From contig JBHGAY010000017.1 of assembly GCA_041946735.1 (NCBI GenBank), positions 1 to 64,000 on the forward strand: a stretch of 64,000 nt of DNA, given 5' to 3'. Position 1 is the first letter of the stretch, and each line of letters begins with the position of its first letter. Positions 1-64,000 of the stretch are shown here, piece after piece. Below the pieces are notes generated by a model that saw nothing but the letters and a program-made list of their open reading frames with translations, was not told where the DNA came from and did not search any database. The stretch comes from Candidatus Eiseniibacteriota bacterium (GTDB lineage: Bacteria > Eisenbacteria > RBG-16-71-46 > CAIMUX01 > VGJL01). Both the position numbers and the translations under genes were made by a program.

Positions 1-57
1 TCCCATGGCTCCCATTCTCCCTCCAAATGGAGCCTCCGGGAATCCCGGGGCGGTTCA
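1..57 (-). mobile_element. IS3-family (IS51/IS6110-like) left end; transposase OrfA starts at nt 6 and runs off the window
   Basis: Minus strand reads TGAACCGCCCCGGGATTCCCGGAGGCTCC, resembling the IS6110/IS629-type terminal IR, followed by GGAG RBS-like motifs and ATG at 6-4. Confidence 0.75.
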
Positions 58-81
58 CAGGTCTGATGGAGCATCGAGGGG

Positions 82-175
82 TGAGCGATCGGGGACATAG
101 GTGACAAATCAGTCCGGGGACATGGGTAACACTTGTTTACGGAACATCCGGCCATGAGCGTCTTCGATTCTGAGC
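82..175 (-). mobile_element. IS481-family right end with transposase C-terminal remnant
   Basis: Two near-identical 16-mers, GGGGACATAGGTGACA (91-106) and GGGGACATGGGTAACA (116-131). Minus frame ends LRIEDAHGRMFRKQVLPMSPD*, resembling IS481 transposase C-termini that run into the terminal repeats. Confidence 0.6.
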
Positions 176-182
176 GCTAGGT
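166..182 (+). other. Degenerate attC right half upstream of the DinB cassette
   Basis: GATTCTGAGCGCTAGGT matches 15/17 with the right arm of the attC at 2678-2694 (GATCCTGAGCGCTAGGC). Confidence 0.4.
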
Positions 183-229
183 GGCGAGGAGCAGGTGGGC
201 GCGAACGGCAGGAGGAGGTCAGGGCAGAC

Positions 230-670
230 ATGCGTATTCTCGAGCATCTGTTTCTCGTCGGCGAGTATGCGGAGAGAGCGCACCTATTGTCAGGGTTGAC
301 GCTCGAACAGGTGAATGCCCGGCCAGAGGGCGCGTCACACTCCATCTACGACGAGCTGTGGCATCTTGTGGGATACCAGCAGAGCATCATTGCGCCAGGG
401 GAGCCAATTCCCGACGAGCGGTACCCGACGACCGCACCTGAACGTGAGGATGAATGGCAGCGGCTGGTTCAACTCTTCCTCACCGGGGCCCGCGCAGCCG
501 CTGAGCTGGGAGAGGTGCCTGCGCGCCTAGCCGCCGAACTCGAGCCGGGCGTGACCCTGGCTGACGAGTTGAACTGCGTGGCCGTGCACAACGCATATCA
601 CTTTGGCAAGATCGTCGCTTTGCGCCAACGGATTGGTGCGTGGCCACCCAAGGCGTCAGATGCGCAGTGA
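230..670 (+). CDS. DinB/YfiT family protein
   Basis: HSIYDELWHL...HNAYHFGKI metal-binding His pattern; followed by an attC. Confidence 0.85.
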   Translation: MRILEHLFLVGEYAERAHLLSGLTLEQVNARPEGASHSIYDELWHLVGYQQSIIAPGEPIPDERYPTTAPEREDEWQRLVQLFLTGARAAAELGEVPARLAAELEPGVTLADELNCVAVHNAYHFGKIVALRQRIGAWPPKASDAQ

Positions 671-693
671 TTCGTCGCGTGGTGCTCCGCGTC

Positions 694-796
694 GCCTAAC
701 TCCGCCCTGCAGGCGACGATGACGCGGCACACAATAGGTCGTAAACTGTTCGCGCAGCTCGGCCGCCTGATCGCGCCTTAGCTATCACCGTTAGGC
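694..796 (+). other. Integron attC site (near intact)
   Basis: R'' GCCTAAC 694-700 and R' GTTAGGC 790-796 are exact complements. L'' CT(G)CAGGCG pairs with CGCCTTAG (extrahelical G, one mismatch), with a further inner stem; 103 bp. Confidence 0.8.
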
Positions 797-886
797 AGCG
801 ACCTGGAAGCTTGCTCAAACGACGAAGAGATGCCATGCCGCTCATGCCTTCATCATCGAGTATCACCGCCGCGAATGACGCACCTC

Positions 887-985
887 GGCGAGCCACTTGT
901 AGCCAATGCGGCGGTTCACGCCGTAGCGCTGGCAGAGCTCGGTCATCGTGAAGCGGTCCGCCAGAGCGTCGGTCACGAATTGTCG
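887..985 (-). pseudogene. IS481-family transposase N-terminal HTH fragment
   Basis: RQFVTDALADRFTMTELCQRYGVNRRIGYKWLA resembles the IS481 N-terminal HTH; no start codon and no DDE domain. Confidence 0.7.
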
Positions 986-1032
986 GCCGCCAGGTACTCG
1001 AGAGCCTCCTCGCCACCGACGCGGCGGTCCGC

Positions 1033-1839
1033 GTGATCGCCCGCGAGCCCGATCGTGTCGCGCAGCGAGCACGCGACCGCGTCGACGTCGTGCAGGGATC
1101 ACACGCCGACCCCGCCGTGATCGATGCGGCATTCGAGGGTGCTGACGAAGTCTTCTGGCTGGTACCACCGAACCCACGCGCGGAGAGCGTCGAGGCGGCA
1201 TACGTCGAGTTCACGGTTCCTGCCGCTGCGGCATTCACCCGGCACAACGTCAAGCGAGTCGTCGGCATCTCGGCGCTCGGTCGCGGTACTCCACAGGCGA
1301 GGCACGCGGGGCTCGTCACCGGATCGCTCGCGATGGACGATCTCATCGGGCGCACGGGCGTTGCCTATCGAGCAGTGACCTGTCCGTCATTCATGGACAA
1401 CCTCCTCCGGCAGGTGGACGCGATCAGGAACAGCGGCATGTTCTTCTCGCCGATCGACAGTGACCGAAAACTCCCGAGCTGCGCCACTCGCGACATTGCG
1501 GCGGTCGCCACACGGCTGCTGCTCGACACGTCGTGGACAGGCGCCGGCGAGGCTGCCGTGTTGGGTCCGGAGGATCTGTCATTCACCGATATGGCGCGCA
1601 TCATGACCGATGTGTTAGGCAGGCCGGTGCGCTTCCAGCAAATGTCGTTCGACGCCTACAAGGCGCGATTCGAGGAGCGCGGGATGTCCGAGGTGATGGC
1701 ACAGGCGATGACCGACATGGCATCGGCAAAGAACGAAGGTCTCGACAACGCCGAGCTCCGGACACCGGAGAATACGACGCCCACGCGATTCGAGACCTGG
1801 TGCGAGGAGGTGCTCAAGCCCAGGGTACTTGCTGCCTAA
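1033..1839 (+). CDS. NmrA-like NAD(P)H-binding protein, 5'-truncated (probable pseudogene)
   Basis: NmrA-type fold. The frame extends upstream to ~982 (VGRQVLESLL) but the first Rossmann strand/start is replaced by the IS fragment. Stop codon lies inside GCCTAAC (1834-1840). Confidence 0.75.
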   Translation: MIAREPDRVAQRARDRVDVVQGSHADPAVIDAAFEGADEVFWLVPPNPRAESVEAAYVEFTVPAAAAFTRHNVKRVVGISALGRGTPQARHAGLVTGSLAMDDLIGRTGVAYRAVTCPSFMDNLLRQVDAIRNSGMFFSPIDSDRKLPSCATRDIAAVATRLLLDTSWTGAGEAAVLGPEDLSFTDMARIMTDVLGRPVRFQQMSFDAYKARFEERGMSEVMAQAMTDMASAKNEGLDNAELRTPENTTPTRFETWCEEVLKPRVLAA

Positions 1840-1979
1840 CTAGGTCCGGGCGGTGGGCTCCCCGCATTGGGCGGCTCAATACTGCACGGGGTGCTCGGGG
1901 TGGCATTGCTGGGTGCCTTGGTTGGTCGAGGTCAGCATTCAGAGGGGCAATAGCCCGTCGGAGGGCATACCGGTGCGAA

Positions 1980-2012
1980 GCCTAACACGCGCACATAGCG
2001 AAGCCGTTGGGC
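1980..2012 (+). other. Internally deleted attC remnant
   Basis: GCCTAAC (1980-1986) and GTTGGGC (2006-2012) are only 19 nt apart with no L boxes. Confidence 0.4.
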
Positions 2013-2034
2013 ATCTATGGAAGCGAGGCACGCC

Positions 2035-2637
2035 ATGACCGAGCATATCGAGATTCGTTGGATCAGAGTTGGTATCGTCGGGGGCCTCTGTGCAAGCATC
2101 CTGTACCCGGCTCTGCTGCTCGCACCGCTTCCTCTGCCAATCGCGGCAGCTGTCGCCTCGTTCCTTGGGCCGGCGATCGGTCTGTGCAGTCTTGGCCTCC
2201 ATCGACTCATCAAACTCCATGGCCATTCCGTGACCGCTGCCCTTGGTGCCGTGAGTAACATCGTCGCCGGTGGCCTCTTCACGGCGATGGTGCTGGTGCA
2301 ACTAGCCGTTCGCGCTCGAGCACCGGAGCGGGCCTCCGACCTCGTAGGCGTCTGGCTGGGCCTCGACGTAGCCTGGGACATTTACATTGGCCTTGGCACG
2401 TTGGCCTTTGGCTGGGCCATGTGGCGGCACCCTCGCTTCGGCTGGCCGTTCTCCGCCGTTGGCCTGTTGCTGGGCCTGCTCGTCATCGTGCTCAACCTCA
2501 TCCCATTCCCCACTCCTCCGGCAAGCGCTGGGTCGTTCGATATCGGCCCGTTCGTGGGGGTCTGGTACCTGGCCGTGACGATCCAGGTGTGGCGAAGCCT
2601 CTCCTGGGCGCGTGAACGATGCGGATCGACCGCCTGA
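2035..2637 (+). CDS. Multi-pass membrane protein (DUF4386-like)
   Basis: About 6 hydrophobic segments; GAGG RBS; stop codon overlaps the attC R'' box. Confidence 0.7.
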   Translation: MTEHIEIRWIRVGIVGGLCASILYPALLLAPLPLPIAAAVASFLGPAIGLCSLGLHRLIKLHGHSVTAALGAVSNIVAGGLFTAMVLVQLAVRARAPERASDLVGVWLGLDVAWDIYIGLGTLAFGWAMWRHPRFGWPFSAVGLLLGLLVIVLNLIPFPTPPASAGSFDIGPFVGVWYLAVTIQVWRSLSWARERCGSTA

Positions 2638-2694
2638 CAACATCATGCAGCGGACGGCGCCTCGCGTGCCCGCCGCTGATCCTGAGCGCTAGGC
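2632..2694 (+). other. Integron attC site with mutated core triplets
   Basis: GCCTGAC-AACATC-AT(G)CAGCGG...CCGCTGAT-CCTGAGC-GCTAGGC: perfect L''/L' pairing with an extrahelical G. R boxes carry AAC>GAC and GTT>GCT; 63 bp. Confidence 0.75.
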
Positions 2695-2730
2695 CACCCG
2701 AGAGGCCGGCCGAGATCCACACCGTCGCTT

Positions 2731-2757
2731 CGCCGCCTGCCAACCGGGGCGTTAGGC
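2731..2757 (+). other. Orphan attC right half
   Basis: GTTAGGC at 2751-2757, about 40 nt before the YciI start; no matching left half. Confidence 0.4.
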
Positions 2758-2798
2758 CTCGCGCCGAATTCCGAAACTCACACCCGGAGGACCGAACG

Positions 2799-3140
2799 AT
2801 GACGAAGTACCTTATCTCCTTCCCCGGATCGGCGATGGACATCTCCGACGAAGACATGGCTGCCGTCGGCGAAGCGGCACACGCGGTCATACGCGAGGCG
2901 AAGGATGCAGGCGTTTATGTGTTCAGCGGTGGCATCAACGAGGACGTTGCGCCGCTGATGGTCGCCGCGGACGGCACCGTCACGAATGACACCTACCCGG
3001 AGACCAAGGAGTTCAGCGGCGGCTTCTGTGTCCTGGAACTCCCGTCGCGCGAAGCTGCCGTCCAATGGGCCGCAAAGATCGCCAAAGCCTGCCGCTGCTC
3101 GCAGGAACTTCGCGAGTTCGGGTACGATCCCGAGAGCTGA
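2799..3140 (+). CDS. YciI family (DGPF-domain-like) protein
   Basis: TYPETKEFSGGFCVLELPSREAAVQWAAKI motif; GGAGG RBS. Confidence 0.85.
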   Translation: MTKYLISFPGSAMDISDEDMAAVGEAAHAVIREAKDAGVYVFSGGINEDVAPLMVAADGTVTNDTYPETKEFSGGFCVLELPSREAAVQWAAKIAKACRCSQELREFGYDPES

Positions 3141-3348
3141 GCAGCGAGGTGGGGGACCGATTCGGGAATGCCGACGGCGGGAGGTCGGCTGCCCGTGACT
3201 CGCATAGACAGAGAGCCGGTGACCGACTGCGGCCGAATGGCCGAGAGCACGCGTAAGGAGCGTGGACGTCCGACATGGCTTTGGAGCTGGGAACCAACAT
3301 ATGACTTCGTCTTTCGATGTGAGGCCCGCCTTGACCCATAGGCGAGCC

Positions 3349-4029
3349 ATGGAATCACTGCCGCCTGCGACTACCATTCATGTTCGCGGCCCGCGACCCA
3401 ACGCGAGGCAGCTCGCCTCCGAGATGGCGGATGTAGCCGTCTCGATCCCACTATTCCTGATCACCCCTCTCCTTCGCCCCTGGCACCAACGTTGGGGCGC
3501 TACGGATGCGGAGGTCAGCGCTCCCTTGCCGGGGGATGAGGTGGTGCCCGGATGTCAGTACGTCGTTACACGCGCTGTCAGCGTGAAAGCGCCGCCTGCT
3601 GCGGTATGGCCCTGGCTGGTTCAGATCGGATTCGGTAGAGCCGGGTTCTATTCCAATGATCTCCTCGACAACGCCGGCCATCCGAGCGCCGCGGCGATCC
3701 TGCCAGACCTGCAGGACTTGAAGATCGGGGATTGGATCCCCATGTTCAGGACAGTCAATGACACGACCGCCTTCCGCGTGGCGGAGATCCAATCCGAGCG
3801 AATCCTCGTCTGGGCGAAACCCGACAGTTCCTGGGCATGGGAACTCCGATCGGTCGCCGAAGGCACGCGTCTCGTCACGAGGCTCCGGATCCTTTACCGG
3901 TGGAAGTTCCCGGCGGAGGCCGTGTTCTCGCTCGTGCTCAACGAGTGTGGGGACTTCGCCATGATGCGCAGGATGCTGCTGACACTGAAGCGGCGAGCCG
4001 AAGATCACGCCAGAAAGGCTTCGTCATGA
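3349..4029 (+). CDS. SRPBCC-like hypothetical protein
   Basis: WGATDAEV..LPGD...TRAVSVKAPPAAVWPWLVQIGFGRAGFYS; start uncertain. Confidence 0.7.
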   Translation: MESLPPATTIHVRGPRPNARQLASEMADVAVSIPLFLITPLLRPWHQRWGATDAEVSAPLPGDEVVPGCQYVVTRAVSVKAPPAAVWPWLVQIGFGRAGFYSNDLLDNAGHPSAAAILPDLQDLKIGDWIPMFRTVNDTTAFRVAEIQSERILVWAKPDSSWAWELRSVAEGTRLVTRLRILYRWKFPAEAVFSLVLNECGDFAMMRRMLLTLKRRAEDHARKASS

Positions 4030-4087
4030 GGGAAGATCGGACCCCCGCACATGCGCACGTGCGCGCGCGTCTGACAGGAGGAATCGA

Positions 4088-4825
4088 ATGCGTGGCAAAC
4101 GGATCTTGTCGCTTTCAGGCGCGGAAGTTCAGGAGCATCGCGTTCGACTGAGGCCGTTCGAGCCGGCGCACGGCGACTCCGAACTGATCACCGCGATCTC
4201 GCGCCACATCGAACGGCATGTTGGGCGAGTCGCCAAGGTCCACCATGAGAGCAATTCGGATCTCGTCCACATCGACGTTCATCACGTCGCGCCAACCAGC
4301 GAGCGGCCCTATCACGTGCTGATTACGTCCGGCATGAGCGAGCGCCCGATGCCGGCGCCTCCCGGGGCCGAGAACTGCCGGTTTGCGGAGCTTCTCATCG
4401 CACTTCCTCTTTGGTGGCCGTTGAAGAAGAGCGCCGCGCGGAAGGCCGGGTGGCTTTGGCCGATCCGGGAACTCAGGGCTTGTGCGAGGTTCCCGCATGC
4501 GTTCGATACATGGGTGTGGTACGGCCATACGATCCAGAGCAGCGACGCTGCATCCTATCACCGGTCCGTACGCTTCAACTCCGTTGCGCTCGGTCCGAGC
4601 TATCTCGTCGACCCAGGACTCGCCACTCTCGAGGTCTCGCCCGACCGGGTGGTCTCATTCTTCGCGCTGCATTTCCTCTACCCGGAGGAACTTCAGTTGA
4701 AGATGCGAGTCGGAATCGATGCCGTGTGGGATCTGTTCGAGAAGGATGGCATCTCCGAGATGGTCGATCCGATGCGCAGGAACGTCTGTCGTCCGAGTTC
4801 GTCGCCGCCGAGACGAGGGACCTGA
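4088..4825 (+). CDS. Suppressor-of-fused (SUFU) domain protein
   Basis: SDLVHIDV...LITSGMSERPM...FAEL...GHT...LYPEEL motifs. Confidence 0.8.
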   Translation: MRGKRILSLSGAEVQEHRVRLRPFEPAHGDSELITAISRHIERHVGRVAKVHHESNSDLVHIDVHHVAPTSERPYHVLITSGMSERPMPAPPGAENCRFAELLIALPLWWPLKKSAARKAGWLWPIRELRACARFPHAFDTWVWYGHTIQSSDAASYHRSVRFNSVALGPSYLVDPGLATLEVSPDRVVSFFALHFLYPEELQLKMRVGIDAVWDLFEKDGISEMVDPMRRNVCRPSSSPPRRGT

Positions 4826-5086
4826 CATGCCCCCGTCAGCGGGGGACGGGCGACGGCAAGGCGGCAGCGTATGTAGCCCCCGTGCACCGAACGGGCGGAC
4901 GGGCATCGAATCCACCTGCCCGTGCTGCGTCGAGACGGTGAAGGTCCCTGCAGATTCCGCGTGAACGGAGCCGACACGGGCCCCATCCTCCTTCCGGAGG
5001 GCGTGACTGTCTCGCCGGCCGTGTCTCTCCTTCGGGAGACGCGGCGTGTCAGGCTCACAGGTTTTATCGAAGCCGAGCGATCCGTC

Positions 5087-5166
5087 GCCTGACACACGGT
5101 GCTGCACCGTACGCGGTGATCCCAGCTCTGACACACTTTTGGGCGACGGGCCAGGGTGTCCTAGGC
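5087..5166 (+). other. Highly degenerate attC-like remnant
   Basis: GCCTGAC overlapping the stop of an orphan reading frame, a CTGCACCG/CGGTGA L-like pair, and distal GTCCTAGGC. Confidence 0.3.
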
Positions 5167-5189
5167 CGGTAGAAAGGTTGGTGGAGTCG

Positions 5190-5693
5190 ATGACCGCCGA
5201 AGTCAACCGACTGGACGAGCAGCTCAGGCGGGCGCTCGAGGGCAAGGCTTGGCACGGGCCCTCGGTGCTCGAGCTGCTGGCTGGCGTTTCCGCTGCACAA
5301 GCGGCCGGCCATCCCATCGCAGGTGCGCACAGCATCTGGGAACTGGTGCTTCATCTTTCCAGTGATTACGAAGTGGTGCTCCGGAGATTGGCAGGCGACG
5401 GACGCCCACTCACGGCGGCTGAAGACTGGCCGACCTGTCCGGCGCCGACCGAGGAGAACTGGCAACAGACGGTGCGGGATCTCACCCGACGGAACGAAGA
5501 GCTGCGGCGGGCCGTGCGGGCTTTTCCGGAGGAACGCTTGGACGACCTCCTCGTAGCCGCATCGCCCTACACCGCCTACACGCAGTTCATCGGCGTCACT
5601 CAGCACAACCTCTATCACGCGGGCCAGATCGCGTTGCTGAAGCGCGCCTTTGCATCAGCTACGAAAGCCAGCACGACCGGCGAGGAGACCTGA
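5190..5693 (+). CDS. DinB family protein
   Basis: AWHGPSV...HSIWELVLHL...HNLYHAGQIALLK; ends in ACCTGAC-AGCCG-CTGCAG (attC left-half-like). Confidence 0.88.
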   Translation: MTAEVNRLDEQLRRALEGKAWHGPSVLELLAGVSAAQAAGHPIAGAHSIWELVLHLSSDYEVVLRRLAGDGRPLTAAEDWPTCPAPTEENWQQTVRDLTRRNEELRRAVRAFPEERLDDLLVAASPYTAYTQFIGVTQHNLYHAGQIALLKRAFASATKASTTGEET

Positions 5694-5727
5694 CAGCCGC
5701 TGCAGTCGGAACAGGAGGTCTTACCGG

Positions 5728-6279
5728 ATGCGACCCCTTAGGTATTCCATCAACGTCACACTGGACGGTTGCTGCGACCATCGCATGATGATCGCGGACG
5801 AGCAGATTCACATCCACGCGATCGAGAACCTCGACCGGGCCGACGCCCTCCTCTTTGGCCGGGTGACGTACGAGATGATGGAGGCAGGATGGCGATCTCC
5901 GGCGGCGATGGAGGCGATGCCGGATTGGACGAGACCCTTCGCCCGGAAGATCGACGCGGCGAAGAAGTACGTCGTGTCGAGCACCCTGAAGAAAGTCGAC
6001 TGGAATGCCGAGCTGCTGCGCGGGGACCTGGGAAAGGCTGTGCAGCAGCTCAAGCAAGAGCCGGGCAAGGGACTGCTGGTGGGAGGCGTCACCCTGCCGC
6101 TCGCCTTGACGGAGTTGGGATTGATCGACGAGTACGAGTTCGTGGTGCACCCCAGATTGGCCGGCCGTGGGCCGACGTTGTTCTCGGGATTGTCGCACCT
6201 TGTCGACCTGAGGCTCGTGAGCCGCCTGGAGTTCGGCTCGGGGGCGGTGGCGATGCGGTATGAGCGAAGACAAAGTTGA
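5728..6279 (+). CDS. Dihydrofolate reductase-like (RibD C-terminal) protein
   Basis: NVTLDG...LLFGRVTYEM...GLIDEYEFVVHPRLAGRG; AGGAGG RBS. Confidence 0.88.
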   Translation: MRPLRYSINVTLDGCCDHRMMIADEQIHIHAIENLDRADALLFGRVTYEMMEAGWRSPAAMEAMPDWTRPFARKIDAAKKYVVSSTLKKVDWNAELLRGDLGKAVQQLKQEPGKGLLVGGVTLPLALTELGLIDEYEFVVHPRLAGRGPTLFSGLSHLVDLRLVSRLEFGSGAVAMRYERRQS

Positions 6280-6381
6280 CGCGATTTCGTGGATCCCGCC
6301 GACAGGTGATGCCTGCGCTAGAAAGCAGCGCCACTCGGTCCAGCCGAGGTAGATCGATCGCGTCGCATGAGGAGCGTACCC

Positions 6382-6834
6382 ATGAGAGAGTCGACCCTCT
6401 TCGAAAGCCTCGGTGGAGCTGCGGGCGTGCTCAGGCTCGCGCAAGCATGGCACGAGTGCGTTCTGAAGGACGAGGTCGTCGCCCACGCCTTCAGCCACGG
6501 CTTCCACCCTCAGCACACCGAACGCCTCGCCGCGTATTGGGGTGAGGCCTTGGGCGGCCCGCCGACCTATAGCGAACGATATGGCAACGAGTCCCACGTC
6601 GTTCGTCTGCACAGCGGGAACGGCGTTCATGAGGAAATGGATCGTCGTGCAATTGACTGCTTCGACCAAGCGATGGACCTGATCGGGCTTACCGATCCTG
6701 ATCTCCGCCGCGCGCTTCATGACTACTTTGCGTGGGCGACAACCACATCGATGATGGCATACCCCGAGGACGCCGGTCGCGTCCCGGACGATCTACGTCT
6801 CCCGCGATGGTCGTGGGACGGATTGCAGCCCTGA
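6382..6834 (+). CDS. Group II truncated hemoglobin
   Basis: TLFESLGG...HTERLAAYWGEALGGP..YS...H; GAGGAG RBS. Confidence 0.85.
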   Translation: MRESTLFESLGGAAGVLRLAQAWHECVLKDEVVAHAFSHGFHPQHTERLAAYWGEALGGPPTYSERYGNESHVVRLHSGNGVHEEMDRRAIDCFDQAMDLIGLTDPDLRRALHDYFAWATTTSMMAYPEDAGRVPDDLRLPRWSWDGLQP

Positions 6835-6844
6835 CGATCGGATC

Positions 6845-7168
6845 GACTCCGTCGTCATCGGCTACTCGCCGACGGGCCGAGGAAACGAGGCAATCGTCGC
6901 GATCGCCGCCCGCGTCGACGGTGTGTATCTGTACCTGTCGCACGGACCGCAGCTGCCCGACCCGAAGAAGCTTCTGCAGGGATCCGGAAAGCAGACCCGC
7001 TTCATGCGAATCGAGGGAGCCAGCCAGTTGGGAGATCCGGACGTGGAGGCGCTGATTGTCGCGGCGAATGATCGCGCGACGGTTCCCGTGCCCTCCAGCG
7101 GGACGGGGAAGCTCATCATCCAGTCGTCTGCATCCAAACGGCGACCGCGCAGCACGCCCACGGAGTGA
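6845..7168 (+). pseudogene. DUF1801-like protein, 5'-truncated
   Basis: DSVVIGYSPTGRG..AIVAI...LPDPKKLLQGSGKQTRF; frame starts abruptly just after the hemoglobin stop with no RBS. Confidence 0.6.
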
Positions 7169-7278
7169 CGGCAGGCATTGGCCAGGGACGCGCTACGGCA
7201 GGCCACTGGCGGGGAGGAGTAGCAGTCGATCCTGCGCCTCCTGGCAGGATTCGTCATCCGACCTTCGAGAGGTAAATC

Positions 7279-7917
7279 ATGAGCAAAGTCTTCGTCAACA
7301 TCGGGCTCAGCCTCGATGGCTACATGGCACCGGAAGGAATGACCCTGGAGAATTGGGACAAGCCTGAGTACAAGAACTGGGGTGCTAAGTGGGGTGCGCT
7401 GATGGGCTGGGCTCTCAATCAACAGTACATCCGCGAGAACCTGAAGCTCGGATCAGGGGGAGAGACGGGCCCGGTCAACGACCTGCTTCGTACCACTACC
7501 GAGCGCATCGGCGCCAACATCATGGGCAAGCGCATGTTCGACCAAGGTGAACGCGCCTGGCCGGAGGAGGCTCCGTTCCACACACCTGTGTACGTTCTTA
7601 CCCATGAGAAGCGCGAACCCTGGGCGCGCCCTGGTGGGACGCTCTTTTACTTCATCAATGACGGGCCGGAGCATGCCCTGGAGCTGGCTCGGGAATCCGC
7701 GGGCAGTCGTGATATTCGTATCTCGGGTGGAGCGGATGTGATCCAGCAGTACCTGAACCTGGGTGTCGTTGACGAGCTGGAAATCGCCCTGGCACCCGTG
7801 TTGTTCGGCGGCGGGCGGCGTCTCTTCGAGAACCTACGCGAGCCCGGGCTGCGGCTTCGCATTGACAGGGTCCTTGATGGTCCGGCTGCCACACACGTGC
7901 GTTACGCGCGTGAGTGA
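7279..7917 (+). CDS. Dihydrofolate reductase-like (RibD C-terminal) protein
   Basis: SLDGYMA...IMGKRMF...ISGGADVIQQYL..VDEL...PVLFGGG. Confidence 0.88.
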   Translation: MSKVFVNIGLSLDGYMAPEGMTLENWDKPEYKNWGAKWGALMGWALNQQYIRENLKLGSGGETGPVNDLLRTTTERIGANIMGKRMFDQGERAWPEEAPFHTPVYVLTHEKREPWARPGGTLFYFINDGPEHALELARESAGSRDIRISGGADVIQQYLNLGVVDELEIALAPVLFGGGRRLFENLREPGLRLRIDRVLDGPAATHVRYARE

Positions 7918-8049
7918 GGGCAGCATGGCATGGCGCTTTCACCGGTGAGGTATCACTACGCTGCGACCTGCCGGCAGAATGCCGGAATCGCTGGACGGCA
8001 TCTGGACCGCAACGCCGCACGTCCATGACCCAAGAGAAACGGGGCGAGC

Positions 8050-8355
8050 ATGAGTGTCAAGCGGATGGACAACGTGGGCATCGTGGTGGAATCCCTCGAT
8101 GCTGCCATAGCATTCTTCGCCGAGCTTGGCCTGAGACTCGAAGGGCGCGCCATGATCGAGGGAGAGTGGGCTGGGCGCATGACACGCATCATGTTCGCCG
8201 TTGACGACATTGACAGGACGCTCGAAAGGCTGCGCGGCCGTGGCGCGCAGCTCGTCGGTGAAGTGGTTCAGTACGAAGAGGCGTATCGGCTCTGCTACAT
8301 CCGCGGGCCTGAAGGTCTGCTCATCGGGCTCGCCGAGGAGCTGAAGCCCAAATGA
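8050..8355 (+). CDS. VOC/glyoxalase family protein with apparent internal in-frame deletion
   Basis: MDNVGIVVESLDAAIAFF and YRLCYIRGPEG termini are present; the middle segment appears missing. Confidence 0.75.
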   Translation: MSVKRMDNVGIVVESLDAAIAFFAELGLRLEGRAMIEGEWAGRMTRIMFAVDDIDRTLERLRGRGAQLVGEVVQYEEAYRLCYIRGPEGLLIGLAEELKPK

Positions 8356-8939
8356 GCGTGAGCCCTCACGTAGACAGGAAGGCAATGCTGCAGGTCGCCA
8401 CACGGAGAGAGTGGCGCGCCTGGTTGCGGAAACACTACAAGTCGGCGAAGGAGATCTGGCTCGTCTATCACAAGAAGAACTCCGGCAAACCCCGCATCCC
8501 TTACAATGACGCAGTTGAAGAGGCGCTATGCTTTGGGTGGATCGACAGCACCGTCAGGAGCATCGACGAAGAACGGTTCGCACAACGCTTCTCGCCGAGA
8601 AACCCGAAGAGCGGATACTCACAGGCAAACAAGGAGAGGCTGAGGGCGCTTGCCAAGCGAGCCAGGCTCATGCCGGAGGTCCTGCAGTCGGTGCAGGAGA
8701 TCCTTGCGGCAGAGGGCGACTTCGAGATCCCGGCGGACATCCTCGAAGCGATCAAGGCAGTCCCGGACGCCTGGCAACACTTCCAAACCTTCTCACCGGC
8801 GTACATTCGCATCAGGGTGTCCTTCATCGCAGCGGCCCGCAAGAGGCCGCCGGAATTCGAGAAGCGTCTGCGTTACTTTGTCCGAATGACGGCAAATGGA
8901 AAGCAGTTCGGCTTCGGCGGTATCGAGAAGCACTACTGA
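8352..8939 (+). CDS. YdeI/OmpD-associated family protein
   Basis: EWRAWL..H...AVEEALCFGWIDS...RFSPR.PKS.YS..NK. Confidence 0.88.
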   Translation: MSVSPHVDRKAMLQVATRREWRAWLRKHYKSAKEIWLVYHKKNSGKPRIPYNDAVEEALCFGWIDSTVRSIDEERFAQRFSPRNPKSGYSQANKERLRALAKRARLMPEVLQSVQEILAAEGDFEIPADILEAIKAVPDAWQHFQTFSPAYIRIRVSFIAAARKRPPEFEKRLRYFVRMTANGKQFGFGGIEKHY

Positions 8940-8957
8940 CGGAGCTTGGAGGAGAGC

Positions 8958-9581
8958 GTGCGCAAACTCATCGTTGCGGAACACATCAGTCTCGATGGCG
9001 TCATGCAAGCCCCTGGTGGACCTGACGAAGACCCCGCCGACGGATTCGGCCTTGGTGGTTGGACCGTGCCGTACGCGGACGACGCCATCGGTCAGGAGCT
9101 GCGGGACCTGTTCTCGCAGCCGTTCGATCTGCTGCTGGGGCGTCGCACCTACGATATCTGGGCGGCGTATTGGCCTCGCATACCGGCAGGCTCCGGCAAC
9201 ACCATAGCGAACCTGTTCAACACCGTGCCCAAGCACGTGGCCACGCATGGTTCGGATCCGCTCGCCTGGCGGAACAGTCACGCGCTGGAGGGCGACTTCG
9301 CGGGCGCGATACGCGCGCTCAAGGAGCAGGGCGGCGCCAACCTATTGACGTGGGGGAGCGCCGGCATCGTGCATCAACTGCTCGCGGCCGGCTTGGTGGA
9401 CGAGTTTCGGCTCATGATCTATCCGGTTGTACTGGGGCGTGGCAAGCGCTTGTTCGGCGACGAATCACGACCCTCGGCCTTCACCCTGACGCACTGGACG
9501 AGCACGCCAGGCGGCGTGGTGCTCGCGCGCTATGAGCGGAGCGGGGACGTGCGCACGGGGACGTTCCGAAAGGCCGAGTAG
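8958..9581 (+). CDS. Dihydrofolate reductase-like (RibD C-terminal) protein
   Basis: ISLDGVMQAPGGPDED...LLLGRRTYDIW...GLVDE...PVVLGRGKRLF; GTG start after GGAGGAG. Confidence 0.88.
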   Translation: MRKLIVAEHISLDGVMQAPGGPDEDPADGFGLGGWTVPYADDAIGQELRDLFSQPFDLLLGRRTYDIWAAYWPRIPAGSGNTIANLFNTVPKHVATHGSDPLAWRNSHALEGDFAGAIRALKEQGGANLLTWGSAGIVHQLLAAGLVDEFRLMIYPVVLGRGKRLFGDESRPSAFTLTHWTSTPGGVVLARYERSGDVRTGTFRKAE

Positions 9582-9681
9582 GGGAGGACGGTGGCGCTGA
9601 GCAAGCGGCGCGAGGCTATGCGCTCGGCTGTCGCGATCGGGCGCGAGGTAATCCCGCGGACGAGCACTACGGAGGGGCAAG

Positions 9682-10071
9682 ATGACAGGACAGCAGCCGG
9701 TCTCCGTCGCAACTTTGCAGGCGATCACCGACGCATTCAACGCGCATGATCTGGACGCCATCATGCAGTTCTTTGCCGAAGACTGCTCGCTCGATATGCC
9801 CCGCGGGCCGGAGCCGTGGGGGCAGAGGTTTGCGGGCAAGGCGGCGGTTCGCGACGCGTTGGCCACCCGTTTCGAGGGCCTTCCGGACGTCCACTACGGC
9901 GACGACCGTCACTGGGTCAGTGGCGATCGGGGTGTGTCCGAGTGGTTGCTCACCGGCACGACGCCTGACGGACGCCGCATACGGGTGCGTGGATGCGACC
10001 ACTGGGAGTTTCGGGACGGAAAGGTCACGCGGAAGGACTCGTACTGGAAGATTGTCGAAAAGCCGGTCTGA
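9682..10071 (+). CDS. SnoaL-like/NTF2 family protein
   Basis: AFNAHDLDAIM..F...GVSEW...GCD.WEFRDGKVTRKDSYWK. Confidence 0.88.
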   Translation: MTGQQPVSVATLQAITDAFNAHDLDAIMQFFAEDCSLDMPRGPEPWGQRFAGKAAVRDALATRFEGLPDVHYGDDRHWVSGDRGVSEWLLTGTTPDGRRIRVRGCDHWEFRDGKVTRKDSYWKIVEKPV

Positions 10072-10186
10072 GACTCCGCTGCTCCATCAGCAGAAGGAAC
10101 CTCGGGGCGCTTCGCGCCGGACGGGAGCCTGAGTGTTACGCAACGTATGCGTATGCTGGGAGCATGGGATCAGGGAGCCCTACGCT

Positions 10187-10984
10187 ATGAATGATCGCTG
10201 GGCGGACGCTCTGGCTTATGACGCCTTCATGGGACGATGGAGCCGCGAACTGGGTCGTGCATTCGTGCCGTGGTTGGGCGTACCTCAGGCGCGCCACTGG
10301 CTCGAGATCGGATGCGGAACCGGCGCTCTTACGCGCAGCATTTGCGAGCTGACGGACCCCACATCGGTTGTCGCTACGGATCTGTCCGAGACGTTTGTCT
10401 CGCACGCGCGGGTCCACTTTCCCGATCCACGCGTGCAATACGCGGTCGCGAGCATGGCCACACTCCCGGCCTGGCCAAGCGGCTACGACGCCGTCGCTTC
10501 TCTGCTGGTTCTCAACTTCCTGCCCGATCCACCGGCAGCACTTGGGATGATGAGGGACCTGTCCGCAGCAGGCGGCACGGTGGGTGCGTGCGTCTGGGAC
10601 TACGCCGACGGCATGGGGATGCTCCGGTACTTCTGGGACGTTGCCGTCGAACTCGATCCATCCGTCCGTGAGTTGGATGAGGGCGTGCGTTTCCCCATCT
10701 GTTCCAGAAGCGTGCTCGAAGCGGCATTCCGGGGAGCGGGTCTATCGCGCGTTCAGGTGGAACCTCTCGAGATCGAGATGCAGTTCCCGAGCTTCGAGGA
10801 CTACTGGCGACCGTTCGTTGGCGGCACTGGTCCAGCGCCGAGCTACTTGTCTTCGCTCGGTGTCGAGCACCGGGGGGTATTGGCCCGCCGGCTCCAGCGC
10901 CGTTTGCCTCGAGCAAGGGATGGGAGCATATCGCTGCCTGCGAGAGCGTGGGCAGCCAGAGGCCGTCGGGAAGGCACTGCCTGA
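10187..10984 (+). CDS. Class I SAM-dependent methyltransferase
   Basis: YDAFMGRWS...LEIGCGTGAL motif I. Confidence 0.88.
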   Translation: MNDRWADALAYDAFMGRWSRELGRAFVPWLGVPQARHWLEIGCGTGALTRSICELTDPTSVVATDLSETFVSHARVHFPDPRVQYAVASMATLPAWPSGYDAVASLLVLNFLPDPPAALGMMRDLSAAGGTVGACVWDYADGMGMLRYFWDVAVELDPSVRELDEGVRFPICSRSVLEAAFRGAGLSRVQVEPLEIEMQFPSFEDYWRPFVGGTGPAPSYLSSLGVEHRGVLARRLQRRLPRARDGSISLPARAWAARGRREGTA

Positions 10985-11047
10985 AAGTCTGGGGCAGTGG
11001 TGGCAGCGAATGTTGGATCCCCAAAGGAAGGAGAGGAGAAGGCGACA

Positions 11048-11389
11048 ATGAGCAACGGACACGTGGAGCCCCAGACGAAAGGTGTTACGGTGAAGTTACT
11101 TACGACGGTTGACCTCGGCCCTGAGATCGAGGGCATGGCAGGGCGGCAACTTCGAATGCGCATGGTGACCATCGATCCTGGAGGAGTCTTCGGTCCGGTT
11201 CACGACCATAAGGGCAGACCAGGCACCGTGTACATACTGCAAGGGACGATCACGGACCATCGCAATGGAGTCGCTACGGACTACGGTCCGGGGGTGGGCT
11301 GGCCTGAGGACAGAAACACTCTGCACTGGCTGGAGAACAGAGGAGCGATTCCAGCGGTAGAGATCTCGGTCGACATAGTCAGGCCCTAG
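11048..11389 (+). CDS. Cupin domain protein
   Basis: PGG..GPVHDH..RPGTVYILQG...HWLENRG. Confidence 0.85.
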   Translation: MSNGHVEPQTKGVTVKLLTTVDLGPEIEGMAGRQLRMRMVTIDPGGVFGPVHDHKGRPGTVYILQGTITDHRNGVATDYGPGVGWPEDRNTLHWLENRGAIPAVEISVDIVRP

Positions 11390-11567
11390 TCACCCGAAGC
11401 CGTGGCCGTAACCTCATTCTCCTCGACCACCTGATCAATGGCGGCACCCTTCGGCGGCGCCCTTCAGCGTAGTGGAAGTCGCCTCAACGGGGTACAATCA
11501 GAGGCGCCCAGGTTCACCCGGGCGGAAATTCATGGGACCGAACGCGAGGATTTGAGAGGCGACAACC

Positions 11568-12062
11568 ATGACGCGAATGCTCGTTGTTGCACTTCTCCTG
11601 CTGGCCGCCGCTCCGGCCCAGGCGCAGGTCTGCTGGTTCTTCGAGGCATACCTCCGCGGGGACGAGGTCGTACCTCCGACGGGCAGCCAGGCGCTCGTCG
11701 ACTACCTGTCCAACTTCAGCTCCTGCAGCGTCTGCCCGGAATGGACGGACGATCCGTACACGATCACGATCAACATGTGGGAGCCGCTCGAAGGTGGCGC
11801 TCCGTTCTCGCTGGATATCTGCCGCGGCGCTCGCGGGACGAACGGCCCGGCAATTCATCACCTCGAGCTTACGACCATACCGTTCCAGACGCAGATCGAG
11901 TTCGACGAATCGCAGTGCGAGGCTCTTCGAGACACGCTCTTGTACGTCGTCCTCAGGACGAGGAGCTATCCCGAAGGCGAAGTACGGGGTCAGATCATTC
12001 CGCAGGCACCGCATTCCGTAGGCCAGGCGACATGGGGGACCCTCCGCGGTTCCTATCGTTGA
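11568..12062 (+). CDS. Secreted CHRD-like domain protein with C-terminal TWG motif
   Basis: Signal peptide; AYLRGDEVVPP...GARGTNGP...LYVVLRTRSYPEGEVRGQI; ends TWGTLRGSYR. Confidence 0.75.
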   Translation: MTRMLVVALLLLAAAPAQAQVCWFFEAYLRGDEVVPPTGSQALVDYLSNFSSCSVCPEWTDDPYTITINMWEPLEGGAPFSLDICRGARGTNGPAIHHLELTTIPFQTQIEFDESQCEALRDTLLYVVLRTRSYPEGEVRGQIIPQAPHSVGQATWGTLRGSYR

Positions 12063-12200
12063 GCCACCGACTGGTATTGCGACGGAGTGGGAGAAGTTCA
12101 GTGGGGGTACATCTGCGGCGGTCTGCATCGGCTCCTGAACTACGATCTTCCCGTGGCGGCGAAGAACACGACGTGGGGGAAGGTTCGGAATCTCTTTTGA
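12063..12200 (+). pseudogene. Orphan C-terminal remnant of a TWG-motif protein
   Basis: In frame after the CHRD stop: ATDWYCDGVGEVQWGYICGGLHRLLNYDLPVAAKNTTWGKVRNLF*; no start. Confidence 0.55.
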
Positions 12201-12273
12201 AGCGGTGAGCAACGACGCTGATGAGGTACGACGTAGCGTCCGCTAGGCGGAAGCGACACGGAAAGGAGTGAAC

Positions 12274-12852
12274 ATGCCAGGCCGCCACCTCTTGATTCTC
12301 ATGGCATCGCTCCTGGCGGTGCTGCCTACATATTCCGATGGCGCAATGGACGGCTACCTCGAAGCGGGCATCCTCTCGCGGGACCCCTACGACATGTGCG
12401 ACGGGCTCTGGGTTCCCGGGGAGCAGCAGTGGTACAAGATCGACAACTTCGGGACGTTCGCGCTCGGAGATACGGTCGTCGTGACCGCGGCTACCATGGA
12501 GGAGTACCTCTGCAACGACTACAACACCTACTCCTACCTGCCCGGCAACACGATCGCGGCGTGGCGCGGCCTGGATCTAGGCTGCGGGGTGGTCCTCGTC
12601 GACCCGGAGTACGGGTGTAAAGGCTTCGAGTCGCCTCTCTACGGGGTCTTCACCATCCTCGACGGCCTCGGTGGCTTCGTTCAAGGTGACTCCGCGCATG
12701 TCTGGGGGAACGCAAGCCTGGAGGAGTGCATGATGATCCCGGAGTGCGGATTCGGATACTGCTTCTATGTCACCAGAGCCGTCGCATGCCCGGACTCCGG
12801 CAGCGCGACGCGTCCCTGCTCATGGGGAAGGCTTCGCGGCTTGTTCCGGTAG
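12274..12852 (+). CDS. Secreted Cys-rich hypothetical protein with C-terminal SWG motif
   Basis: AAGGAG RBS, signal peptide, ends SWGRLRGLFR; preceded by GCTAGGC (12242-12248). Confidence 0.75.
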   Translation: MPGRHLLILMASLLAVLPTYSDGAMDGYLEAGILSRDPYDMCDGLWVPGEQQWYKIDNFGTFALGDTVVVTAATMEEYLCNDYNTYSYLPGNTIAAWRGLDLGCGVVLVDPEYGCKGFESPLYGVFTILDGLGGFVQGDSAHVWGNASLEECMMIPECGFGYCFYVTRAVACPDSGSATRPCSWGRLRGLFR

Positions 12853-12942
12853 CGCTACACGAAGAGCAGGGTAGCTGGGTCGTCCAATCCGACGACGCCC
12901 ACCCGCCGGTAAGGCGGGCATCGATCTCGAGGAGGGCCAGAC

Positions 12943-13329
12943 ATGAGGAGAGTGACCGGCATCGGTGGCGTGTTCTTCAAGGCCAAAGACCCAAAGGCAC
13001 TTGCCGAGTGGTACCGCGTCCATCTCGGCATGAACGTCGAGGACTGGGGCGGCGTGGTCTTCCGTTGGGCGTCGCCGGAAAACCCCGCGGGCACGGGCAC
13101 GACGATCTGGACCCCGTTCCCGGAGGACACCTCCTATTTCGGTCCGAGTCAGGCGAGCTTCATGGTGAACTTCCGCGTCGAAGATCTGCACGGCCTGCTG
13201 GCTGCGCTCCGGGCCGAAGGCTGCCAGGTCGAAGAGAAGACCGAGGAGTCCGAATACGGGAAGTTTGGCTGGGTGGTCGACCCCGAAGGCAACAAGCTCG
13301 AGCTCTGGCAGCCGCCCCAGGGATCCTGA
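12943..13329 (+). CDS. VOC/glyoxalase family protein
   Basis: RVTGIGGVFFKAKDP...YGKFGWVVDPEGNKLELWQP. Confidence 0.9.
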   Translation: MRRVTGIGGVFFKAKDPKALAEWYRVHLGMNVEDWGGVVFRWASPENPAGTGTTIWTPFPEDTSYFGPSQASFMVNFRVEDLHGLLAALRAEGCQVEEKTEESEYGKFGWVVDPEGNKLELWQPPQGS

Positions 13330-13567
13330 GCGACCGGGCGGCGACGCCGAGTCGCCACCAAGTCGCCTCAATGACGACGCTCTCCATCGCTCTTTCAAGC
13401 CGCGGGTCACCCCCGAGTAGCGACCGCACGAATCACATCCCGGCATCTTGACACGGATCCACCGAAGACGTTCACTTGGATGCCGTTCGACAAGCTGCTC
13501 CTTACACCGGTCCACGGTGGCCGAGAGGAATCTGCCGACCGAGACTGTCCAAGGAAGGCACCCGCCC

Positions 13568-14626
13568 ATGAAGAACACGCGCATCGTCGTCACTCGGTAC
13601 GGCGGCCCGGACGTGCTTCAGGTGGTCGAAGAAGAGTGCCCCGAGCCGAAGCACGGTGAAGTACGGGTGAGGGTGCAGGCGGCCGGCGTCTCCTTGCCCG
13701 ACATCATGGCGCGCGAGGGCACTCATCCCGAGACCCCCCGAGTGCCCTTCACGCCGGGGTGGGATCTGGTTGGCGCGGTGGATCGGCTCGGCGAGGGCGT
13801 CTCTGGATTCGAGCCGGGTCAGACCGTTGTCGCGATGCCGATCCATGGCGCATACGCGGAGTTCGTTTGTCTGCCGCAAGAGGAACTCGTTGTTGTGCCG
13901 CCCGGCCTGGACGCTGCCGAGGCTGTCAGCCTCGTGTTGAACTACATCACAGCCCACCAGATGATGCACCGGTCGGCCAAGGTCGAGCGGGGCCAGCGAG
14001 TGTTGATTCATGGCGCGGCAGGCGGAGTCGGCACGGCACTGTTGCAGCTTGGGCTTCTGGCCGATCTGGAGATGTACGGGACCTGTTCCTCACGAGGGGC
14101 GTCGGTCGTTTCCGGCCTCGGCGGCATCCCGATCGACTACCGGGATCAGGACTTCGTGGAAGAGATTCATCGATTCACCGGGGATGGCGTCGACGTCGTC
14201 TTCGATCCGATCGGTGGCGCGCATCTCTGGCGGTCCCGCAAGGCTCTCCGTCGTGGCGGCAGGGTGGTGGGCTATGGTCTTCTAACTTCGTTGCGTGGAG
14301 AAGGCTTGGGTTCCGGCCGTCCAGGGAGTCGTCAACGGTTTCGCGGGACCGCCACCTTCGTGTTGTACATCGCCGGTGGCTGGCTCCTTCCGGGACGGAA
14401 GCGGGTGGTCCCTTACAGCATCCAGACGCTCAAGCGACTGAAGCCGGCATGGTTCAGACAGGATTTGATGACCTTGTTCGATCTCCTTCGCGAGCAGAAG
14501 GTCAAGCCGCTGATTGCGGGGCGATTTCCGATCGCCGAGGCGCGACAGGCGCAGGAGCTGCTCGGGAAGGGTGGCGTCGCCGGCAAGATCGTGCTGGTGG
14601 GCAAGGGAGACGCCGCAGCGACGTAA
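13568..14626 (+). CDS. Medium-chain dehydrogenase/reductase (quinone oxidoreductase-like)
   Basis: YGGPDVL...PFTPGWDLVG...LIHGAAGGVG...GKIVL. Confidence 0.9.
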   Translation: MKNTRIVVTRYGGPDVLQVVEEECPEPKHGEVRVRVQAAGVSLPDIMAREGTHPETPRVPFTPGWDLVGAVDRLGEGVSGFEPGQTVVAMPIHGAYAEFVCLPQEELVVVPPGLDAAEAVSLVLNYITAHQMMHRSAKVERGQRVLIHGAAGGVGTALLQLGLLADLEMYGTCSSRGASVVSGLGGIPIDYRDQDFVEEIHRFTGDGVDVVFDPIGGAHLWRSRKALRRGGRVVGYGLLTSLRGEGLGSGRPGSRQRFRGTATFVLYIAGGWLLPGRKRVVPYSIQTLKRLKPAWFRQDLMTLFDLLREQKVKPLIAGRFPIAEARQAQELLGKGGVAGKIVLVGKGDAAAT

Positions 14627-14707
14627 CGGCCGCACGCTGCGGTTCGCGTCGCAGTCTCTGAGCCTGACGCCCAGCGTTTGAGCGCCATTCCCCAGAAGGG
14701 GGTGAGC

Positions 14708-14974
14708 ATGAGCACGGCTTTCCTGGTCCTGGCGGTTCTGTGCGCGCTCTGGGGAGTGGTGAACGCGATCCTGATCGTCGCCGCACTGCAGAGACGTGGC
14801 ATCCACGTCAACCTGCTCCTGCTTCGGCTGGACTTCTTTCGACATCTGACCCAGTACAGGACGCTGACTTTCAGCGAAACCGGCAGGGTCGGTCCTCTCT
14901 ACTACTCCTATCTCATCGCGATGAGCGTTGCGCTGCTGTCTGTCGCAATCGCCTTGATCCTCCGCGTGAGCTAG
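14708..14974 (+). CDS. Small two-TM hypothetical protein
   Basis: Two hydrophobic segments; RBS-like sequence upstream. Confidence 0.6.
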   Translation: MSTAFLVLAVLCALWGVVNAILIVAALQRRGIHVNLLLLRLDFFRHLTQYRTLTFSETGRVGPLYYSYLIAMSVALLSVAIALILRVS

Positions 14975-14995
14975 GACGCACGACGGACGGTCATC

Positions 14996-15736
14996 ATGGC
15001 GAGCAGTGGCCAGAGACGGAAGCGCAGGGGCGGCCATCGACCGGAGCTAGCCGGTGTGCTCGGCCTCGCTGTCCTTCTCTCGACAGCGTCGGGGATATCG
15101 CTCGGCCAGCCGCAGACCACGTCCTTGATCGGCGCAGAGGCGCGTGTCTTCGCATCGACGCTGCCGATCCTGCCCGCGAGGGGATTCTTCTACTCGGTGG
15201 ATTCCGCCGCTGTGGTCCTTCAACTGAAGCCGGACTACGCCGAGCAGTTGCAGATCCATGGCTTCCGCGTGCACATCCTCTCGTTGCAGGAGCATGAGAT
15301 CGGGAGTCTCGCCAGCATGCGCGCGGCCCTTTCCGAGGGAGAGGAGCCCATTGTGGTCGAATTGTCGCCCGGCCAAGGGGATTCGCGTGCGGCGGTTCGG
15401 CGGACCCGGCTTCTCTTCTTGAAGCCGGAGGACGTCCTCAGCGCGGATGTCCTACGTGATCGGAAGAGCCGTGTCGGTCGAGGTGCCCTCATTGGCCTTT
15501 GCGGAGGCGCATTGGTCGGCGCGGCGATCGGCTACGCGACCTACGACGAGCATCGAGATTGCCCGCCTGACGAATGGTGCCTCCGGATCCTCGATCGCGA
15601 CGACACGACGCTCGTCGGCGCCCTCGCGGGAGCCGTTGTAGGATTGGTCGTCGGAGGGGCCATCGGAGCGGCTAGTCCAGCGGAGCGCTGGGAGCCAGTA
15701 GCACTTCAGGTTTCGGGTGATGGGGCGGGCTACTGA
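14996..15736 (+). CDS. Hypothetical protein with C-terminal glycine-zipper segments
   Basis: GALIGLCGGALVGAAIG and GALAGAVVGLVVGGAIG segments. Confidence 0.6.
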   Translation: MASSGQRRKRRGGHRPELAGVLGLAVLLSTASGISLGQPQTTSLIGAEARVFASTLPILPARGFFYSVDSAAVVLQLKPDYAEQLQIHGFRVHILSLQEHEIGSLASMRAALSEGEEPIVVELSPGQGDSRAAVRRTRLLFLKPEDVLSADVLRDRKSRVGRGALIGLCGGALVGAAIGYATYDEHRDCPPDEWCLRILDRDDTTLVGALAGAVVGLVVGGAIGAASPAERWEPVALQVSGDGAGY

Positions 15737-15750
15737 CGGAGGGAGGTCGA

Positions 15751-16689
15751 ATGGGAACCGGTGGACAGGGGACCAGATTGGACAACTTGAAGCAGCCGCC
15801 CTTCAATACAACGATGATGGGCGTGCTCAAGGGAGTCGCGGACTACTACGGACTGGACCTGGATGCCGCCACGGTCTATGGACTTTCGGGTCACGCCTTC
15901 CTGATCAACATCCATACCCAGATCTGCCCGAGCGGTCCGTATGTCTGGAAGCAGGAGAACGCGCGGCCACTGATCGAAGGAATGGGCCTGAGGATGGTGG
16001 ACCTCGGGTTCTTTGACGCAGGAGCGAAGGAAAGCGAGCGGGCCGAGGTCGAGGGCAGGCTGTACGCCGCGCTGGACCGCGCGATCCCGTGTTCCTTGGT
16101 CAACCTCGAGAACCAGATCCTGACCGGGTACGACAGGACGGGGTTCTTCTGCGCCCAGCCGTGGGCGCCGAAGATCGAGTTCCCGCCGGGAAGGCTGACG
16201 TTCGGGTCGTGGGAGGAACTCGGCAAGGAATTCCACGTCGACTTCTACGCGATCGAGAGGGCGCATCCTGTCGGGCGTCGGGAGGCGATCCGTGCGAGCC
16301 TGGAGTACGCGATCGACCTGTGGACGCACCCGTCCGCGCATAGCATGCCGGGCTATGGCGTGGGACCGAGCGCCTACGACAACTGGATCGCCGCGGTTCC
16401 GGAATCCGGTTCCAGCCACGGCAACTGGTGGAACGCCACCGTGTGGGGCGAGTGTCGCCGCATGGCGGCCGAGTACTTCGCGGCGATCGCGAAGGGCGAC
16501 GGAAGTGTTGCGGGCATTTGCGAGCCGCTGAGTGGCGCGTATCGGCGGATCGCCGAGAATCTTGAGAAGGCGAGCAGCAAGACGATGGATGCGGGCGAGA
16601 AGGTCGACCTGTTGAGGCAGGCGAAGGTCCTGGAGGCCGGGGCGGTGGAGAAGATCGAGAAGCTGGCCGAGGCTTTGCGCGCTGGGTGA
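15751..16689 (+). CDS. Hypothetical protein (loosely BtrH-N-like)
   Basis: Long ORF with a strong GGAGG RBS; YGLSGHAF...CPSGP motif; family uncertain. Confidence 0.65.
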   Translation: MGTGGQGTRLDNLKQPPFNTTMMGVLKGVADYYGLDLDAATVYGLSGHAFLINIHTQICPSGPYVWKQENARPLIEGMGLRMVDLGFFDAGAKESERAEVEGRLYAALDRAIPCSLVNLENQILTGYDRTGFFCAQPWAPKIEFPPGRLTFGSWEELGKEFHVDFYAIERAHPVGRREAIRASLEYAIDLWTHPSAHSMPGYGVGPSAYDNWIAAVPESGSSHGNWWNATVWGECRRMAAEYFAAIAKGDGSVAGICEPLSGAYRRIAENLEKASSKTMDAGEKVDLLRQAKVLEAGAVEKIEKLAEALRAG

Positions 16690-16723
16690 GAAAGGCCGGC
16701 CGGCTCGCCAGGAGCGGAACGCC

Positions 16724-17389
16724 ATGTCGTACTACTCCGACCGACTCTCGGCCGAGCGCCTTCAGCGCTGCTATGAGCTTGCCACGCCGGAAGTCCAGGC
16801 GTACCTCGAGGCGGAAATTCAGTACCTGCTCGCGGCGATCGCGCCCGGCGACCGGGTGCTGGAGCTCGGCTGCGGCTACGGCCGCGTGCTTTCCCGCCTT
16901 GCCGAACGCACGAATCGGATCATGGGGCTCGACCTCTCGATTGCCAGTTTGCGTCACGCGCGGGAGATCCTCGATCCGCGACGGGTCGGCCTGATAAGGG
17001 GCGATGCAGCGACGCCTTGCTTCCGCAGCTCCTCCTTCGATCTTGTCTGTTGCCCGCAGAACGGCATCTCAGCTCTTCACGTCGACCAGCGCTCCCTCAT
17101 CGTCTCGGCCGTCGGGTTGGTGGTTCCGGGCGGCAATGCGGTCTTCTTCAGTTATGCGGACACATTCTGGCGGCATCGCCTCGAATGGTTCCGCATCCAG
17201 GCGGCGCATGGCCTCATCGGCGAGATCGACGAGCGCGCGACGGCCAACGGAACGATCGTCTGCAAAGACGGCTTCGTCGCGACGACCGTCGCTCCGGAGC
17301 GCTTCCTCGAGTTGAGTCAGGGACTTGGCCGGAGCGTCTCCGTCTCGGAGCTCGCCGGCTCGAGCGTCGTTTGCTCGATCACCGTCTAG
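16724..17389 (+). CDS. Class I SAM-dependent methyltransferase
   Basis: VLELGCGYGR motif I, GLDLS. Confidence 0.85.
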   Translation: MSYYSDRLSAERLQRCYELATPEVQAYLEAEIQYLLAAIAPGDRVLELGCGYGRVLSRLAERTNRIMGLDLSIASLRHAREILDPRRVGLIRGDAATPCFRSSSFDLVCCPQNGISALHVDQRSLIVSAVGLVVPGGNAVFFSYADTFWRHRLEWFRIQAAHGLIGEIDERATANGTIVCKDGFVATTVAPERFLELSQGLGRSVSVSELAGSSVVCSITV

Positions 17390-17418
17390 CGGCACGCCAG
17401 GTGCCCCGGAGGTTTCGT

Positions 17419-17781
17419 ATGGAGAGTCCTGACGACAAGCAGAGTGATCAGAACCAGCTCGTCCGCTCGGACGACGTGCCGTGGAGGCCGCTCGACGAGC
17501 CGGGTGTGCAAGGGGTCTTCGTGAAGGTCTTGCGACGCGACCCAGTGGCCCGCAGAGCCCGCACGATCCTGCTGAAGTTCGAGGCAGGAACGACGTACCC
17601 GGCGCACAATCACCCGAGCGGAGAGGAGGTCTACGTCCTGCAGGGTGACATCACGCTGGGCAAGGACCGCCTGCGAGCCGGGGACTTCCTGTACACGGCT
17701 CCCGATGGCAAGCATGCCGTCCACACCGAGGGGGGCTGCGTGATCCTGGTGGTTGTGCCGGAGGAGGTGGAGCGCCTGTAG
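17419..17781 (+). CDS. ChrR-like cupin domain protein
   Basis: YPAHNHPSGEEVYVLQG...GDFLYTAPDGKH...GC. Confidence 0.82.
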   Translation: MESPDDKQSDQNQLVRSDDVPWRPLDEPGVQGVFVKVLRRDPVARRARTILLKFEAGTTYPAHNHPSGEEVYVLQGDITLGKDRLRAGDFLYTAPDGKHAVHTEGGCVILVVVPEEVERL

Positions 17782-17997
17782 CGGCGTAGGCGGCATCCCG
17801 CGCGAATGCCCCGCCAGTACTTCGTCCAGTACGTGCGGGTTAGCTCCGAAGCGGTCCTCGAGCTGCCTCTGGGTGCAGGATCCGACATCCGCAATCGCCC
17901 TGGACCGTCCTCGGCCGCCCAGGTGCTATGATCCTTGCGCTACGAACGAGAAGCGCAGAGCGAGTCCGACGATTCGAATCGAAGGGAGGATCCGGCC

Positions 17998-20220
17998 GTG
18001 AGACCTCTCGCGTGTTTCGCTTCCATCGCGTTGCTCGGTTGTGCTCTCTGTCTTCCTCACGCCTCGGCCGACTGCATCGACTATGAAGCGTACATGCACT
18101 GGATCACCAGCGTCCCCACGGACCCCTACGGCACGCTTCACGACGTCTGCCTCTCGGGCGTATACGCCTACGCGACGCAGCAGGATAGCTCGGGAGGGAG
18201 TTGCGGCTTCGATGTGTTCGACGTCGGCGACCCGGCCGCGCCACGCCTCCGCGGGACGGTCCTGACGCCCGGGCAAGGCGGGGAGGTCATCGTCTCCGGC
18301 GGCATCGCCTACATGACCTGTCGGGACGAATGGAGAGGTGTCGCAGCGATCGATGTCACCGATCCGGATCGGCCACAGCTCGTCACGGCGCTGCCACTTT
18401 CCAGCAACCCCTACGGCCTCGCGATCTCCGGGTCGAGCTTGTTCGTCGCCAATGGATCCGGCGGCCTTCTCGTCGTCGATGTTTCCGATCCGGCGGTCCC
18501 GAGGCTTTATCCCGAGGGAAGGACTTCGAACCGGCATCTCCCTGCCTACGATGTCGCGGTATCGGAATCGGCCGCCTACGCCTTCGTAGCCGACATCGAC
18601 GCCCTGAAGGTGGTCGACATCACGGATCCTCGTGAGCTCCAGGTCGTGGGAATCGCGCCGGGCGGGGGCGGCGGGAGCATCGCGGTGGCCGGACCGTGGG
18701 CCTACACGATCACCGAGCGGGAGCTGCGAGTGACAGACATTTCCGATCCGGGGAATCCGCGGCTCGTGGCGACGCTGCCCGATGGCGGTGGCTTCGCGCT
18801 CACCGTCTCGGGGACGCACGTCCTGGTCGCCAGCTGGCAGGGCGTGAAATCGATCGATGTTTCCGTCCCCGATGCGCCGCGTCTGAACGGTATCGCGCCC
18901 TCCCGCGATCCTGCAGGAGTGGCAGCTTCGGGACGCTACGCTTTTCTCGCGGACGACTCGGCCGGGCTGAGTGTCATGGATCTCGGAAACTACCAGCCGC
19001 CTCCGATCCTCGGTGGCGTGCCTGATCTGCGATGGGTCGAGCACCTGGCGGTCTCGGGGATCTACGCGTATATCCCGGGCCATGACTGGCCGGCCGGCCA
19101 GTTCAGCGTGGTCGACATCGCGGACCCGTCAAGCTCGCACCTCGTGGGGAGCATTGTGACCGAGGCGGGAGCCATGGGCGCCGCCGTATCCGGGAACCAC
19201 GCGTTCGTGACGACGCGGTATGGCTACGACGACTCGCGGTTCTCGAGCGTCGACGTCAGCGATCCAACGGATCCTTTCATCATCGGAGGCGTCAACCTGC
19301 CGGGTTGGGCCGACTGCATTGCGATTTCCGGCGACTACGCGTACGTCTGCACCAGAGAGACGCTACAGGTGATCCGCATCGCGAATCCCGCGACTCCCGT
19401 GAGAGTCAGTCACGACGCGATCCCGTCGGAAGGAGTGGACCTCGCGCTGACGGGGAACCGCGTCTACGTAGCCTGCCGAGGGACAGGCCTCCTCATCTTC
19501 GACATCGGCAACCCCGCGAATCCGGGGCTTCTGGGCACCTTCGAAATCGGAAACTGGACGACGGGCGTTGCCGTGTCGGGAACGACGGCGTTCGTCACGG
19601 AGGGGCACACGGGACTCTGGGTCATCGACTGCGCCGTTCCCGAAAGCCCCGTCGTCTTGGGAATGGGAGCCGGCTTGGCAGCGTTCGAGGGCGTCGCCGT
19701 CGATGGGTCCACCGCGTACGTGATGGACTGGGCGGGTTGCGTGGAGGTGTTCGACGTCGCCGACCTCGAGAGTCCAAGGAACATCGGCAGGGTTCGGCTA
19801 CCCGGATCGATCGCACAAAAAGGGATCATCCGAGGCGAGGAGGTGTATGTCGCGGACGGAGCGCGGGGGCTTCAGATCATTCCGACCCACTGCCAGTCGA
19901 GGCTGATCGATACGCCGGAGGCTGGCATCGCCCCCGCGCACGGCATCGGCATCGAGGCGTTTCCGAATCCAGCATCCCGGGGGGCGCACCTGGTCCTCCG
20001 TCTTTCTGAGCCGAGCCGCGTTGCAGTGACGATTCACGACATCCGTGGCAGGCGGGTGCGTGTCCTCGGGGACGGTGAAGTGCTGGCAGGAGGCATGCGC
20101 GTTCTGCTCTGGGACGGTCGCGACGATCAGGGACGACCTGTCCCCGCCGGCGTGTATCTCGGCCGCGCAGCGATCGCGGATGGTGGTACGAGCATCGCCC
20201 GATGCGTGATGTTGCCGTAG
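17998..20220 (+). CDS. Secreted LVIVD-repeat beta-propeller protein with FlgD-Ig/T9SS-type CTD
   Basis: Signal peptide; many YAYVA..GL.VVD.SDP..P repeats; CTD FPNP...DIRGRRV...WDGRD..G..VPAGVY. Confidence 0.85.
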   Translation: MRPLACFASIALLGCALCLPHASADCIDYEAYMHWITSVPTDPYGTLHDVCLSGVYAYATQQDSSGGSCGFDVFDVGDPAAPRLRGTVLTPGQGGEVIVSGGIAYMTCRDEWRGVAAIDVTDPDRPQLVTALPLSSNPYGLAISGSSLFVANGSGGLLVVDVSDPAVPRLYPEGRTSNRHLPAYDVAVSESAAYAFVADIDALKVVDITDPRELQVVGIAPGGGGGSIAVAGPWAYTITERELRVTDISDPGNPRLVATLPDGGGFALTVSGTHVLVASWQGVKSIDVSVPDAPRLNGIAPSRDPAGVAASGRYAFLADDSAGLSVMDLGNYQPPPILGGVPDLRWVEHLAVSGIYAYIPGHDWPAGQFSVVDIADPSSSHLVGSIVTEAGAMGAAVSGNHAFVTTRYGYDDSRFSSVDVSDPTDPFIIGGVNLPGWADCIAISGDYAYVCTRETLQVIRIANPATPVRVSHDAIPSEGVDLALTGNRVYVACRGTGLLIFDIGNPANPGLLGTFEIGNWTTGVAVSGTTAFVTEGHTGLWVIDCAVPESPVVLGMGAGLAAFEGVAVDGSTAYVMDWAGCVEVFDVADLESPRNIGRVRLPGSIAQKGIIRGEEVYVADGARGLQIIPTHCQSRLIDTPEAGIAPAHGIGIEAFPNPASRGAHLVLRLSEPSRVAVTIHDIRGRRVRVLGDGEVLAGGMRVLLWDGRDDQGRPVPAGVYLGRAAIADGGTSIARCVMLP

Positions 20221-20286
20221 CCTCGATTCCCCAGCGCGGACCGGCGCTGCCGGATGCCCTCGCACCCGAGCGAAAGGAGAGTCGCC

Positions 20287-20643
20287 TTGCGCCCCTGGAG
20301 ATATGAGCGTCGTCACGAACCGCTCCTCGGCCGGCGCGCCTACTTGATGCGCTTGGCCGCGCACGGTGGCGCGGGCGTCGCCATCGCCCTGCCGGCCCTC
20401 GCGATCGGGGTGGTCGGCTACCGGTACACCGAAGGGATGACGTGGCTTGACTCCTTCGTGAACGCATCAATGATCTTGAGCGGTATGGGCCCAGCGGGTG
20501 CGTTGAGCACATCCGGCGGGAAGCTGTTCGCAGGACTCTACGCCTTGTTCTCCGGTGTAGTGTTCCTCGTCGTGGTCGGCGTGTTCCTGGCTCCCGTGAT
20601 CCATCGTTTCCTCCATCGGTTCCATCTGGAGATCGAAGAGTGA
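20287..20643 (+). CDS. Small two-TM membrane protein (ion-channel pore-like topology)
   Basis: TM-EGMTWLDSFVNASMILSGMGP-TM; TTG start after AAGGAG. Confidence 0.7.
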   Translation: MRPWRYERRHEPLLGRRAYLMRLAAHGGAGVAIALPALAIGVVGYRYTEGMTWLDSFVNASMILSGMGPAGALSTSGGKLFAGLYALFSGVVFLVVVGVFLAPVIHRFLHRFHLEIEE

Positions 20644-20745
20644 ACCGGCTGCGTCAGCCGGTCCGTTCGTAGCGAGCCGCACCCCGTAGGCTCGTACGCG
20701 TCCGGCGGCGTCGGGCGGATGGGAAATCCCGCCAGCGCCGCGATC

Positions 20746-20786
20746 TTCTTGACTCTCGATCGGGGCTTTCCGACACTCCTCGCCAG
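20746..20786. promoter_or_regulatory. Putative AraC operator/promoter directly upstream of araC
   Basis: TTCTTGAC-N18-GACACT-N3-CGCCAG, with identical spacing to the motif at 23649-23689. Confidence 0.5.
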
Positions 20787-21797
20787 ATGAGTAAGGCGCC
20801 TCCCTCGATCGCCGCGACCAGCACACTCGCGATGGTCCGCACCGCCGAAGCGCGCGGAGTCCGGACGGCCGATCTGCTGGAAGAAGCGGGGATCTCTCGC
20901 GCATCGCTGGATGATCCGGACGCGCGGCTTCCCGGTCCGGTCGTCCTGTCGATCTGGAATGCGTTGCGCGACCGAACGGCGGATCCGGTCCTCCAGCTCA
21001 CGGCACCCGTGAGTCTTCCGTTCGGCGCCTACCGCGTGATCGATTATCTCGTCGCCGCTTCCGCCACGGTCGGCGACGGGGTGCGACGCTTCGCTCGATT
21101 CTTCCGGCTGATCGCCGATGCCGTCACTCTCGAAGTCCGGAGGACGGGCCACGAGTATCAACTCTGCCTCGAGAGGTCGGACGGTGGCGCGGTCCCGCCC
21201 GTCTATGTCGATTACGTCTTCGCCGCTCTCGTCGGCCGCACTCGAATGAGGATCCGGCCGGACCTGCGCGTGCTCCGGGTCGATCTTCGCCAGCCCGCGC
21301 CGCAGGCGACTGCGCCCTACGTCGAGGTCTTTCGCGCGCCCGTCCGCTTCGGAGCCGACGCCGACCGGCTCTGCTTCACGGAGGAGGAGTGGAACGCGCC
21401 GACGGAGAGCGGGGACGCGGCCCTCGCCCGGCTTCTGGAGGAGCACGCGCGGATCCTCGCGCAGCGGATCCCGCAGGCTCCTCCCGGCTTTCGCACCGAG
21501 GTGCAGAAGGCGATCGCCTCCACGCTACCCGAAGGCGGATCGGCCGTGGAAGTCGCGCGCGCGCTGCACGTGAGCGTCCGAACGCTTCAGAGGAAGCTCG
21601 TCGAGATCGGCACCACCTTCCGGGAGATGTCCGACTCGGTGCGCGCGCAGCTCGCCGAGGAATACCTGACCGATCCTCAGGTGTCGATCGCGGAGGTCGC
21701 CTTCCTGCTCGGTTTCAGTGATCAGAGCGCCTTCCACCGGGCCTTCCGCCGACGGACGGGGGAGTCGCCCGGGCGGTGGAGACGGCGGCGCGGTTGA
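20787..21797 (+). CDS. AraC family transcriptional regulator (Arabinose_bd_2 N-domain)
   Basis: LDDPDARLP N-terminus; HTH VARALHVSVRTLQRKL...IAEVAFLLGFSDQSAFHRAFRR. Confidence 0.92.
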   Translation: MSKAPPSIAATSTLAMVRTAEARGVRTADLLEEAGISRASLDDPDARLPGPVVLSIWNALRDRTADPVLQLTAPVSLPFGAYRVIDYLVAASATVGDGVRRFARFFRLIADAVTLEVRRTGHEYQLCLERSDGGAVPPVYVDYVFAALVGRTRMRIRPDLRVLRVDLRQPAPQATAPYVEVFRAPVRFGADADRLCFTEEEWNAPTESGDAALARLLEEHARILAQRIPQAPPGFRTEVQKAIASTLPEGGSAVEVARALHVSVRTLQRKLVEIGTTFREMSDSVRAQLAEEYLTDPQVSIAEVAFLLGFSDQSAFHRAFRRRTGESPGRWRRRRG

Positions 21798-21801
21798 GAT
21801 C

Positions 21802-22470
21802 TCAGTACCCGTACCCAACGCCAAGGCTCCCGTAGATCGGAGGATTGATCTCGTCGAACTCCTCCGTGCGGCGCCAACCGAAGCGTCCGACCAGCTCGGC
21901 CTTCCCGATCGCGTAGCCGCCGACCAGACCGTAGTGATAGGTGCCGCCGGCGTTCAAGTACCAGCCGTCCTTCGCGTCGGGATAGAAATACTTCCGGTAC
22001 CAATCACTGTGAGTCACGTGCGTGATGATCGCCTTGTCGAACCCGAACTCGCCCCCACCGAACCAGCTCTCGCGATAGACGCCGAGAGTACCTGTGAAGT
22101 CCGATCCGAAGTTGAAGCCACGGTAGATCGAGTTCTGCGTGCCGCGGGTCAGGAACGTCGCGCTGCCCGTGAAATGGACGGACCGCCAGTTCACGATCGA
22201 TGTCTGCACGCCGAGCCTGGCCCGGAAATCATGCAGGTCCATGTGCGCGGCGGCGAGGCCGGCATCGACGCCGAAGTGGAAGTCGTGATCGAATAGCGGG
22301 ACGACTCGTCCCACTCCCATCGAGCTGACGAAAGCCGGATCCAACCCGAACGACGTGTACACGCGATTGCGGTCGGCGTCGAAGCGGGCCACGTTCCACT
22401 GAGCGGCGGCGTCGCGCGCGGCGAGCGCCGGCAACAGCGCAGCCACGAGGATGAAGAGAGTGAGCTTCAT
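21802..22470 (-). CDS. Secreted hypothetical protein, probable small outer-membrane beta-barrel
   Basis: Signal peptide, alternating beta pattern, aromatic C-terminus (LGVGYGY); overlaps the hydrolase stop. Confidence 0.7.
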   Translation of the reverse strand: MKLTLFILVAALLPALAARDAAAQWNVARFDADRNRVYTSFGLDPAFVSSMGVGRVVPLFDHDFHFGVDAGLAAAHMDLHDFRARLGVQTSIVNWRSVHFTGSATFLTRGTQNSIYRGFNFGSDFTGTLGVYRESWFGGGEFGFDKAIITHVTHSDWYRKYFYPDAKDGWYLNAGGTYHYGLVGGYAIGKAELVGRFGWRRTEEFDEINPPIYGSLGVGYGY

Positions 22471-23528
22471 TGCTGGTTGCCTCCCCGCCGGCCGAAGAGA
22501 TAAGCGCGAATGTGGCCGACGACTTCGGCCGCTTTTACCCAGGCGACATCGTGCCCGGCGCCCTCGACGACGACGAGCGACGCCGACGGATAGTGCTTCA
22601 TCTGCTCCTTCTGGAGCGACTCTCCGAGCACCTCGCTCATCGAGCCGGTCAGGAAGAGCACCGGAGTCGCAAATTCCGAGAGATGCGTGGTGAAGTCGTA
22701 GTTGAAGACGCCGTCGTTGTCCTGCCCGTCCTCCGTGATGTAGCGGTTGGCGGCGGCTCCCAGGCGCCAGACCGGCTCTGGATCGGTCGTCGAGAGATGG
22801 AAGCGAGGCTGGCCGTCCTTCATGCCGATCAGCCGCTCGAAGTCCATTCGCGCATGATCGTCCGCGCTGAAGAACTGGCTGTTCCAGGCCCAATCGTTGA
22901 GCCACTCGGATCCGAGGTCCATGTCGAAGATGTCGTCCTTGATCCGCTCCGCCGTCTCGCCGTCCAGCGGACCAGGCTCGATCAGCACGGCGCCGGCAAC
23001 CTTCTCGGGGTGCTCGTTGATGTAACGCGTGGCGTACATTCCGCCCCACGAGACCCCGATGAGGAACGCGGGCCTTCCGGGCGAGTAGCGGTCGATCAAC
23101 GCGTCGAGATCGCGAACGTAGACATCGATCTTCAGCCGGTCCTTGCCATTGCGTTGGGAGAGGCCGGCGCCTCGTTGGTCCCAGAGGACCATGAAGTAGT
23201 CGTCGGTCAGACTGTAGCCGTCGAATCGCTCCGTCAGCCGGAGAGCCGACCTGTAGTCGCCGCCCGGTCCGCCGTGCAGGAAGACGATGACCGGGTTCGA
23301 GGGATTTCCGAACGTCTCCGCATGGAACCGTGTCCCGTTCAGCTCGATCGAAGGCAGGCTGAGATCCTGGTCCACCGTGGCCGGCACCAGCGCGCCAGGC
23401 TCATCGGGCGCCATCGTTTCGCAGGAAGTCGCCCCCAGGACCGCGACCAGCAGCAGCAACGGCAACAGCAGGAGCGGGGTCGCGGGGTTCAGGGCTCGGG
23501 GGGCGGGAGCGTGGTGGATCGTGAACAT
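22467..23528 (-). CDS. Alpha/beta hydrolase (proline-iminopeptidase-like), probable lipoprotein
   Basis: LHGGPG, WDQRGAG, GVSWGG nucleophile, GAGH; lipobox-like ATSC. Confidence 0.88.
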   Translation of the reverse strand: MFTIHHAPAPRALNPATPLLLLPLLLLVAVLGATSCETMAPDEPGALVPATVDQDLSLPSIELNGTRFHAETFGNPSNPVIVFLHGGPGGDYRSALRLTERFDGYSLTDDYFMVLWDQRGAGLSQRNGKDRLKIDVYVRDLDALIDRYSPGRPAFLIGVSWGGMYATRYINEHPEKVAGAVLIEPGPLDGETAERIKDDIFDMDLGSEWLNDWAWNSQFFSADDHARMDFERLIGMKDGQPRFHLSTTDPEPVWRLGAAANRYITEDGQDNDGVFNYDFTTHLSEFATPVLFLTGSMSEVLGESLQKEQMKHYPSASLVVVEGAGHDVAWVKAAEVVGHIRAYLFGRRGGNQQ

Positions 23529-23648
23529 CGGTACGTATCACCTCCTCGGGATCTTTGGGGTTCGTCGTTGCGACAACGGGGGGCGGCCTTCGCCTTCGCG
23601 CGCGCCTCGTTCTCGAACAGGAGAACCTAGCGGGAGCGGCTCCCGGCT

Positions 23649-23689
23649 TTCTTGACCCGCCGCGCCGACTTTTTGACACTTCGCGCCAG
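23649..23689 (-). promoter_or_regulatory. Putative AraC tandem binding site upstream of the hydrolase operon
   Basis: Direct repeats TTGACCCGCCGCGCCGA / TTGACACTTCGCGCCAG with a 21-bp period, about 120 nt before the start. Confidence 0.6.
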
Positions 23690-23837
23690 GCCGAAGCTGC
23701 GGTTCGGCGATAGGAGGGAAGGTGAGGAGGGAAGGAAAGACGCGGCGCAGGTCACGCTACTCGCCCCGGATCCATCTGCTGGATCGCACGCGGGGCATGA
23801 TGCCCTGACGGAGCATCGCAGGGTCTGGCAGGTGTCT

Positions 23838-23878
23838 GCCGCCGGTCCGGCGCGGAGGTGTCTCGCCGGACCGGCGGC
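23838..23878 (-). terminator. Hairpin downstream of the CTD protein gene
   Basis: 15-bp perfect inverted repeat GCCGCCGGTCCGGCG / CGCCGGACCGGCGGC; no U-tract. Confidence 0.45.
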
Positions 23879-23886
23879 CGGTTGCC

Positions 23887-25260
23887 CTACCTCATCAGGA
23901 CGACGCGCAGCGCGGCTCGCTGACCGCCGTCACCCTCCGCTCGTACCAGGTAGACGCCCGCAGGCAGATCCGCCGGGAGCGTGAAGGCGCTCGCGCCGGC
24001 GGCGAAGGTTTGCGTCACCGGCTCGGCGACCTGCCTGCCGGTGACATCGACGACCGACAAGCGAACCGTTGCGCCGTGCTCGAGATCCAGCCGCAGCGTG
24101 ACGGTCCCTGCGATGTCGCTCGGGTTCCCCAGACTGCGCAAGACGAACGCGGGCGAGCCCGGCTCCGGCGCGAACGGGTCGGTGAGGCCGGAGGCGAGCG
24201 CGTCGCAAGCGTAGTGCAGATCCTGCTCCGTCGCGCTGCGGTAGGCGGCGTGCGGCCGGCTCTGCGCGTCGAGCGCGAGCGAGCACCATTGGTCCGTCCA
24301 TCCCATCGCTTCGACGTCCTCGTGGATCCAGCCGCCATCCTCGTAGGAGTTGTACTGGACGATCCCGTTGCCGAGATCCCAGCTCAGGATGCGAGGGTCG
24401 CCGCCCGGGACGAGCCGGAGGGAGCTGTACAAGCCCTTTTGCCCGCCGGGGCGGACGATCTGCGTCACCCATGTGTCCCCGGGCCCGGTGCGCGAGGCGT
24501 ACTTCAAATGGGATCCCTGCCCGAACTGGTAGGCATAACTGATACGCGGGACGTCGTTCTCGTCGAGCGCGATCGAGGTCCCGATCGGAGTGCCGCCGTC
24601 GACCGACTCCCGGATCCATTGCGCACCGTCCCAGTGGGCGTAGCGAAGCTGGCCGGTCGTGTGATCCGCATGGGAGATGTGCGGGCGATCCTGCGAATCG
24701 AGAGCGAGCGAGGTGTAGAGGCCGGCCCCCATCCCGGCCGCGCCGTCCTCGACGACCTCGATGTGCCAGGAGACGCCGTCGAAACGCGCGTACTTCAGAT
24801 CCCCGTTCGTGTAGTCGTAGTAGCTGATGCAAGGATTGCCCGAATGATCGAGGGCGAGGCTGCAGCACTGGCCGACGTACGCCGCGTTGTCGACCGTCTC
24901 CTTCGTCCAGGTTCCGGCCGACCATCGGGCGTAACGCAGGGCGGAGGCGCTCAGGTCCCAGTAGGCGATTCGGGGATCGCCGGAGGCGTCGAAGGCGAGC
25001 GACGTGTACCAGCCTGTCCGGTTTGCCGCGTCGACCGTCTCCGCGTGCCAGGAGACGCCGTCGAATCGCGCGAACTTCAGGTCGTCGGTCGCGGAGGCGC
25101 AGTAGGAGATCGCCGGGCGTCCGGAGGGATCGAGCGCGATCGACGCGTAGGCGCCGACGTCGCCGGGGCCGTCCACGGTCGTGATCTCCCAGGTGATGGC
25201 GAACGCTGGTCGGGTGAGCAAGATCATCAGGGCAGCGAGAAGCAGCGGTGCTCGGTTCAT
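23887..25260 (-). CDS. Secreted beta-propeller repeat protein with T9SS-type CTD
   Basis: Signal peptide; repeats W..ETVD..G...SLALD..G.P.ISY...LKYA; CTD DVTGRQV...LPAGVYLVR. Confidence 0.82.
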   Translation of the reverse strand: MNRAPLLLAALMILLTRPAFAITWEITTVDGPGDVGAYASIALDPSGRPAISYCASATDDLKFARFDGVSWHAETVDAANRTGWYTSLAFDASGDPRIAYWDLSASALRYARWSAGTWTKETVDNAAYVGQCCSLALDHSGNPCISYYDYTNGDLKYARFDGVSWHIEVVEDGAAGMGAGLYTSLALDSQDRPHISHADHTTGQLRYAHWDGAQWIRESVDGGTPIGTSIALDENDVPRISYAYQFGQGSHLKYASRTGPGDTWVTQIVRPGGQKGLYSSLRLVPGGDPRILSWDLGNGIVQYNSYEDGGWIHEDVEAMGWTDQWCSLALDAQSRPHAAYRSATEQDLHYACDALASGLTDPFAPEPGSPAFVLRSLGNPSDIAGTVTLRLDLEHGATVRLSVVDVTGRQVAEPVTQTFAAGASAFTLPADLPAGVYLVRAEGDGGQRAALRVVLMR

Positions 25261-25488
25261 TTCACGATGTCCTTTCCGTGCGCGGAGCGCAGCCTTCCGG
25301 ATACGCGAAATGGGATGGCAAAACCTGAAAGCCGGGCTCCCTCGTGGAGGCCTGAGGGCGCGCCGCGCGCGCCGGATCCTCCGTCGAGCAGCGGCGAGGA
25401 TACCACGGAGCCCCACCTCCCGGCGCGGGAAGACTCGAGTCGAGTTTCGACCGGTCGGAACGAATAGCGGGCCTCGTCGATCGCGCCT

Positions 25489-26706
25489 ATGATCGTTGGC
25501 GTGCAACAGCATCTGGCAGTACTCCGGGACGCACCGGACCCGTCCCCGCGGCTCGACTTCGACTGGATCCAGTCGCCGGCCGGGTTCTTCCGTCTCCGAC
25601 GACGATGGGACGAGTGGCACGCCCGCCTTGGCGTCGACAACGTCTTTCAGTCCTATGACTGGCTTCGACTCTGGCTGCGGATCTATGAACCGGGCGCGCG
25701 CCTGCTGATCGGTATAGCCCGGAGCGCGGGGGAGATCGCCGGGATCGCTCCCTTCTACTTCGCGAACGAGAAGGTCACGCCGTTCGGGCCGACACTCCGC
25801 GCAGTTCGCCTGCTCGGCGACGCAACGCTCTGCCCGGACCACATCGTCATTCCTGTCCGGCGCGGCCACGAGGAGCGATTTGCCGCCGGCGTGCTGGAGC
25901 ACCTCCGCTCGATCTCGCACGAGTGGGATCGGGTCGAACTACGGGATCTGCGGAGCGGCCAACCCGTTCTCCGCCCCCTGCACGATCACGCCGCGATGGG
26001 GCAGGATGAGCCTGCGATTCGTGAGCGGACGCACTGCCCGTTCGTTGCGCTCCCATCGACGTGGGAGGAGTACCTCGACTCGCTCGGGTCGAAGACGCGC
26101 AAGACGATCCGGCAGCGGTGGAACAGGATCGAGCGCGACCTGTCCGCCACGCTGCCGCGGCCTGCCGATCGAGCCGACCTCGACCGGCTGATGGCGCATC
26201 TCGAGGAACTGCACGGCCGCAGCTGGGAGAAGAGGGGACGGACGGGCGTCTTCGCCTGCGCTCGATTCCGCGCGTTCCACCGTCTTCACGCGCGCCGCGC
26301 GTTCCGCTCGAAGCGCCTGTGGATGCTCGCGCTGCGCTCGCCGGATCGCGTTCTTGCCGTGACGCTGGGATTCCGGGATGCGAGGGCTGCGCACGGCTAC
26401 CAGATCGGGCATGACCCGGATGCGCGCGCCTACGGTATCGGCTCGGTGATGGTCGCGCTGTCGATCCGCTCGGCCATCGAGGACGGCCTATCCGAGATGG
26501 ACTTTCTGCGAGGCGCCGGCGACTACAAATATCACTTCGCGGCGCAAGAGCGGCGGGGTCTCGATTTCGTCCTGCACGCGGGCACGCTCCCGGATCAGGC
26601 TGCGCAGGCGGCGGCGCAGTTGCGAAGTGGCGCGGGATCGTTGCTCCGCGGGACGATCGGCCGGGAGCCGACGCGGTGGATCAAGCGCCACCTGCGCATG
26701 ACCTGA
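25489..26706 (+). CDS. GNAT acetyltransferase (CelD/BcsL, Acetyltransf_6)
   Basis: FQSYDWL..W, WEEYL..L..KTR, DFLRGAGDYK. Confidence 0.85.
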   Translation: MIVGVQQHLAVLRDAPDPSPRLDFDWIQSPAGFFRLRRRWDEWHARLGVDNVFQSYDWLRLWLRIYEPGARLLIGIARSAGEIAGIAPFYFANEKVTPFGPTLRAVRLLGDATLCPDHIVIPVRRGHEERFAAGVLEHLRSISHEWDRVELRDLRSGQPVLRPLHDHAAMGQDEPAIRERTHCPFVALPSTWEEYLDSLGSKTRKTIRQRWNRIERDLSATLPRPADRADLDRLMAHLEELHGRSWEKRGRTGVFACARFRAFHRLHARRAFRSKRLWMLALRSPDRVLAVTLGFRDARAAHGYQIGHDPDARAYGIGSVMVALSIRSAIEDGLSEMDFLRGAGDYKYHFAAQERRGLDFVLHAGTLPDQAAQAAAQLRSGAGSLLRGTIGREPTRWIKRHLRMT

Positions 26707-26825
26707 CGGCCGACCCCCAGGCGGTCGGATCCTATCGGTCGTCCAGTCGAGGTGAGATAAAGGAGCGGCGTCGCCGGTCAGCGATGCCGCTCCCATGCTC
26801 CTCTCACGCGCGGAGAGGATCCACT

Positions 26826-29396
26826 CTATCTCTGGATCGACAACTTCCCGCTTGCGACGTCGAGGCCCAGGCGAACACGCACGAAGTACATTCCGCTCGG
26901 TGCGCGGCTCGACCACTCGACCCGATGCGTTCCCGCCTCCATCGTCTCGTCGACCGGCGTCTCGATGAGACGCCCCGTCACGTCGAAGAGCTGGACGCGC
27001 ACCCGTCCGGAGCTGGGGAGCGCGAAACGGACGGAGGTCAGGCCGCCGGTCTGGAGCGGGTTGGGGAAGACGTCGAGGATCTGGAGCGACTTCGAGGCCA
27101 GGTCGGACTCGAGCACCGACGAGGTGCCTGCCTCGGCCATCGGAACCTCCCACAGGCCGCGTCCGTAGGTGCCCGCGCGCAGCGTGCGCGTCGATTCGAC
27201 GACCTTCAAGTCGCCGATGACGACGTTCGGCAAGCCGTTGCCGTACGGCAGCCAGCTGCCCCCGCCGTCCTCGGTGCGCCACACACCCAGGTCGGTTCCG
27301 ACGTAGAGGATTTCGGGATCGTCGGGATCGATCTCGATCGCGTTGCACGGAAGGGCGGGGAGTGAGCCGCCGATCGAGGTCCAGTTCGCGCCGTAGTCGG
27401 TGCTCTTGTAGACGTTGTTGTTCGCGAAGCCCGAATAGGTGGCGAAGACCGTGCCCGGCTCGCTCGGATGGACCTTCAGGCGGGTGATGGCCCGCGTGGG
27501 GAGCCCGGCCGCGCCGACCTGGTTCCACGTCTCGCCCCGGTCGGTGGAGAGGTAGATCGTCCGCAGCGTGTTCAGGCCGTAGTAAAGGACGTTCACGTCG
27601 CTGGGGCTCTGGGCGATCGTGATCCCCACGCCCGGCATCGTCGCCGTCTTCGCTACCCACTGCCCGCCGCGGTTCGTCGTCTTGTACAGCTTCCGGTGCA
27701 TCGTGTAGAGGATCCGCGTGTCGGCGTAGTCGAGATGGACGGGCGTGTCCCACGCTCCGTCCTCCGAGATGCCGGTCATGATCCGGGTCATGTTCGCGCC
27801 CCGGTTGTAGGAGCGATAGTGGTTGCCGTAGTAGTACTCCATGTACATCGTGTCCGGCATGGCGTAGTCGATGTTGCAGTGGAAACCGTCGCCTCCGAGA
27901 CCGCGGGTCCAGTCGTCCGAACCGCTGTAGACGTTCGAGCCGTTGTCCTGGGTGCCGCCGACCGCGGTCGCCATATCGGAGGGAGCGACGGCGATGTCGT
28001 AGAACTGCATGGTCGTCAAGCCGGTCGAGATCTCCTGCCAGTTGACGCCGCCGTCGACCGACTGGAAGACGCCGCCATCGCACGCCGCGTAGACGTGGTT
28101 GGGATCGTCGGGATGGAACGCCCATCCGTGCTGGTCGGCGTGCACGTAGCGGGGGTGTCCGGGCGTGTACTCCCAGTGGGTCCGCTGAGCGAACGTGACA
28201 CCTCCGTCCGTGGAGGACCAGATGTCGATGCCTCCGGAGTAGACCTTGTTGGGATTGTTGGGATCGACCGCGATCACGAGGTCGTACCAGCCCTGCCCGC
28301 CGTAATGGTTCTGCCCGTTGTACACGAGATTCCAGGAGACGCCGCCGTCGATCGATTTGTAGATGCCGAGGAGCGCGGCGTTCGTCCCGGAGATCCCTGC
28401 ATAGAGGACCTGGGGCTGGCTCTGGCAGATGGCGATCGCGGCGCGCCCGTGCGAAGTCGGCCAGCCGGTCGTCTGCTTCTGCCAGGTGAGGCCGTCGTCG
28501 GTCGAGGAATAGAAACCGTTGGTGGCGTGGCCGCCCGTGCGGCCCAGCGTGGCGTAGAACGTGTTGTTTGTTCCGGGACGGCGGACGAGGTCGATTCCGG
28601 TGCCTGCGAGCGTCTGCGTCCACGTCTCGGTCGCCGGATCGAGCCGGTAGACCCCGGCGGTCGTCGAGGCGAGCAGCGTCCCCGACGAGGGGTTCTGCGC
28701 GAGTTTCTGCACCGCCTTGCCGTCACCGATCGACCAGTCGAGCCCCGTGCCGTAGGGATTCCAGGTGAGTCCTCGGTCGGTCGAGCGAAGGACTCCGACG
28801 CCGAAGATCGCGTCCCCGTTGAAATTCCCTTCGCCCGTCCCGACGTAGACCGTGGCGGGGTTCGTTTCGTCGAAGAGGATGGCGCCGACCGCGAGCGTCG
28901 GAAGCGCGTCGTCGACGGGCTCCCAGCTCGCCCCCGCGTTGGTCGATTCCCACAGCCCACCGCTCGCCGAGCCGACCAGGATCCGGTCGTGATCGAGCGG
29001 ATCGAACGCGATCGGTTGGCACCGGCCGGCGATGTTCACCGGTCCGAGATTCGTCCAGACCGGCTGGCCGCGCAGGCCTTCCCGAAGTTGCTGGGTCTCT
29101 TCCCAGGCGTTCCAGCGAGCCCCGCCCGGAACGAAGCCGTTCGCATCGACGCGCGGCCCATAGAACCAGATCCATCGCTGATACGGCTTGAATCCGGACC
29201 CCTTGACCGTAACGTCCGGGACCTGCGCGAAGTACGCCTCGAACACCGCCTTCTGTTCTTCGAACGAGAGGACCTGGGCCTGTGCGCGACCGGGCTCGAG
29301 CGAGAGGGCGGCGGCGGCGAGCAGGGCGGCCAGAGCCGCGCACCGGAGCATCGCTCTCGCGCGCGAACGGCCCCACGGGGACGAAATGGACCTCAT
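26826..29396 (-). CDS. Secreted BNR/Asp-box (VPS10-like) beta-propeller protein with T9SS-type CTD
   Basis: Repeated S.DGG..W, WTNLGP..IAGR, HADQH, GGTQDNG, GTYGRGLW; CTD FPNP...DVTGR...SGMYF. Confidence 0.85.
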   Translation of the reverse strand: MRSISSPWGRSRARAMLRCAALAALLAAAALSLEPGRAQAQVLSFEEQKAVFEAYFAQVPDVTVKGSGFKPYQRWIWFYGPRVDANGFVPGGARWNAWEETQQLREGLRGQPVWTNLGPVNIAGRCQPIAFDPLDHDRILVGSASGGLWESTNAGASWEPVDDALPTLAVGAILFDETNPATVYVGTGEGNFNGDAIFGVGVLRSTDRGLTWNPYGTGLDWSIGDGKAVQKLAQNPSSGTLLASTTAGVYRLDPATETWTQTLAGTGIDLVRRPGTNNTFYATLGRTGGHATNGFYSSTDDGLTWQKQTTGWPTSHGRAAIAICQSQPQVLYAGISGTNAALLGIYKSIDGGVSWNLVYNGQNHYGGQGWYDLVIAVDPNNPNKVYSGGIDIWSSTDGGVTFAQRTHWEYTPGHPRYVHADQHGWAFHPDDPNHVYAACDGGVFQSVDGGVNWQEISTGLTTMQFYDIAVAPSDMATAVGGTQDNGSNVYSGSDDWTRGLGGDGFHCNIDYAMPDTMYMEYYYGNHYRSYNRGANMTRIMTGISEDGAWDTPVHLDYADTRILYTMHRKLYKTTNRGGQWVAKTATMPGVGITIAQSPSDVNVLYYGLNTLRTIYLSTDRGETWNQVGAAGLPTRAITRLKVHPSEPGTVFATYSGFANNNVYKSTDYGANWTSIGGSLPALPCNAIEIDPDDPEILYVGTDLGVWRTEDGGGSWLPYGNGLPNVVIGDLKVVESTRTLRAGTYGRGLWEVPMAEAGTSSVLESDLASKSLQILDVFPNPLQTGGLTSVRFALPSSGRVRVQLFDVTGRLIETPVDETMEAGTHRVEWSSRAPSGMYFVRVRLGLDVASGKLSIQR

Positions 29397-29610
29397 CCTA
29401 CCTCCATGGAATTTGGAGCGGCCTGACGCGGCCGCCGACGGAACGGCACTCGGATCAGCTCGGATCAGCGGCAGGATCGGCGTGCGATGGCGGCGGGAAT
29501 GCTCACCGAGCCTCGACAAGACCCTCGACAAATTCTAGCGTGCCAGTCCCTGCGTCTCCAAAGGGGAAACGATCGAGCGACTGGAATCGTGGAAATCGAC
29601 CCGCGCCTGG

Positions 29611-30771
29611 CTAGCCGTTGGCCTTCTCGCCGGAGGCGTCGTCCTTGCGTCCCGCGCGGATCCCTTGCGGAAGGATCTCGGTCACGCGCGCTTGAAGGTG
29701 CGCGTCTCGCAGGGCCTCGAGCATGTCCTCGCGCCGGTCGTAGAGCCGCTTGAGCGGGCGTGGCGGGACGTTCTCGAGCACATAGGCGGTCAACAGGGGC
29801 AACGCGATCGTCGAGTCGCAGTAGACGACCACGGCGTCGGGGAGCTTGTTGGGATCGACCTTGCCCCACGAGACCGCTTCCGCCGGAGTGGCGCCGGAGA
29901 GGCCGCCAGTGTCGGGGCGCGCGTCGGTCACCTGCAGGAAGAAGTCGTGGCCGGCGTCGGCGATTCCGAGCACTTCCTGAATGTGTGGCTCGGTTTGCAG
30001 GACGAAGTTCTTCGGCGAGCCTCCCCCCAGAATCCAGATCCCGCTCGTTCCCGTCTTCTTCGCGTCGTGCACGACCGCGGCGGTCTCGTTGACGTCGAGA
30101 TTCGGGTCGATCGTCAGGCGATTGCCGGCGAGCGAGGTCGCGGCGATGTTCATCCCGATGGAGGAGTCCCCCGGGGAACTGGTGTAGATCGGCACTCCGC
30201 ACTCGTGAGCTACGGAGAGCAGGCAGGGCTCGGCGACCCCGAGAAGCTTCTCCCGCTCGCGCAGGAAGCGTCCCGCCAGGTCGTGAAACTCGGCGCTCGA
30301 CATCGTCCTCTGGAAGGGGGGCGTCGTCACGATCTCCCGGTAGAAGCGGTCGGTCGAGAGGAGCACTTCGTAATCGAACAGGATGTCGTAGATCCGGACG
30401 ACCCCCTCCGCGCGCAAGGCGACGTCGTCGACGAACGGGTTGCCCTGATGCAGTGACATCCCGAGCCCGAAATGGGTATCGTGATACAGGTTCGCTCCGG
30501 TCGACACCATCCAGTCGACATAGCCGCCACGGAGGAGGGGGGCGAGGCAGGCGATGCCGAGTCCCGCGGGGGTCAACGCTCCGGAGAGCGAGATTCCCAC
30601 CGTTCCTTCCCCGGCCAGCATCTTCTCCGCCAGAAGGCGGGAGCCCTCGCGCAGGCGGCCGGCGTTGTAGGCGAGGTAGGTCCGGCGGATGAGATCGCTG
30701 ATCGACATTCCGGGACGGATCGGCTCCGGAGCGATCCGCGGACCGCGAAGATAGGAGCTGCGTTCGGGCAT
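29611..30771 (-). CDS. Deoxyhypusine synthase-like protein (probable homospermidine synthase, SpeY-type)
   Basis: [40 protein letters not shown]. Confidence 0.88.
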
Positions 30772-30920
30772 GGTTCTCCTCCGCGCCGCGACGGAAGCGG
30801 GCGCAGGGGCGAGTCTAGGGAAGGGGGGCTCCGGCGGCAACCGGGGCGGAGGCGCGAAGAGCGGCGGCGAGAGGTGCGGGTGCCCGCCGGTGCCGCCGAT
30901 AACGAGGATCGGGGGAGGAC

Positions 30921-31577
30921 GTGAACCAGGAGAAGCGACCGGCGAACGGATCGAACGGCGCGGCGGGGCCTCCGATGCTCCGGCTGTCGCGCCACGGTGC
31001 CTCGTTGCGCGTCGTCCGCTCTCTGGTGCCGATTCTCTCCGGTGGGGGCGTCGTCCTGCTGCCCACCGACACGATCTACGGCTTCTCCGCCCGCTTCGAC
31101 CACGTGTCGGCGCGCCGCCGCATCCGGGACCTGAAAGGCGCGAATCCCGCAGGACCGATGGTCTCGCTCGTCTCGGGACTCGAGATGGCATTCCGTTTGG
31201 CCGAGCCGCCGCGCGGCGCTTCCCTGCGGCTGCTTGAGCAGCACTGGCCCGGTCCGCTGACCGCGGTGCTGCGGGCGCGGGCTCACGTTCCGCCCGATCT
31301 CTGCGGTCCCGGCGATACGCTCGCGTTTCGGTGGCCGGTGATGCCGTTCCTGCAAGCCCTGATCGGGGCCCTGGGGACGCCGGTGGTCTCTACCTCCGCC
31401 AATCGGACCGGCGAGCCGACTCCCTCCCGGTTCGCCACGCTGGCCGTCCTGTTCGGCGACCGGCTCGATGCGCTGATCGATGGGGGGGACCTGTCCGGGC
31501 AGGCATCGACGATCGTCGATTTGACCTCTCCGGAACCGGTCGTGCTTCGCCACGGCGCCCTCGAGCTTCAGGTCTAG
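30921..31577 (+). CDS. tsaC: L-threonylcarbamoyladenylate synthase (TsaC/Sua5 YrdC domain)
   Basis: [26 protein letters not shown]. Confidence 0.88.
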
Positions 31578-31655
31578 CGCCGCCCGCCGTCGCGGGCGAG
31601 CGGCGAGCCGGTCCCGCCGGTCCCGCCGGCCGCGCCGGGCAGTCCGGTTGCTTGC

Positions 31656-31685
31656 TTGACGCTGCCGCGCGACGGTTCCTAGAAT
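31656..31685 (+). promoter_or_regulatory. Sigma70-like promoter
   Basis: TTGACG-N18-TAGAAT upstream of the phosphatase-ilvE-glyA run. Confidence 0.5.
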
Positions 31686-31806
31686 CCACCGGTACGGCAA
31701 CTTCCGCGGTTGTCTCGGTCTGAGCGGGGACCTCCCCGGCGACTTCGCTCCCCGGGGCGATCCTCCGGGGAGGCAGCACACGCGACGCCTTCCGAATCGG
31801 GGGATC

Positions 31807-32457
31807 GTGGCCAAGAACATCCGAATCCTGATCGTCTGCACGGGCAACATCTGCCGCAGCCCGATGGCGGAGGGGCTCTTTCGCAAGCTGGTCCGGGAGG
31901 CCGGCCTGCATGACCGCGTTGTCGTCGAGTCGGCGGGGACCTTCGCGCCCGAGGGGGCGCCGGCGTCCCCGGAGGGTGTGGAGGTGGCGGCCCGCGAGGG
32001 GATCGACCTGCGGGGACACGCTTCGCGAGCGCTGAGCACGCGGCTCGTCTCTCGCGCCGACCGGATCCTCGTCATGGAGCCGGAGCACCGCGAGCGGCTG
32101 ATCGCCGCCTTTCCGGAGGCGGAGGAGAAGACGTTCCTGCTGACGACCTTCGCCGACCCCCAGGGAGATCCGCTGGGAGTCATCGATCCGATCGGCATGG
32201 GGGTCGAGGTCTACGAGCGGGTCTACCGGCAAATCGAGCAGGCGCTGAGGGCGGCGCTCCCCGAGATCGAGCGCCTTGCCAACGGGCAGGAGGAGCAGCC
32301 GCAGCGGGACGGAAGGCCGGACGGCCGCGACCGGGCCGGGAGCGACAGCGAGCGAGCGAATCGCGCCGCGGGAGCGGAGCGAGCTTCGAGAGCGGAGGGC
32401 GAAGAGGAATTCGACCGCCGGGGCGAGACCGGCGACGGGAGGGGGGCGGGTCGATGA
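31807..32457 (+). CDS. Low-molecular-weight protein phosphatase (PtpA/YwlE family)
   Basis: CTGNICRSPMAE P-loop, SAGT, DPIG. Confidence 0.9.
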   Translation: MAKNIRILIVCTGNICRSPMAEGLFRKLVREAGLHDRVVVESAGTFAPEGAPASPEGVEVAAREGIDLRGHASRALSTRLVSRADRILVMEPEHRERLIAAFPEAEEKTFLLTTFADPQGDPLGVIDPIGMGVEVYERVYRQIEQALRAALPEIERLANGQEEQPQRDGRPDGRDRAGSDSERANRAAGAERASRAEGEEEFDRRGETGDGRGAGR

Positions 32458-33374
32458 CCGAGAGGCTGGCGGACAAGGTCTGGATGAACGGGGAGCTGGT
32501 CGGCTGGGACGATGCGAAGATCCACATCGCCTCCCACGTCGTCCACTACGGCTCGAGCGTGTTCGAGGGGATCCGCTGCTACGACAGTCCGCAGGGATCG
32601 CGGATCTTCCGTCTTCGCGAGCACATCCGCCGGCTCTTCGAGTCGGCCCGCATTTACCGGATGCAGATCCCCTACTCCTCCGACGCCGTCCTGGAGGCGT
32701 GCCGCGAGACGGTGCGCGCGAACGGATTTCGCGAGTGCTACATCCGTCCGGTCGTCTACCGCGGCATGGGCGGGGTCGGCGTCAATCCCCTGAAGAACCG
32801 CACGGACCTCGCAGTCCTCGTCTGGCAGTGGGGGAAGTACCTCGGCCACGAGGCGCTGGCCAGCGGCATCGACGTCTGCGTCTCCTCCTGGACTCGGATG
32901 GGCGCGAACTCCCTGCCGCCCGTCGCGAAGTGCGCCGCGAACTACATGAACAGCCAGCTGATCAAGATGGAGGCGATCCAGAACGGCTACGCGGAGGGGA
33001 TCGCCTTGAACGAGGACGGAACGGTCAGCGAGGGGAGCGGGGAGAATCTCTTCCTCGTGCGCGACGGCGCGCTCCTCACCCCGCCGGCCGACGCGAACGT
33101 GTTGATGGGGATCACGCGGGACAGCGTTCGCACGATCGCAGCCGATCTGGGGATCGAGACGCGCGAGTGCCCAATTCCGCGCGGTATGTTGTACATCGCC
33201 GACGAGGCGTTCTTCACCGGCACCGCGGCCGAGATCTCGCCGATCCGATCGATCGACAAGATCCCTGTGGGAGCGGGAGAGCCGGGGCCGATCACGCGGA
33301 AGCTGCAGGAGGCGTTCTTCGGGCTGCTGAAGGGGGAGAGGACGGACAAGCGCGGCTGGCTTTCCCCGCTGTAG
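32454..33374 (+). CDS. ilvE: Branched-chain amino acid aminotransferase
   Basis: HYGSSVFEGIRCY, AK..ANY.NS, EGSGENLF, FTGTAAE. Confidence 0.95.
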   Translation: MTERLADKVWMNGELVGWDDAKIHIASHVVHYGSSVFEGIRCYDSPQGSRIFRLREHIRRLFESARIYRMQIPYSSDAVLEACRETVRANGFRECYIRPVVYRGMGGVGVNPLKNRTDLAVLVWQWGKYLGHEALASGIDVCVSSWTRMGANSLPPVAKCAANYMNSQLIKMEAIQNGYAEGIALNEDGTVSEGSGENLFLVRDGALLTPPADANVLMGITRDSVRTIAADLGIETRECPIPRGMLYIADEAFFTGTAAEISPIRSIDKIPVGAGEPGPITRKLQEAFFGLLKGERTDKRGWLSPL

Positions 33375-33381
33375 CAGCACG

Positions 33382-33440
33382 CGAAACGCGAAACGCGCGA
33401 GACGAACGAGACGAACGAGACGCGCGAAACGAACGAAACG
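33382..33440 (+). repeat. Intergenic simple repeat of CGA(A/G)ACG units
   Basis: Seven CGARACG units separated by 0-2 nt. Confidence 0.75.
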
Positions 33441-33498
33441 ATAGCCGCGACCGCTCGCGGCAACTCACGAGCAGGATCGCAAGGGAGGGGATGAGGCG

Positions 33499-34752
33499 AT
33501 GCGGCACCTGAGGGAGATCGATCCGGAGATCGCCGGCGCGGTCGAGGGCGAGCTGTCGCGACAGCGTGACACGCTCGAGATGATCGCTTCGGAGAACTTC
33601 ACCCATCCGGCCGTTTTGGAGGCGGTCGGCTCGGTGATGACGAACAAGTACGCCGAGGGGTATCCCGGCAAGCGTTACTACGGAGGGTGCGAGTTCGTCG
33701 ACCGGGCGGAGATGCTGGCGATCGAGCGGGCCAAGGAGCTCTTCGGCGCCGCGCACGCCAACGTCCAGCCACACTCCGGAAGCTCGGCGAACCTGACCGC
33801 CTACTTCTCGCTTCTCGAGCCCGGCGACACGATCCTCGGCATGAACCTCTCCCACGGCGGGCACCTGACCCACGGCCACCCGGTGAACTTCTCCGGCCGC
33901 TTCTTCAAGGTCGTGCCGTACAGCGTCGATCCCGAAACGAAGCAGATCAACTACGACACGCTCGCGCAGCTCGCGCGCGAGAGCCGTCCGAAGATGATCG
34001 TCGCCGGAGCGAGCGCCTACGCGCGCACGCTGCACTTCGATCGCTTCCGGGCGATCGCCGACGAGGTCGGCGCGTACCTCATGGTCGACATGGCGCACAT
34101 CGCCGGGCTCGTCGCCGCCGGCATCCATCCCTCGCCGGTGCCCTATGCCGACATCGTCACTTCGACGACGCACAAGACTCTGCGTGGCCCGCGCTCGGGC
34201 TTCATCCTCTGCAAGGAGGAGCACGCCGCTGCGATCGACAAGACCTCGTTCCCTGGGATGCAGGGAGGTCCGCTCTGCCATGTCATCGCCGGCAAGGCGG
34301 TCTGCTTCAAGCTTGCGATGACCGAGGAGTTCCGGTCCTACCAGCGGCAAGTGGTCGCGAACGCCAAGAGGCTCGCAGCGAAGCTGATGGATCGTGGCTT
34401 CGACGTCGTCACCGGAGGGACCGACACGCATCTCTTCCTGCTCGACCTCACCAGCCGGGAGCTGACGGGCAAGAAGGCGCAGGCCTGGCTCGAGGAGGCG
34501 GGGATCACGGTGAACAAGAACACCGTCCCGTTCGACACGCAGAAGCCGTTCGTGACGAGCGGCGTGCGGATCGGCACCCCGGCGCTGACGACACGCGGGA
34601 TGAAGGAGGCGGAGATGGACCGGATCGGCGAGATGATCGCCGACGTCCTGCTGTCGGGTGGCGATGCACCGACGACCGAACGGGTGAGGGGCCAGGTGGC
34701 GCAACTCACGCGCGCGTTCCCGCTCTACCCGGAGCTGGGGAAGCAGGGATGA
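33499..34752 (+). CDS. glyA: Serine hydroxymethyltransferase
   Basis: [32 protein letters not shown]. Confidence 0.97.
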
Positions 34753-35192
34753 CGGAGGGTCCGGGTCCGGGAACCGGTCCGGGACGGGAAGCCGGTCCGG
34801 CGCAGGGCACGGGATCGGGGGGCGGGCCCGCGCCCGCCCCGCGCCGCGATCCCGATTGCCTCTTCTGCAAGATCGCCGCGGGCGAGATTCCTTCGCGCAA
34901 GCAGTACGAGGACGATCGGTTCTTCGCCTTCCACGACATCTCGCCGCAGGCTCCGGTCCACGTTCTCGTCGTTCCCAAGGAGCACGTGGCGACCCTCGAC
35001 GACCTGGGGCCCCAGCACCGGGAGACCATGGCGGACCTCCTGATGCTCTTGCCGAAGCTGGCGCGGGAACTGGGTCTGTCGGAAGATGGTTACCGCGTGG
35101 TTGTGAACTGCCGCGAGAAGGCCGGCCAGTCGGTCTTCCATATCCATTTCCATCTTCTGGGCGGCCGCCCGATGCGCTGGCCTCCGGGCTGA
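34749..35192 (+). CDS. Histidine triad (HIT) nucleotide-binding protein
   Basis: DCLFCKI...[21 protein letters not shown]; Gly/Pro-rich N-terminus. Confidence 0.92.
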
Positions 35193-35276
35193 TCGGCCCC
35201 TCCGGGGCGGATCGAAAAAGGGCCGAAGGAGGGCGCCGAGGGGGGCGAGGGCCCGAGAGCGAGGGGGACGGGGATC

Positions 35277-36263
35277 GTGCATCCGGAGATCCGCGAGATC
35301 CAGGAGATGATCACGCGCGAGGCCGAGATCGCGCATCGCATTCGCTACGCAGTCGGAACGGTCGTCGTGGGACAGGAGGCGCTCGTGGTCCGCCTCCTCG
35401 TCGGCATCCTCGCCGACGGCCACCTGCTCCTCGAAGGGGTCCCGGGGCTTGCGAAGACCTTGTCGGTCCGCACCCTCGCCGCAAGCCTCGACGCCGCCTT
35501 CGCCCGCATCCAGTTCACTCCTGACCTGCTTCCCGCCGACCTGATCGGAACGGTCGTCTACAATCCCAAAACGGCCGACTTCAGCGTGCGCAAGGGCCCG
35601 ATCTTCGCGAACATCATCCTCGCCGACGAGATCAACCGAGCGCCGGCCAAGGTGCAGAGCGCGCTTCTCGAGGCGATGCAGGAGCGGCAGGTGACGATCG
35701 GCGAGACGACCTATCCGCTACCGTCGCCGTTCCTCGTCCTGGCGACGCAGAACCCGATCGAGCAGGAAGGGACATATCCGCTCCCGGAAGCGCAGCTCGA
35801 CCGGTTCCTGCTGAAGATCAAGGTGGACTATCCCAGCCGCGAGGAGGAGCGGCGCATCCTGGATCGCATGACCGGCGCTCCGTTGCCGGCCGTCAAGCCG
35901 GTCGCGACGCCGGAGGAGATCCTGCGAGCCCGCGAGGCGGTGCGCGCGGTCTACGTCGACGAGCGGATCCGCGAGTACGTCCTCGATCTGGTCTCCGCGA
36001 CGCGCCGTCCCAAGGAGTACGGGCTCGATCTCGCTCCCTGGATCGCCTACGGGGCGAGCCCCCGCGCGACGCTCTACCTCACGATGGCGGCGAAGGCGCA
36101 CGCGTTCCTGCAGGGACGGGCGTACGTCACGCCCGACGACGTCAAGGCGCTCGCCCTGGACGTTCTGCGTCACCGCATCCTGACGACGTACGAGGCGGAG
36201 GCGCGGGAGATCACCCCGGAGGAGCTGGCGCTGAAGATCCTGGAGACCGTGCCGGTGCCATGA
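35277..36263 (+). CDS. moxR: MoxR family AAA+ ATPase
   Basis: LLEGVPGLAKT, RIQFTPDLLPAD, DEINRAPAKVQSALLEAM. Confidence 0.95.
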   Translation: MHPEIREIQEMITREAEIAHRIRYAVGTVVVGQEALVVRLLVGILADGHLLLEGVPGLAKTLSVRTLAASLDAAFARIQFTPDLLPADLIGTVVYNPKTADFSVRKGPIFANIILADEINRAPAKVQSALLEAMQERQVTIGETTYPLPSPFLVLATQNPIEQEGTYPLPEAQLDRFLLKIKVDYPSREEERRILDRMTGAPLPAVKPVATPEEILRAREAVRAVYVDERIREYVLDLVSATRRPKEYGLDLAPWIAYGASPRATLYLTMAAKAHAFLQGRAYVTPDDVKALALDVLRHRILTTYEAEAREITPEELALKILETVPVP

Positions 36264-37189
36264 GCGTCACGCCTCCGAACATTTCGGAGTCGGAGCACGA
36301 GACCGCGCTCGAAATCCTTCGCAGCGTTCGCCGGATCGAGATCCAGTCGAGGCGGCTCGTGCAGGAGCTCTTCTCCGGTTCCTATCACGCGGTCTTCAAG
36401 GGACGCGGGATCGAGTTTTCCGAAGTGCGCGAGTACGTCCCCGGCGACGACATCCGCTCGATCGACTGGAACGTGACCGCCCGGATGGACCGCCCCTTCG
36501 TCAAGCAGTACCACGAGGAGCGCGAGCGGTCGGTCGTCTTCTTGGTCGATCGGTCCGGCTCCACGCACTTCGGCTCGCGGCGGCGCACGCTCGCGCGCGC
36601 GGCGGCGGAGATCACCGCGGTCCTCGCTCTTTCCGCTGCGGTGAACCAGGACAAGGTGGGGCTCCTGCTGTTCACCGACCGGACGGAGAAGTGGGTGCCG
36701 CCGCGCAAGGGAAGGTCGCACGTCCTGCGGATCGTGCGCGAGGTGCTGTTCCATCCGGCCGAGGGGCGCGGGACGATGATCGCCGAGGCGCTCGAGCGCG
36801 CGAGCCGGACCCTGCGCCGCCGCTCGATCGTGTTCCTGATCTCCGACTTCCTGGGGGATGCCGGCTACGAGTCGAGCTTGTCGGTAGCGGCGCGCAAGCA
36901 CGAGGTGATCCCGCTCGTCCTGCGCGAGCGGCGGATCGGGGAGATCCCGAACGTCGGCCTGGTCCCGGGAACCGATCTCGAGACCGGGCGCGTGCGATGG
37001 CTCGACACGGGAAGCCGGCGGGTGCGCGAGGAGCTGGCGCGGCGAGTTCGCGCGACGGAGCAGCGGTCGAAGGCGATCTTCGCGAGGGCGGGAGTCGAGG
37101 CGGTCGAGATCCCGATCGAGGAAGACCTGGTCGGTCCTCTGTTCGCGTACTTCCGGAGGAGGGCGCGCTGGCGTGCGAGCGGGCGGTAA
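36260..37189 (+). CDS. DUF58 (VWA-like) protein
   Basis: FKGRGIEFSEVREYVPGDDIRSIDWNVTAR. Confidence 0.93.
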   Translation: MSVTPPNISESEHETALEILRSVRRIEIQSRRLVQELFSGSYHAVFKGRGIEFSEVREYVPGDDIRSIDWNVTARMDRPFVKQYHEERERSVVFLVDRSGSTHFGSRRRTLARAAAEITAVLALSAAVNQDKVGLLLFTDRTEKWVPPRKGRSHVLRIVREVLFHPAEGRGTMIAEALERASRTLRRRSIVFLISDFLGDAGYESSLSVAARKHEVIPLVLRERRIGEIPNVGLVPGTDLETGRVRWLDTGSRRVREELARRVRATEQRSKAIFARAGVEAVEIPIEEDLVGPLFAYFRRRARWRASGR

Positions 37190-37241
37190 GCCTTCGAGCG
37201 GCGTCGTTCCGCCACGACGCGCGCAACGCGGGAAGGGCGGC

Positions 37242-38276
37242 GTGAGGGAGCGACCGGCGCCGGTGGCCGCCGTGGCCGGCCTCGCCGCCTGGATCGGCCT
37301 CGCCTGCCTCATCGGCTCTGGTTGCTCGGGCCCGCCTGCCGACGCCCCGGCGGCTCCCCTGCTGCGCGCGAGCGTCGACCCCGACTCGGCCGGCCTCGGC
37401 GACCCCGTCGTTCTGACCATCGAGGCGTACGTCCCGGCGGGAACGGAGGTCGCTCTGGAGAGCGAGGGAGACAGTCTCGGACCCTGGAAGATCCTGCGCG
37501 CGGGCAAGCAGAAGCGCCGGCACGCGGGGCAGCTCGACCTCTGGCGCAAGGAGATGAAGGTGGCGGCCTACCGGCTCGGCTCGCTCGGGCCGGATTCGCT
37601 TCGCTTGCGCTCGCCGGCAGGGGGGGCGTTCGCCATCGCCGCGGCCGCGCCGCGCCTCGAGATCGGCGGGAGCATCCCGCCTGGCGAACAGGTCGATCCG
37701 TCCAAGGCGCGTGGCATCCGGGACCTGATCCGTCGCGGGCTTCCCGGCTGGGTGAGGCTGTTCGCGATCCTGGTGCTCGCCGCCGCGGCGATCGTGTCCG
37801 CGATCCTCTGGTGGACGTCGAGAAAGCGGCGGGCGCGGGCCGCGCTGGCTCCGGCGGCGCCGCGGCTCTCGCCCGAGGAGGAGTTCGAGGCGGCGATCGC
37901 GAGGCTTCTCGGCGCGAAGCTGCTCGAGCGCGGCCTCGCCCGTGAGTTCTACTACGAGGTGTCCCGGGCGGTGCGTCTCTATCTCGAGCGGCTGCACGAG
38001 CTGCCGCTGCTCGAGTCGACGTCGGAAGAGGTGCGCTCGCTGCTCGCCGGGCGGATCGCGGCGGCCGAAGATCGCGAGGCGCTGCGCGACTGGCTCGCCG
38101 AGGGGGACCTCGTGAAGTACGCGCGGCTCGAGCGGCTCGAGGCGGAGGCGCTGCGATACCTCGAACGGTCGCGCGATCTGGTGAAGCGGCTCGCGCCGCC
38201 GCCGCCGGCGCCGCTTGCCGAGACGCCGCCGGGCGCCAACGGCTCGCACCCGCTCCCCCAAGAGGCGCGGCCGTGA
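37242..38276 (+). CDS. Bat-operon membrane-anchored hypothetical protein
   Basis: Signal/lipobox-like N-terminus, central TM, YLE....LESTSEE...DLVKYA; sits between DUF58 and batA. Confidence 0.75.
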   Translation: MRERPAPVAAVAGLAAWIGLACLIGSGCSGPPADAPAAPLLRASVDPDSAGLGDPVVLTIEAYVPAGTEVALESEGDSLGPWKILRAGKQKRRHAGQLDLWRKEMKVAAYRLGSLGPDSLRLRSPAGGAFAIAAAAPRLEIGGSIPPGEQVDPSKARGIRDLIRRGLPGWVRLFAILVLAAAAIVSAILWWTSRKRRARAALAPAAPRLSPEEEFEAAIARLLGAKLLERGLAREFYYEVSRAVRLYLERLHELPLLESTSEEVRSLLAGRIAAAEDREALRDWLAEGDLVKYARLERLEAEALRYLERSRDLVKRLAPPPPAPLAETPPGANGSHPLPQEARP

Positions 38277-39256
38277 AGTTCGGCGAGCCCGCGTTCCTGC
38301 TTCTCCTGCTGCTGCCCGCCGCATGGCTCTTGCTGCGCCTGCGCCGCCGCGAGCGTTTCGAGGCGACGCTCCCCCATCCCGACGTCGGACTGATCCCGGA
38401 GGGAAGCTGGCGTGTGCACGCGCGACGGGCCCTGCCGGTTCTTCGGGGACTTGCTCTTGCCTGCCTCGTCGTCGCCCTCGCGCGCCCGATGGCGGGCGAG
38501 CGCGAGGAGGTCGTCGTCTCCGAAGGGATCGACATCATCCTCGGGCTCGACATCTCGGGAAGCATGCGAGCCGAGGACTTCCAGCCGGACAACCGGCTCG
38601 CCGTCGCGAAGGAGGTCGCGCGCCGGTTCATCGAAGGGCGGCGCGGGGACCGCATCGGCCTCGTCGTGTTCGCGAACGGCGCCTACACGCAGTGTCCGCT
38701 CACGACCGACTATCCGGTGCTGCTGCAGATGCTCGACAAGGTCGACTTCGGCGACATCAAAGACGGCACCGCGGTCGGGATGGCGATCGCCACGGGGACG
38801 AACCGACTGCGCGAAGCCAGCTCGCCGAGCAAGGTCCTGATCCTCTTGACGGACGGACGGAACAACGCGGGGACGATCGACCCGATCACCGCCGCGCGGT
38901 TGGCCAAGGCGGTGGGGGTGCGGATCCACACGATCGCCGCCGGCTCGACCGGCGAGGCGCCGTTCCCGGTCGACGATCCCGTCTTCGGGCGGCGCTACGT
39001 GCAACTTCCCGTCCAGATCGACGAGGAGAGCCTGCGCGAGGTCGCGTCGATCACCGGGGGAGAGTATTTCCGCGCGACCGATGCGGGAGGGCTTGCGGCA
39101 ATCTACCAGCGGATCGACGAGATGGAGAAGACGCGCGTCGAGACGCGCTCGTACGTGGACTACAGCGAGTTCGGGCCGGCGCTGCTCTTGCCGGCGCTGG
39201 CGCTTGTCGTGGGAGAGCTGCTGCTTGCGCTCGGGCCGCTGCGAAAGCTGCCGTAG
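38273..39256 (+). CDS. batA: BatA VWA-domain protein
   Basis: N-terminal F..P..L, LARP, DISGSM.AEDF.P.NRL, LLTDG.NN.G. Confidence 0.9.
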   Translation: MKFGEPAFLLLLLLPAAWLLLRLRRRERFEATLPHPDVGLIPEGSWRVHARRALPVLRGLALACLVVALARPMAGEREEVVVSEGIDIILGLDISGSMRAEDFQPDNRLAVAKEVARRFIEGRRGDRIGLVVFANGAYTQCPLTTDYPVLLQMLDKVDFGDIKDGTAVGMAIATGTNRLREASSPSKVLILLTDGRNNAGTIDPITAARLAKAVGVRIHTIAAGSTGEAPFPVDDPVFGRRYVQLPVQIDEESLREVASITGGEYFRATDAGGLAAIYQRIDEMEKTRVETRSYVDYSEFGPALLLPALALVVGELLLALGPLRKLP

Positions 39257-39309
39257 ATGGCGCGGCGCTGCGCGGCGCCGTGAGGAACGGTAGGAGGTAG
39301 GGGAGGGCG

Positions 39310-40328
39310 ATGCTTCGATTCGGAGAGCCGGGCGTGCTTTGGGGACTCTTGGCAATTCCCGCGCTCGCCTTCCTGTGGCTCTGGGCGGACCGCCGCCGGC
39401 GGCGGGACCTCGACCGCTGGATCGGGCGGGAGCTGTGGCCTCGACTGATCGCCGATCGCTCGGAGGCGGTGCGGACCGCCTCCGCGGCGCTGCTCCTGCT
39501 TTCCCTCTTCCTGCTGCTGCTCGGCGCGGCTCGACCGCAGCTCGGCTCGCGCGTGCTCGAGACGCGGCAGCGCGGGATCGACGTCGTCCTTGCCGTCGAC
39601 GTATCCCTGTCGATGGAGGCGCGCGACATCGCGCCGAGCCGCGAGGAGCGCGCGCGCCAGGAGGTCCTCGCCCTGCTCGATCGCCTGAAGGGCGATCGCA
39701 TCGCTCTCGTCACGTTCGCCGGAGAAGCGTTCCTCCAGAGCCCGCTGACCCTCGACCGCGGGACGGTGCGGATGCTGTTGCCGCTGCTCGATCCCGAGTC
39801 GGCCGTCGAGCCGGGGACGAACCTGGCGGAAGCGGTCCTGCGGTCGGCCGGCGCCTTCCAGGAGGATCCGCGGCGCGGGCGAGCCGTCATCCTGCTGACC
39901 GACGGAGAGGCGCATCAGGGCGACATCGACGCGGCGATCGCGGCGGCGAAGGAGGCGCGCGTGCGGATCTGCGCGATCGGCATCGGGAAGGCGCAGGGGG
40001 AGCCGATCCCGCTTGCGACCCGTCCGGGCGCTCCGCCGGAGTACAAACGCGATTCGAACGGCCAGATCGTGATGACGCGCCTGACCGAGGAGCCGCTGCG
40101 CCGGCTCTGTTCAGAGACCGGAGGCGCATACGTGCGCTCGGATGCGGGATCGGCGGGCGCCCGCGTGATCGAGGCGCTGCGGGATCTGCAGCAGGGGGAG
40201 ACGAAGGGAGGGCTCGGGATCCGGTACAAGGAGCGTTTTGCCTACTTCGCCGGCGCATCCTTCACGTTGCTCCTCGTCGAGGGGCTCCTGGGGGAGAAGC
40301 GGCGCCGGAGCGAAAGGAGGGAGCAAGG

Positions 40329-40332
<4 letters not shown>
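39310..40332 (+). CDS. batB: BatB VWA-domain protein
   Basis: DVSLSM.ARDIAPSR, PLTLD, LTDGE.H, GEPIP. Confidence 0.88.
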
Positions 40333-41134
<802 letters not shown>

Positions 41135-41135
<1 letters not shown>

Positions 41136-43825
41136 TGCCGGCTCGCTTTCTCCGCCGCGGCGGCCAGGGCGCGCGGCCCTTCCTCCTCCTGGCGCTTCTC
41201 CTCGCGCTCGCGAGCGCCGCGCCGGCGCACGCCGAGGTCCGGGTCGAGGCGTCCCTCGATCCTCAGGGGATCGAGGCGGGGACCGCCTCGCTGCTCACGA
41301 TCCACGTGGAGGGCGCGGGCGGCGTGGAAGAGAAGCCTGCCATCCGAGTCCCCGACGGCCTACGGATCGCGGAGGCGGGAGAGAGCCGGAGCTTCTCCAT
41401 GGTCAACGGGCGGATCACGAAGTCGGTCGATTTGCAGTACCAGGTGATCGCCCTCCGTCCAGGGTCCTACTCCATCGAGCCGTTCGAAGTGCGCGTGGGC
41501 GGCCGGGCGTACCGCGCCGGTCCGTTCCAACTCGAGGTCAGCCGCTCGGGCGCGCCGCCCGCCGGTCCCTCCTCGCCCGGAGGGGCGCCGCCCGGCGCCG
41601 CGGACGAGGGGGAGCCGCGAAGCGCGCCGCCCGTCTGGGTCGAGATGACCGTCGAGCCCGAGGAGGTGTGGCTCGGCCAGCAGGTCCTGCTCCGCGTGAC
41701 GTTCTGGCAGCGCGCCGACGTGTCGGTTCTCGACGCGCGCTTCTTGCCCCCCGAGACGCAGGGATTCTGGAAGGAGGATCTGCCGCCGGAGCGACGGCGA
41801 AGCGGTTCGCGAGGCGGGGTGCCCTACGAGGGAACGGAGGTCCGCTTCGCGCTCTTCCCGACGCGCGCGGGCGATCTCGAGATCACGCCCGCGCAGGTCC
41901 AGGCGCAGTATCGCGTCCCGACGCGCGGCCGCCGCACCGATCCGTTCTCGTTCTTCGGCCTCGTCGCTCGGGAGCGGGAGGAGATGGTGCCGTCGGGCTC
42001 CGCCCGCGTGCGCGTGCGCGCGCTCCCCTCGCCGGCGCCCGCGGGATTCACCGGCGCGGTCGGCAGCTTCCGCATCGAGTCGACGACCGATCGGCCGGCC
42101 GGCGTGCAGGGGGAGCCTCTCACATGGACCGTGACGATCCGCGGCGCCGGCAACGTCTCGGCCGCCGACGGTCCTGGGTTTCCGGAGATCCCCGGGGTGC
42201 GGGCCTACGATGCGGGCGCCAAGTCCGAGACGTCGCGTGACGGCGATCGCGTGCAGGGATGGAAGAGCTTCGGCCGCGTTCTCGTTCCCGAGGCGGCGGG
42301 CCGGCTCGTCCTGCCGTCTCTCGACTGGGCCTATTTCGATCCGGCGGAAGGACGCTACGTGACGGTGGAGGTGGCCTCGCGCTCGCTCTCGATCGCCCCT
42401 GCGCAGCCGAGCGCGGAGGGCGAGGCGGGGAGGATCGGTGGCGAGATCCGCGACATCCGTCCGTCGACGCGCTTGCAGCCGCTGTCCTGGGAACGGCCGT
42501 GGCGCTCGCCCCTCTTCTGGACGGCGCAGGCGGTTCCCATCCTCGCGCTCGCCGCGGGATTCGTCATCCGCCGGAGGAGGGAGCGACGCGAGCGCGACCC
42601 GGCTGGCGCGCGCCGTGAAGACGCGCCGGCGATGCTGCGCGCCGCCCTTGCCCGCGCCGCGGCGGACCGCTCCGATCCCTGGGGCGAGTTGATACGCGCC
42701 GTCGAGCAGTTCCTGGTCGACCGCTACGGGAGCGAGGTGCGCGGCATCACCCGGGCCGCGCTCGAGGAGGACCTCCGCGCGCGCGGCGTCGAACCGGAGA
42801 CCGCGCGACGGCTGCGCGCCCTGCTGGAGACCGCGGACCGATCGCGTTACCTGCCGGGGAGCGGGACGGGGCAGGCGGATCTCGGGCGCGCGGTGGAAGA
42901 AGCGCGCGCGTGCGCGGCCGGGCTGATGTCGCGGCGCCGGCCCGCGATGTCGCGGCTTCGGCGCACCGGCGCCGGGGCCGCCGGGGGCGCGGCTCTCCTC
43001 GCGGTCCTGTCGCTTCCGGCGCTGCCGGCGGCGGCGCTGCTCGGCGCCGCCTCCGTCTCGCCGGCCTCCGCCGCCTCCGCCGCCGCGGCGGCTTCCAGCG
43101 CTCCGGCTGCCTCCGGCGCTTCCGCAGCCGCCAGGCGAGCGTTCGACGAGGGAGTGCGCCTGTATCGCGACCAGCGCTACGCGGAGGCTCTGCAGAGCTG
43201 GCGCGAAGTGCTGCGCGACGGATATGCCTCGACGGAGCTGTTCCTCGACCTGGGAAACGCGGCGCATCGCCTCGGAGAGGAAGGATGGGCCGTCTACTAC
43301 TACGAGCAGGCGCGACGCCGGTCGCCGCGCGATCCCGACGTCGCCGTCAACCTCGCCCTCGCGCGGCGGGAGGCGGTCGGCGAGGAGCCGCGCGTGAAGG
43401 GAGGCTCGACGCTTCTCTCCGCCGCCAGCGCGGCACTCGACCGGATTCCGTCCGGCTTCGGCGCTCGCGCGGCCGCCGTCTTCGCTTGGATCGCGGTGGC
43501 CGCGATCCTCGTCTCCTGGTTCGTCGCGCGGGGGCGGGCGGCTTGGTCGCTCCGGGCGATCGCCGGAGGTCTGACCGTCCTCTGCATGCTGCTCTCCGTC
43601 GCGATTGCGGCGCGCGAATCGGTCCGACCCGAGGCGATCGCGGTGCAAGCCCTCGCGGCGCGCGCGGAGCCCGGCGAGGAGGCTACCGTCGAGTTCCGGC
43701 TCCCGGCCGGCAGTCCGGTGGATCTGGGCCGCTCGTCCGGCGGATGGCAGGAGGTGAGGCTGTCCGAGACGGTGCGCGGTTGGGTGCCGCGCGAGCAAGT
43801 CGCTCCGTTCGACCCGCCTCGCTGA
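41135..43825 (+). CDS. batD: BatD-BatE fusion (BatD Ig domains + TM + TPR + SH3-like)
   Basis: SFSMVNG, FTGAVG, YFDP..GRY; C-terminal part has TPR (LGNA...YYE.A...P.DPD...NL) and GWVP. Confidence 0.82.
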
Positions 43826-43980
43826 GCGTGCGGCGGGGAGCGCGGCGGCGCGAATGGCACGAAGGCCGAGCTTCGCGCGGCCGAGAGGCGGATCCAGAGC
43901 GCGCTTGCCGCCGCCGGGGGCGTCTGGTAGCTTGCTTGTGGGGTGGAAGGGAAGCGGGAAAGGTTCCTCGGAAGGAAACG

Positions 43981-44460
43981 ATGATCGAACCGTCCAATAT
44001 TCTCCGCTATATCGATGAGCGTTTCTTCGTCCGCGACCTTCGGGCGCGTACGAAGGACGGTGTCTTGAAGGAACTCGCCGACGGCCTGTCGCAAGATCGA
44101 GAAGTCCGGGACGTCAAGCTCCTCCTCGAAATGCTCCGGAGGCGGGAGAGCCTCGGCTCGACGGCGATCGGCGATGGAGTCGCGATTCCGCACGGCCGCA
44201 CGCTCGCGATCTCGAACATCAAGGTCCTGTTCGCGCGGCATCTGAAGGGGGTCGATTTCGAGGCGCCCGATGAGAAGCCGGTCCACCTCTTCTTCATGAT
44301 CGTCGCCCCCCCGCAAGACCGAAACAACGAGTACCTCCCGCTCCTCGGCTCGATCGCCCAGCTCGTCAAGGAGCCGGCGGTCCGCGAAGAGCTGATGAAG
44401 GTGGAGACGTTCTCGGATCTCCGGGAGGTGCTCGAGGGAGGCTTCGATGGAGATCGGTGA
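43981..44460 (+). CDS. PTS IIA domain protein (fructose/nitrogen-type)
   Basis: RESLGSTAIGDGVAIPHGR. Confidence 0.9.
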   Translation: MIEPSNILRYIDERFFVRDLRARTKDGVLKELADGLSQDREVRDVKLLLEMLRRRESLGSTAIGDGVAIPHGRTLAISNIKVLFARHLKGVDFEAPDEKPVHLFFMIVAPPQDRNNEYLPLLGSIAQLVKEPAVREELMKVETFSDLREVLEGGFDGDR

Positions 44461-44800
44461 GAGGCTCGCCCGGCTGTCCCATCTCCAGGACCTCGAGATG
44501 ATGCTGCGTGAGGCGCAGGATGCCCGGACCAAGGAGCGCGAGGAAGAGATGGGCTTCTCGCTCCGCGGGCTCGAGAAGCTCCAGGCCGCGCGCGACAAGT
44601 GGCGCAGCCAGATCGATCCCCGCGACCTCCGTCTCTTCGATCGGATCTACAAGCGGCACCCCAGGGCCATCGTCCCGGTCGAGGATCGCATCTGCCTCGG
44701 CTGCTACATGGCACTGCCGACCTCGGTCAATCCCGGGAGCGATCCGGATCGCCTCCTCACCTGCGAGAACTGCGGCCGGATCCTCTACTGGCTCGATTGA
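44447..44800 (+). CDS. C4 zinc-ribbon protein (zf-RING_7/DUF164, short form)
   Basis: CLGCYMALP...CENCGRILY. Confidence 0.85.
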   Translation: MEIGERLARLSHLQDLEMMLREAQDARTKEREEEMGFSLRGLEKLQAARDKWRSQIDPRDLRLFDRIYKRHPRAIVPVEDRICLGCYMALPTSVNPGSDPDRLLTCENCGRILYWLD

Positions 44801-44847
44801 CCCCGGGCCGCCCTAGCGGCCAGGGCTCCGTCCCTCTCCGGAAGCCG

Positions 44848-46401
44848 ATGCGAGGGCCTTTGCGCGCCATAGAAGGAACGATCCTCGCAGGCGAGCGTCT
44901 CGTCGCCGGCGGCCGGGTCGTCTTCCGTCTCCACGGTGCGATCGAAGAGCCGGGACAAGCGGCAGAGGGGGTGTGGCGCCTCGCCCCCGAGGAGATCCTG
45001 CTCCCTGCGCTGCACGACCATCACACGCACCTGATCGGGACATACCGCCCCGCGCGCGGTCCGGATCTCTCCGGAATCGCTACGCGCGAGGCGGCCCTCG
45101 CCGCCGTAGCCGGCTGGCTGGCCGCGCACCCCGATGCCGACCCCGTGGTCGGCGAGGGATGGGACGAGTCGGCATGGAGCGACGACCGGCGCAAGCTCAC
45201 GCGCGGCGATCTCGACCGGATCGAGCCACGCCGGCGGGTTGCGCTGCGGCGCGTATGCGGGCACCTGGCGGTGCTGAACGGCGCGGCCTGGCGGGACCTC
45301 GCTCCCGCCGGCGCCGAGGCTGACCCCGCAACCGGGACGATCGTCGAGACCCTCGCGCTCGGCCTCCCCGCGAGATGGCCGGATGCGCCGGAAGGGGCGA
45401 TCGAGGGGGCGCGGGCCGGGCAGTGCGCAGCGTTCGCGAACGGCGTCCGCGGGATCGACGAGATGGGCCGCGCCGAGACGTTCGAAGCCTACGAGCGCCT
45501 CGCGCGGGCCGGCGAGCTGTCGATCGAGGTGCGGCATCAGCTCCCGCTCGACCGGATCGAGGAGATCGAGAGGCAAGGCATTCGCCCGGGGGACGGAACG
45601 CCCCCGCTCTCCCTGCGCGGCCTGAAAGCGTTCCTCGACGGCTCCCTCGGCGCGCGGACCGCGGCGCTCTCCGTCCCGTATGCGGACAGAGAGGACCGCG
45701 GACTCCTGCTCTGGGAGTCTGGCGCCCTCCGGGACGCGGCGCAGCGCGGGGCCTCGCTCGGATTCGCGATCGTGCTGCACGCGATCGGCGCGCGCGCAAT
45801 CGCCCAGGCGATCGACGTGCTATCCGAGATCCCGCCGGCGCCCAGCGGGTTTCCGCACCGCATCGAGCATGCGGAGGATCTGGCCCCGGGCGAGATCGCG
45901 CGCGCCTCGCGGGCGGGGATCGCCTTCTCGATGCAGCCGAACTTCACGGCACGCTGGCAGCAGGCGGGAGGGATGTACGAGGCGGCGCTCGGCCGCGAGC
46001 GCGCCCGCCGGTTGAACCCGTACCGATCGGTCCGCGCCGGCGGCGCCCGGCTCTGCCTCGGCTCCGACACGATGCCGTTCGGTCCGTGGGCCGGACTGCC
46101 CGGCGCCTGCGCCCACCCGGATCCCGCCGAGAGGCTCCCCGCCGCGACCGCGCTCCATGCCTACGCGCGCGATGGGGTCGGCCCGGAGCCGGCCGCCTCG
46201 CGGCTCGCCGCGGGAGCGCCTGCCGACCTGCTCGTCGTTTCCGCGCCGGGAGGTGATCTCGATCGCGCGGTTGCGCGCGGAGAGGCGCGCGTCGTCTGGT
46301 GCGCGATCGGCGGCCGCACGGTCCACGTCGATGTCTCGCGGGCTTCCTCGCTGCCGTCGCGCTTCCTGCTGCCGGGCGAGGAGGGGAGCGCCGTCCGATG
46401 A
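44848..46401 (+). CDS. Amidohydrolase 3 (YtcJ-like)
   Basis: LPALHDHHTH, K.FLDGSLGARTA, HAIG, HRIEHAE, GSD. Confidence 0.88.
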   Translation: MRGPLRAIEGTILAGERLVAGGRVVFRLHGAIEEPGQAAEGVWRLAPEEILLPALHDHHTHLIGTYRPARGPDLSGIATREAALAAVAGWLAAHPDADPVVGEGWDESAWSDDRRKLTRGDLDRIEPRRRVALRRVCGHLAVLNGAAWRDLAPAGAEADPATGTIVETLALGLPARWPDAPEGAIEGARAGQCAAFANGVRGIDEMGRAETFEAYERLARAGELSIEVRHQLPLDRIEEIERQGIRPGDGTPPLSLRGLKAFLDGSLGARTAALSVPYADREDRGLLLWESGALRDAAQRGASLGFAIVLHAIGARAIAQAIDVLSEIPPAPSGFPHRIEHAEDLAPGEIARASRAGIAFSMQPNFTARWQQAGGMYEAALGRERARRLNPYRSVRAGGARLCLGSDTMPFGPWAGLPGACAHPDPAERLPAATALHAYARDGVGPEPAASRLAAGAPADLLVVSAPGGDLDRAVARGEARVVWCAIGGRTVHVDVSRASSLPSRFLLPGEEGSAVR

Positions 46402-48152
46402 ACACGACCCCCGCGCGCGGCCCGGATCTCGCCTTCCTCTTCGAGGCATCCCGCCGGCTGAACCGGGTGCTCGAGCTGGAATCGCTTCTGCACGAGATTC
46501 GCGACATCTTCCTCGAGGCGGTCGACGCGGAGGCGGTGACCGTTCTCATCTGGGACGAGGACAAGACGCACCTCGAGTTCCAGCTCGCCTTCAACCGGGC
46601 CGACGACGCCGTGCGCCGTCTGTACCTGCGTCCCGGGGAGGGGCTCGCCGGGTGGGTCGCCGAGAACGACCGCTCCGTCATCGTCAACGACGTCCGCGAG
46701 GACGGCCGCTACAAGCACGAGATCGACCGGGTGCTCGGCTTCACGACCCGCTCGGTTCTCGGGATTCCCATCCATCGAGGACGGACGGTCGTCGGCGTGC
46801 TCGAGATCGCCAACCGCCGGCATCCGGACGGATTCACCGAAGCGGACCTGGAAGTCGCGACCGCCCTCGCCGATCCGGTCGCCGTCGCCCTGGAGAACGC
46901 GCTGCTGTATCGCGATCTGCAGATCGAGAAGGCGGAGAACGAGGCGCTCTACCGCATCGGCACGCGACTTTCACAGACGATCGAGATGACCGAGACGCTC
47001 GAGACGATCCTCGATCTGATCGCCGAGGTCCTGCCTTACGATGCGGCCGGAATTGCGCTGACCTCCGGAGATCCGCCGATCGTCGGGATGGTCGCGACGC
47101 GCGGCTACCCGCCGTCGGCGGAACGGAGCTTCCGGCTGAAGGTGGGGCAGGGGGCGGTCGGCTGGGTCGTGAAGACGGGCGAGGCTCTGCGGATCGCGGA
47201 CGTCTCCTCCGACCGGCGCTATTTCGCGGCGCGTCCCGACACGCGCTCCGAGCTGGTCGTCCCGCTGCATGCCGAAGGGAAGGTCATCGGGGCGTGCAAT
47301 CTCGAGAGCGACGAGCTCGACGCCTACCGCCCGCGTCACGTGCGGATGCTTCTCTCGTTCGCGAACCTGGCTGCCGTGACGGTCGGTCGCGTCCGCTTGC
47401 AGCGCGAGGTCCTCCGCCGGCAAAGGCTCCAGGACGAGGTCGAGCTGGCGCGGCGAATCCAGCAGGACTCGCTGCCCGCCTCCGATCCGCGGATTCCCGG
47501 CTACGAGGTCTCCGGCAACACGATCCCGTCGCACGAGGTGGGGGGGGACGGCTATGACCTGATCCCGATCACCTCGGGCCAGTACGGCTTCGTGATCGCC
47601 GATGTCGCAGGCAAGGGAATCCCGGCCGCGCTGATTCTCGCTTCCTTCCGGGCAGCGTTGCGTGCGGAGGTGCGCCATCAGTACGAGATCCGCACGATCC
47701 TCTCGAACGTCAACCGCTTCCTCTGGGAGTCGTTGCGCCCCGATCAGTTCGTGACGGCGATCTACGGGGTGCTCGATCTGCGGCCCCGGGTCTTCACCTA
47801 CACCGGCGCGGGCCACAACCCGCCGATCCTCGTGAGGGCCGACGGAACGGTGGAGTGGCTGCGCGACGGAGGCTTGATCCTCGGCGTCTTCCAGGACGCG
47901 GTCTACCCGCAGAAGCGCCTTCCGCTCCGTCCCGGGGACTGCCTGCTGCTGTACACCGACGGCGCCATCGACGCGGCGGATGCGAGCGGAGAGGAGTTCG
48001 GCGAGGCGCGCCTCGCCGCCGCGTTCGCCGAGGCGCGGGGGCGAACGGCCGCCGAGATTCGTGTCGCGCTGGAGGAGGCGATCCTGCGACACTGCGGGGG
48101 TGAGGCGCAGGACGACGTCACGCTCGTCGTCCTGAAGGTCGCGGGGTCCTGA
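46398..48152 (+). CDS. GAF-GAF-SpoIIE (RsbU-like PP2C phosphatase)
   Basis: Two GAF domains; EVGGDGYD, IADVAGKG, AGHNPP, YTDG, DDVT. Confidence 0.92.
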   Translation: MNTTPARGPDLAFLFEASRRLNRVLELESLLHEIRDIFLEAVDAEAVTVLIWDEDKTHLEFQLAFNRADDAVRRLYLRPGEGLAGWVAENDRSVIVNDVREDGRYKHEIDRVLGFTTRSVLGIPIHRGRTVVGVLEIANRRHPDGFTEADLEVATALADPVAVALENALLYRDLQIEKAENEALYRIGTRLSQTIEMTETLETILDLIAEVLPYDAAGIALTSGDPPIVGMVATRGYPPSAERSFRLKVGQGAVGWVVKTGEALRIADVSSDRRYFAARPDTRSELVVPLHAEGKVIGACNLESDELDAYRPRHVRMLLSFANLAAVTVGRVRLQREVLRRQRLQDEVELARRIQQDSLPASDPRIPGYEVSGNTIPSHEVGGDGYDLIPITSGQYGFVIADVAGKGIPAALILASFRAALRAEVRHQYEIRTILSNVNRFLWESLRPDQFVTAIYGVLDLRPRVFTYTGAGHNPPILVRADGTVEWLRDGGLILGVFQDAVYPQKRLPLRPGDCLLLYTDGAIDAADASGEEFGEARLAAAFAEARGRTAAEIRVALEEAILRHCGGEAQDDVTLVVLKVAGS

Positions 48153-48259
48153 AGGCCGGCAAAGGGGCCGCCGGGACGGAGACAGGTCGAATGCCCGATC
48201 GAGTCTCGCGCCGCGGCCGGTGGGTCGATCCGAACGTTCTCTGCAGGGGGTGTGCCGGG

Positions 48260-48685
48260 ATGTTCCGCAAGGGAAGCAAGACGCCGGACGGGGCGGCGGA
48301 AGGGCCGCAGGCGTACGACACGGTGCTCGGCGCGGGGAGCCGCGTCGAAGGGGACGTCGTGGTCCGGGGCTCGGTGCGGATCCTGGGGGAGGTCGAGGGA
48401 GCGGTCGAGGCGGACGGCGATCTCGAAGTGGAGATGGGGGCGGCAATTCGTGGAGGCGTGAAGGCGGAGCGGGCCTCGATCGCCGGCAGGGTCGAGGGGG
48501 ATGTGCGCGTCCGCGACTCGCTCGAGCTTCGACGCGGAGCCCACCTGCGCGGCGACGTCTACGCCAAGAGCTTCCGCATCCAGGACGGGGCGGTCTTCCA
48601 GGGGAACTGCCACATGGGGCGGGACTTCGACGAGGAGCCGGCGCGGCAAGCCTCGCCGGGCGGGCTGCCTGTGAGGCCCCGATGA
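48260..48685 (+). CDS. Bactofilin (polymer-forming cytoskeletal protein)
   Basis: TVLGAG..VEGD...I.G.VEG...GD.....I.DGAVFQGNCHM. Confidence 0.9.
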   Translation: MFRKGSKTPDGAAEGPQAYDTVLGAGSRVEGDVVVRGSVRILGEVEGAVEADGDLEVEMGAAIRGGVKAERASIAGRVEGDVRVRDSLELRRGAHLRGDVYAKSFRIQDGAVFQGNCHMGRDFDEEPARQASPGGLPVRPR

Positions 48686-49395
48686 GCCGGCGGTACGACT
48701 ACGGCGGGGGAGGCTTCTCCTTCGGCGGGTCGCTCTCCACGGTCGTCAAGCTGCTGATCGCCTGGAACGTGATCTTCTTCTTCGTGCAGCTGCTCTCCGG
48801 GCGGTTCGTGCGCGGCCTCGACGAGTGGATCATCTTCTACCTCGGCCTTACCCCCGGGCTCGTCCTGCACGGCTACGTGTGGCAGCTCGTGACGTACATG
48901 TTCCTTCACGGCGGGCTGTTTCACATCCTGTTCAACATGCTCGCCCTCTGGATGTTCGGCAGCGAGCTGGAGTACCTCTGGGGATCGAGACGCTTCCTGC
49001 AGTACTACTTCTTCACCGGCATCGGCGCCGGGATCACCAACGTGTTGATGCAGCCGCACTCCCTCGTGCCGACGATCGGCGCGAGCGGAGCGATCTACGG
49101 GTTGCTGCTCGCCTTCGGAATGTTCTTCCCCGACCGGCAGATCCTCCTCTACTTCCTCTTTCCGATCCGGGCGAAGTACTTCGTGATCCTCTTCGGCGCG
49201 ATCGAATTCCTCTCGCTCTTCGCGCGCGATGGGATCGCGCACTTCGCTCACCTCGGCGGGCTGCTCTTCGGCTTCCTGTTCATCAAGGGGATCCCGATGC
49301 GCTGGTTCCGGAGGCGCCGCCGCCCGAAGGGGACGAAGATCGTCGACATCCGCTCCTTCCGCGACCCCGACGACCGCGACTCGCGTTGGCGCTGA
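48682..49395 (+). CDS. Rhomboid intramembrane serine protease
   Basis: WQLVTYMFLH, HILFNM, GASGA, AHLGG. Confidence 0.92.
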   Translation: MSRRYDYGGGGFSFGGSLSTVVKLLIAWNVIFFFVQLLSGRFVRGLDEWIIFYLGLTPGLVLHGYVWQLVTYMFLHGGLFHILFNMLALWMFGSELEYLWGSRRFLQYYFFTGIGAGITNVLMQPHSLVPTIGASGAIYGLLLAFGMFFPDRQILLYFLFPIRAKYFVILFGAIEFLSLFARDGIAHFAHLGGLLFGFLFIKGIPMRWFRRRRRPKGTKIVDIRSFRDPDDRDSRWR

Positions 49396-49590
49396 ACGCG
49401 TCGCGGGACTCGTCGCAGATGACGGAAACTTCACGAGAGGATCGTTGTTCGCGATAGGGCGGATCCGGTAATCTCCGCAGTTCTTTGTGCCCGGCATCGC
49501 CATCCTTCCGGCGCCCGGCAGTCCTGCCGGGCCGGCGATTTCCGCACCATACTCAGAATCCGATCGCATGCACGGAGGCAGGAGCATCCG

Positions 49591-51693
49591 GTGGAGAGCA
49601 CGACCGAGAAATTGAAGCTGGAGAAGGTCCGAAACATCGGCATCAGCGCCCACATCGACTCGGGAAAGACCACCTTGACGGAGCGGATCCTCTACTACAC
49701 GAAGAGGATCCACAAGGTGCACGAGGTCCGCGGCAAGGACGGCGTCGGGGCGACGATGGACTCGATGGAGCTGGAGAAGGAGCGGGGGATCACGATCGCG
49801 AGCGCCGCTACCTACTGCACGTGGCGCGATCATCACATCAACCTGATCGACACCCCCGGGCACGTCGACTTCACGATCGAGGTCGAGCGCGCGCTTCGCG
49901 TGCTCGATGGTGCGGTGCTCGTCCTCTGCGCCGTGGCGGGCGTGCAGAGCCAGTCGATCACCGTCGACCGGCAGATGAACCGTTACCGTGTGCCGCGGAT
50001 CGCCTTCGTCAACAAGTGCGACCGGGCGGGGGCGAATCCCGCGCGCGTCGCGGAACAGCTGCGCGAGAAGCTGGGAACGAACCCTGTGCTGCTCCAGATC
50101 CCGATCGGCCTGGAAGCGGACCACAAGGGGATCGTCGATCTCGTCACGATGCGCGGCTACCTGTTCGAAGGGGAGACGGGGGAGGAGATCCGCCAGATCG
50201 ACATTCCCGTTGCGCTGCAGGCCGAGGCGGCTGCGCGGCGCGAGGAGATGCTCGATGTCCTCTCGATGCACCACGACGGCCTGATGGAGGCGATGCTCGA
50301 GGGATCCCCCTCGGAGGATCTGATCCACGACGCCATCCGGAGCGCCACCGTCGCTCGCAAGATCACGCCGGTCCTGCTCGGCTCCGCCTACAAGAACAAG
50401 GGGGTGCAGCTACTGCTCGACGCCGTCGTCCGCTACCTCCCGAGCCCGTCGGAGGTCGAGAACGAGGCGATCGACCTGTCCAACGGGATCGAGGAGACGT
50501 TCCGGGTCGACCCGGATCCGGCGAAGCCTCTTCTCGCCCTCGCCTTCAAGCTCCAGGTGACCCCGTACGGGCAGCTCACCTACCTGCGGATCTATCAGGG
50601 GAGCCTGCGGAAGGGGGAGATGATCGTCAACTCGCGCACGCGCGAGAAGGTGAAGGCGGGGCGGCTGGTGCGGATGCACGCCGACGCGATGGAGGACATC
50701 GAGGAGACCCAGGCGGGCGACATCGTCGCTGTATTCGGCGTCGACTGCGCGTCGGGCGACACGTTTACCGACGGGACGATTCGCGCCTCGATGACATCGA
50801 TCCACGTGCCGGAGCCGGTCGTGAGCCTCGCCGTCCAGCCGAAGGACAACAAGGCGCAGGACAACATGACGAAGGCGCTGCAGCGGTTCACACGCGAGGA
50901 CCCGACCTTCCGCGCCGGGGTCGACGAGGAGACCGGCGACACGCTGATCTCCGGGATGGGGGAACTGCACCTCGACGTCTACATCGAGCGGATGCGCCGC
51001 GAGTACAATGCGGATGTGACGGTCGGGCGCCCGAAGGTTTCCTACCGGGAGGCGATCGCGGTCCCGGTCGAGTTCGACTACACCCACAAGAAGCAGACGG
51101 GAGGCTCCGGGCAGTACGGGCGGATCATCGGGACGCTGGAGCCGATCGAGGAAGGCGGCTTCGAGTTCGTGAACAAGGTCGTCGGCGGGAACATCCCGAC
51201 GGAGTTCATCGGGTCGATCGAGAAGGGGTTCCGCGCGAGCGTCGATCGGGGCGAGTACGCCGGCTATCCGGTCGTTGGCCTGCGCGTGATCCTGAAGGAC
51301 GGCGCGGCGCACTCGGTCGACTCGTCCGACAACGCCTTCCAGGCGGCGGCACGCGGCGCCTTCCGCGAGTACTACCTGCACGGCAAGCCGGTCGTCCTCG
51401 AGCCGATCATGAAGGTCTCGGTCGAGGGGCCGAGCGAGTTCCAGGGCGATATCATGGGGACCTTGATGAAGCGTCGCGGCATCATCCTCGGGGCGACCGA
51501 GGAGGCCGGCTTCGTGCGCGTGGACGCCGACGTGCCGCTGAGCGAGATGTTCGGGTACGCGACCGTTCTCCGCTCGGCGACGCAGGGAAAGGCGGAGTTC
51601 ACGATGGAGCTTTCCCGTTACGGGGTGGCTCCGGCCGAGGTGAGCGAGGAGCTGCGCAAGGCATGGCTGGAGAAGCGCGCGAAGGGCAATTGA
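49591..51693 (+). CDS. fusA: Elongation factor G (mtEFG1/spirochaete-delta-like)
   Basis: [56 protein letters not shown]. Confidence 0.95.
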
Positions 51694-51728
51694 CCGCGGC
51701 CGCGGGATCACCGCAACGGAGGATCTGG

Positions 51729-52436
51729 ATGGACAGGGAAACGTTGAACCGGCGCAGCCCGATGCGGGTCTTCGAGCGCTCGATCCACGGAGGGCTCGGC
51801 CGCGGCAACATCGGCGTGATCCTCGGGAGAGCCGGCACCGGGCGGACGGCCTTCCTGATCGGGATGGCGCTCGATGCGCTCCTGCGCGACCGCAAGGTCC
51901 TGCACGTCAGCACGCGCGCTTCCTCCGACAAGGTGCGCGAGTTCTACGAGGAGGTCTTCCACGAGCTGGCGGAGGCGACGCATCTGGAGGACCGGTTGCG
52001 CATCCGCCTGCAGATCGAGCGCAACCGGATGATCCACACCTTCCTCGGAGGCGGCTTCAGCCTGGAGCGGCTTGCCGCCGCCATCGACTACATGACGCGT
52101 CACGTCCACTTCGAGCCGAGCGTCGTGATCCTGCAGGGATCTCCCGACTGGGAGCAGGCGACCGAGGCGGAGATCGGGGCGCTGGCCGATTTCGCAGGGC
52201 GCCTGCAGTGCGAGCTCTGGCTCGAGGGGCAGGTCCATCGGGACGGGGAGAAGCTCGATCAGCGCGGGGTGCCGGAGAGGATCGCCCGCTTCGACTCCCA
52301 CCTCGCGGTGCTGCTCTCGCTGCAGCAGAACGAGGATCACGTGCGGCTCCAGCTGCTGAAGGACCATGGAAGCGCCGATCTCGCCGCGATGCACATCGAG
52401 CTGGATCCCAAGACGCTGCTGATGGTCTGGAGGTAA
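51729..52436 (+). CDS. RecA/KaiC-like P-loop fold protein, degenerate motifs
   Basis: GGLGRGNIGVILGRAGTGRTAFL; LDPKTLL C-terminus. Confidence 0.7.
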   Translation: MDRETLNRRSPMRVFERSIHGGLGRGNIGVILGRAGTGRTAFLIGMALDALLRDRKVLHVSTRASSDKVREFYEEVFHELAEATHLEDRLRIRLQIERNRMIHTFLGGGFSLERLAAAIDYMTRHVHFEPSVVILQGSPDWEQATEAEIGALADFAGRLQCELWLEGQVHRDGEKLDQRGVPERIARFDSHLAVLLSLQQNEDHVRLQLLKDHGSADLAAMHIELDPKTLLMVWR

Positions 52437-52574
52437 GGGGAGAAGGAGAAGGGAGCCACGGAGGGAGGCCGCAGGAGGGCGCCGCGCGCCAGGCGGGGCG
52501 TGGAAATCGTCGCCGAGGGAGCGATAGACTCGGAGACGCACCGAAAGGGATCCACGAACCAAGGAGGCGCAGAG

Positions 52575-53825
52575 ATGCTCCGGCCGTTCCTCGTTCCGTG
52601 CGTCCTGCTCGTCGCGCTCTCCTGCCTGCTTTCCTGCGGCTCGAGCGCGCCGAAACCGACCGACCCCTTCTCCGAGCGACGTCTGCCCGACGATCTGCAA
52701 GCGGGCGCGTCGCGCGTCGTCGAAGGAAACAACGCCTTTGCCTGCGACCTCTACGCCCAGCTCCGCTCGGAGCCGGGCAACCTCTTCTTCTCTCCCTTCA
52801 GCATCTCGACCGCGCTCGCGATGTGCCGCGCCGGGGCGCGGGCGAGCACCGAGGCGCAGATCGCGGATGTCTTCCACTTCGATCTCACGCAAGAGCAGTT
52901 CCATCCGGTCTTCGGGGCGCTGCAGGCGAGCCTCGATCGTGGCGCGTCGATCGGCGGCTACGAGCTGCGGGTCGCCAACCGGCTCTGGGGACAGTCCGGC
53001 TACCCGTTTGAGCCGGAGTTCCTCCGCATCACACGCGAGGACTATGGGGCGGAGATCGCCTCGATCGATTTCATCGCGAATCCCGAGACCGCCCGCCAGG
53101 AGATCAACGAGTGGGTCGAGGAGAGGACGAATCGGCGCATCGAGGATCTCTTCCCGGAAGGGTCGATCATCGAGTGGACCCGACTCGTCCTGGCCAACGC
53201 CATCTACTTCCGAGGCACCTGGCAAACGGCGTTCGACCCCGCCGAGACCCGGCCGCGCTCCTTCCATCTGCTAGATGGAACGACGGTGGACGTCCCGATG
53301 ATGTCGATGAAGACCGACGCCGCCGTGGGGAACTTCGACGGAGTCGAGGTCCTCGAGCTTCCCTACGACGGCAAAGACGTCTCGATGCTCTTCCTGCTGC
53401 CGCCTTTCGATGAGACGCTTGCGGACCTCGAAGCGCGCCTCACCCCGGAGAACCTGAGGCAATGGGCCGGCGGGCTCGCGATGGTCGAGCGCTTCTCGAT
53501 CTCGATCCCGAAGTTCCGGTTCAGCTGGGGCGAAGCGCTGAACGATCCGCTGATCGAGATGGGAATGCCGGACGCGTTCAACCCCAACCTGGCGGACTTC
53601 TCGGGGATCGCCGAAAACCGGGGCCTGTTCATCGCCTGGGTCTTCCACAAGGCGTTCGTCGAGGTGAACGAAGCAGGGACGGAGGCGGCCGCGGCGACCG
53701 GCGTCGTCTTCAACGAGACGGCGATCCAAGGCTTCTCGGCGAACCGGCCGTTCCTCTTCCTGATCCGGGACAACGTGACCGGCTCGATCCTGTTCCTCGG
53801 CAGGGTGGTCGACCCGAGGTCGTAA
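52575..53825 (+). CDS. Serpin, probable lipoprotein
   Basis: Lipobox LLSC; NLFFSPFSI, NAIYFRG.W, EVNEAGTEAAAAT hinge, ANRPFLF, LFLGRV. Confidence 0.93.
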   Translation: MLRPFLVPCVLLVALSCLLSCGSSAPKPTDPFSERRLPDDLQAGASRVVEGNNAFACDLYAQLRSEPGNLFFSPFSISTALAMCRAGARASTEAQIADVFHFDLTQEQFHPVFGALQASLDRGASIGGYELRVANRLWGQSGYPFEPEFLRITREDYGAEIASIDFIANPETARQEINEWVEERTNRRIEDLFPEGSIIEWTRLVLANAIYFRGTWQTAFDPAETRPRSFHLLDGTTVDVPMMSMKTDAAVGNFDGVEVLELPYDGKDVSMLFLLPPFDETLADLEARLTPENLRQWAGGLAMVERFSISIPKFRFSWGEALNDPLIEMGMPDAFNPNLADFSGIAENRGLFIAWVFHKAFVEVNEAGTEAAAATGVVFNETAIQGFSANRPFLFLIRDNVTGSILFLGRVVDPRS

Positions 53826-53858
53826 GGCGCGCGGCGCATTCCGCGGGAAGATGGACGA

Positions 53859-53897
53859 AGAGGCGGGCGCGTTCCATGGGACGGCGCGCCCGCCTCT
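53859..53897. terminator. Hairpin between convergent genes
   Basis: 13-bp perfect inverted repeat AGAGGCGGGCGCG / CGCGCCCGCCTCT. Confidence 0.55.
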
Positions 53898-53917
53898 CTC
53901 GCCGGCAGACCTCGTCG

Positions 53918-54607
53918 CTAGCGGTAAAGCGCCTTGACCGAGCCCCAGCTGGCCGGCGCCGTCGCGACGGCGCCTCCGTAGGTGATCGTCAGGTCGTCGA
54001 TCATGGCGCGAGGCATCGAGTACTCCTCGCCGAACGTCGCGTAGAGCTTCAGCTGCGTGATCTCGCCGGCCGAGACGGCGAGTGTGCGGATCGCGGGATT
54101 GTCCCGGCCGCCCAGATTGCTGATGTCGAACGAGTCGCTTGCCACCACCTGCCCCTGGCTCAGGGCGTCGAAGTGGAAGACGATCCCGCCCCACGGTCCG
54201 TTCTCGTAGTACGCGAGGTCGAGAGAGGCTTCGGTCGCCGGCTGATCGAGGTCGAGCGTGACCGTCGAGAGCGGGCCCATCGTCAGGTTCTCTCCCGGCA
54301 CCCAGGCGATCCCGAAGGTCAGCGCGTTGACCGGGCTGCCGTAGGCGGGGAAGTCGATGTAGAAGACGCCGGCGTTCTCGATGATGAACTGATCGTCCGG
54401 CTGCGGATCGAACGTCGACCCATCGGGGAAGACGCCGGAGACCGTGTTCAGATCGTGGTAGGTCACGCCTTGATACGTGAACGGATCTCCCTGGCCCCCT
54501 TCGGTCAGGTCTTCGTAGTCGCTGACGACCGTCTCGGCTCCCGCGAGCGGGACGATCGAAAGGGCGGCGGCGAGCGCCAGGCAAGAAGCGATAGCGAGCT
54601 TACTCAA
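53918..54607 (-). CDS. Secreted hypothetical protein with C-terminal SWG motif
   Basis: TTG start after GGAGG, signal peptide, acidic beta-rich body, ends ASWGSVKALYR. Confidence 0.78.
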   Translation of the reverse strand: MSKLAIASCLALAAALSIVPLAGAETVVSDYEDLTEGGQGDPFTYQGVTYHDLNTVSGVFPDGSTFDPQPDDQFIIENAGVFYIDFPAYGSPVNALTFGIAWVPGENLTMGPLSTVTLDLDQPATEASLDLAYYENGPWGGIVFHFDALSQGQVVASDSFDISNLGGRDNPAIRTLAVSAGEITQLKLYATFGEEYSMPRAMIDDLTITYGGAVATAPASWGSVKALYR

Positions 54608-54941
54608 GATGCCTCCTCTTGTGTGGGTGATGCGTCGCGGCGAGATGCCGCATGCGCCGTCCGCTGCGACGCGATCGCTCGGATCGCTGGAGCGCGCGGC
54701 CGGGTGGCGGGTCGAAGGACCCTCTCGGCGACGGTACCGTGAGCCGAGACATGTTTCCCAGCGATTTTCGGCGCCGTTCGATCCGCCGATCCGCCGGGGA
54801 AGGGATCGAAAGGACGATTGGCTCTCGAGCGCGAGCGCGAACGTGAGTGCGCGCGGACATGAAGGCCGCGGCGCGTGCGATCGCCGCGGCCTTCCCCGCT
54901 CAAGTCGGGTCTGCGTGGCGCGGCCGGGTGTTCGCCGGCCG

Positions 54942-56750
54942 TCAGTCGAGGACGACAAACCGGCCCGGCGCCGGCGAAGCCACTCCGCCGGGCCCCTGGC
55001 CGGGGCGAAGGAGATAGACACCGGGCGCGAGGCGCCCTCCTCGCTGCCACACGCCCTGGCCGCTCCTCAGAAGGACCGAGTCGATGTGCCGGCCGGTCAC
55101 GTCGAGGACCTCGAGAGTCGTTCCTTCCGGAGCGCCCGCGATCCGAATCGGAGCGCCCGGCCGGATCGGATTCGGTGCGATCCGGAGCGGACCGGCGCCG
55201 AACGGGAGCGGACCCGCGACGTCGGCCGGATCGTACCGGCGGAAGACGCCGGTGTTGCGCGCGTCGATGCCGCGCATCGGCCAGTCCGCGCGCCCGGGCA
55301 GCGCGGGCCCGGTCGTGTCCCACGCGTAGACCCATCCGTCCCATGTCGAGGAGACGAGCTCGAAGAGGCCGTCGCCATCGATGTCGCCGGCCGCGACGCT
55401 CGAGATCGACCCGCCCACCATCGTCTTCGGGAATCCGGGAAGGATGGAGCCGTCGTAGGCGATCGCGTAGACCTCTCCGCCGTCGGTGCTGAGACAGAAG
55501 TCCTGCCGGCCGTCGCCGTCGACGTCGGCCACGCACGGATAGCCGTGAGGCCAATCGTCGATGAAGACGGGCCAGCCCGCGAGGACGGCGCCGTCCGACA
55601 TTCTGTAGGCGAAGGCCCGGTTCGTCCCGGGCAGGTAGTTTTCGAGCGCGAGCAGCTCCGGCACTCCGTCCCCGGTCAGATCTCCTGCTCCCAGGTAGTA
55701 GAGCTGGCTGCTGTAGGCGACGACGATCGGGTAGCCGGCGACCGGCGTGCCGTCGTGGTGCTGCGCATAGGCGCGCGACATCGTGCCGCTCACGAGCCCG
55801 ATCACGAACTCCAGGTCTCCGTCGTCGTCCATGTCGATGACGACAGGCGGGCCGAAGCACAGGTAGCCGGTCGCGAAGCTGGCGAGGAGCACCGGGTAGC
55901 CGGGGAGCGTGCCGCCGTCCGCATCGAACAGGTAGAGGCGGAGGTTGGGCGCTTCCCAGGTCAGAGCGAAGAACTCCTCCGTGCCGTTGCCATCGACGTC
56001 CCCGTAATGGAGGTTCACGATGTTCTGTGTCGAGGGCAGATCGCGCGTGAAGCGGCGGTTCCCCTGGGCATCGAACGCCGAGATGCGGTAGTGGACGAAG
56101 GCGTTGCCCAGGCTATGCGGGCCCCATGCCTCCATCGTCCCGTCGCCATCGGGGTCGGCGAGCACGAAGGGGACGTCGAGCGCGTTCGAGTAGTCATCGA
56201 TCGCGTGCTGCGGGAACGCGCCGATGTTGCTCCCGTTCGCCTCACGGCCGTTCCAGCACCACATCATGATCGCGCCGTAGTACCAGTCCCTCTCGGACCA
56301 GAGAACCTCCACGTCGCCGTCCCCTTCGAGGTCGGCGACGGACGGGCCGGGCTTCTGATCGTTGGTCCCGTATCCCATCGCGGACTGCTCGGTCGTCGGC
56401 CAGCCCGGCAGGAAGGTGCCGTCGCCGCGCAGACCGAAGGTGTCGCCGCCGGTGAGGAAGATCTCGGCCGCGCCGTCGCCGTCCACGTCGGCGAGGGTCG
56501 GGGTATACGGGAACCCCGCGCCCGGCGCATGCAGGTTCACCGGCCAGCCGCGCGCCGGTGGAGATTCGCCCGCGGGCGGCGAGCCGGCGGCTGTCAGCGT
56601 CACGGCGGACGCCCCTTCGACCGCATCGCCTGCGGGCGGGGCTGACGTGCGAAGGGAAGAAGGGGGACCGGCTGCCGCCACGGCGCAGGCGAGCGCGAGC
56701 AGGAGCGGAAGCGCGAAAGCGACGCGATGGGATGGGACACGACGGTGCAT
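54942..56750 (-). CDS. Secreted FG-GAP/VCBS repeat protein with T9SS-type CTD
   Basis: Repeated D.DGDG..E and DG..LPGWP; CTD APNP...DVTGR...PGVY; AAGGAGG RBS. Confidence 0.85.
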   Translation of the reverse strand: MHRRVPSHRVAFALPLLLALACAVAAAGPPSSLRTSAPPAGDAVEGASAVTLTAAGSPPAGESPPARGWPVNLHAPGAGFPYTPTLADVDGDGAAEIFLTGGDTFGLRGDGTFLPGWPTTEQSAMGYGTNDQKPGPSVADLEGDGDVEVLWSERDWYYGAIMMWCWNGREANGSNIGAFPQHAIDDYSNALDVPFVLADPDGDGTMEAWGPHSLGNAFVHYRISAFDAQGNRRFTRDLPSTQNIVNLHYGDVDGNGTEEFFALTWEAPNLRLYLFDADGGTLPGYPVLLASFATGYLCFGPPVVIDMDDDGDLEFVIGLVSGTMSRAYAQHHDGTPVAGYPIVVAYSSQLYYLGAGDLTGDGVPELLALENYLPGTNRAFAYRMSDGAVLAGWPVFIDDWPHGYPCVADVDGDGRQDFCLSTDGGEVYAIAYDGSILPGFPKTMVGGSISSVAAGDIDGDGLFELVSSTWDGWVYAWDTTGPALPGRADWPMRGIDARNTGVFRRYDPADVAGPLPFGAGPLRIAPNPIRPGAPIRIAGAPEGTTLEVLDVTGRHIDSVLLRSGQGVWQRGGRLAPGVYLLRPGQGPGGVASPAPGRFVVLD

Positions 56751-56828
56751 CGGCGACCTCCTTGAAGAGCGTCCAGAGCGTCCCAGGTTGATTTCGTCCG
56801 CGGCGTATTCTAGCACATCGCGTCACAA

Positions 56829-56857
56829 AGAGACCGCCCCAAGCTGGAGCGGTCTCT
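56829..56857 (-). terminator. Intrinsic terminator-like hairpin after the C25 gene
   Basis: AGAGACCGC / GCGGTCTCT stem followed by a short T run on the minus strand. Confidence 0.5.
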
Positions 56858-56905
56858 CGTCTCTCGTCTCGCGTCTCTCGAGGCGGATGAGCAGGTCCTA
56901 TTCCA

Positions 56906-59900
56906 CTATTCCAGTAGCAGCATCTTGCGTGTCTGCCCGTCGCTCCCCGCCTCCAGCCGGTATAGGTAGATCCCGGAGGGAAGGGAATGGCCCGCGTCGT
57001 CCCGGCCGTCCCAGGTGTAGGCATGCGAGCCGGCTTCCAGAGACCCGTCGACCAGGCGGCGAACCTCGCGGCCGGTCACGTCGAAGACAGAGAGGCGGGT
57101 TGCGCCGGCACGCTCCAGGCTGAAGCGGATCGTCGTGCGCGGGTTGAACGGGTTCGGCTGGTTCTGCGAGAGGGCGAAGGACACGCCGGCGAGCGAGGCG
57201 TCGTCCTGCGCGTCCGCGACCCCGATTCCCGTAAAGATCAGCTCCACGTCGTCGACGCCGGCTTCGACGATCGACGCCGTTCCCTCGTCCGAGGCGATGA
57301 AGCGCACGCGAACGAGCCCCGTGTAGGAGATGATCGAGGAGAGATCGAACTCCATCAGCCGCCAGCTTCGATCGCTCGTCCTCGTGTTCTCCAGGTCGTG
57401 CCACGTTTGACCGTCGTCGTCGGTGATCTGGACGATCCACGGATCCTCCCGCGGTCCGGTCCCGGTGTCGTTCGTGAACCAGCGGTGATAGCGCAGGATC
57501 GCGACCCCCTCGCCGGACAGCGGGAGGATCGGGGTCGTCAGGGTCGTCCTGCCGCCGTCCACGTCGTTGGCCGTTTGGTTGTCACCGGGCGCCGACTGGC
57601 CGGTGATCCACGCGTTCGCTCCCGGATCCGGCGTGTGATCGTCTTCGGGCTGGACCGGCATCAGGCCGCTCCATGTCCCGTTCGGATCGACGCGCTCCCA
57701 GATCCCGGTGTCCGCGTCGTCGTCCGCAGATCCGATCGTCCAGCCATGGTCCGCCTCCATGTCGTCGAGGAAGACCGTGACGGTCGGGGCGACATAGAAG
57801 GTGAACAGCTCCTGTGGGGCCTCGGGCGGATCGGTCGCTTCGTTGTCTCCCGCGTCCCGGGCGAGGACGTAGAACTCCACCTTCGTTCCCCAGCTCTGGC
57901 CGGGGATGTAGCCGCGGTAGTTCACTCCGCCCAGGCCGTTCATCGTCAGCTGGGTGAAGGCGCCGCCGTCGATGCGGTAGTAGACGCTTGCCTCGTCGAG
58001 CGGCGAGCCGTCCTGGATCGTCGCGTGCACGGCGTAGGGGCCGATCGTGTCGTTCGTGGTCGGCACTGTCACGGTGCTGATCGACGGGGCGGTGACGTCG
58101 GTGAGGGCGAAGTCGATCTGGACCGTCCCGCCCGCGGTCACCTGCACCGCCTCGACCGTGTCCGGCTCGAACCCGGAATGCGATGCGACCAGCGTGTACA
58201 CCCCGGGCATCTCGTTCGCCTGGTACGTTCCGTTGACGATCGAGTGGTACTCGTGGCCGTTCTCGAGGACGGTCACCGCCGCTCCCGAGAGCGGGATGTT
58301 GTCGGCCGAGGCGTTGCGCACCACGCCGTGGATGACTCCGTAGAGGACCTCGCGGGTGGGAACGAAGCGGATCGCCCGGTTCGCGCCCAGGTTGGCGGCC
58401 CCCGCCCCGTACCGGTTGAAGAAGGTGTAGAGCAGGCCGACCGATTGGTCCTTGTTCTCGATGCCGACCGTCGCGTAGCCGTCGACTGCATCCACGTTCG
58501 CGATCGTGTTGTAATGGAACTCGATGATTCCGTCCCCGGTTTCCGTCTCGTGGAATGCCGGATCGTACAAGATCGCCTCGAACGTCTCGATCGAGCTGTA
58601 GTTGTACATGTTCCGCATGTGGCTCCACTCGATGATCCATCGATGGTTCGCCTGGTCGTAGCGCTGGAAGACCTTCCCACCGTTGTATTGCGAGAGATCG
58701 TCCCAGAACGGAGCGATCATCGCTTCCGGACCTCCCGCTCCGGGGATCGTCCAGTTGCGGTACTCGTGGTTGTAGGTCGCCCCCATGGCGAGCCAGCCGT
58801 TCGAGCAGATCGTCGCCCGCGTGTAGGTGTCCCCGTAGTACTGGAACGGGAACGGGACGTCGACGACGCGGGACTTGTCCTGGTAGTCGCCGTTGTCGCC
58901 GAGCACCACTTCCGTCCCAGTGCCTCCGTAGGCGGGATCGAGCTCGACCCAGGAATAGACGGGCGCTTCGGGATAGGCGACATCGGTGTCGTCGAAGGCG
59001 TAGTAGCCGTACGCGTCCGGCCCGGTCGGATCGTCGGTCGATCGAGTCCCGATCGGCAGCGAAATCTCGGTCGTGTCGGTGGCCCCGCCGTTGAAGGAGA
59101 GGATCACCTGCAGGCGCGCCTCATATCCCTGGAAGCAGTCCGCGGCGGCATGGATCGCGAAGGTGTTCGAGCTGTTCATCCCGTTGCCGTCGACCGGGAT
59201 CGCGGGGAATGCGCCGTCGCCGTCCGGGACGTCGACGAACTCGCTGAGCGAGAGGAGCATCGCCGTGATCGACGAGGCGGGGAAGCCGCCCTGGTTGACG
59301 AGGCGGATCGCGAGCTGGCCGGTTTCGCCGGGATCCATCTGGGCGTTGCCGCCGACGTTCGACAGCTCGATCGTCCCGTCCCATACGAGATCGGCGGAGA
59401 CGACCGGAAGCTCGAGCATGCTGTGCCAGTGATCGCTCCCGGACGTGACGTCGATTCCGAATCGTAGCGTGACTCCGTCCTGGCAGATCGTATCGACACG
59501 GAAGTCGAAGTCGTCTGCGCACCAGGCCGAGCCGCCGCCGGGAATGTTGCCGAAGGTCTCCGAGTCGTCGATGACCTGCACGCGCGGATCGTCGCAGGTG
59601 AGCTGCGCCGTCACGTCGTTCGCCGTCTGCGGCCCGAAGTTCCGGAGCTGCACCCGCAGCTCCACGGTCTCTCCCGGCTCGATCTTCGCGTCGCCGTTGC
59701 CGTTGCTCTCGCCCGTGGCGTCGTCGTCGAGCGCCGTGGCGGCGAGCGCGACGTAACGGTTCTGGTTCACGACCGGAATCGTCTGCTCATAGGCGTGCCG
59801 GTCGTGCTTCGTGACGGTCAGCAGCATGTCTCCGGGAGTCGCGGTCGTGATCGGGATCTCAACGATCCCCTGGGCGTCGGTGACGCCAACCGCGTGCGTC

Positions 59901-61747
59901 TCGGTTCCCTTCCAGAGACACACTTGCGCCCCCTCCGACGGGAGTCCGTTCTCACGCACGGTCACGGTGACCGAGTTCGCCCCGGCGGGAATGCTCGACG
60001 GCGCGGTGACCTGGAGAGGCTCGGGGAAGGCGGTCCAGCAGGGGACCGCGGGATCCCCCATGAGATTGTTCCAGTGCGACCAGATCGTGACGTGGTTCGG
60101 GTCGACGAGCTGGTAGTTGAGGAACATCTCCATCTTGCCGCGGGTGAGCGCGGCGCCGAGGTTGTAGGCCCCTTCGTAGAGCAGTCCGTAGTAGATGCCG
60201 TAGGTGATGCAGTTGTTGTAGCGGGTGTGAGTGCCGGTCGTCGCCGTGCCGATCGCGCCGATCGCCGCCTTCGGGCTCGTCGCGCTGCCGGCCCGGAGGA
60301 AGGCCTCCGAGCGGCAGGAGTTCGTCGAGTAGAACGATCCCGTGTCGCAGGTGATCGTCACGACGAACGGCATCTTCCAGCCGTTGGTCAGGTTGTAGGT
60401 GTTGGTGTTGCTCCAGCCACTCATTCCCTGGATGCCGCGGTAACAGAAGATCGTGTCGCCGCGGTTCATCGCGGTGGCCATCTGGCTCACGAACGGGCTG
60501 TTGAATACGGTGTCGATCTGGGCGTATCCCAACTGGCGCAGCCGAATCTTGATCCATTGCTGCACCTGCACGGTGCTGTAGCCGGAGTCGTACGGGTCGC
60601 CGACCAGACAGGCGCGCGTGAACCAGCCCGGATCGCTCGTGTCCGGCGTCCTCTCGTAGCCCAAGATCTTCGCGACGATCGTCTCCAGCTCGGTCAGCGA
60701 GGAGAAGGAGAGGCGTCCCACATGCGCGTCGGCAAGGACGTCGTTCCCCTCGAGCTGCACGTAGGGGTGGTCTCCCTCACCGTGATATCCCGAAACGTCC
60801 TCGAACCAGGTCGGGACCGGGTAGCCGCCATAGGCGTCGCCCGCGATCACCACGTACTCGGGCGGGTCTTCCCAGGTGTCGTACGCTTCCTGGATGTAGC
60901 TCTTGATGGCGCTGTTGGTGCTTCCGATCTGCGCCGTCGTCACCATGACCGCCTTGTATCCCTCGCGCATGCGCCAGTCCACGAGCGGTTGCAGGCGGCT
61001 CGTGAGGTTGGTGTCGCTGCCGCACACCAGGATCCAGGAGCCGGGACGCACTTCGAGGCCGCGCAGCGCCTGCTCGTGGTTGATGACGAGCTCCTGGTAC
61101 ATGCGGGCGAAGCTCGGCGGGATGGAGCGATGGTGGCGCGTCTTGACGTTCTCTTCGCTCGATCCCTGGAACGACACCTCCACGCGGATGGTCGAGGCGA
61201 CGGAGAGCGACTGACGGGATGGGTCGTAGCGCACCGGGCGGAAGGTGATCGGCACGAGGCGCAGCTCGCGGCTGATCGCGGGCGCGCCGACCGACACGGC
61301 AGGCTCTTCGCCGTACCCTTGCCGCCCGTAGGCCGCGCCGTCGAAGGCGAAGCCGGCCTGCTCGTCGTCCTCCTGCATCGGGACCAACGGGAATCCTTCG
61401 ACCTCCACCTCCCCTTCGCGCCGGGCACTGACGTTCACGCCGGCGCGGTCGGGAATCGCGAGGAACCGGGTGAAGGTGGGAATGGCCGGCTGGCCCGGAT
61501 TCCCTTCCAGTCCACCGCCCGGAATCGCGGCCGAGAGGAAGGAGCGCTCCCCGGCGCGCAGTTCCTCCACTGAGAGAACCGGCAGCTCGAAGTCGAGGAC
61601 GAGCCCGGACTCGGTCGAAGACACCACCCGGATCGTGGGCAGATCGTCCGGGCCGACTGCGGTGGGATTCAGGAGTTCCGTCGAGGCGAGAGCAGGAATT
61701 GAGGAGAGCAGGAAAACGGACGTAAGAACGCCCAGGACGAGGCGCAT
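56906..61747 (-). CDS. Gingipain-like peptidase C25 family protein with propeptide, accessory domains and FlgD/T9SS CTD
   Basis: Propeptide PG.P.IP; PPEYVVIAGD, D.HVGRLS, TITCDTGSF, NLMGDP; CTD NQPNPFNP...WDGRD...SGIYLY. Confidence 0.88.
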   Translation of the reverse strand: MRLVLGVLTSVFLLSSIPALASTELLNPTAVGPDDLPTIRVVSSTESGLVLDFELPVLSVEELRAGERSFLSAAIPGGGLEGNPGQPAIPTFTRFLAIPDRAGVNVSARREGEVEVEGFPLVPMQEDDEQAGFAFDGAAYGRQGYGEEPAVSVGAPAISRELRLVPITFRPVRYDPSRQSLSVASTIRVEVSFQGSSEENVKTRHHRSIPPSFARMYQELVINHEQALRGLEVRPGSWILVCGSDTNLTSRLQPLVDWRMREGYKAVMVTTAQIGSTNSAIKSYIQEAYDTWEDPPEYVVIAGDAYGGYPVPTWFEDVSGYHGEGDHPYVQLEGNDVLADAHVGRLSFSSLTELETIVAKILGYERTPDTSDPGWFTRACLVGDPYDSGYSTVQVQQWIKIRLRQLGYAQIDTVFNSPFVSQMATAMNRGDTIFCYRGIQGMSGWSNTNTYNLTNGWKMPFVVTITCDTGSFYSTNSCRSEAFLRAGSATSPKAAIGAIGTATTGTHTRYNNCITYGIYYGLLYEGAYNLGAALTRGKMEMFLNYQLVDPNHVTIWSHWNNLMGDPAVPCWTAFPEPLQVTAPSSIPAGANSVTVTVRENGLPSEGAQVCLWKGTETHAVGVTDAQGIVEIPITTATPGDMLLTVTKHDRHAYEQTIPVVNQNRYVALAATALDDDATGESNGNGDAKIEPGETVELRVQLRNFGPQTANDVTAQLTCDDPRVQVIDDSETFGNIPGGGSAWCADDFDFRVDTICQDGVTLRFGIDVTSGSDHWHSMLELPVVSADLVWDGTIELSNVGGNAQMDPGETGQLAIRLVNQGGFPASSITAMLLSLSEFVDVPDGDGAFPAIPVDGNGMNSSNTFAIHAAADCFQGYEARLQVILSFNGGATDTTEISLPIGTRSTDDPTGPDAYGYYAFDDTDVAYPEAPVYSWVELDPAYGGTGTEVVLGDNGDYQDKSRVVDVPFPFQYYGDTYTRATICSNGWLAMGATYNHEYRNWTIPGAGGPEAMIAPFWDDLSQYNGGKVFQRYDQANHRWIIEWSHMRNMYNYSSIETFEAILYDPAFHETETGDGIIEFHYNTIANVDAVDGYATVGIENKDQSVGLLYTFFNRYGAGAANLGANRAIRFVPTREVLYGVIHGVVRNASADNIPLSGAAVTVLENGHEYHSIVNGTYQANEMPGVYTLVASHSGFEPDTVEAVQVTAGGTVQIDFALTDVTAPSISTVTVPTTNDTIGPYAVHATIQDGSPLDEASVYYRIDGGAFTQLTMNGLGGVNYRGYIPGQSWGTKVEFYVLARDAGDNEATDPPEAPQELFTFYVAPTVTVFLDDMEADHGWTIGSADDDADTGIWERVDPNGTWSGLMPVQPEDDHTPDPGANAWITGQSAPGDNQTANDVDGGRTTLTTPILPLSGEGVAILRYHRWFTNDTGTGPREDPWIVQITDDDGQTWHDLENTRTSDRSWRLMEFDLSSIISYTGLVRVRFIASDEGTASIVEAGVDDVELIFTGIGVADAQDDASLAGVSFALSQNQPNPFNPRTTIRFSLERAGATRLSVFDVTGREVRRLVDGSLEAGSHAYTWDGRDDAGHSLPSGIYLYRLEAGSDGQTRKMLLLE

Positions 61748-61912
61748 CAGAGCTTCCTCCGGTTGCGGCACCTGGTTGTGCGGGCGGAATGGGCCGACCG
61801 CGGACGTCACAAAGAACCGGACTCTATTCTACCGGATTGTCAGCGCCGGTGATAGAAGGTGACGGGCCGGCGCGTTCCCGGAGGTTGGGGATGCGAGGCA
61901 GGGGAGCGGAGG

Positions 61913-62719
61913 CTAGGAGACCGAAGTGGACCTGGGCAGGGAGGTCACGATCGCGACCCCGGCGCTCGTTCCGATCCGATCCGCCCCGGCGGCGATCATC
62001 CGCAGCGCGTCATGGAGCGTGCGGATCCCGCCCGAAGCTTTGACGCCGAGCGCGGTCCCCGCTTCGCGGCGAAGGAGCTGGACGTCCTCGACCGTCGCGC
62101 CGCTCGGCCCGAAGCCGGTCGAGGTCTTCAAGTAGCTCGCTCCCGCTTGCGTCGCGAGGGCGGCGGCGCGGACCTTCTCGCTATCGGTCAGCCGGGAGGT
62201 CTCGAGGATGGCCTTGACGACCCGCCCGCCCGCCGCGCGCACGACCGCCGTGACGTCGGCCCGCACGGCCTCGTCCGACGCCGTCCCCGAGCGGACCAGG
62301 CCGGCGGGCAGCACGACGTCCAGCTCCACCGCTCCATCCTCGACCGCGCGCGCCGCCTCGAACGCCTTCGCGTCGCTTCTGTGCATCCCACTCGGGAATC
62401 CGATGACGGTGACCGCGGCGATGCCGGTCGCCTCCAGGCGGGCGGCGACCCGGGAGACGTAGACCGGTGAGACGCAGACCCCGACGAAGCGATGGCGGAT
62501 CGCGCTCTCGCAGAGCGCCTCGATCTCGGAGATGGTGGCGGCGGGGGAGAGCAGCGTCTCTTCGATTCGAGAACGCAGCAGGTCCGACAAGCGGGCGAGG
62601 GCGGCTTCCGGAAGGTGCGAAGCGAGAGCGTCCCCCCGGGCAAGGATCTCGGCCGCTTCGCTCGCCAGGCGCCTCTCCTCGCCGGTGGCGATCCGGATGA
62701 CGGGACGGCCTGCGCTCAC
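61913..62719 (-). CDS. deoC: Deoxyribose-phosphate aldolase
   Basis: TVIGFPSG, GAVELDVV, VKAILET, KTSTGF, VKASGGIRT, RIGTS; GTG start overlaps the cdd stop. Confidence 0.9.
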   Translation of the reverse strand: MSAGRPVIRIATGEERRLASEAAEILARGDALASHLPEAALARLSDLLRSRIEETLLSPAATISEIEALCESAIRHRFVGVCVSPVYVSRVAARLEATGIAAVTVIGFPSGMHRSDAKAFEAARAVEDGAVELDVVLPAGLVRSGTASDEAVRADVTAVVRAAGGRVVKAILETSRLTDSEKVRAAALATQAGASYLKTSTGFGPSGATVEDVQLLRREAGTALGVKASGGIRTLHDALRMIAAGADRIGTSAGVAIVTSLPRSTSVS

Positions 62720-63237
62720 GCCCCGCCTCTGCTCCGGCGCCGTGATTGCGGCCGGAACTCGACGAACGCCTCCGGGAGCAGATCCGAGAGCTTCCCGGCT
62801 CCTCGCTGCCGCCGGGCCGTTCCCCACCGGATCTCGAGATCCTCGCCGCCCGCCTCGAGCAGCCGTTGCAGGCAACTGCCGCAAGGAGCGGCTGCCCCGC
62901 GAGGGGGCGGACCGATCAGCACGAGGCGTCGCGCGCCTGCCTTTCCCCCGGCGAGCCGGAGGGACGCGAGAGCGCCGGTCTCCGCGCAGATCGAGCCGGC
63001 GGGCAGGTCGTCGATCGAGATGGAGACCCCAGAGAATCGCGCCCCGCTCGCGTCCTCGATGCAGGCGCTCCAGCGCGGCCGGCCCAAGGAGCGGGACAGG
63101 ATCGCCGCCGCCTCCGCTACGAGGGGCAGCCAATTCGCCGGCCACCCGGCGGATGAGGAGGCCGCACCGCCTGCCGGCCCGCCGTGGGACTTCCCTTGCC
63201 CGTGCCCGTTCACGTCTCCGCTGACGCTCACGCTCAT
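62716..63237 (-). CDS. cdd: Divergent cytidine deaminase-like protein
   Basis: ICAE and PCGSC zinc motifs, LLPEAF C-terminus; adjacent to deoC. Confidence 0.65.
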   Translation of the reverse strand: MSVSVSGDVNGHGQGKSHGGPAGGAASSSAGWPANWLPLVAEAAAILSRSLGRPRWSACIEDASGARFSGVSISIDDLPAGSICAETGALASLRLAGGKAGARRLVLIGPPPRGAAAPCGSCLQRLLEAGGEDLEIRWGTARRQRGAGKLSDLLPEAFVEFRPQSRRRSRGGA

Positions 63238-64000
63238 GCCCACGCCTGTGCTTGCGCTTGCGTTTGCTCCCGCTCTTGCTCTTGCTCTTGCGCCTGCGCC
63301 TGCGCCTGCTCCTGCGCCTGCACCCCCCCTTGCTTCCGCGCCAGCTCTCCCTCCTGCTCCTGCGCCTGCTCTCCCGCCTGTTCCTGCGCGGGCCACGCGA
63401 GGAATCGATCGAGGACCGCCCGCACCCCTTCCACGCTCGTCTCCTGCATCGCCGCCGCGCGCAGCTCGGCGATGTGCGGGGCGCCGCGCAGGATCTGGCT
63501 CAGGTGCTTGCGGCTCTCCACGAGCGCCTTGCGCTCCCCCTTGTCGGGGATCGTGTCGTGCAGTTGCTCCCAGTAGACGGCGACCTGCTCCGCGCGCCCC
63601 GGCGGACCGGGGTCGACGCCGGTCTCGAGAAAGCCTCGAGCGCGGCGGAAGATCCACGGGTTGCCGATCGCCGCCCGGCCGATCATCACCCCGTCGCATC
63701 CGGTCGTCTCCAGCATCCGCTTCACGTCTTCGGGAGACCGCACGTCTCCGTTGCCGATCACCGGGATGGAGACCGCCTGCTTCACGCGCCCGATCCACTC
63801 CCATGCCGCCTCGCCCTTGAACATCTGCTGTCGCGTCCGAGCGTGCAGCGTGAGCGCCGCAATCCCCATGTCTTCCAGGCGGCGGGCGAGATCGACGATC
63901 AAGATCGAGTCGCAATCCCAGCCGAGCCGGGTCTTCACGGTAACGGGAAGACCGACGGCCTGCACGACCGCGCGCGCCAGCGAGAGCAACCGTTCCGGCT
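63234..64000 (-). CDS. dusB: tRNA-dihydrouridine synthase (partial; 5' end outside window)
   Basis: PVTVKTRLGW, LHART, IPVIGNGD, DGVMIGRAAIGNPWIF. Confidence 0.9.
   Translation of the reverse strand, partial: PERLLSLARAVVQAVGLPVTVKTRLGWDCDSILIVDLARRLEDMGIAALTLHARTRQQMFKGEAAWEWIGRVKQAVSIPVIGNGDVRSPEDVKRMLETTGCDGVMIGRAAIGNPWIFRRARGFLETGVDPGPPGRAEQVAVYWEQLHDTIPDKGERKALVESRKHLSQILRGAPHIAELRAAAMQETSVEGVRAVLDRFLAWPAQEQAGEQAQEQEGELARKQGGVQAQEQAQAQAQEQEQEREQTQAQAQAWA
63243..63390 (-). repeat. Hexamer repeat encoding an (A/E)Q-rich DusB tail
   Basis: GCGCAG/GAGCAA/GAGCAG units. Confidence 0.75.

Follow-up and report, generated by a model that had tools for sequence, protein, structure and literature searches.

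Remains of a probable chromosomal integron cassette array with mutated and deleted attC sites at a contig end of an Eisenbacteria genome

The window, the first 64,000 nucleotides of a contig from a Candidatus Eiseniibacteriota genome, begins with a block of small genes that share one orientation. Some 25 short co-oriented genes had been noted on the + strand by the initial annotation, and we indeed found ∼26 short ORFs on this strand between 230 and 17,781, with coding-like codon-position GC (Table 1). The GC content of the block is ∼0.635 versus 0.685 for the genome, and GC3 showed no significant gradient with position along the block (rho 0.31, p 0.13). On the left, the contig begins at nt 1 inside the end of an IS3 element that cuts the array at nt 58. 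Contigs C53, C6, C39 and C55 also have these 58 nt at their ends, and C48 has a copy of 88% identity at its end. In the related genome G004 (contig C2) the 58-nt repeat runs on into an ORF start of type MGRPSRYSPEVRERAVRM, a motif that we take to be of IS3 type. The array is connected on this contig with core genes that show synteny with same-family genomes from 26.8 kb on.

Table 1. Features of the left part of the window. R1, R2 and the 3'-half HMM are attC models used in this work.
Feature	Position	Strand	Basis or remark
IS3-family terminal repeat, orfA start reading leftwards; element left of nt 1	1-58	-	Repeat copies at contig ends
Cassette tail cut by IS, with most of the 91-nt module 86-176	59-138	+	Module conserved across genera
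attC stub, R'' ACGGAAC ... R' GCTAGGT, central hairpin lost	139-182	+	Alignment; R1 10.1 bits, 3'-half HMM 6.6 bits
DinB_2 cassette gene	230-670	+	Pfam PF12867
Long-type attC (103 nt) of DinB cassette; R''/R' intact, L box weakened	694-796	+	Boxes, G004 alignment
Scar: ∼35-aa HTH-like fragment (- strand, ∼870-975) beside truncated NmrA-like gene (1033-1839, +)	870-1839		Translation; Pfam
attC stub GCCTAAC ... ATTGGGC, stop TAA inside R''	1834-1874	+	8.6 bits with R1 and R2, not significant alone; position and strand fit
attC stub GCCTAAC, 19 nt, GTTGGGC	1980-2012	+	R2 10.5 bits, E 2.7; R1 8.0 bits
Cassette gene, hydrophobic as read from the DNA	2017-2637	+	GC3 0.73, coding-like; stop TGA inside GCCTGAC
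Full-length lineage-type attC, crossover triplets mutated	2630-2696	+	R1 and R2 models
attC stub CCGCCTGCC-AACCGG-GGC-GTTAGGC (27 nt)	2733-2759	+	R1 10.8 bits, 38 model positions skipped; 3'-half HMM 8.3 bits
YCII	2799-3140	+	Pfam; 62% aa identity to G005 cassette
Gene of no named family	3262-4029	+	Cassette-type
SUFU-like	4088-4825	+	Pfam; stop at 4825 inside ACCTGAC
DinB_2	∼5199-5693	+	Pfam; 76% identity to G021:C251; stop at 5693 inside ACCTGAC
R''-L'' attC half fused to next cassette's leader	5687-5712	+	Alignment with G004 L027:16560-16700; 18/23 consensus positions by reading
RibD_C	5728-6279	+	Pfam
Globin	6367-6834	+	Pfam
Gene of no named family	6923-7168	+	Cassette-type
RibD_C	7279-7917	+	Pfam
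VOC/glyoxalase, in-frame internal loss of ∼138 nt	8050-8355	+	Pfam
OmdA/YdeI	8352-8939	+	Pfam
RibD_C	8946-9581	+	Pfam
SnoaL	9682-10071	+	Pfam
Decayed attC after SnoaL gene, ends GTTACGC	10064-10141	+	Homology to G019 site
Methyltransferase	10133-10984	+	Pfam
41-nt junction ending R' GTTGGAT	10978-11018	+	11012-11018 aligns with R' of G022 cassette
Cupin	11031-11389	+	Pfam
CHRD	11568-12062	+	Pfam
Gene of no named family	12268-12852	+	Cassette-type
Glyoxalase	12943-13329	+	Pfam; 61% identity to G004 cassette
ADH	13568-14626	+	Possible oldest array part or ordinary flank
L'-R'-like trace, exactly in intergenic gap	14664-14680	+	3'-half HMM 7.7 bits
Small ORF	14678-14974	+	Possible oldest array part or ordinary flank
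Gly-zipper protein	14996-15736	+	Possible oldest array part or ordinary flank
Gene of no named family	15751-16689	+	Possible oldest array part or ordinary flank
Methyltransferase	16724-17389	+	Possible oldest array part or ordinary flank
ChrR-type cupin	17419-17781	+	Possible oldest array part or ordinary flank

Other scars of IS and deletions in the array have left genes truncated. The fragment at ∼870-975 resembles an N-terminal HTH of IS481 type, and the NmrA-like gene beside it is N-terminally truncated, its match to Pfam NAD_binding_10 beginning only at position 25 of the 184-position profile. The gene at 2017-2637 matched no Pfam family.

Many of the genes have counterparts that are cassettes in related genomes. 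The conserved module at 86-176 is 95% identical to a sequence on G003:C175, and its part 86-152 is 87% identical to G005:C15:3509-3575, which there lies directly 5' of an attC. The first DinB_2 gene shares 84% amino acid identity with an attC-bounded cassette of G004 (L027:17371-17796) and 85% with G021:C424. For genes within 5728-10071, amino acid identities to attC-bounded cassettes were 76% (G004), 87% (G004), 49% (G005) and 85% (G019). Altogether, homologues of 11 of the 26 genes, but of none of 32 control ORFs, were found inside attC-bounded spans of four relatives. The cupin gene is a twelfth, being 83% identical at the amino acid level to a G022 cassette that lies between attCs of 44.5 and 19.9 bits. 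In G004 the counterparts of window segments 5713-6265, 229-796 and 7269-7919 follow each other in this order, in G005 the order is different again, and no conserved neighbours were found at the 25 other loci searched. Window genes thus occur elsewhere as single attC-bounded units in another order, as expected for an origin as a cassette array; a gene order conserved across relatives, which the initial annotation had named as evidence against its proposal of such an origin, was not encountered. At 20 further relatives' loci with homologues of window genes, an attC was nearby in only one, so many of these genes also occur outside arrays.

The attC covariance models were built exclusively from relatives' arrays next to a genuine IntI, R1 from 28 sites and R2 from 93. 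The IntI-bearing relatives G004, G005 and G025 belong to the same family and order as the host, and 32, 4 and 7 attCs, respectively, adjoin their IntI. The IntI proteins of G004 (431.9 bits) and G005 (447.1 bits) are full-length matches above the cut-off of NCBIfam TIGR02249 (model positions 1-315), and that of G025 exceeds it as well (397.9 bits) with its last residues in another frame. In G004 and G025 the array starts ∼2-3 kb downstream of IntI on the same strand. This layout agrees with the initial annotation, by which attI/intI would lie left of nt 1. The 28 sites of R1 have RYYYAAC/GTTRRRY boxes, an unpaired spacer and two bulged bases on the R''-L'' arm. They also covary strongly: 87% of cells are paired versus 72.8% after shuffling, 15 of 22 pairs vary on both sides, and none of 500 shuffles attained the score. 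The 93 sites are strand-consistent within every array, and for one relative's site, 3643 plasmid records gave matches in the attC regions of class-1 integrons. The relatives' IntI and attC arrays, with the recurrence of window genes in them as single, reordered cassettes, support the integron origin that had been proposed for the block.

Of all sites in the window, only that at 2630-2696 is unambiguous and significant on its own. Its scores of 65 bits with R1 (E 1.7e-14) and 56 bits with R2 (E 8e-12) confirm the attC first read at 2632-2694, and it is one of only two model-level attC matches in the 4.9 Mb genome. It has the L box, the R''-L'' bulges and the R/L spacer of an attC hairpin, and its L-box pairs are standard except for two in the outer stem. 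Its boxes are R'' GCCTGAC and R' GCTAGGC, so that GAC/GCT replace AAC/GTT, and both inner R-box pairs were flagged as non-standard. Because GCCTGAC...GCTAGGC does not fit RYYYAAC...GTTRRRY with its AAC/GTT, this is a mutated site.

The site at 694-796 was initially described as a near-perfect attC. Its core boxes are exact (GCCTAAC at 694-700 and GTTAGGC at 790-796) and fit RYYYAAC...GTTRRRY, but the rest of the description did not hold: R1 gave 5.3 bits, the second-best R2 match of the window (692-798) reached 14.7 bits with an E-value of 0.22, and the predicted fold was no more stable than that of shuffled sequences (z 0.3). Of the two sites put forward for a covariance-model check, therefore, only the one at 2632-2694 was matched strongly. 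The counterpart of 694-796 is a 31-bit attC of G004 (L027:17834-17939), with 80% of columns identical in the part compared. GCCTAAC or GTTAGGC occurs six times in 694-2757 and at most three times on any other contig.

Next to these sites, four stubs (139-182, 1834-1874, 1980-2012 and 2733-2759) have kept R'' and R' while the hairpin is gone. The first aligns with a 64-nt attC of G005 (L033:3560-3623), and its part 166-182, noted early as a half site, is the counterpart of the R' (GTTAGGC) that precedes the G004 DinB cassette. Likewise, the half site read at 2751-2757 turned out to be the R' of the 27-nt stub. Arms of the form AACCGG...AACCGG were seen in relatives' sites, and this stub is what a deletion of the hairpin between AACCGG repeats carried by both arms would leave, as may have happened here. 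For the sites proposed at 1834-1840 and 1980-2012, position and strand agree in the case of 1834-1874, but the scores of 8.6-10.5 bits correspond to E >2 over the window. Indeed, every stub and trace scores 6-11 bits, which is noise level over the 128 kb search space. In 1-18 kb, the 3'-half HMM gave four matches on the + strand versus 0.20 expected, and none on the - strand. The proposal that stop codons fall inside RYCTRAC was also borne out (4 of 26 genes versus 91 of 6388 proxy ORFs genome-wide, 1.4%; P 5e-4).

Rightward of the stubs only fragments were found, and some junctions are too short for a site. Compared with G004, the fused half-site at 5687-5712 is without the L'-R' half and ∼20 nt of cassette start. 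The RibD_C gene that stops at 7917 is followed by sequence that aligns, in mutated form, with R'' of a G004 attC. The region 10064-10141 had no significant match with R1 or R2; its counterpart in G019 is an attC-like site behind the SnoaL cassette that ends GTTGGGC. Of the weaker traces listed initially, those at 5688-5710, 10066-10141 and 11012-11018 are thus backed by comparison with relatives and that at 14662, as 14664-14680, by an HMM score of 7.7 bits, but those at 5087-5166, 9596-9616 (8.4-9 bits, E >6) and 12242-12248 found no support above noise. Stages of attC decay hence coexist in the block: a mutated full site, a weakened stem, hairpin-less stubs, fused half-sites and site-less junctions. 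This agrees with the erosion of attC sites that had been suggested, as sites are recognisable only in the first 2.8 kb and have mutated core triplets or deleted hairpins.

The assembly contained no TIGR02249 match over the 265-bit cut-off, that is, no intI of a complete integron, and the window contained no IntI match, all genome matches being on other contigs. The sole integron-type integrase match of the genome, ΔintI (C27:53246-53635), lies on another contig than the array. About 217 residues are missing in frame from its centre, its match is limited to model positions 1-60 and 278-315, and contig C27 ends 70 nt past its stop. With the relatives-built models, the window holds one significant and one borderline attC, 1.8 kb apart, plus four stubs. 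The host genome is a draft (94.8% complete, 72 contigs), and an intact intI or more arrays could be unassembled. In G019, the only intI that exceeds the cut-off is shortened and located on another contig; since this genome keeps 47 good attCs, a damaged integrase is no predictor of attC loss in every genome. We consider it highly probable that the left end of the contig (59 to ∼13.3 kb, perhaps as far as 17.8 kb) is the worn relic of a chromosomal integron cassette array and that the integron integrase of this genome is dead.

For the stretch ∼13,330-17,781, the chance is somewhat below even that the relic ends near 13.3 kb and that 13.5-17.8 kb is ordinary accessory sequence at its side, whose genes were never cassettes. 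The genes there have no homologues within relatives' arrays; their homologues share 44-52% amino acid identity and lie in attC-free contexts with different neighbours, and their GC3 of 0.74-0.84 is closer to that of core genes. No cassette evidence was found in 13.5-17.8 kb except the weak R' trace at 14664-14680, which, on the other hand, sits exactly in an intergenic gap. The stretch also shares strand, tight spacing and low overall GC (∼0.64) with the block to its left, and its gene neighbours are conserved in no relative examined.

It is very improbable that the block is a still-working CALIN, in which 694-796 and perhaps 2630-2696 are recombined in trans by an IntI missing from the draft. 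The exact core boxes kept at 694-796 and the fragmented, incomplete assembly would allow for this, as would the statement, in the part of PMC4889954 that deals with such clusters, that in half of the studied CALINs the genome encodes IntI elsewhere; but the assembly is without an IntI match over the cut-off, model-level attCs number only two in 4.9 Mb, the best site has GAC/GCT rather than AAC/GTT, and the majority of junctions are without any site. A non-integron origin, by which the block would be a generic island carrying small genes of stress type and the palindromic intergenic repeats, REP- or MITE-like, would be unrelated, is disfavoured and barely credible: most junctions have no repeat, and DinB, RibD_C, YCII, cupin and similar families are widespread, but the repeats show attC architecture with covariation, form arrays adjoining IntI genes and include one member that matches clinical integron attCs, and other genera have, in a different order, single cassettes that match window genes at 76-87% identity.

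For the cassette array relic, the integrons of the relatives point to the following history. Originally, the cassettes would have been preceded by an IntI gene of the same orientation; its product would have integrated promoterless cassettes of one gene each at attI and removed cassettes again through recombination between folded attC sites at G|TT. Once no recombinase kept them under selection, hairpins may have been lost through point mutation and slippage deletion, and the cassettes would by now be immobile, forming an ordinary block of co-oriented genes. The array thereby shows a route of decay, with recombination sites that are mutated, gutted or gone and an integrase gene without its middle. 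We found no published integron report for this phylum (Eisenbacteria) in the literature.

The type of element is already known, as CALIN or degraded integron. CALINs are defined by IntegronFinder as clusters of attC sites without an integron integrase, and according to the sections on them, 38% have an IS in the neighbourhood, 15 of 279 have an intI pseudogene within 10 kb, and integrase loss was already proposed by the authors as an origin (Cury et al. 2016, PMC4889954; Néron et al. 2022, PMC9024848). In the window, too, attC sites accompany cassettes of one orientation, no integrase gene lies close by, an IS borders the array, and the genome contains an intI pseudogene. As a difference, most of the array has lost attC as well: a search for attC would detect no more than the first 2.8 kb, the rest being recognised only via homology to relatives' cassettes, and ΔintI lies on another contig. 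The canonical attC is outlined in PMC12614218 as R''-L''...L'-R' with extrahelical bases, an unpaired central spacer and a variable terminal structure. The relatives' consensus and 2630-2696 show all these parts and 694-796 has exact RYYYAAC/GTTRRRY; in contrast, 2630-2696 carries GAC/GCT triplets, the L box of 694-796 is weakened and the four stubs are hairpin-less. Sedentary chromosomal integrons, among which an account in PMC3575428 names an 'inverted integrase group', differ from the window, which is without a working integrase or attI. They resemble the integrons of relatives, as G004 and G019 carry 32 and 47 similar lineage-specific attCs, and in G004 and G025 the cassettes follow intI on the same strand, a likeness to the inverted group by gene layout alone.

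A DNA-level search of window positions 1-18,000 against 30 relatives returned single window genes, scattered and in other orders, together with an element of ~60 nt resembling 2630-2695 that recurs in many of these genomes. The integron-integrase family TIGR02249 scored above its curated cut-off in four of the five relatives tested (G004, 432 bits; G005, 447; G025, 398; G019, 284, the last split in two pieces), but in none of 14 control genomes. Repeats were gathered by iterated nhmmer from the DNA beside the relatives' integrase genes, which gave an alignment of 28 sites, none of them from the genome under study (G000). Their consensus, GCCTAAC-AA-CCGGTT-G-CAGCGG-a-CGG...CCG-CCGCTG-AACCGG-AGC-GTTAGGC, combines the boxes RYYYAAC and GTTRRRY with a spacer that is unpaired, a loop that varies and a stem whose R''-L'' arm carries two bulged bases; the same parts are listed as attC features in PMC12614218. 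With a hand-written structure 87% of cells were paired versus 72.8% in shuffles, and 15 of 22 pairs varied on both sides; the covariation score was reached by 0 of 500 shuffles. Sliding the partners along the structure lowered pairing to 27-40%.

In the relatives' loci, a covariance model built on the 28 sites (R1) gave 106 matches at E ≤0.1. At E ≤0.001 there were 93 (32 in G004, 47 on contig C3 of G019, 7 in G025, 4 on contig C15 of G005 and 3 elsewhere), lying on a single strand within each array, and these were used for a second model (R2). The array starts 2.2 kb (G004) or ~3 kb (G025) downstream of the intI stop codon, on the strand of intI in both. It is reminiscent of the 'inverted integrase group' named in PMC3575428, a likeness in gene layout alone.

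When R1 was run over the 64 kb on both strands with filters off, the only significant match was 2630-2696 (65 bits, E 1.7e-14; with R2, 56 bits, E 8e-12), in agreement with the attC that the initial annotation had placed at 2632-2694. Over the whole genome only this site, on contig C9, and C53:3491-3556 (44 bits) were matched. The crossover triplets of 2630-2696 are GAC/GCT in place of AAC/GTT (R'' GCCTGAC, R' GCTAGGC), and blastn of 2622-2765 against plasmids gave no match. A further site, 694-796, had been described as a near-perfect attC; its core boxes are indeed exact, but R2 gave 692-798, its second-best window match, only 14.7 bits (E 0.22), aligned over the full length. It can be aligned to the attC that this DinB cassette carries in G004, at 80% column identity within the stretch that was compared, and since the G004 copy scores 31 bits the window copy is shorn of most of its stem signal. 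GCCTAAC and GTTAGGC heptamers occur six times within 694-2757, whereas no other contig has more than three. Rfam returned no match at gathering thresholds over the whole window, nor at E ≤1 over 1-3300, attC sites included. Single-strand folds of the candidate sites had z-scores of -0.5 to 0.3 versus shuffles, so fold energy is no discriminator and is neutral either way.

Weak attC matches, half-site matches and gene families in the window.
Feature	Coordinates	Strand	Remark
Remaining R1/R2 match	137-184		8-11 bits, E >1 over window
Remaining R1/R2 match	1832-1874		8-11 bits, E >1 over window
Remaining R1/R2 match	1978-2014		8-11 bits, E >1 over window
Remaining R1/R2 match	2733-2759		8-11 bits, E >1 over window
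Remaining R1/R2 match	9594-9643		8-11 bits, E >1 over window
L'-R' half match	166-183	+	at least 6 bits
L'-R' half match	2670-2694	+	at least 6 bits
L'-R' half match	2742-2757	+	at least 6 bits
L'-R' half match	14664-14680	+	at least 6 bits
Gene families in block	230-17,781	+	DinB_2 (two), NmrA (truncated), YCII, SUFU-like, RibD_C (three), globin, glyoxalase/VOC (two), OmdA/YdeI, SnoaL, methyltransferases (two), cupins (two), CHRD, zinc ADH

The remaining weak matches do not individually exceed chance, while jointly they lend some support. When the L'-R' half was scanned as a profile over the whole genome, four matches fell on the plus strand of C9:1-18,000, where 0.20 were expected, and none on the minus strand of that stretch. 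Stop codons inside RYCTRAC, which had been pointed out from the sequence, were found in 4 of 26 genes (1839, 2637, 4825, 5693) versus 91 of 6388 proxy ORFs elsewhere (P 5e-4).

Several of the half-sites and traces proposed in the initial annotation found counterparts in relatives. The half or deleted site at 166-182 belongs to a stub, 139-182, that aligns with a 64-nt G005 attC but is itself without the central part, and its GCTAGGT aligns with GTTAGGC 5' of the G004 DinB cassette. The trace at 5688-5710 proved to be an R''-L'' half fused to the leader of a RibD_C cassette (5687-5712), the L'-R' half and ~20 nt of the G004 counterpart being absent. Sequence 3' of 7917 aligned, in mutated form, with the R'' of a G004 attC. 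The trace at 10066-10141 falls in a stretch (10064-10141) homologous to an attC-like site 3' of the same SnoaL gene in G019, and GTTGGAT at 11012, proposed as a trace at 11012-11018, aligns with the R' that precedes this cupin cassette in G022, where attCs of 44.5 and 19.9 bits stand on either side of the cassette. No support was found for the traces at 5087-5166, 9596-9616 and 12242-12248. Stub 2733-2759 reads CCGCCTGCC-AACCGG-GGC-GTTAGGC; because AACCGG is present in both arms of several relatives' sites, the stub would be the expected product of a deletion between those repeats.

The ~25 short co-oriented genes noted before were recovered as about 26 ORFs with coding-like codon-position GC, several of them outside the tabulated families and with no family match. 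ORFs 11438-12208 and 12726-13451 were rejected (wrong frame, GC3 ~0.52) and replaced by 11568-12062 (CHRD) and 12943-13329 (glyoxalase). Homologues inside attC-bounded spans of four relatives' arrays were found for 11 of the 26 genes (tblastn, E <1e-5), versus 0 of 32 control ORFs from 20.7-64 kb (11,760 aa), and a cupin with a cassette homologue in G022 is the twelfth. Identity to cassettes of other genera or families reached 84% (DinB), 76% and 87% (RibD_C) and 85% (SnoaL). The VOC gene at 8050-8355 lacks ~138 nt of its G005 counterpart. Gene order, for which a comparison with related genomes had been proposed, is not conserved: G004 carries counterparts of window 5713-6265, then 229-796, then 7269-7919; the order on contig C15 of G005 is different again, and 25 other loci with a homologue had no shared neighbouring gene. 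Counting against the cassette reading, an attC lay nearby in only 1 of 20 loci with a window-gene homologue, which indicates that the same gene families also live outside detectable arrays.

The block lies at the start of contig C9 in a draft of 4.89 Mb (72 contigs, 94.8% complete), so that nothing is readable to the left of nt 1. GC is ~0.635 over 1-20 kb versus ~0.685 for the genome. From 26.8 kb on, the window shows synteny with three same-family genomes (G004:C1, G005:C17, G003:C73) at a DNA identity of 72-80%, and the left block is therefore joined to host core genes. Cassette homologues were found for genes as far right as the one that ends at 13,329. Only strand, spacing, GC and the 14664-14680 trace hint at cassettes in 13.5-17.8 kb, and the chance that this part once consisted of cassettes is near even. 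GC3 showed no significant trend along the block that would mark older cassettes on the right (rho 0.31, p 0.13). Directly 3' of the block, on the same strand, lies a gene (17935-20220) whose 761-aa product carries five LVIVD repeats and, at its C-terminus, an FlgD-Ig-like domain; the array span of G004 includes a homologue of 27% identity (L028:4325-6151).

No TIGR02249 match above cut-off was present in the genome under study. A match at C27:53327-53614 spans model positions 1-60 and 278-315 only and lies in a 129-aa ORF (C27:53246-53635), an internally deleted integrase gene that we refer to as ΔintI. Relative to the G004 and G005 integrases ~217 central residues are gone, in frame; the missing part takes in the segment that bears the family-specific insertion and presumably the catalytic box residues. 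Contig C27 stops 70 nt past this ORF. Common contig ends gave no link from C27 to C9, the C27 end being unique in the assembly, and a conserved chromosomal location of intI is not supported, because the intI flanks of G000, G004, G005 and G025 have no neighbours in common. Window 1-58 is an insertion sequence end, which we take to be of the IS3 family, and recurs at the ends of C53, C6, C39 and C55, and on C48 at 88% identity. An exact 26-nt metagenome scan with window 169-194 for an IS-free left end gave 0 matches. Beside the N-truncated NmrA gene, at ~870-975 on the minus strand, lies a ~35-aa fragment that we take to resemble the N-terminus of IS481-type transposases.

The block is a genuine chromosomal integron array that has degraded and whose stages of decay are well resolved, an ordinary kind of element, and the degraded array proposed in the initial annotation was right in substance. 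The CALIN category was defined by Cury et al. 2016, who propose integrase loss as a possible source, and who counted 15 of 279 CALINs with an intI pseudogene no more than 10 kb away and 38% with an insertion sequence nearby (PMC4889954). The window fits this picture, although by strict site count it is borderline: a single site is significant, another is of borderline score and four are stubs; beyond the usual CALIN description, sites are wholly gone from most window junctions. Large chromosomal integrons are present in Candidatus Eisenbacteria genomes. A full-text literature search found no published report joining Eisenbacteria and integron, and as far as that search goes the phylum is new in print for integrons.

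One stretch of DNA here holds a dated-looking decay series: a full-length site with mutations, stubs that have no hairpin, half-sites, and junctions with no site left. Together with the dead integrase, this series offers material on how cassettes are fixed as host genes, and it also bears on the speed of attC loss once selection ends. Detection based on attC sites would be blind to ~10 kb of cassette-derived genes in this block. We tentatively propose, while judging it rather unlikely, that such a 'fossil array' constitutes a decay stage hidden from attC-based finders, in which hairpins have slipped out and cassettes have become fixed as host genes. Under this proposal the death of IntI would lead to preferential removal of attC hairpins by slippage between short repeats common to both arms, stub 2733-2759 would be an exact AACCGG-to-AACCGG slippage product, and mobile promoterless cassettes would turn into a fixed, co-oriented block of 13-18 kb, retained by the host as ordinary genes. 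If this is general, integron arrays could be the origin of many environmental-genome islands made up of small 'miscellaneous' genes, and the integron input of fixed chromosomal genes would be far above what CALIN counts suggest.

Other arrays and repeats were seen in these genomes. Window 86-176 is a 91-nt module with two GGGGACAT(A/G)GGT(G/A)AC sub-repeats, of ordinary fold stability and with no Rfam match; a copy in another genus (G003:C175) has 95% identity and one at G005:C15:3509-3575, just 5' of an attC, has 87%, and the module also occurs near contig ends in G006. C53:1-4100 of the genome under study (L044) begins behind the same IS3 end as the window, has low GC (~0.60) and carries four plus-strand ORFs, one of them a TIR-domain gene, and the attC at 3491-3556; beyond it GC shifts suddenly to 0.71 and a SNF2-type helicase gene follows. 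An array probably has its far end in this segment. The G025 integrase (L031:18324-19904 on contig C42, 398 bits) has its last ~30 residues, including the conserved C-terminal motif, in another frame; the array there has 7 model-level attCs over ~31 kb, with cassette-type homologues for ~20 kb further without attCs, and may be a second decaying array. G019:C3:1-50 kb (L035-L037) holds 47 attCs of several length classes (64-120 nt) on one strand, and the sole integron-integrase match that passes the cut-off in G019 is a cut-down gene, located on a different contig (C9 of G019). Integrase state did not cleanly track attC density across relatives, G019 combining 47 sites with a cut-down intI.

Finally, the attC 3' of a YCII cassette in G005 (L033:4039-4101, contig C15) matches the attC regions found in resistance cassettes of class-1 integrons, aadB/ant(2'')-Ia among others. 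Matches were found in 3643 plasmid records, mostly at 80-90% identity, with 26 at ≥90%. These matches are an independent tie to characterised attC sites, and they show that environmental Eisenbacteria arrays share an attC sequence type with clinical cassettes.
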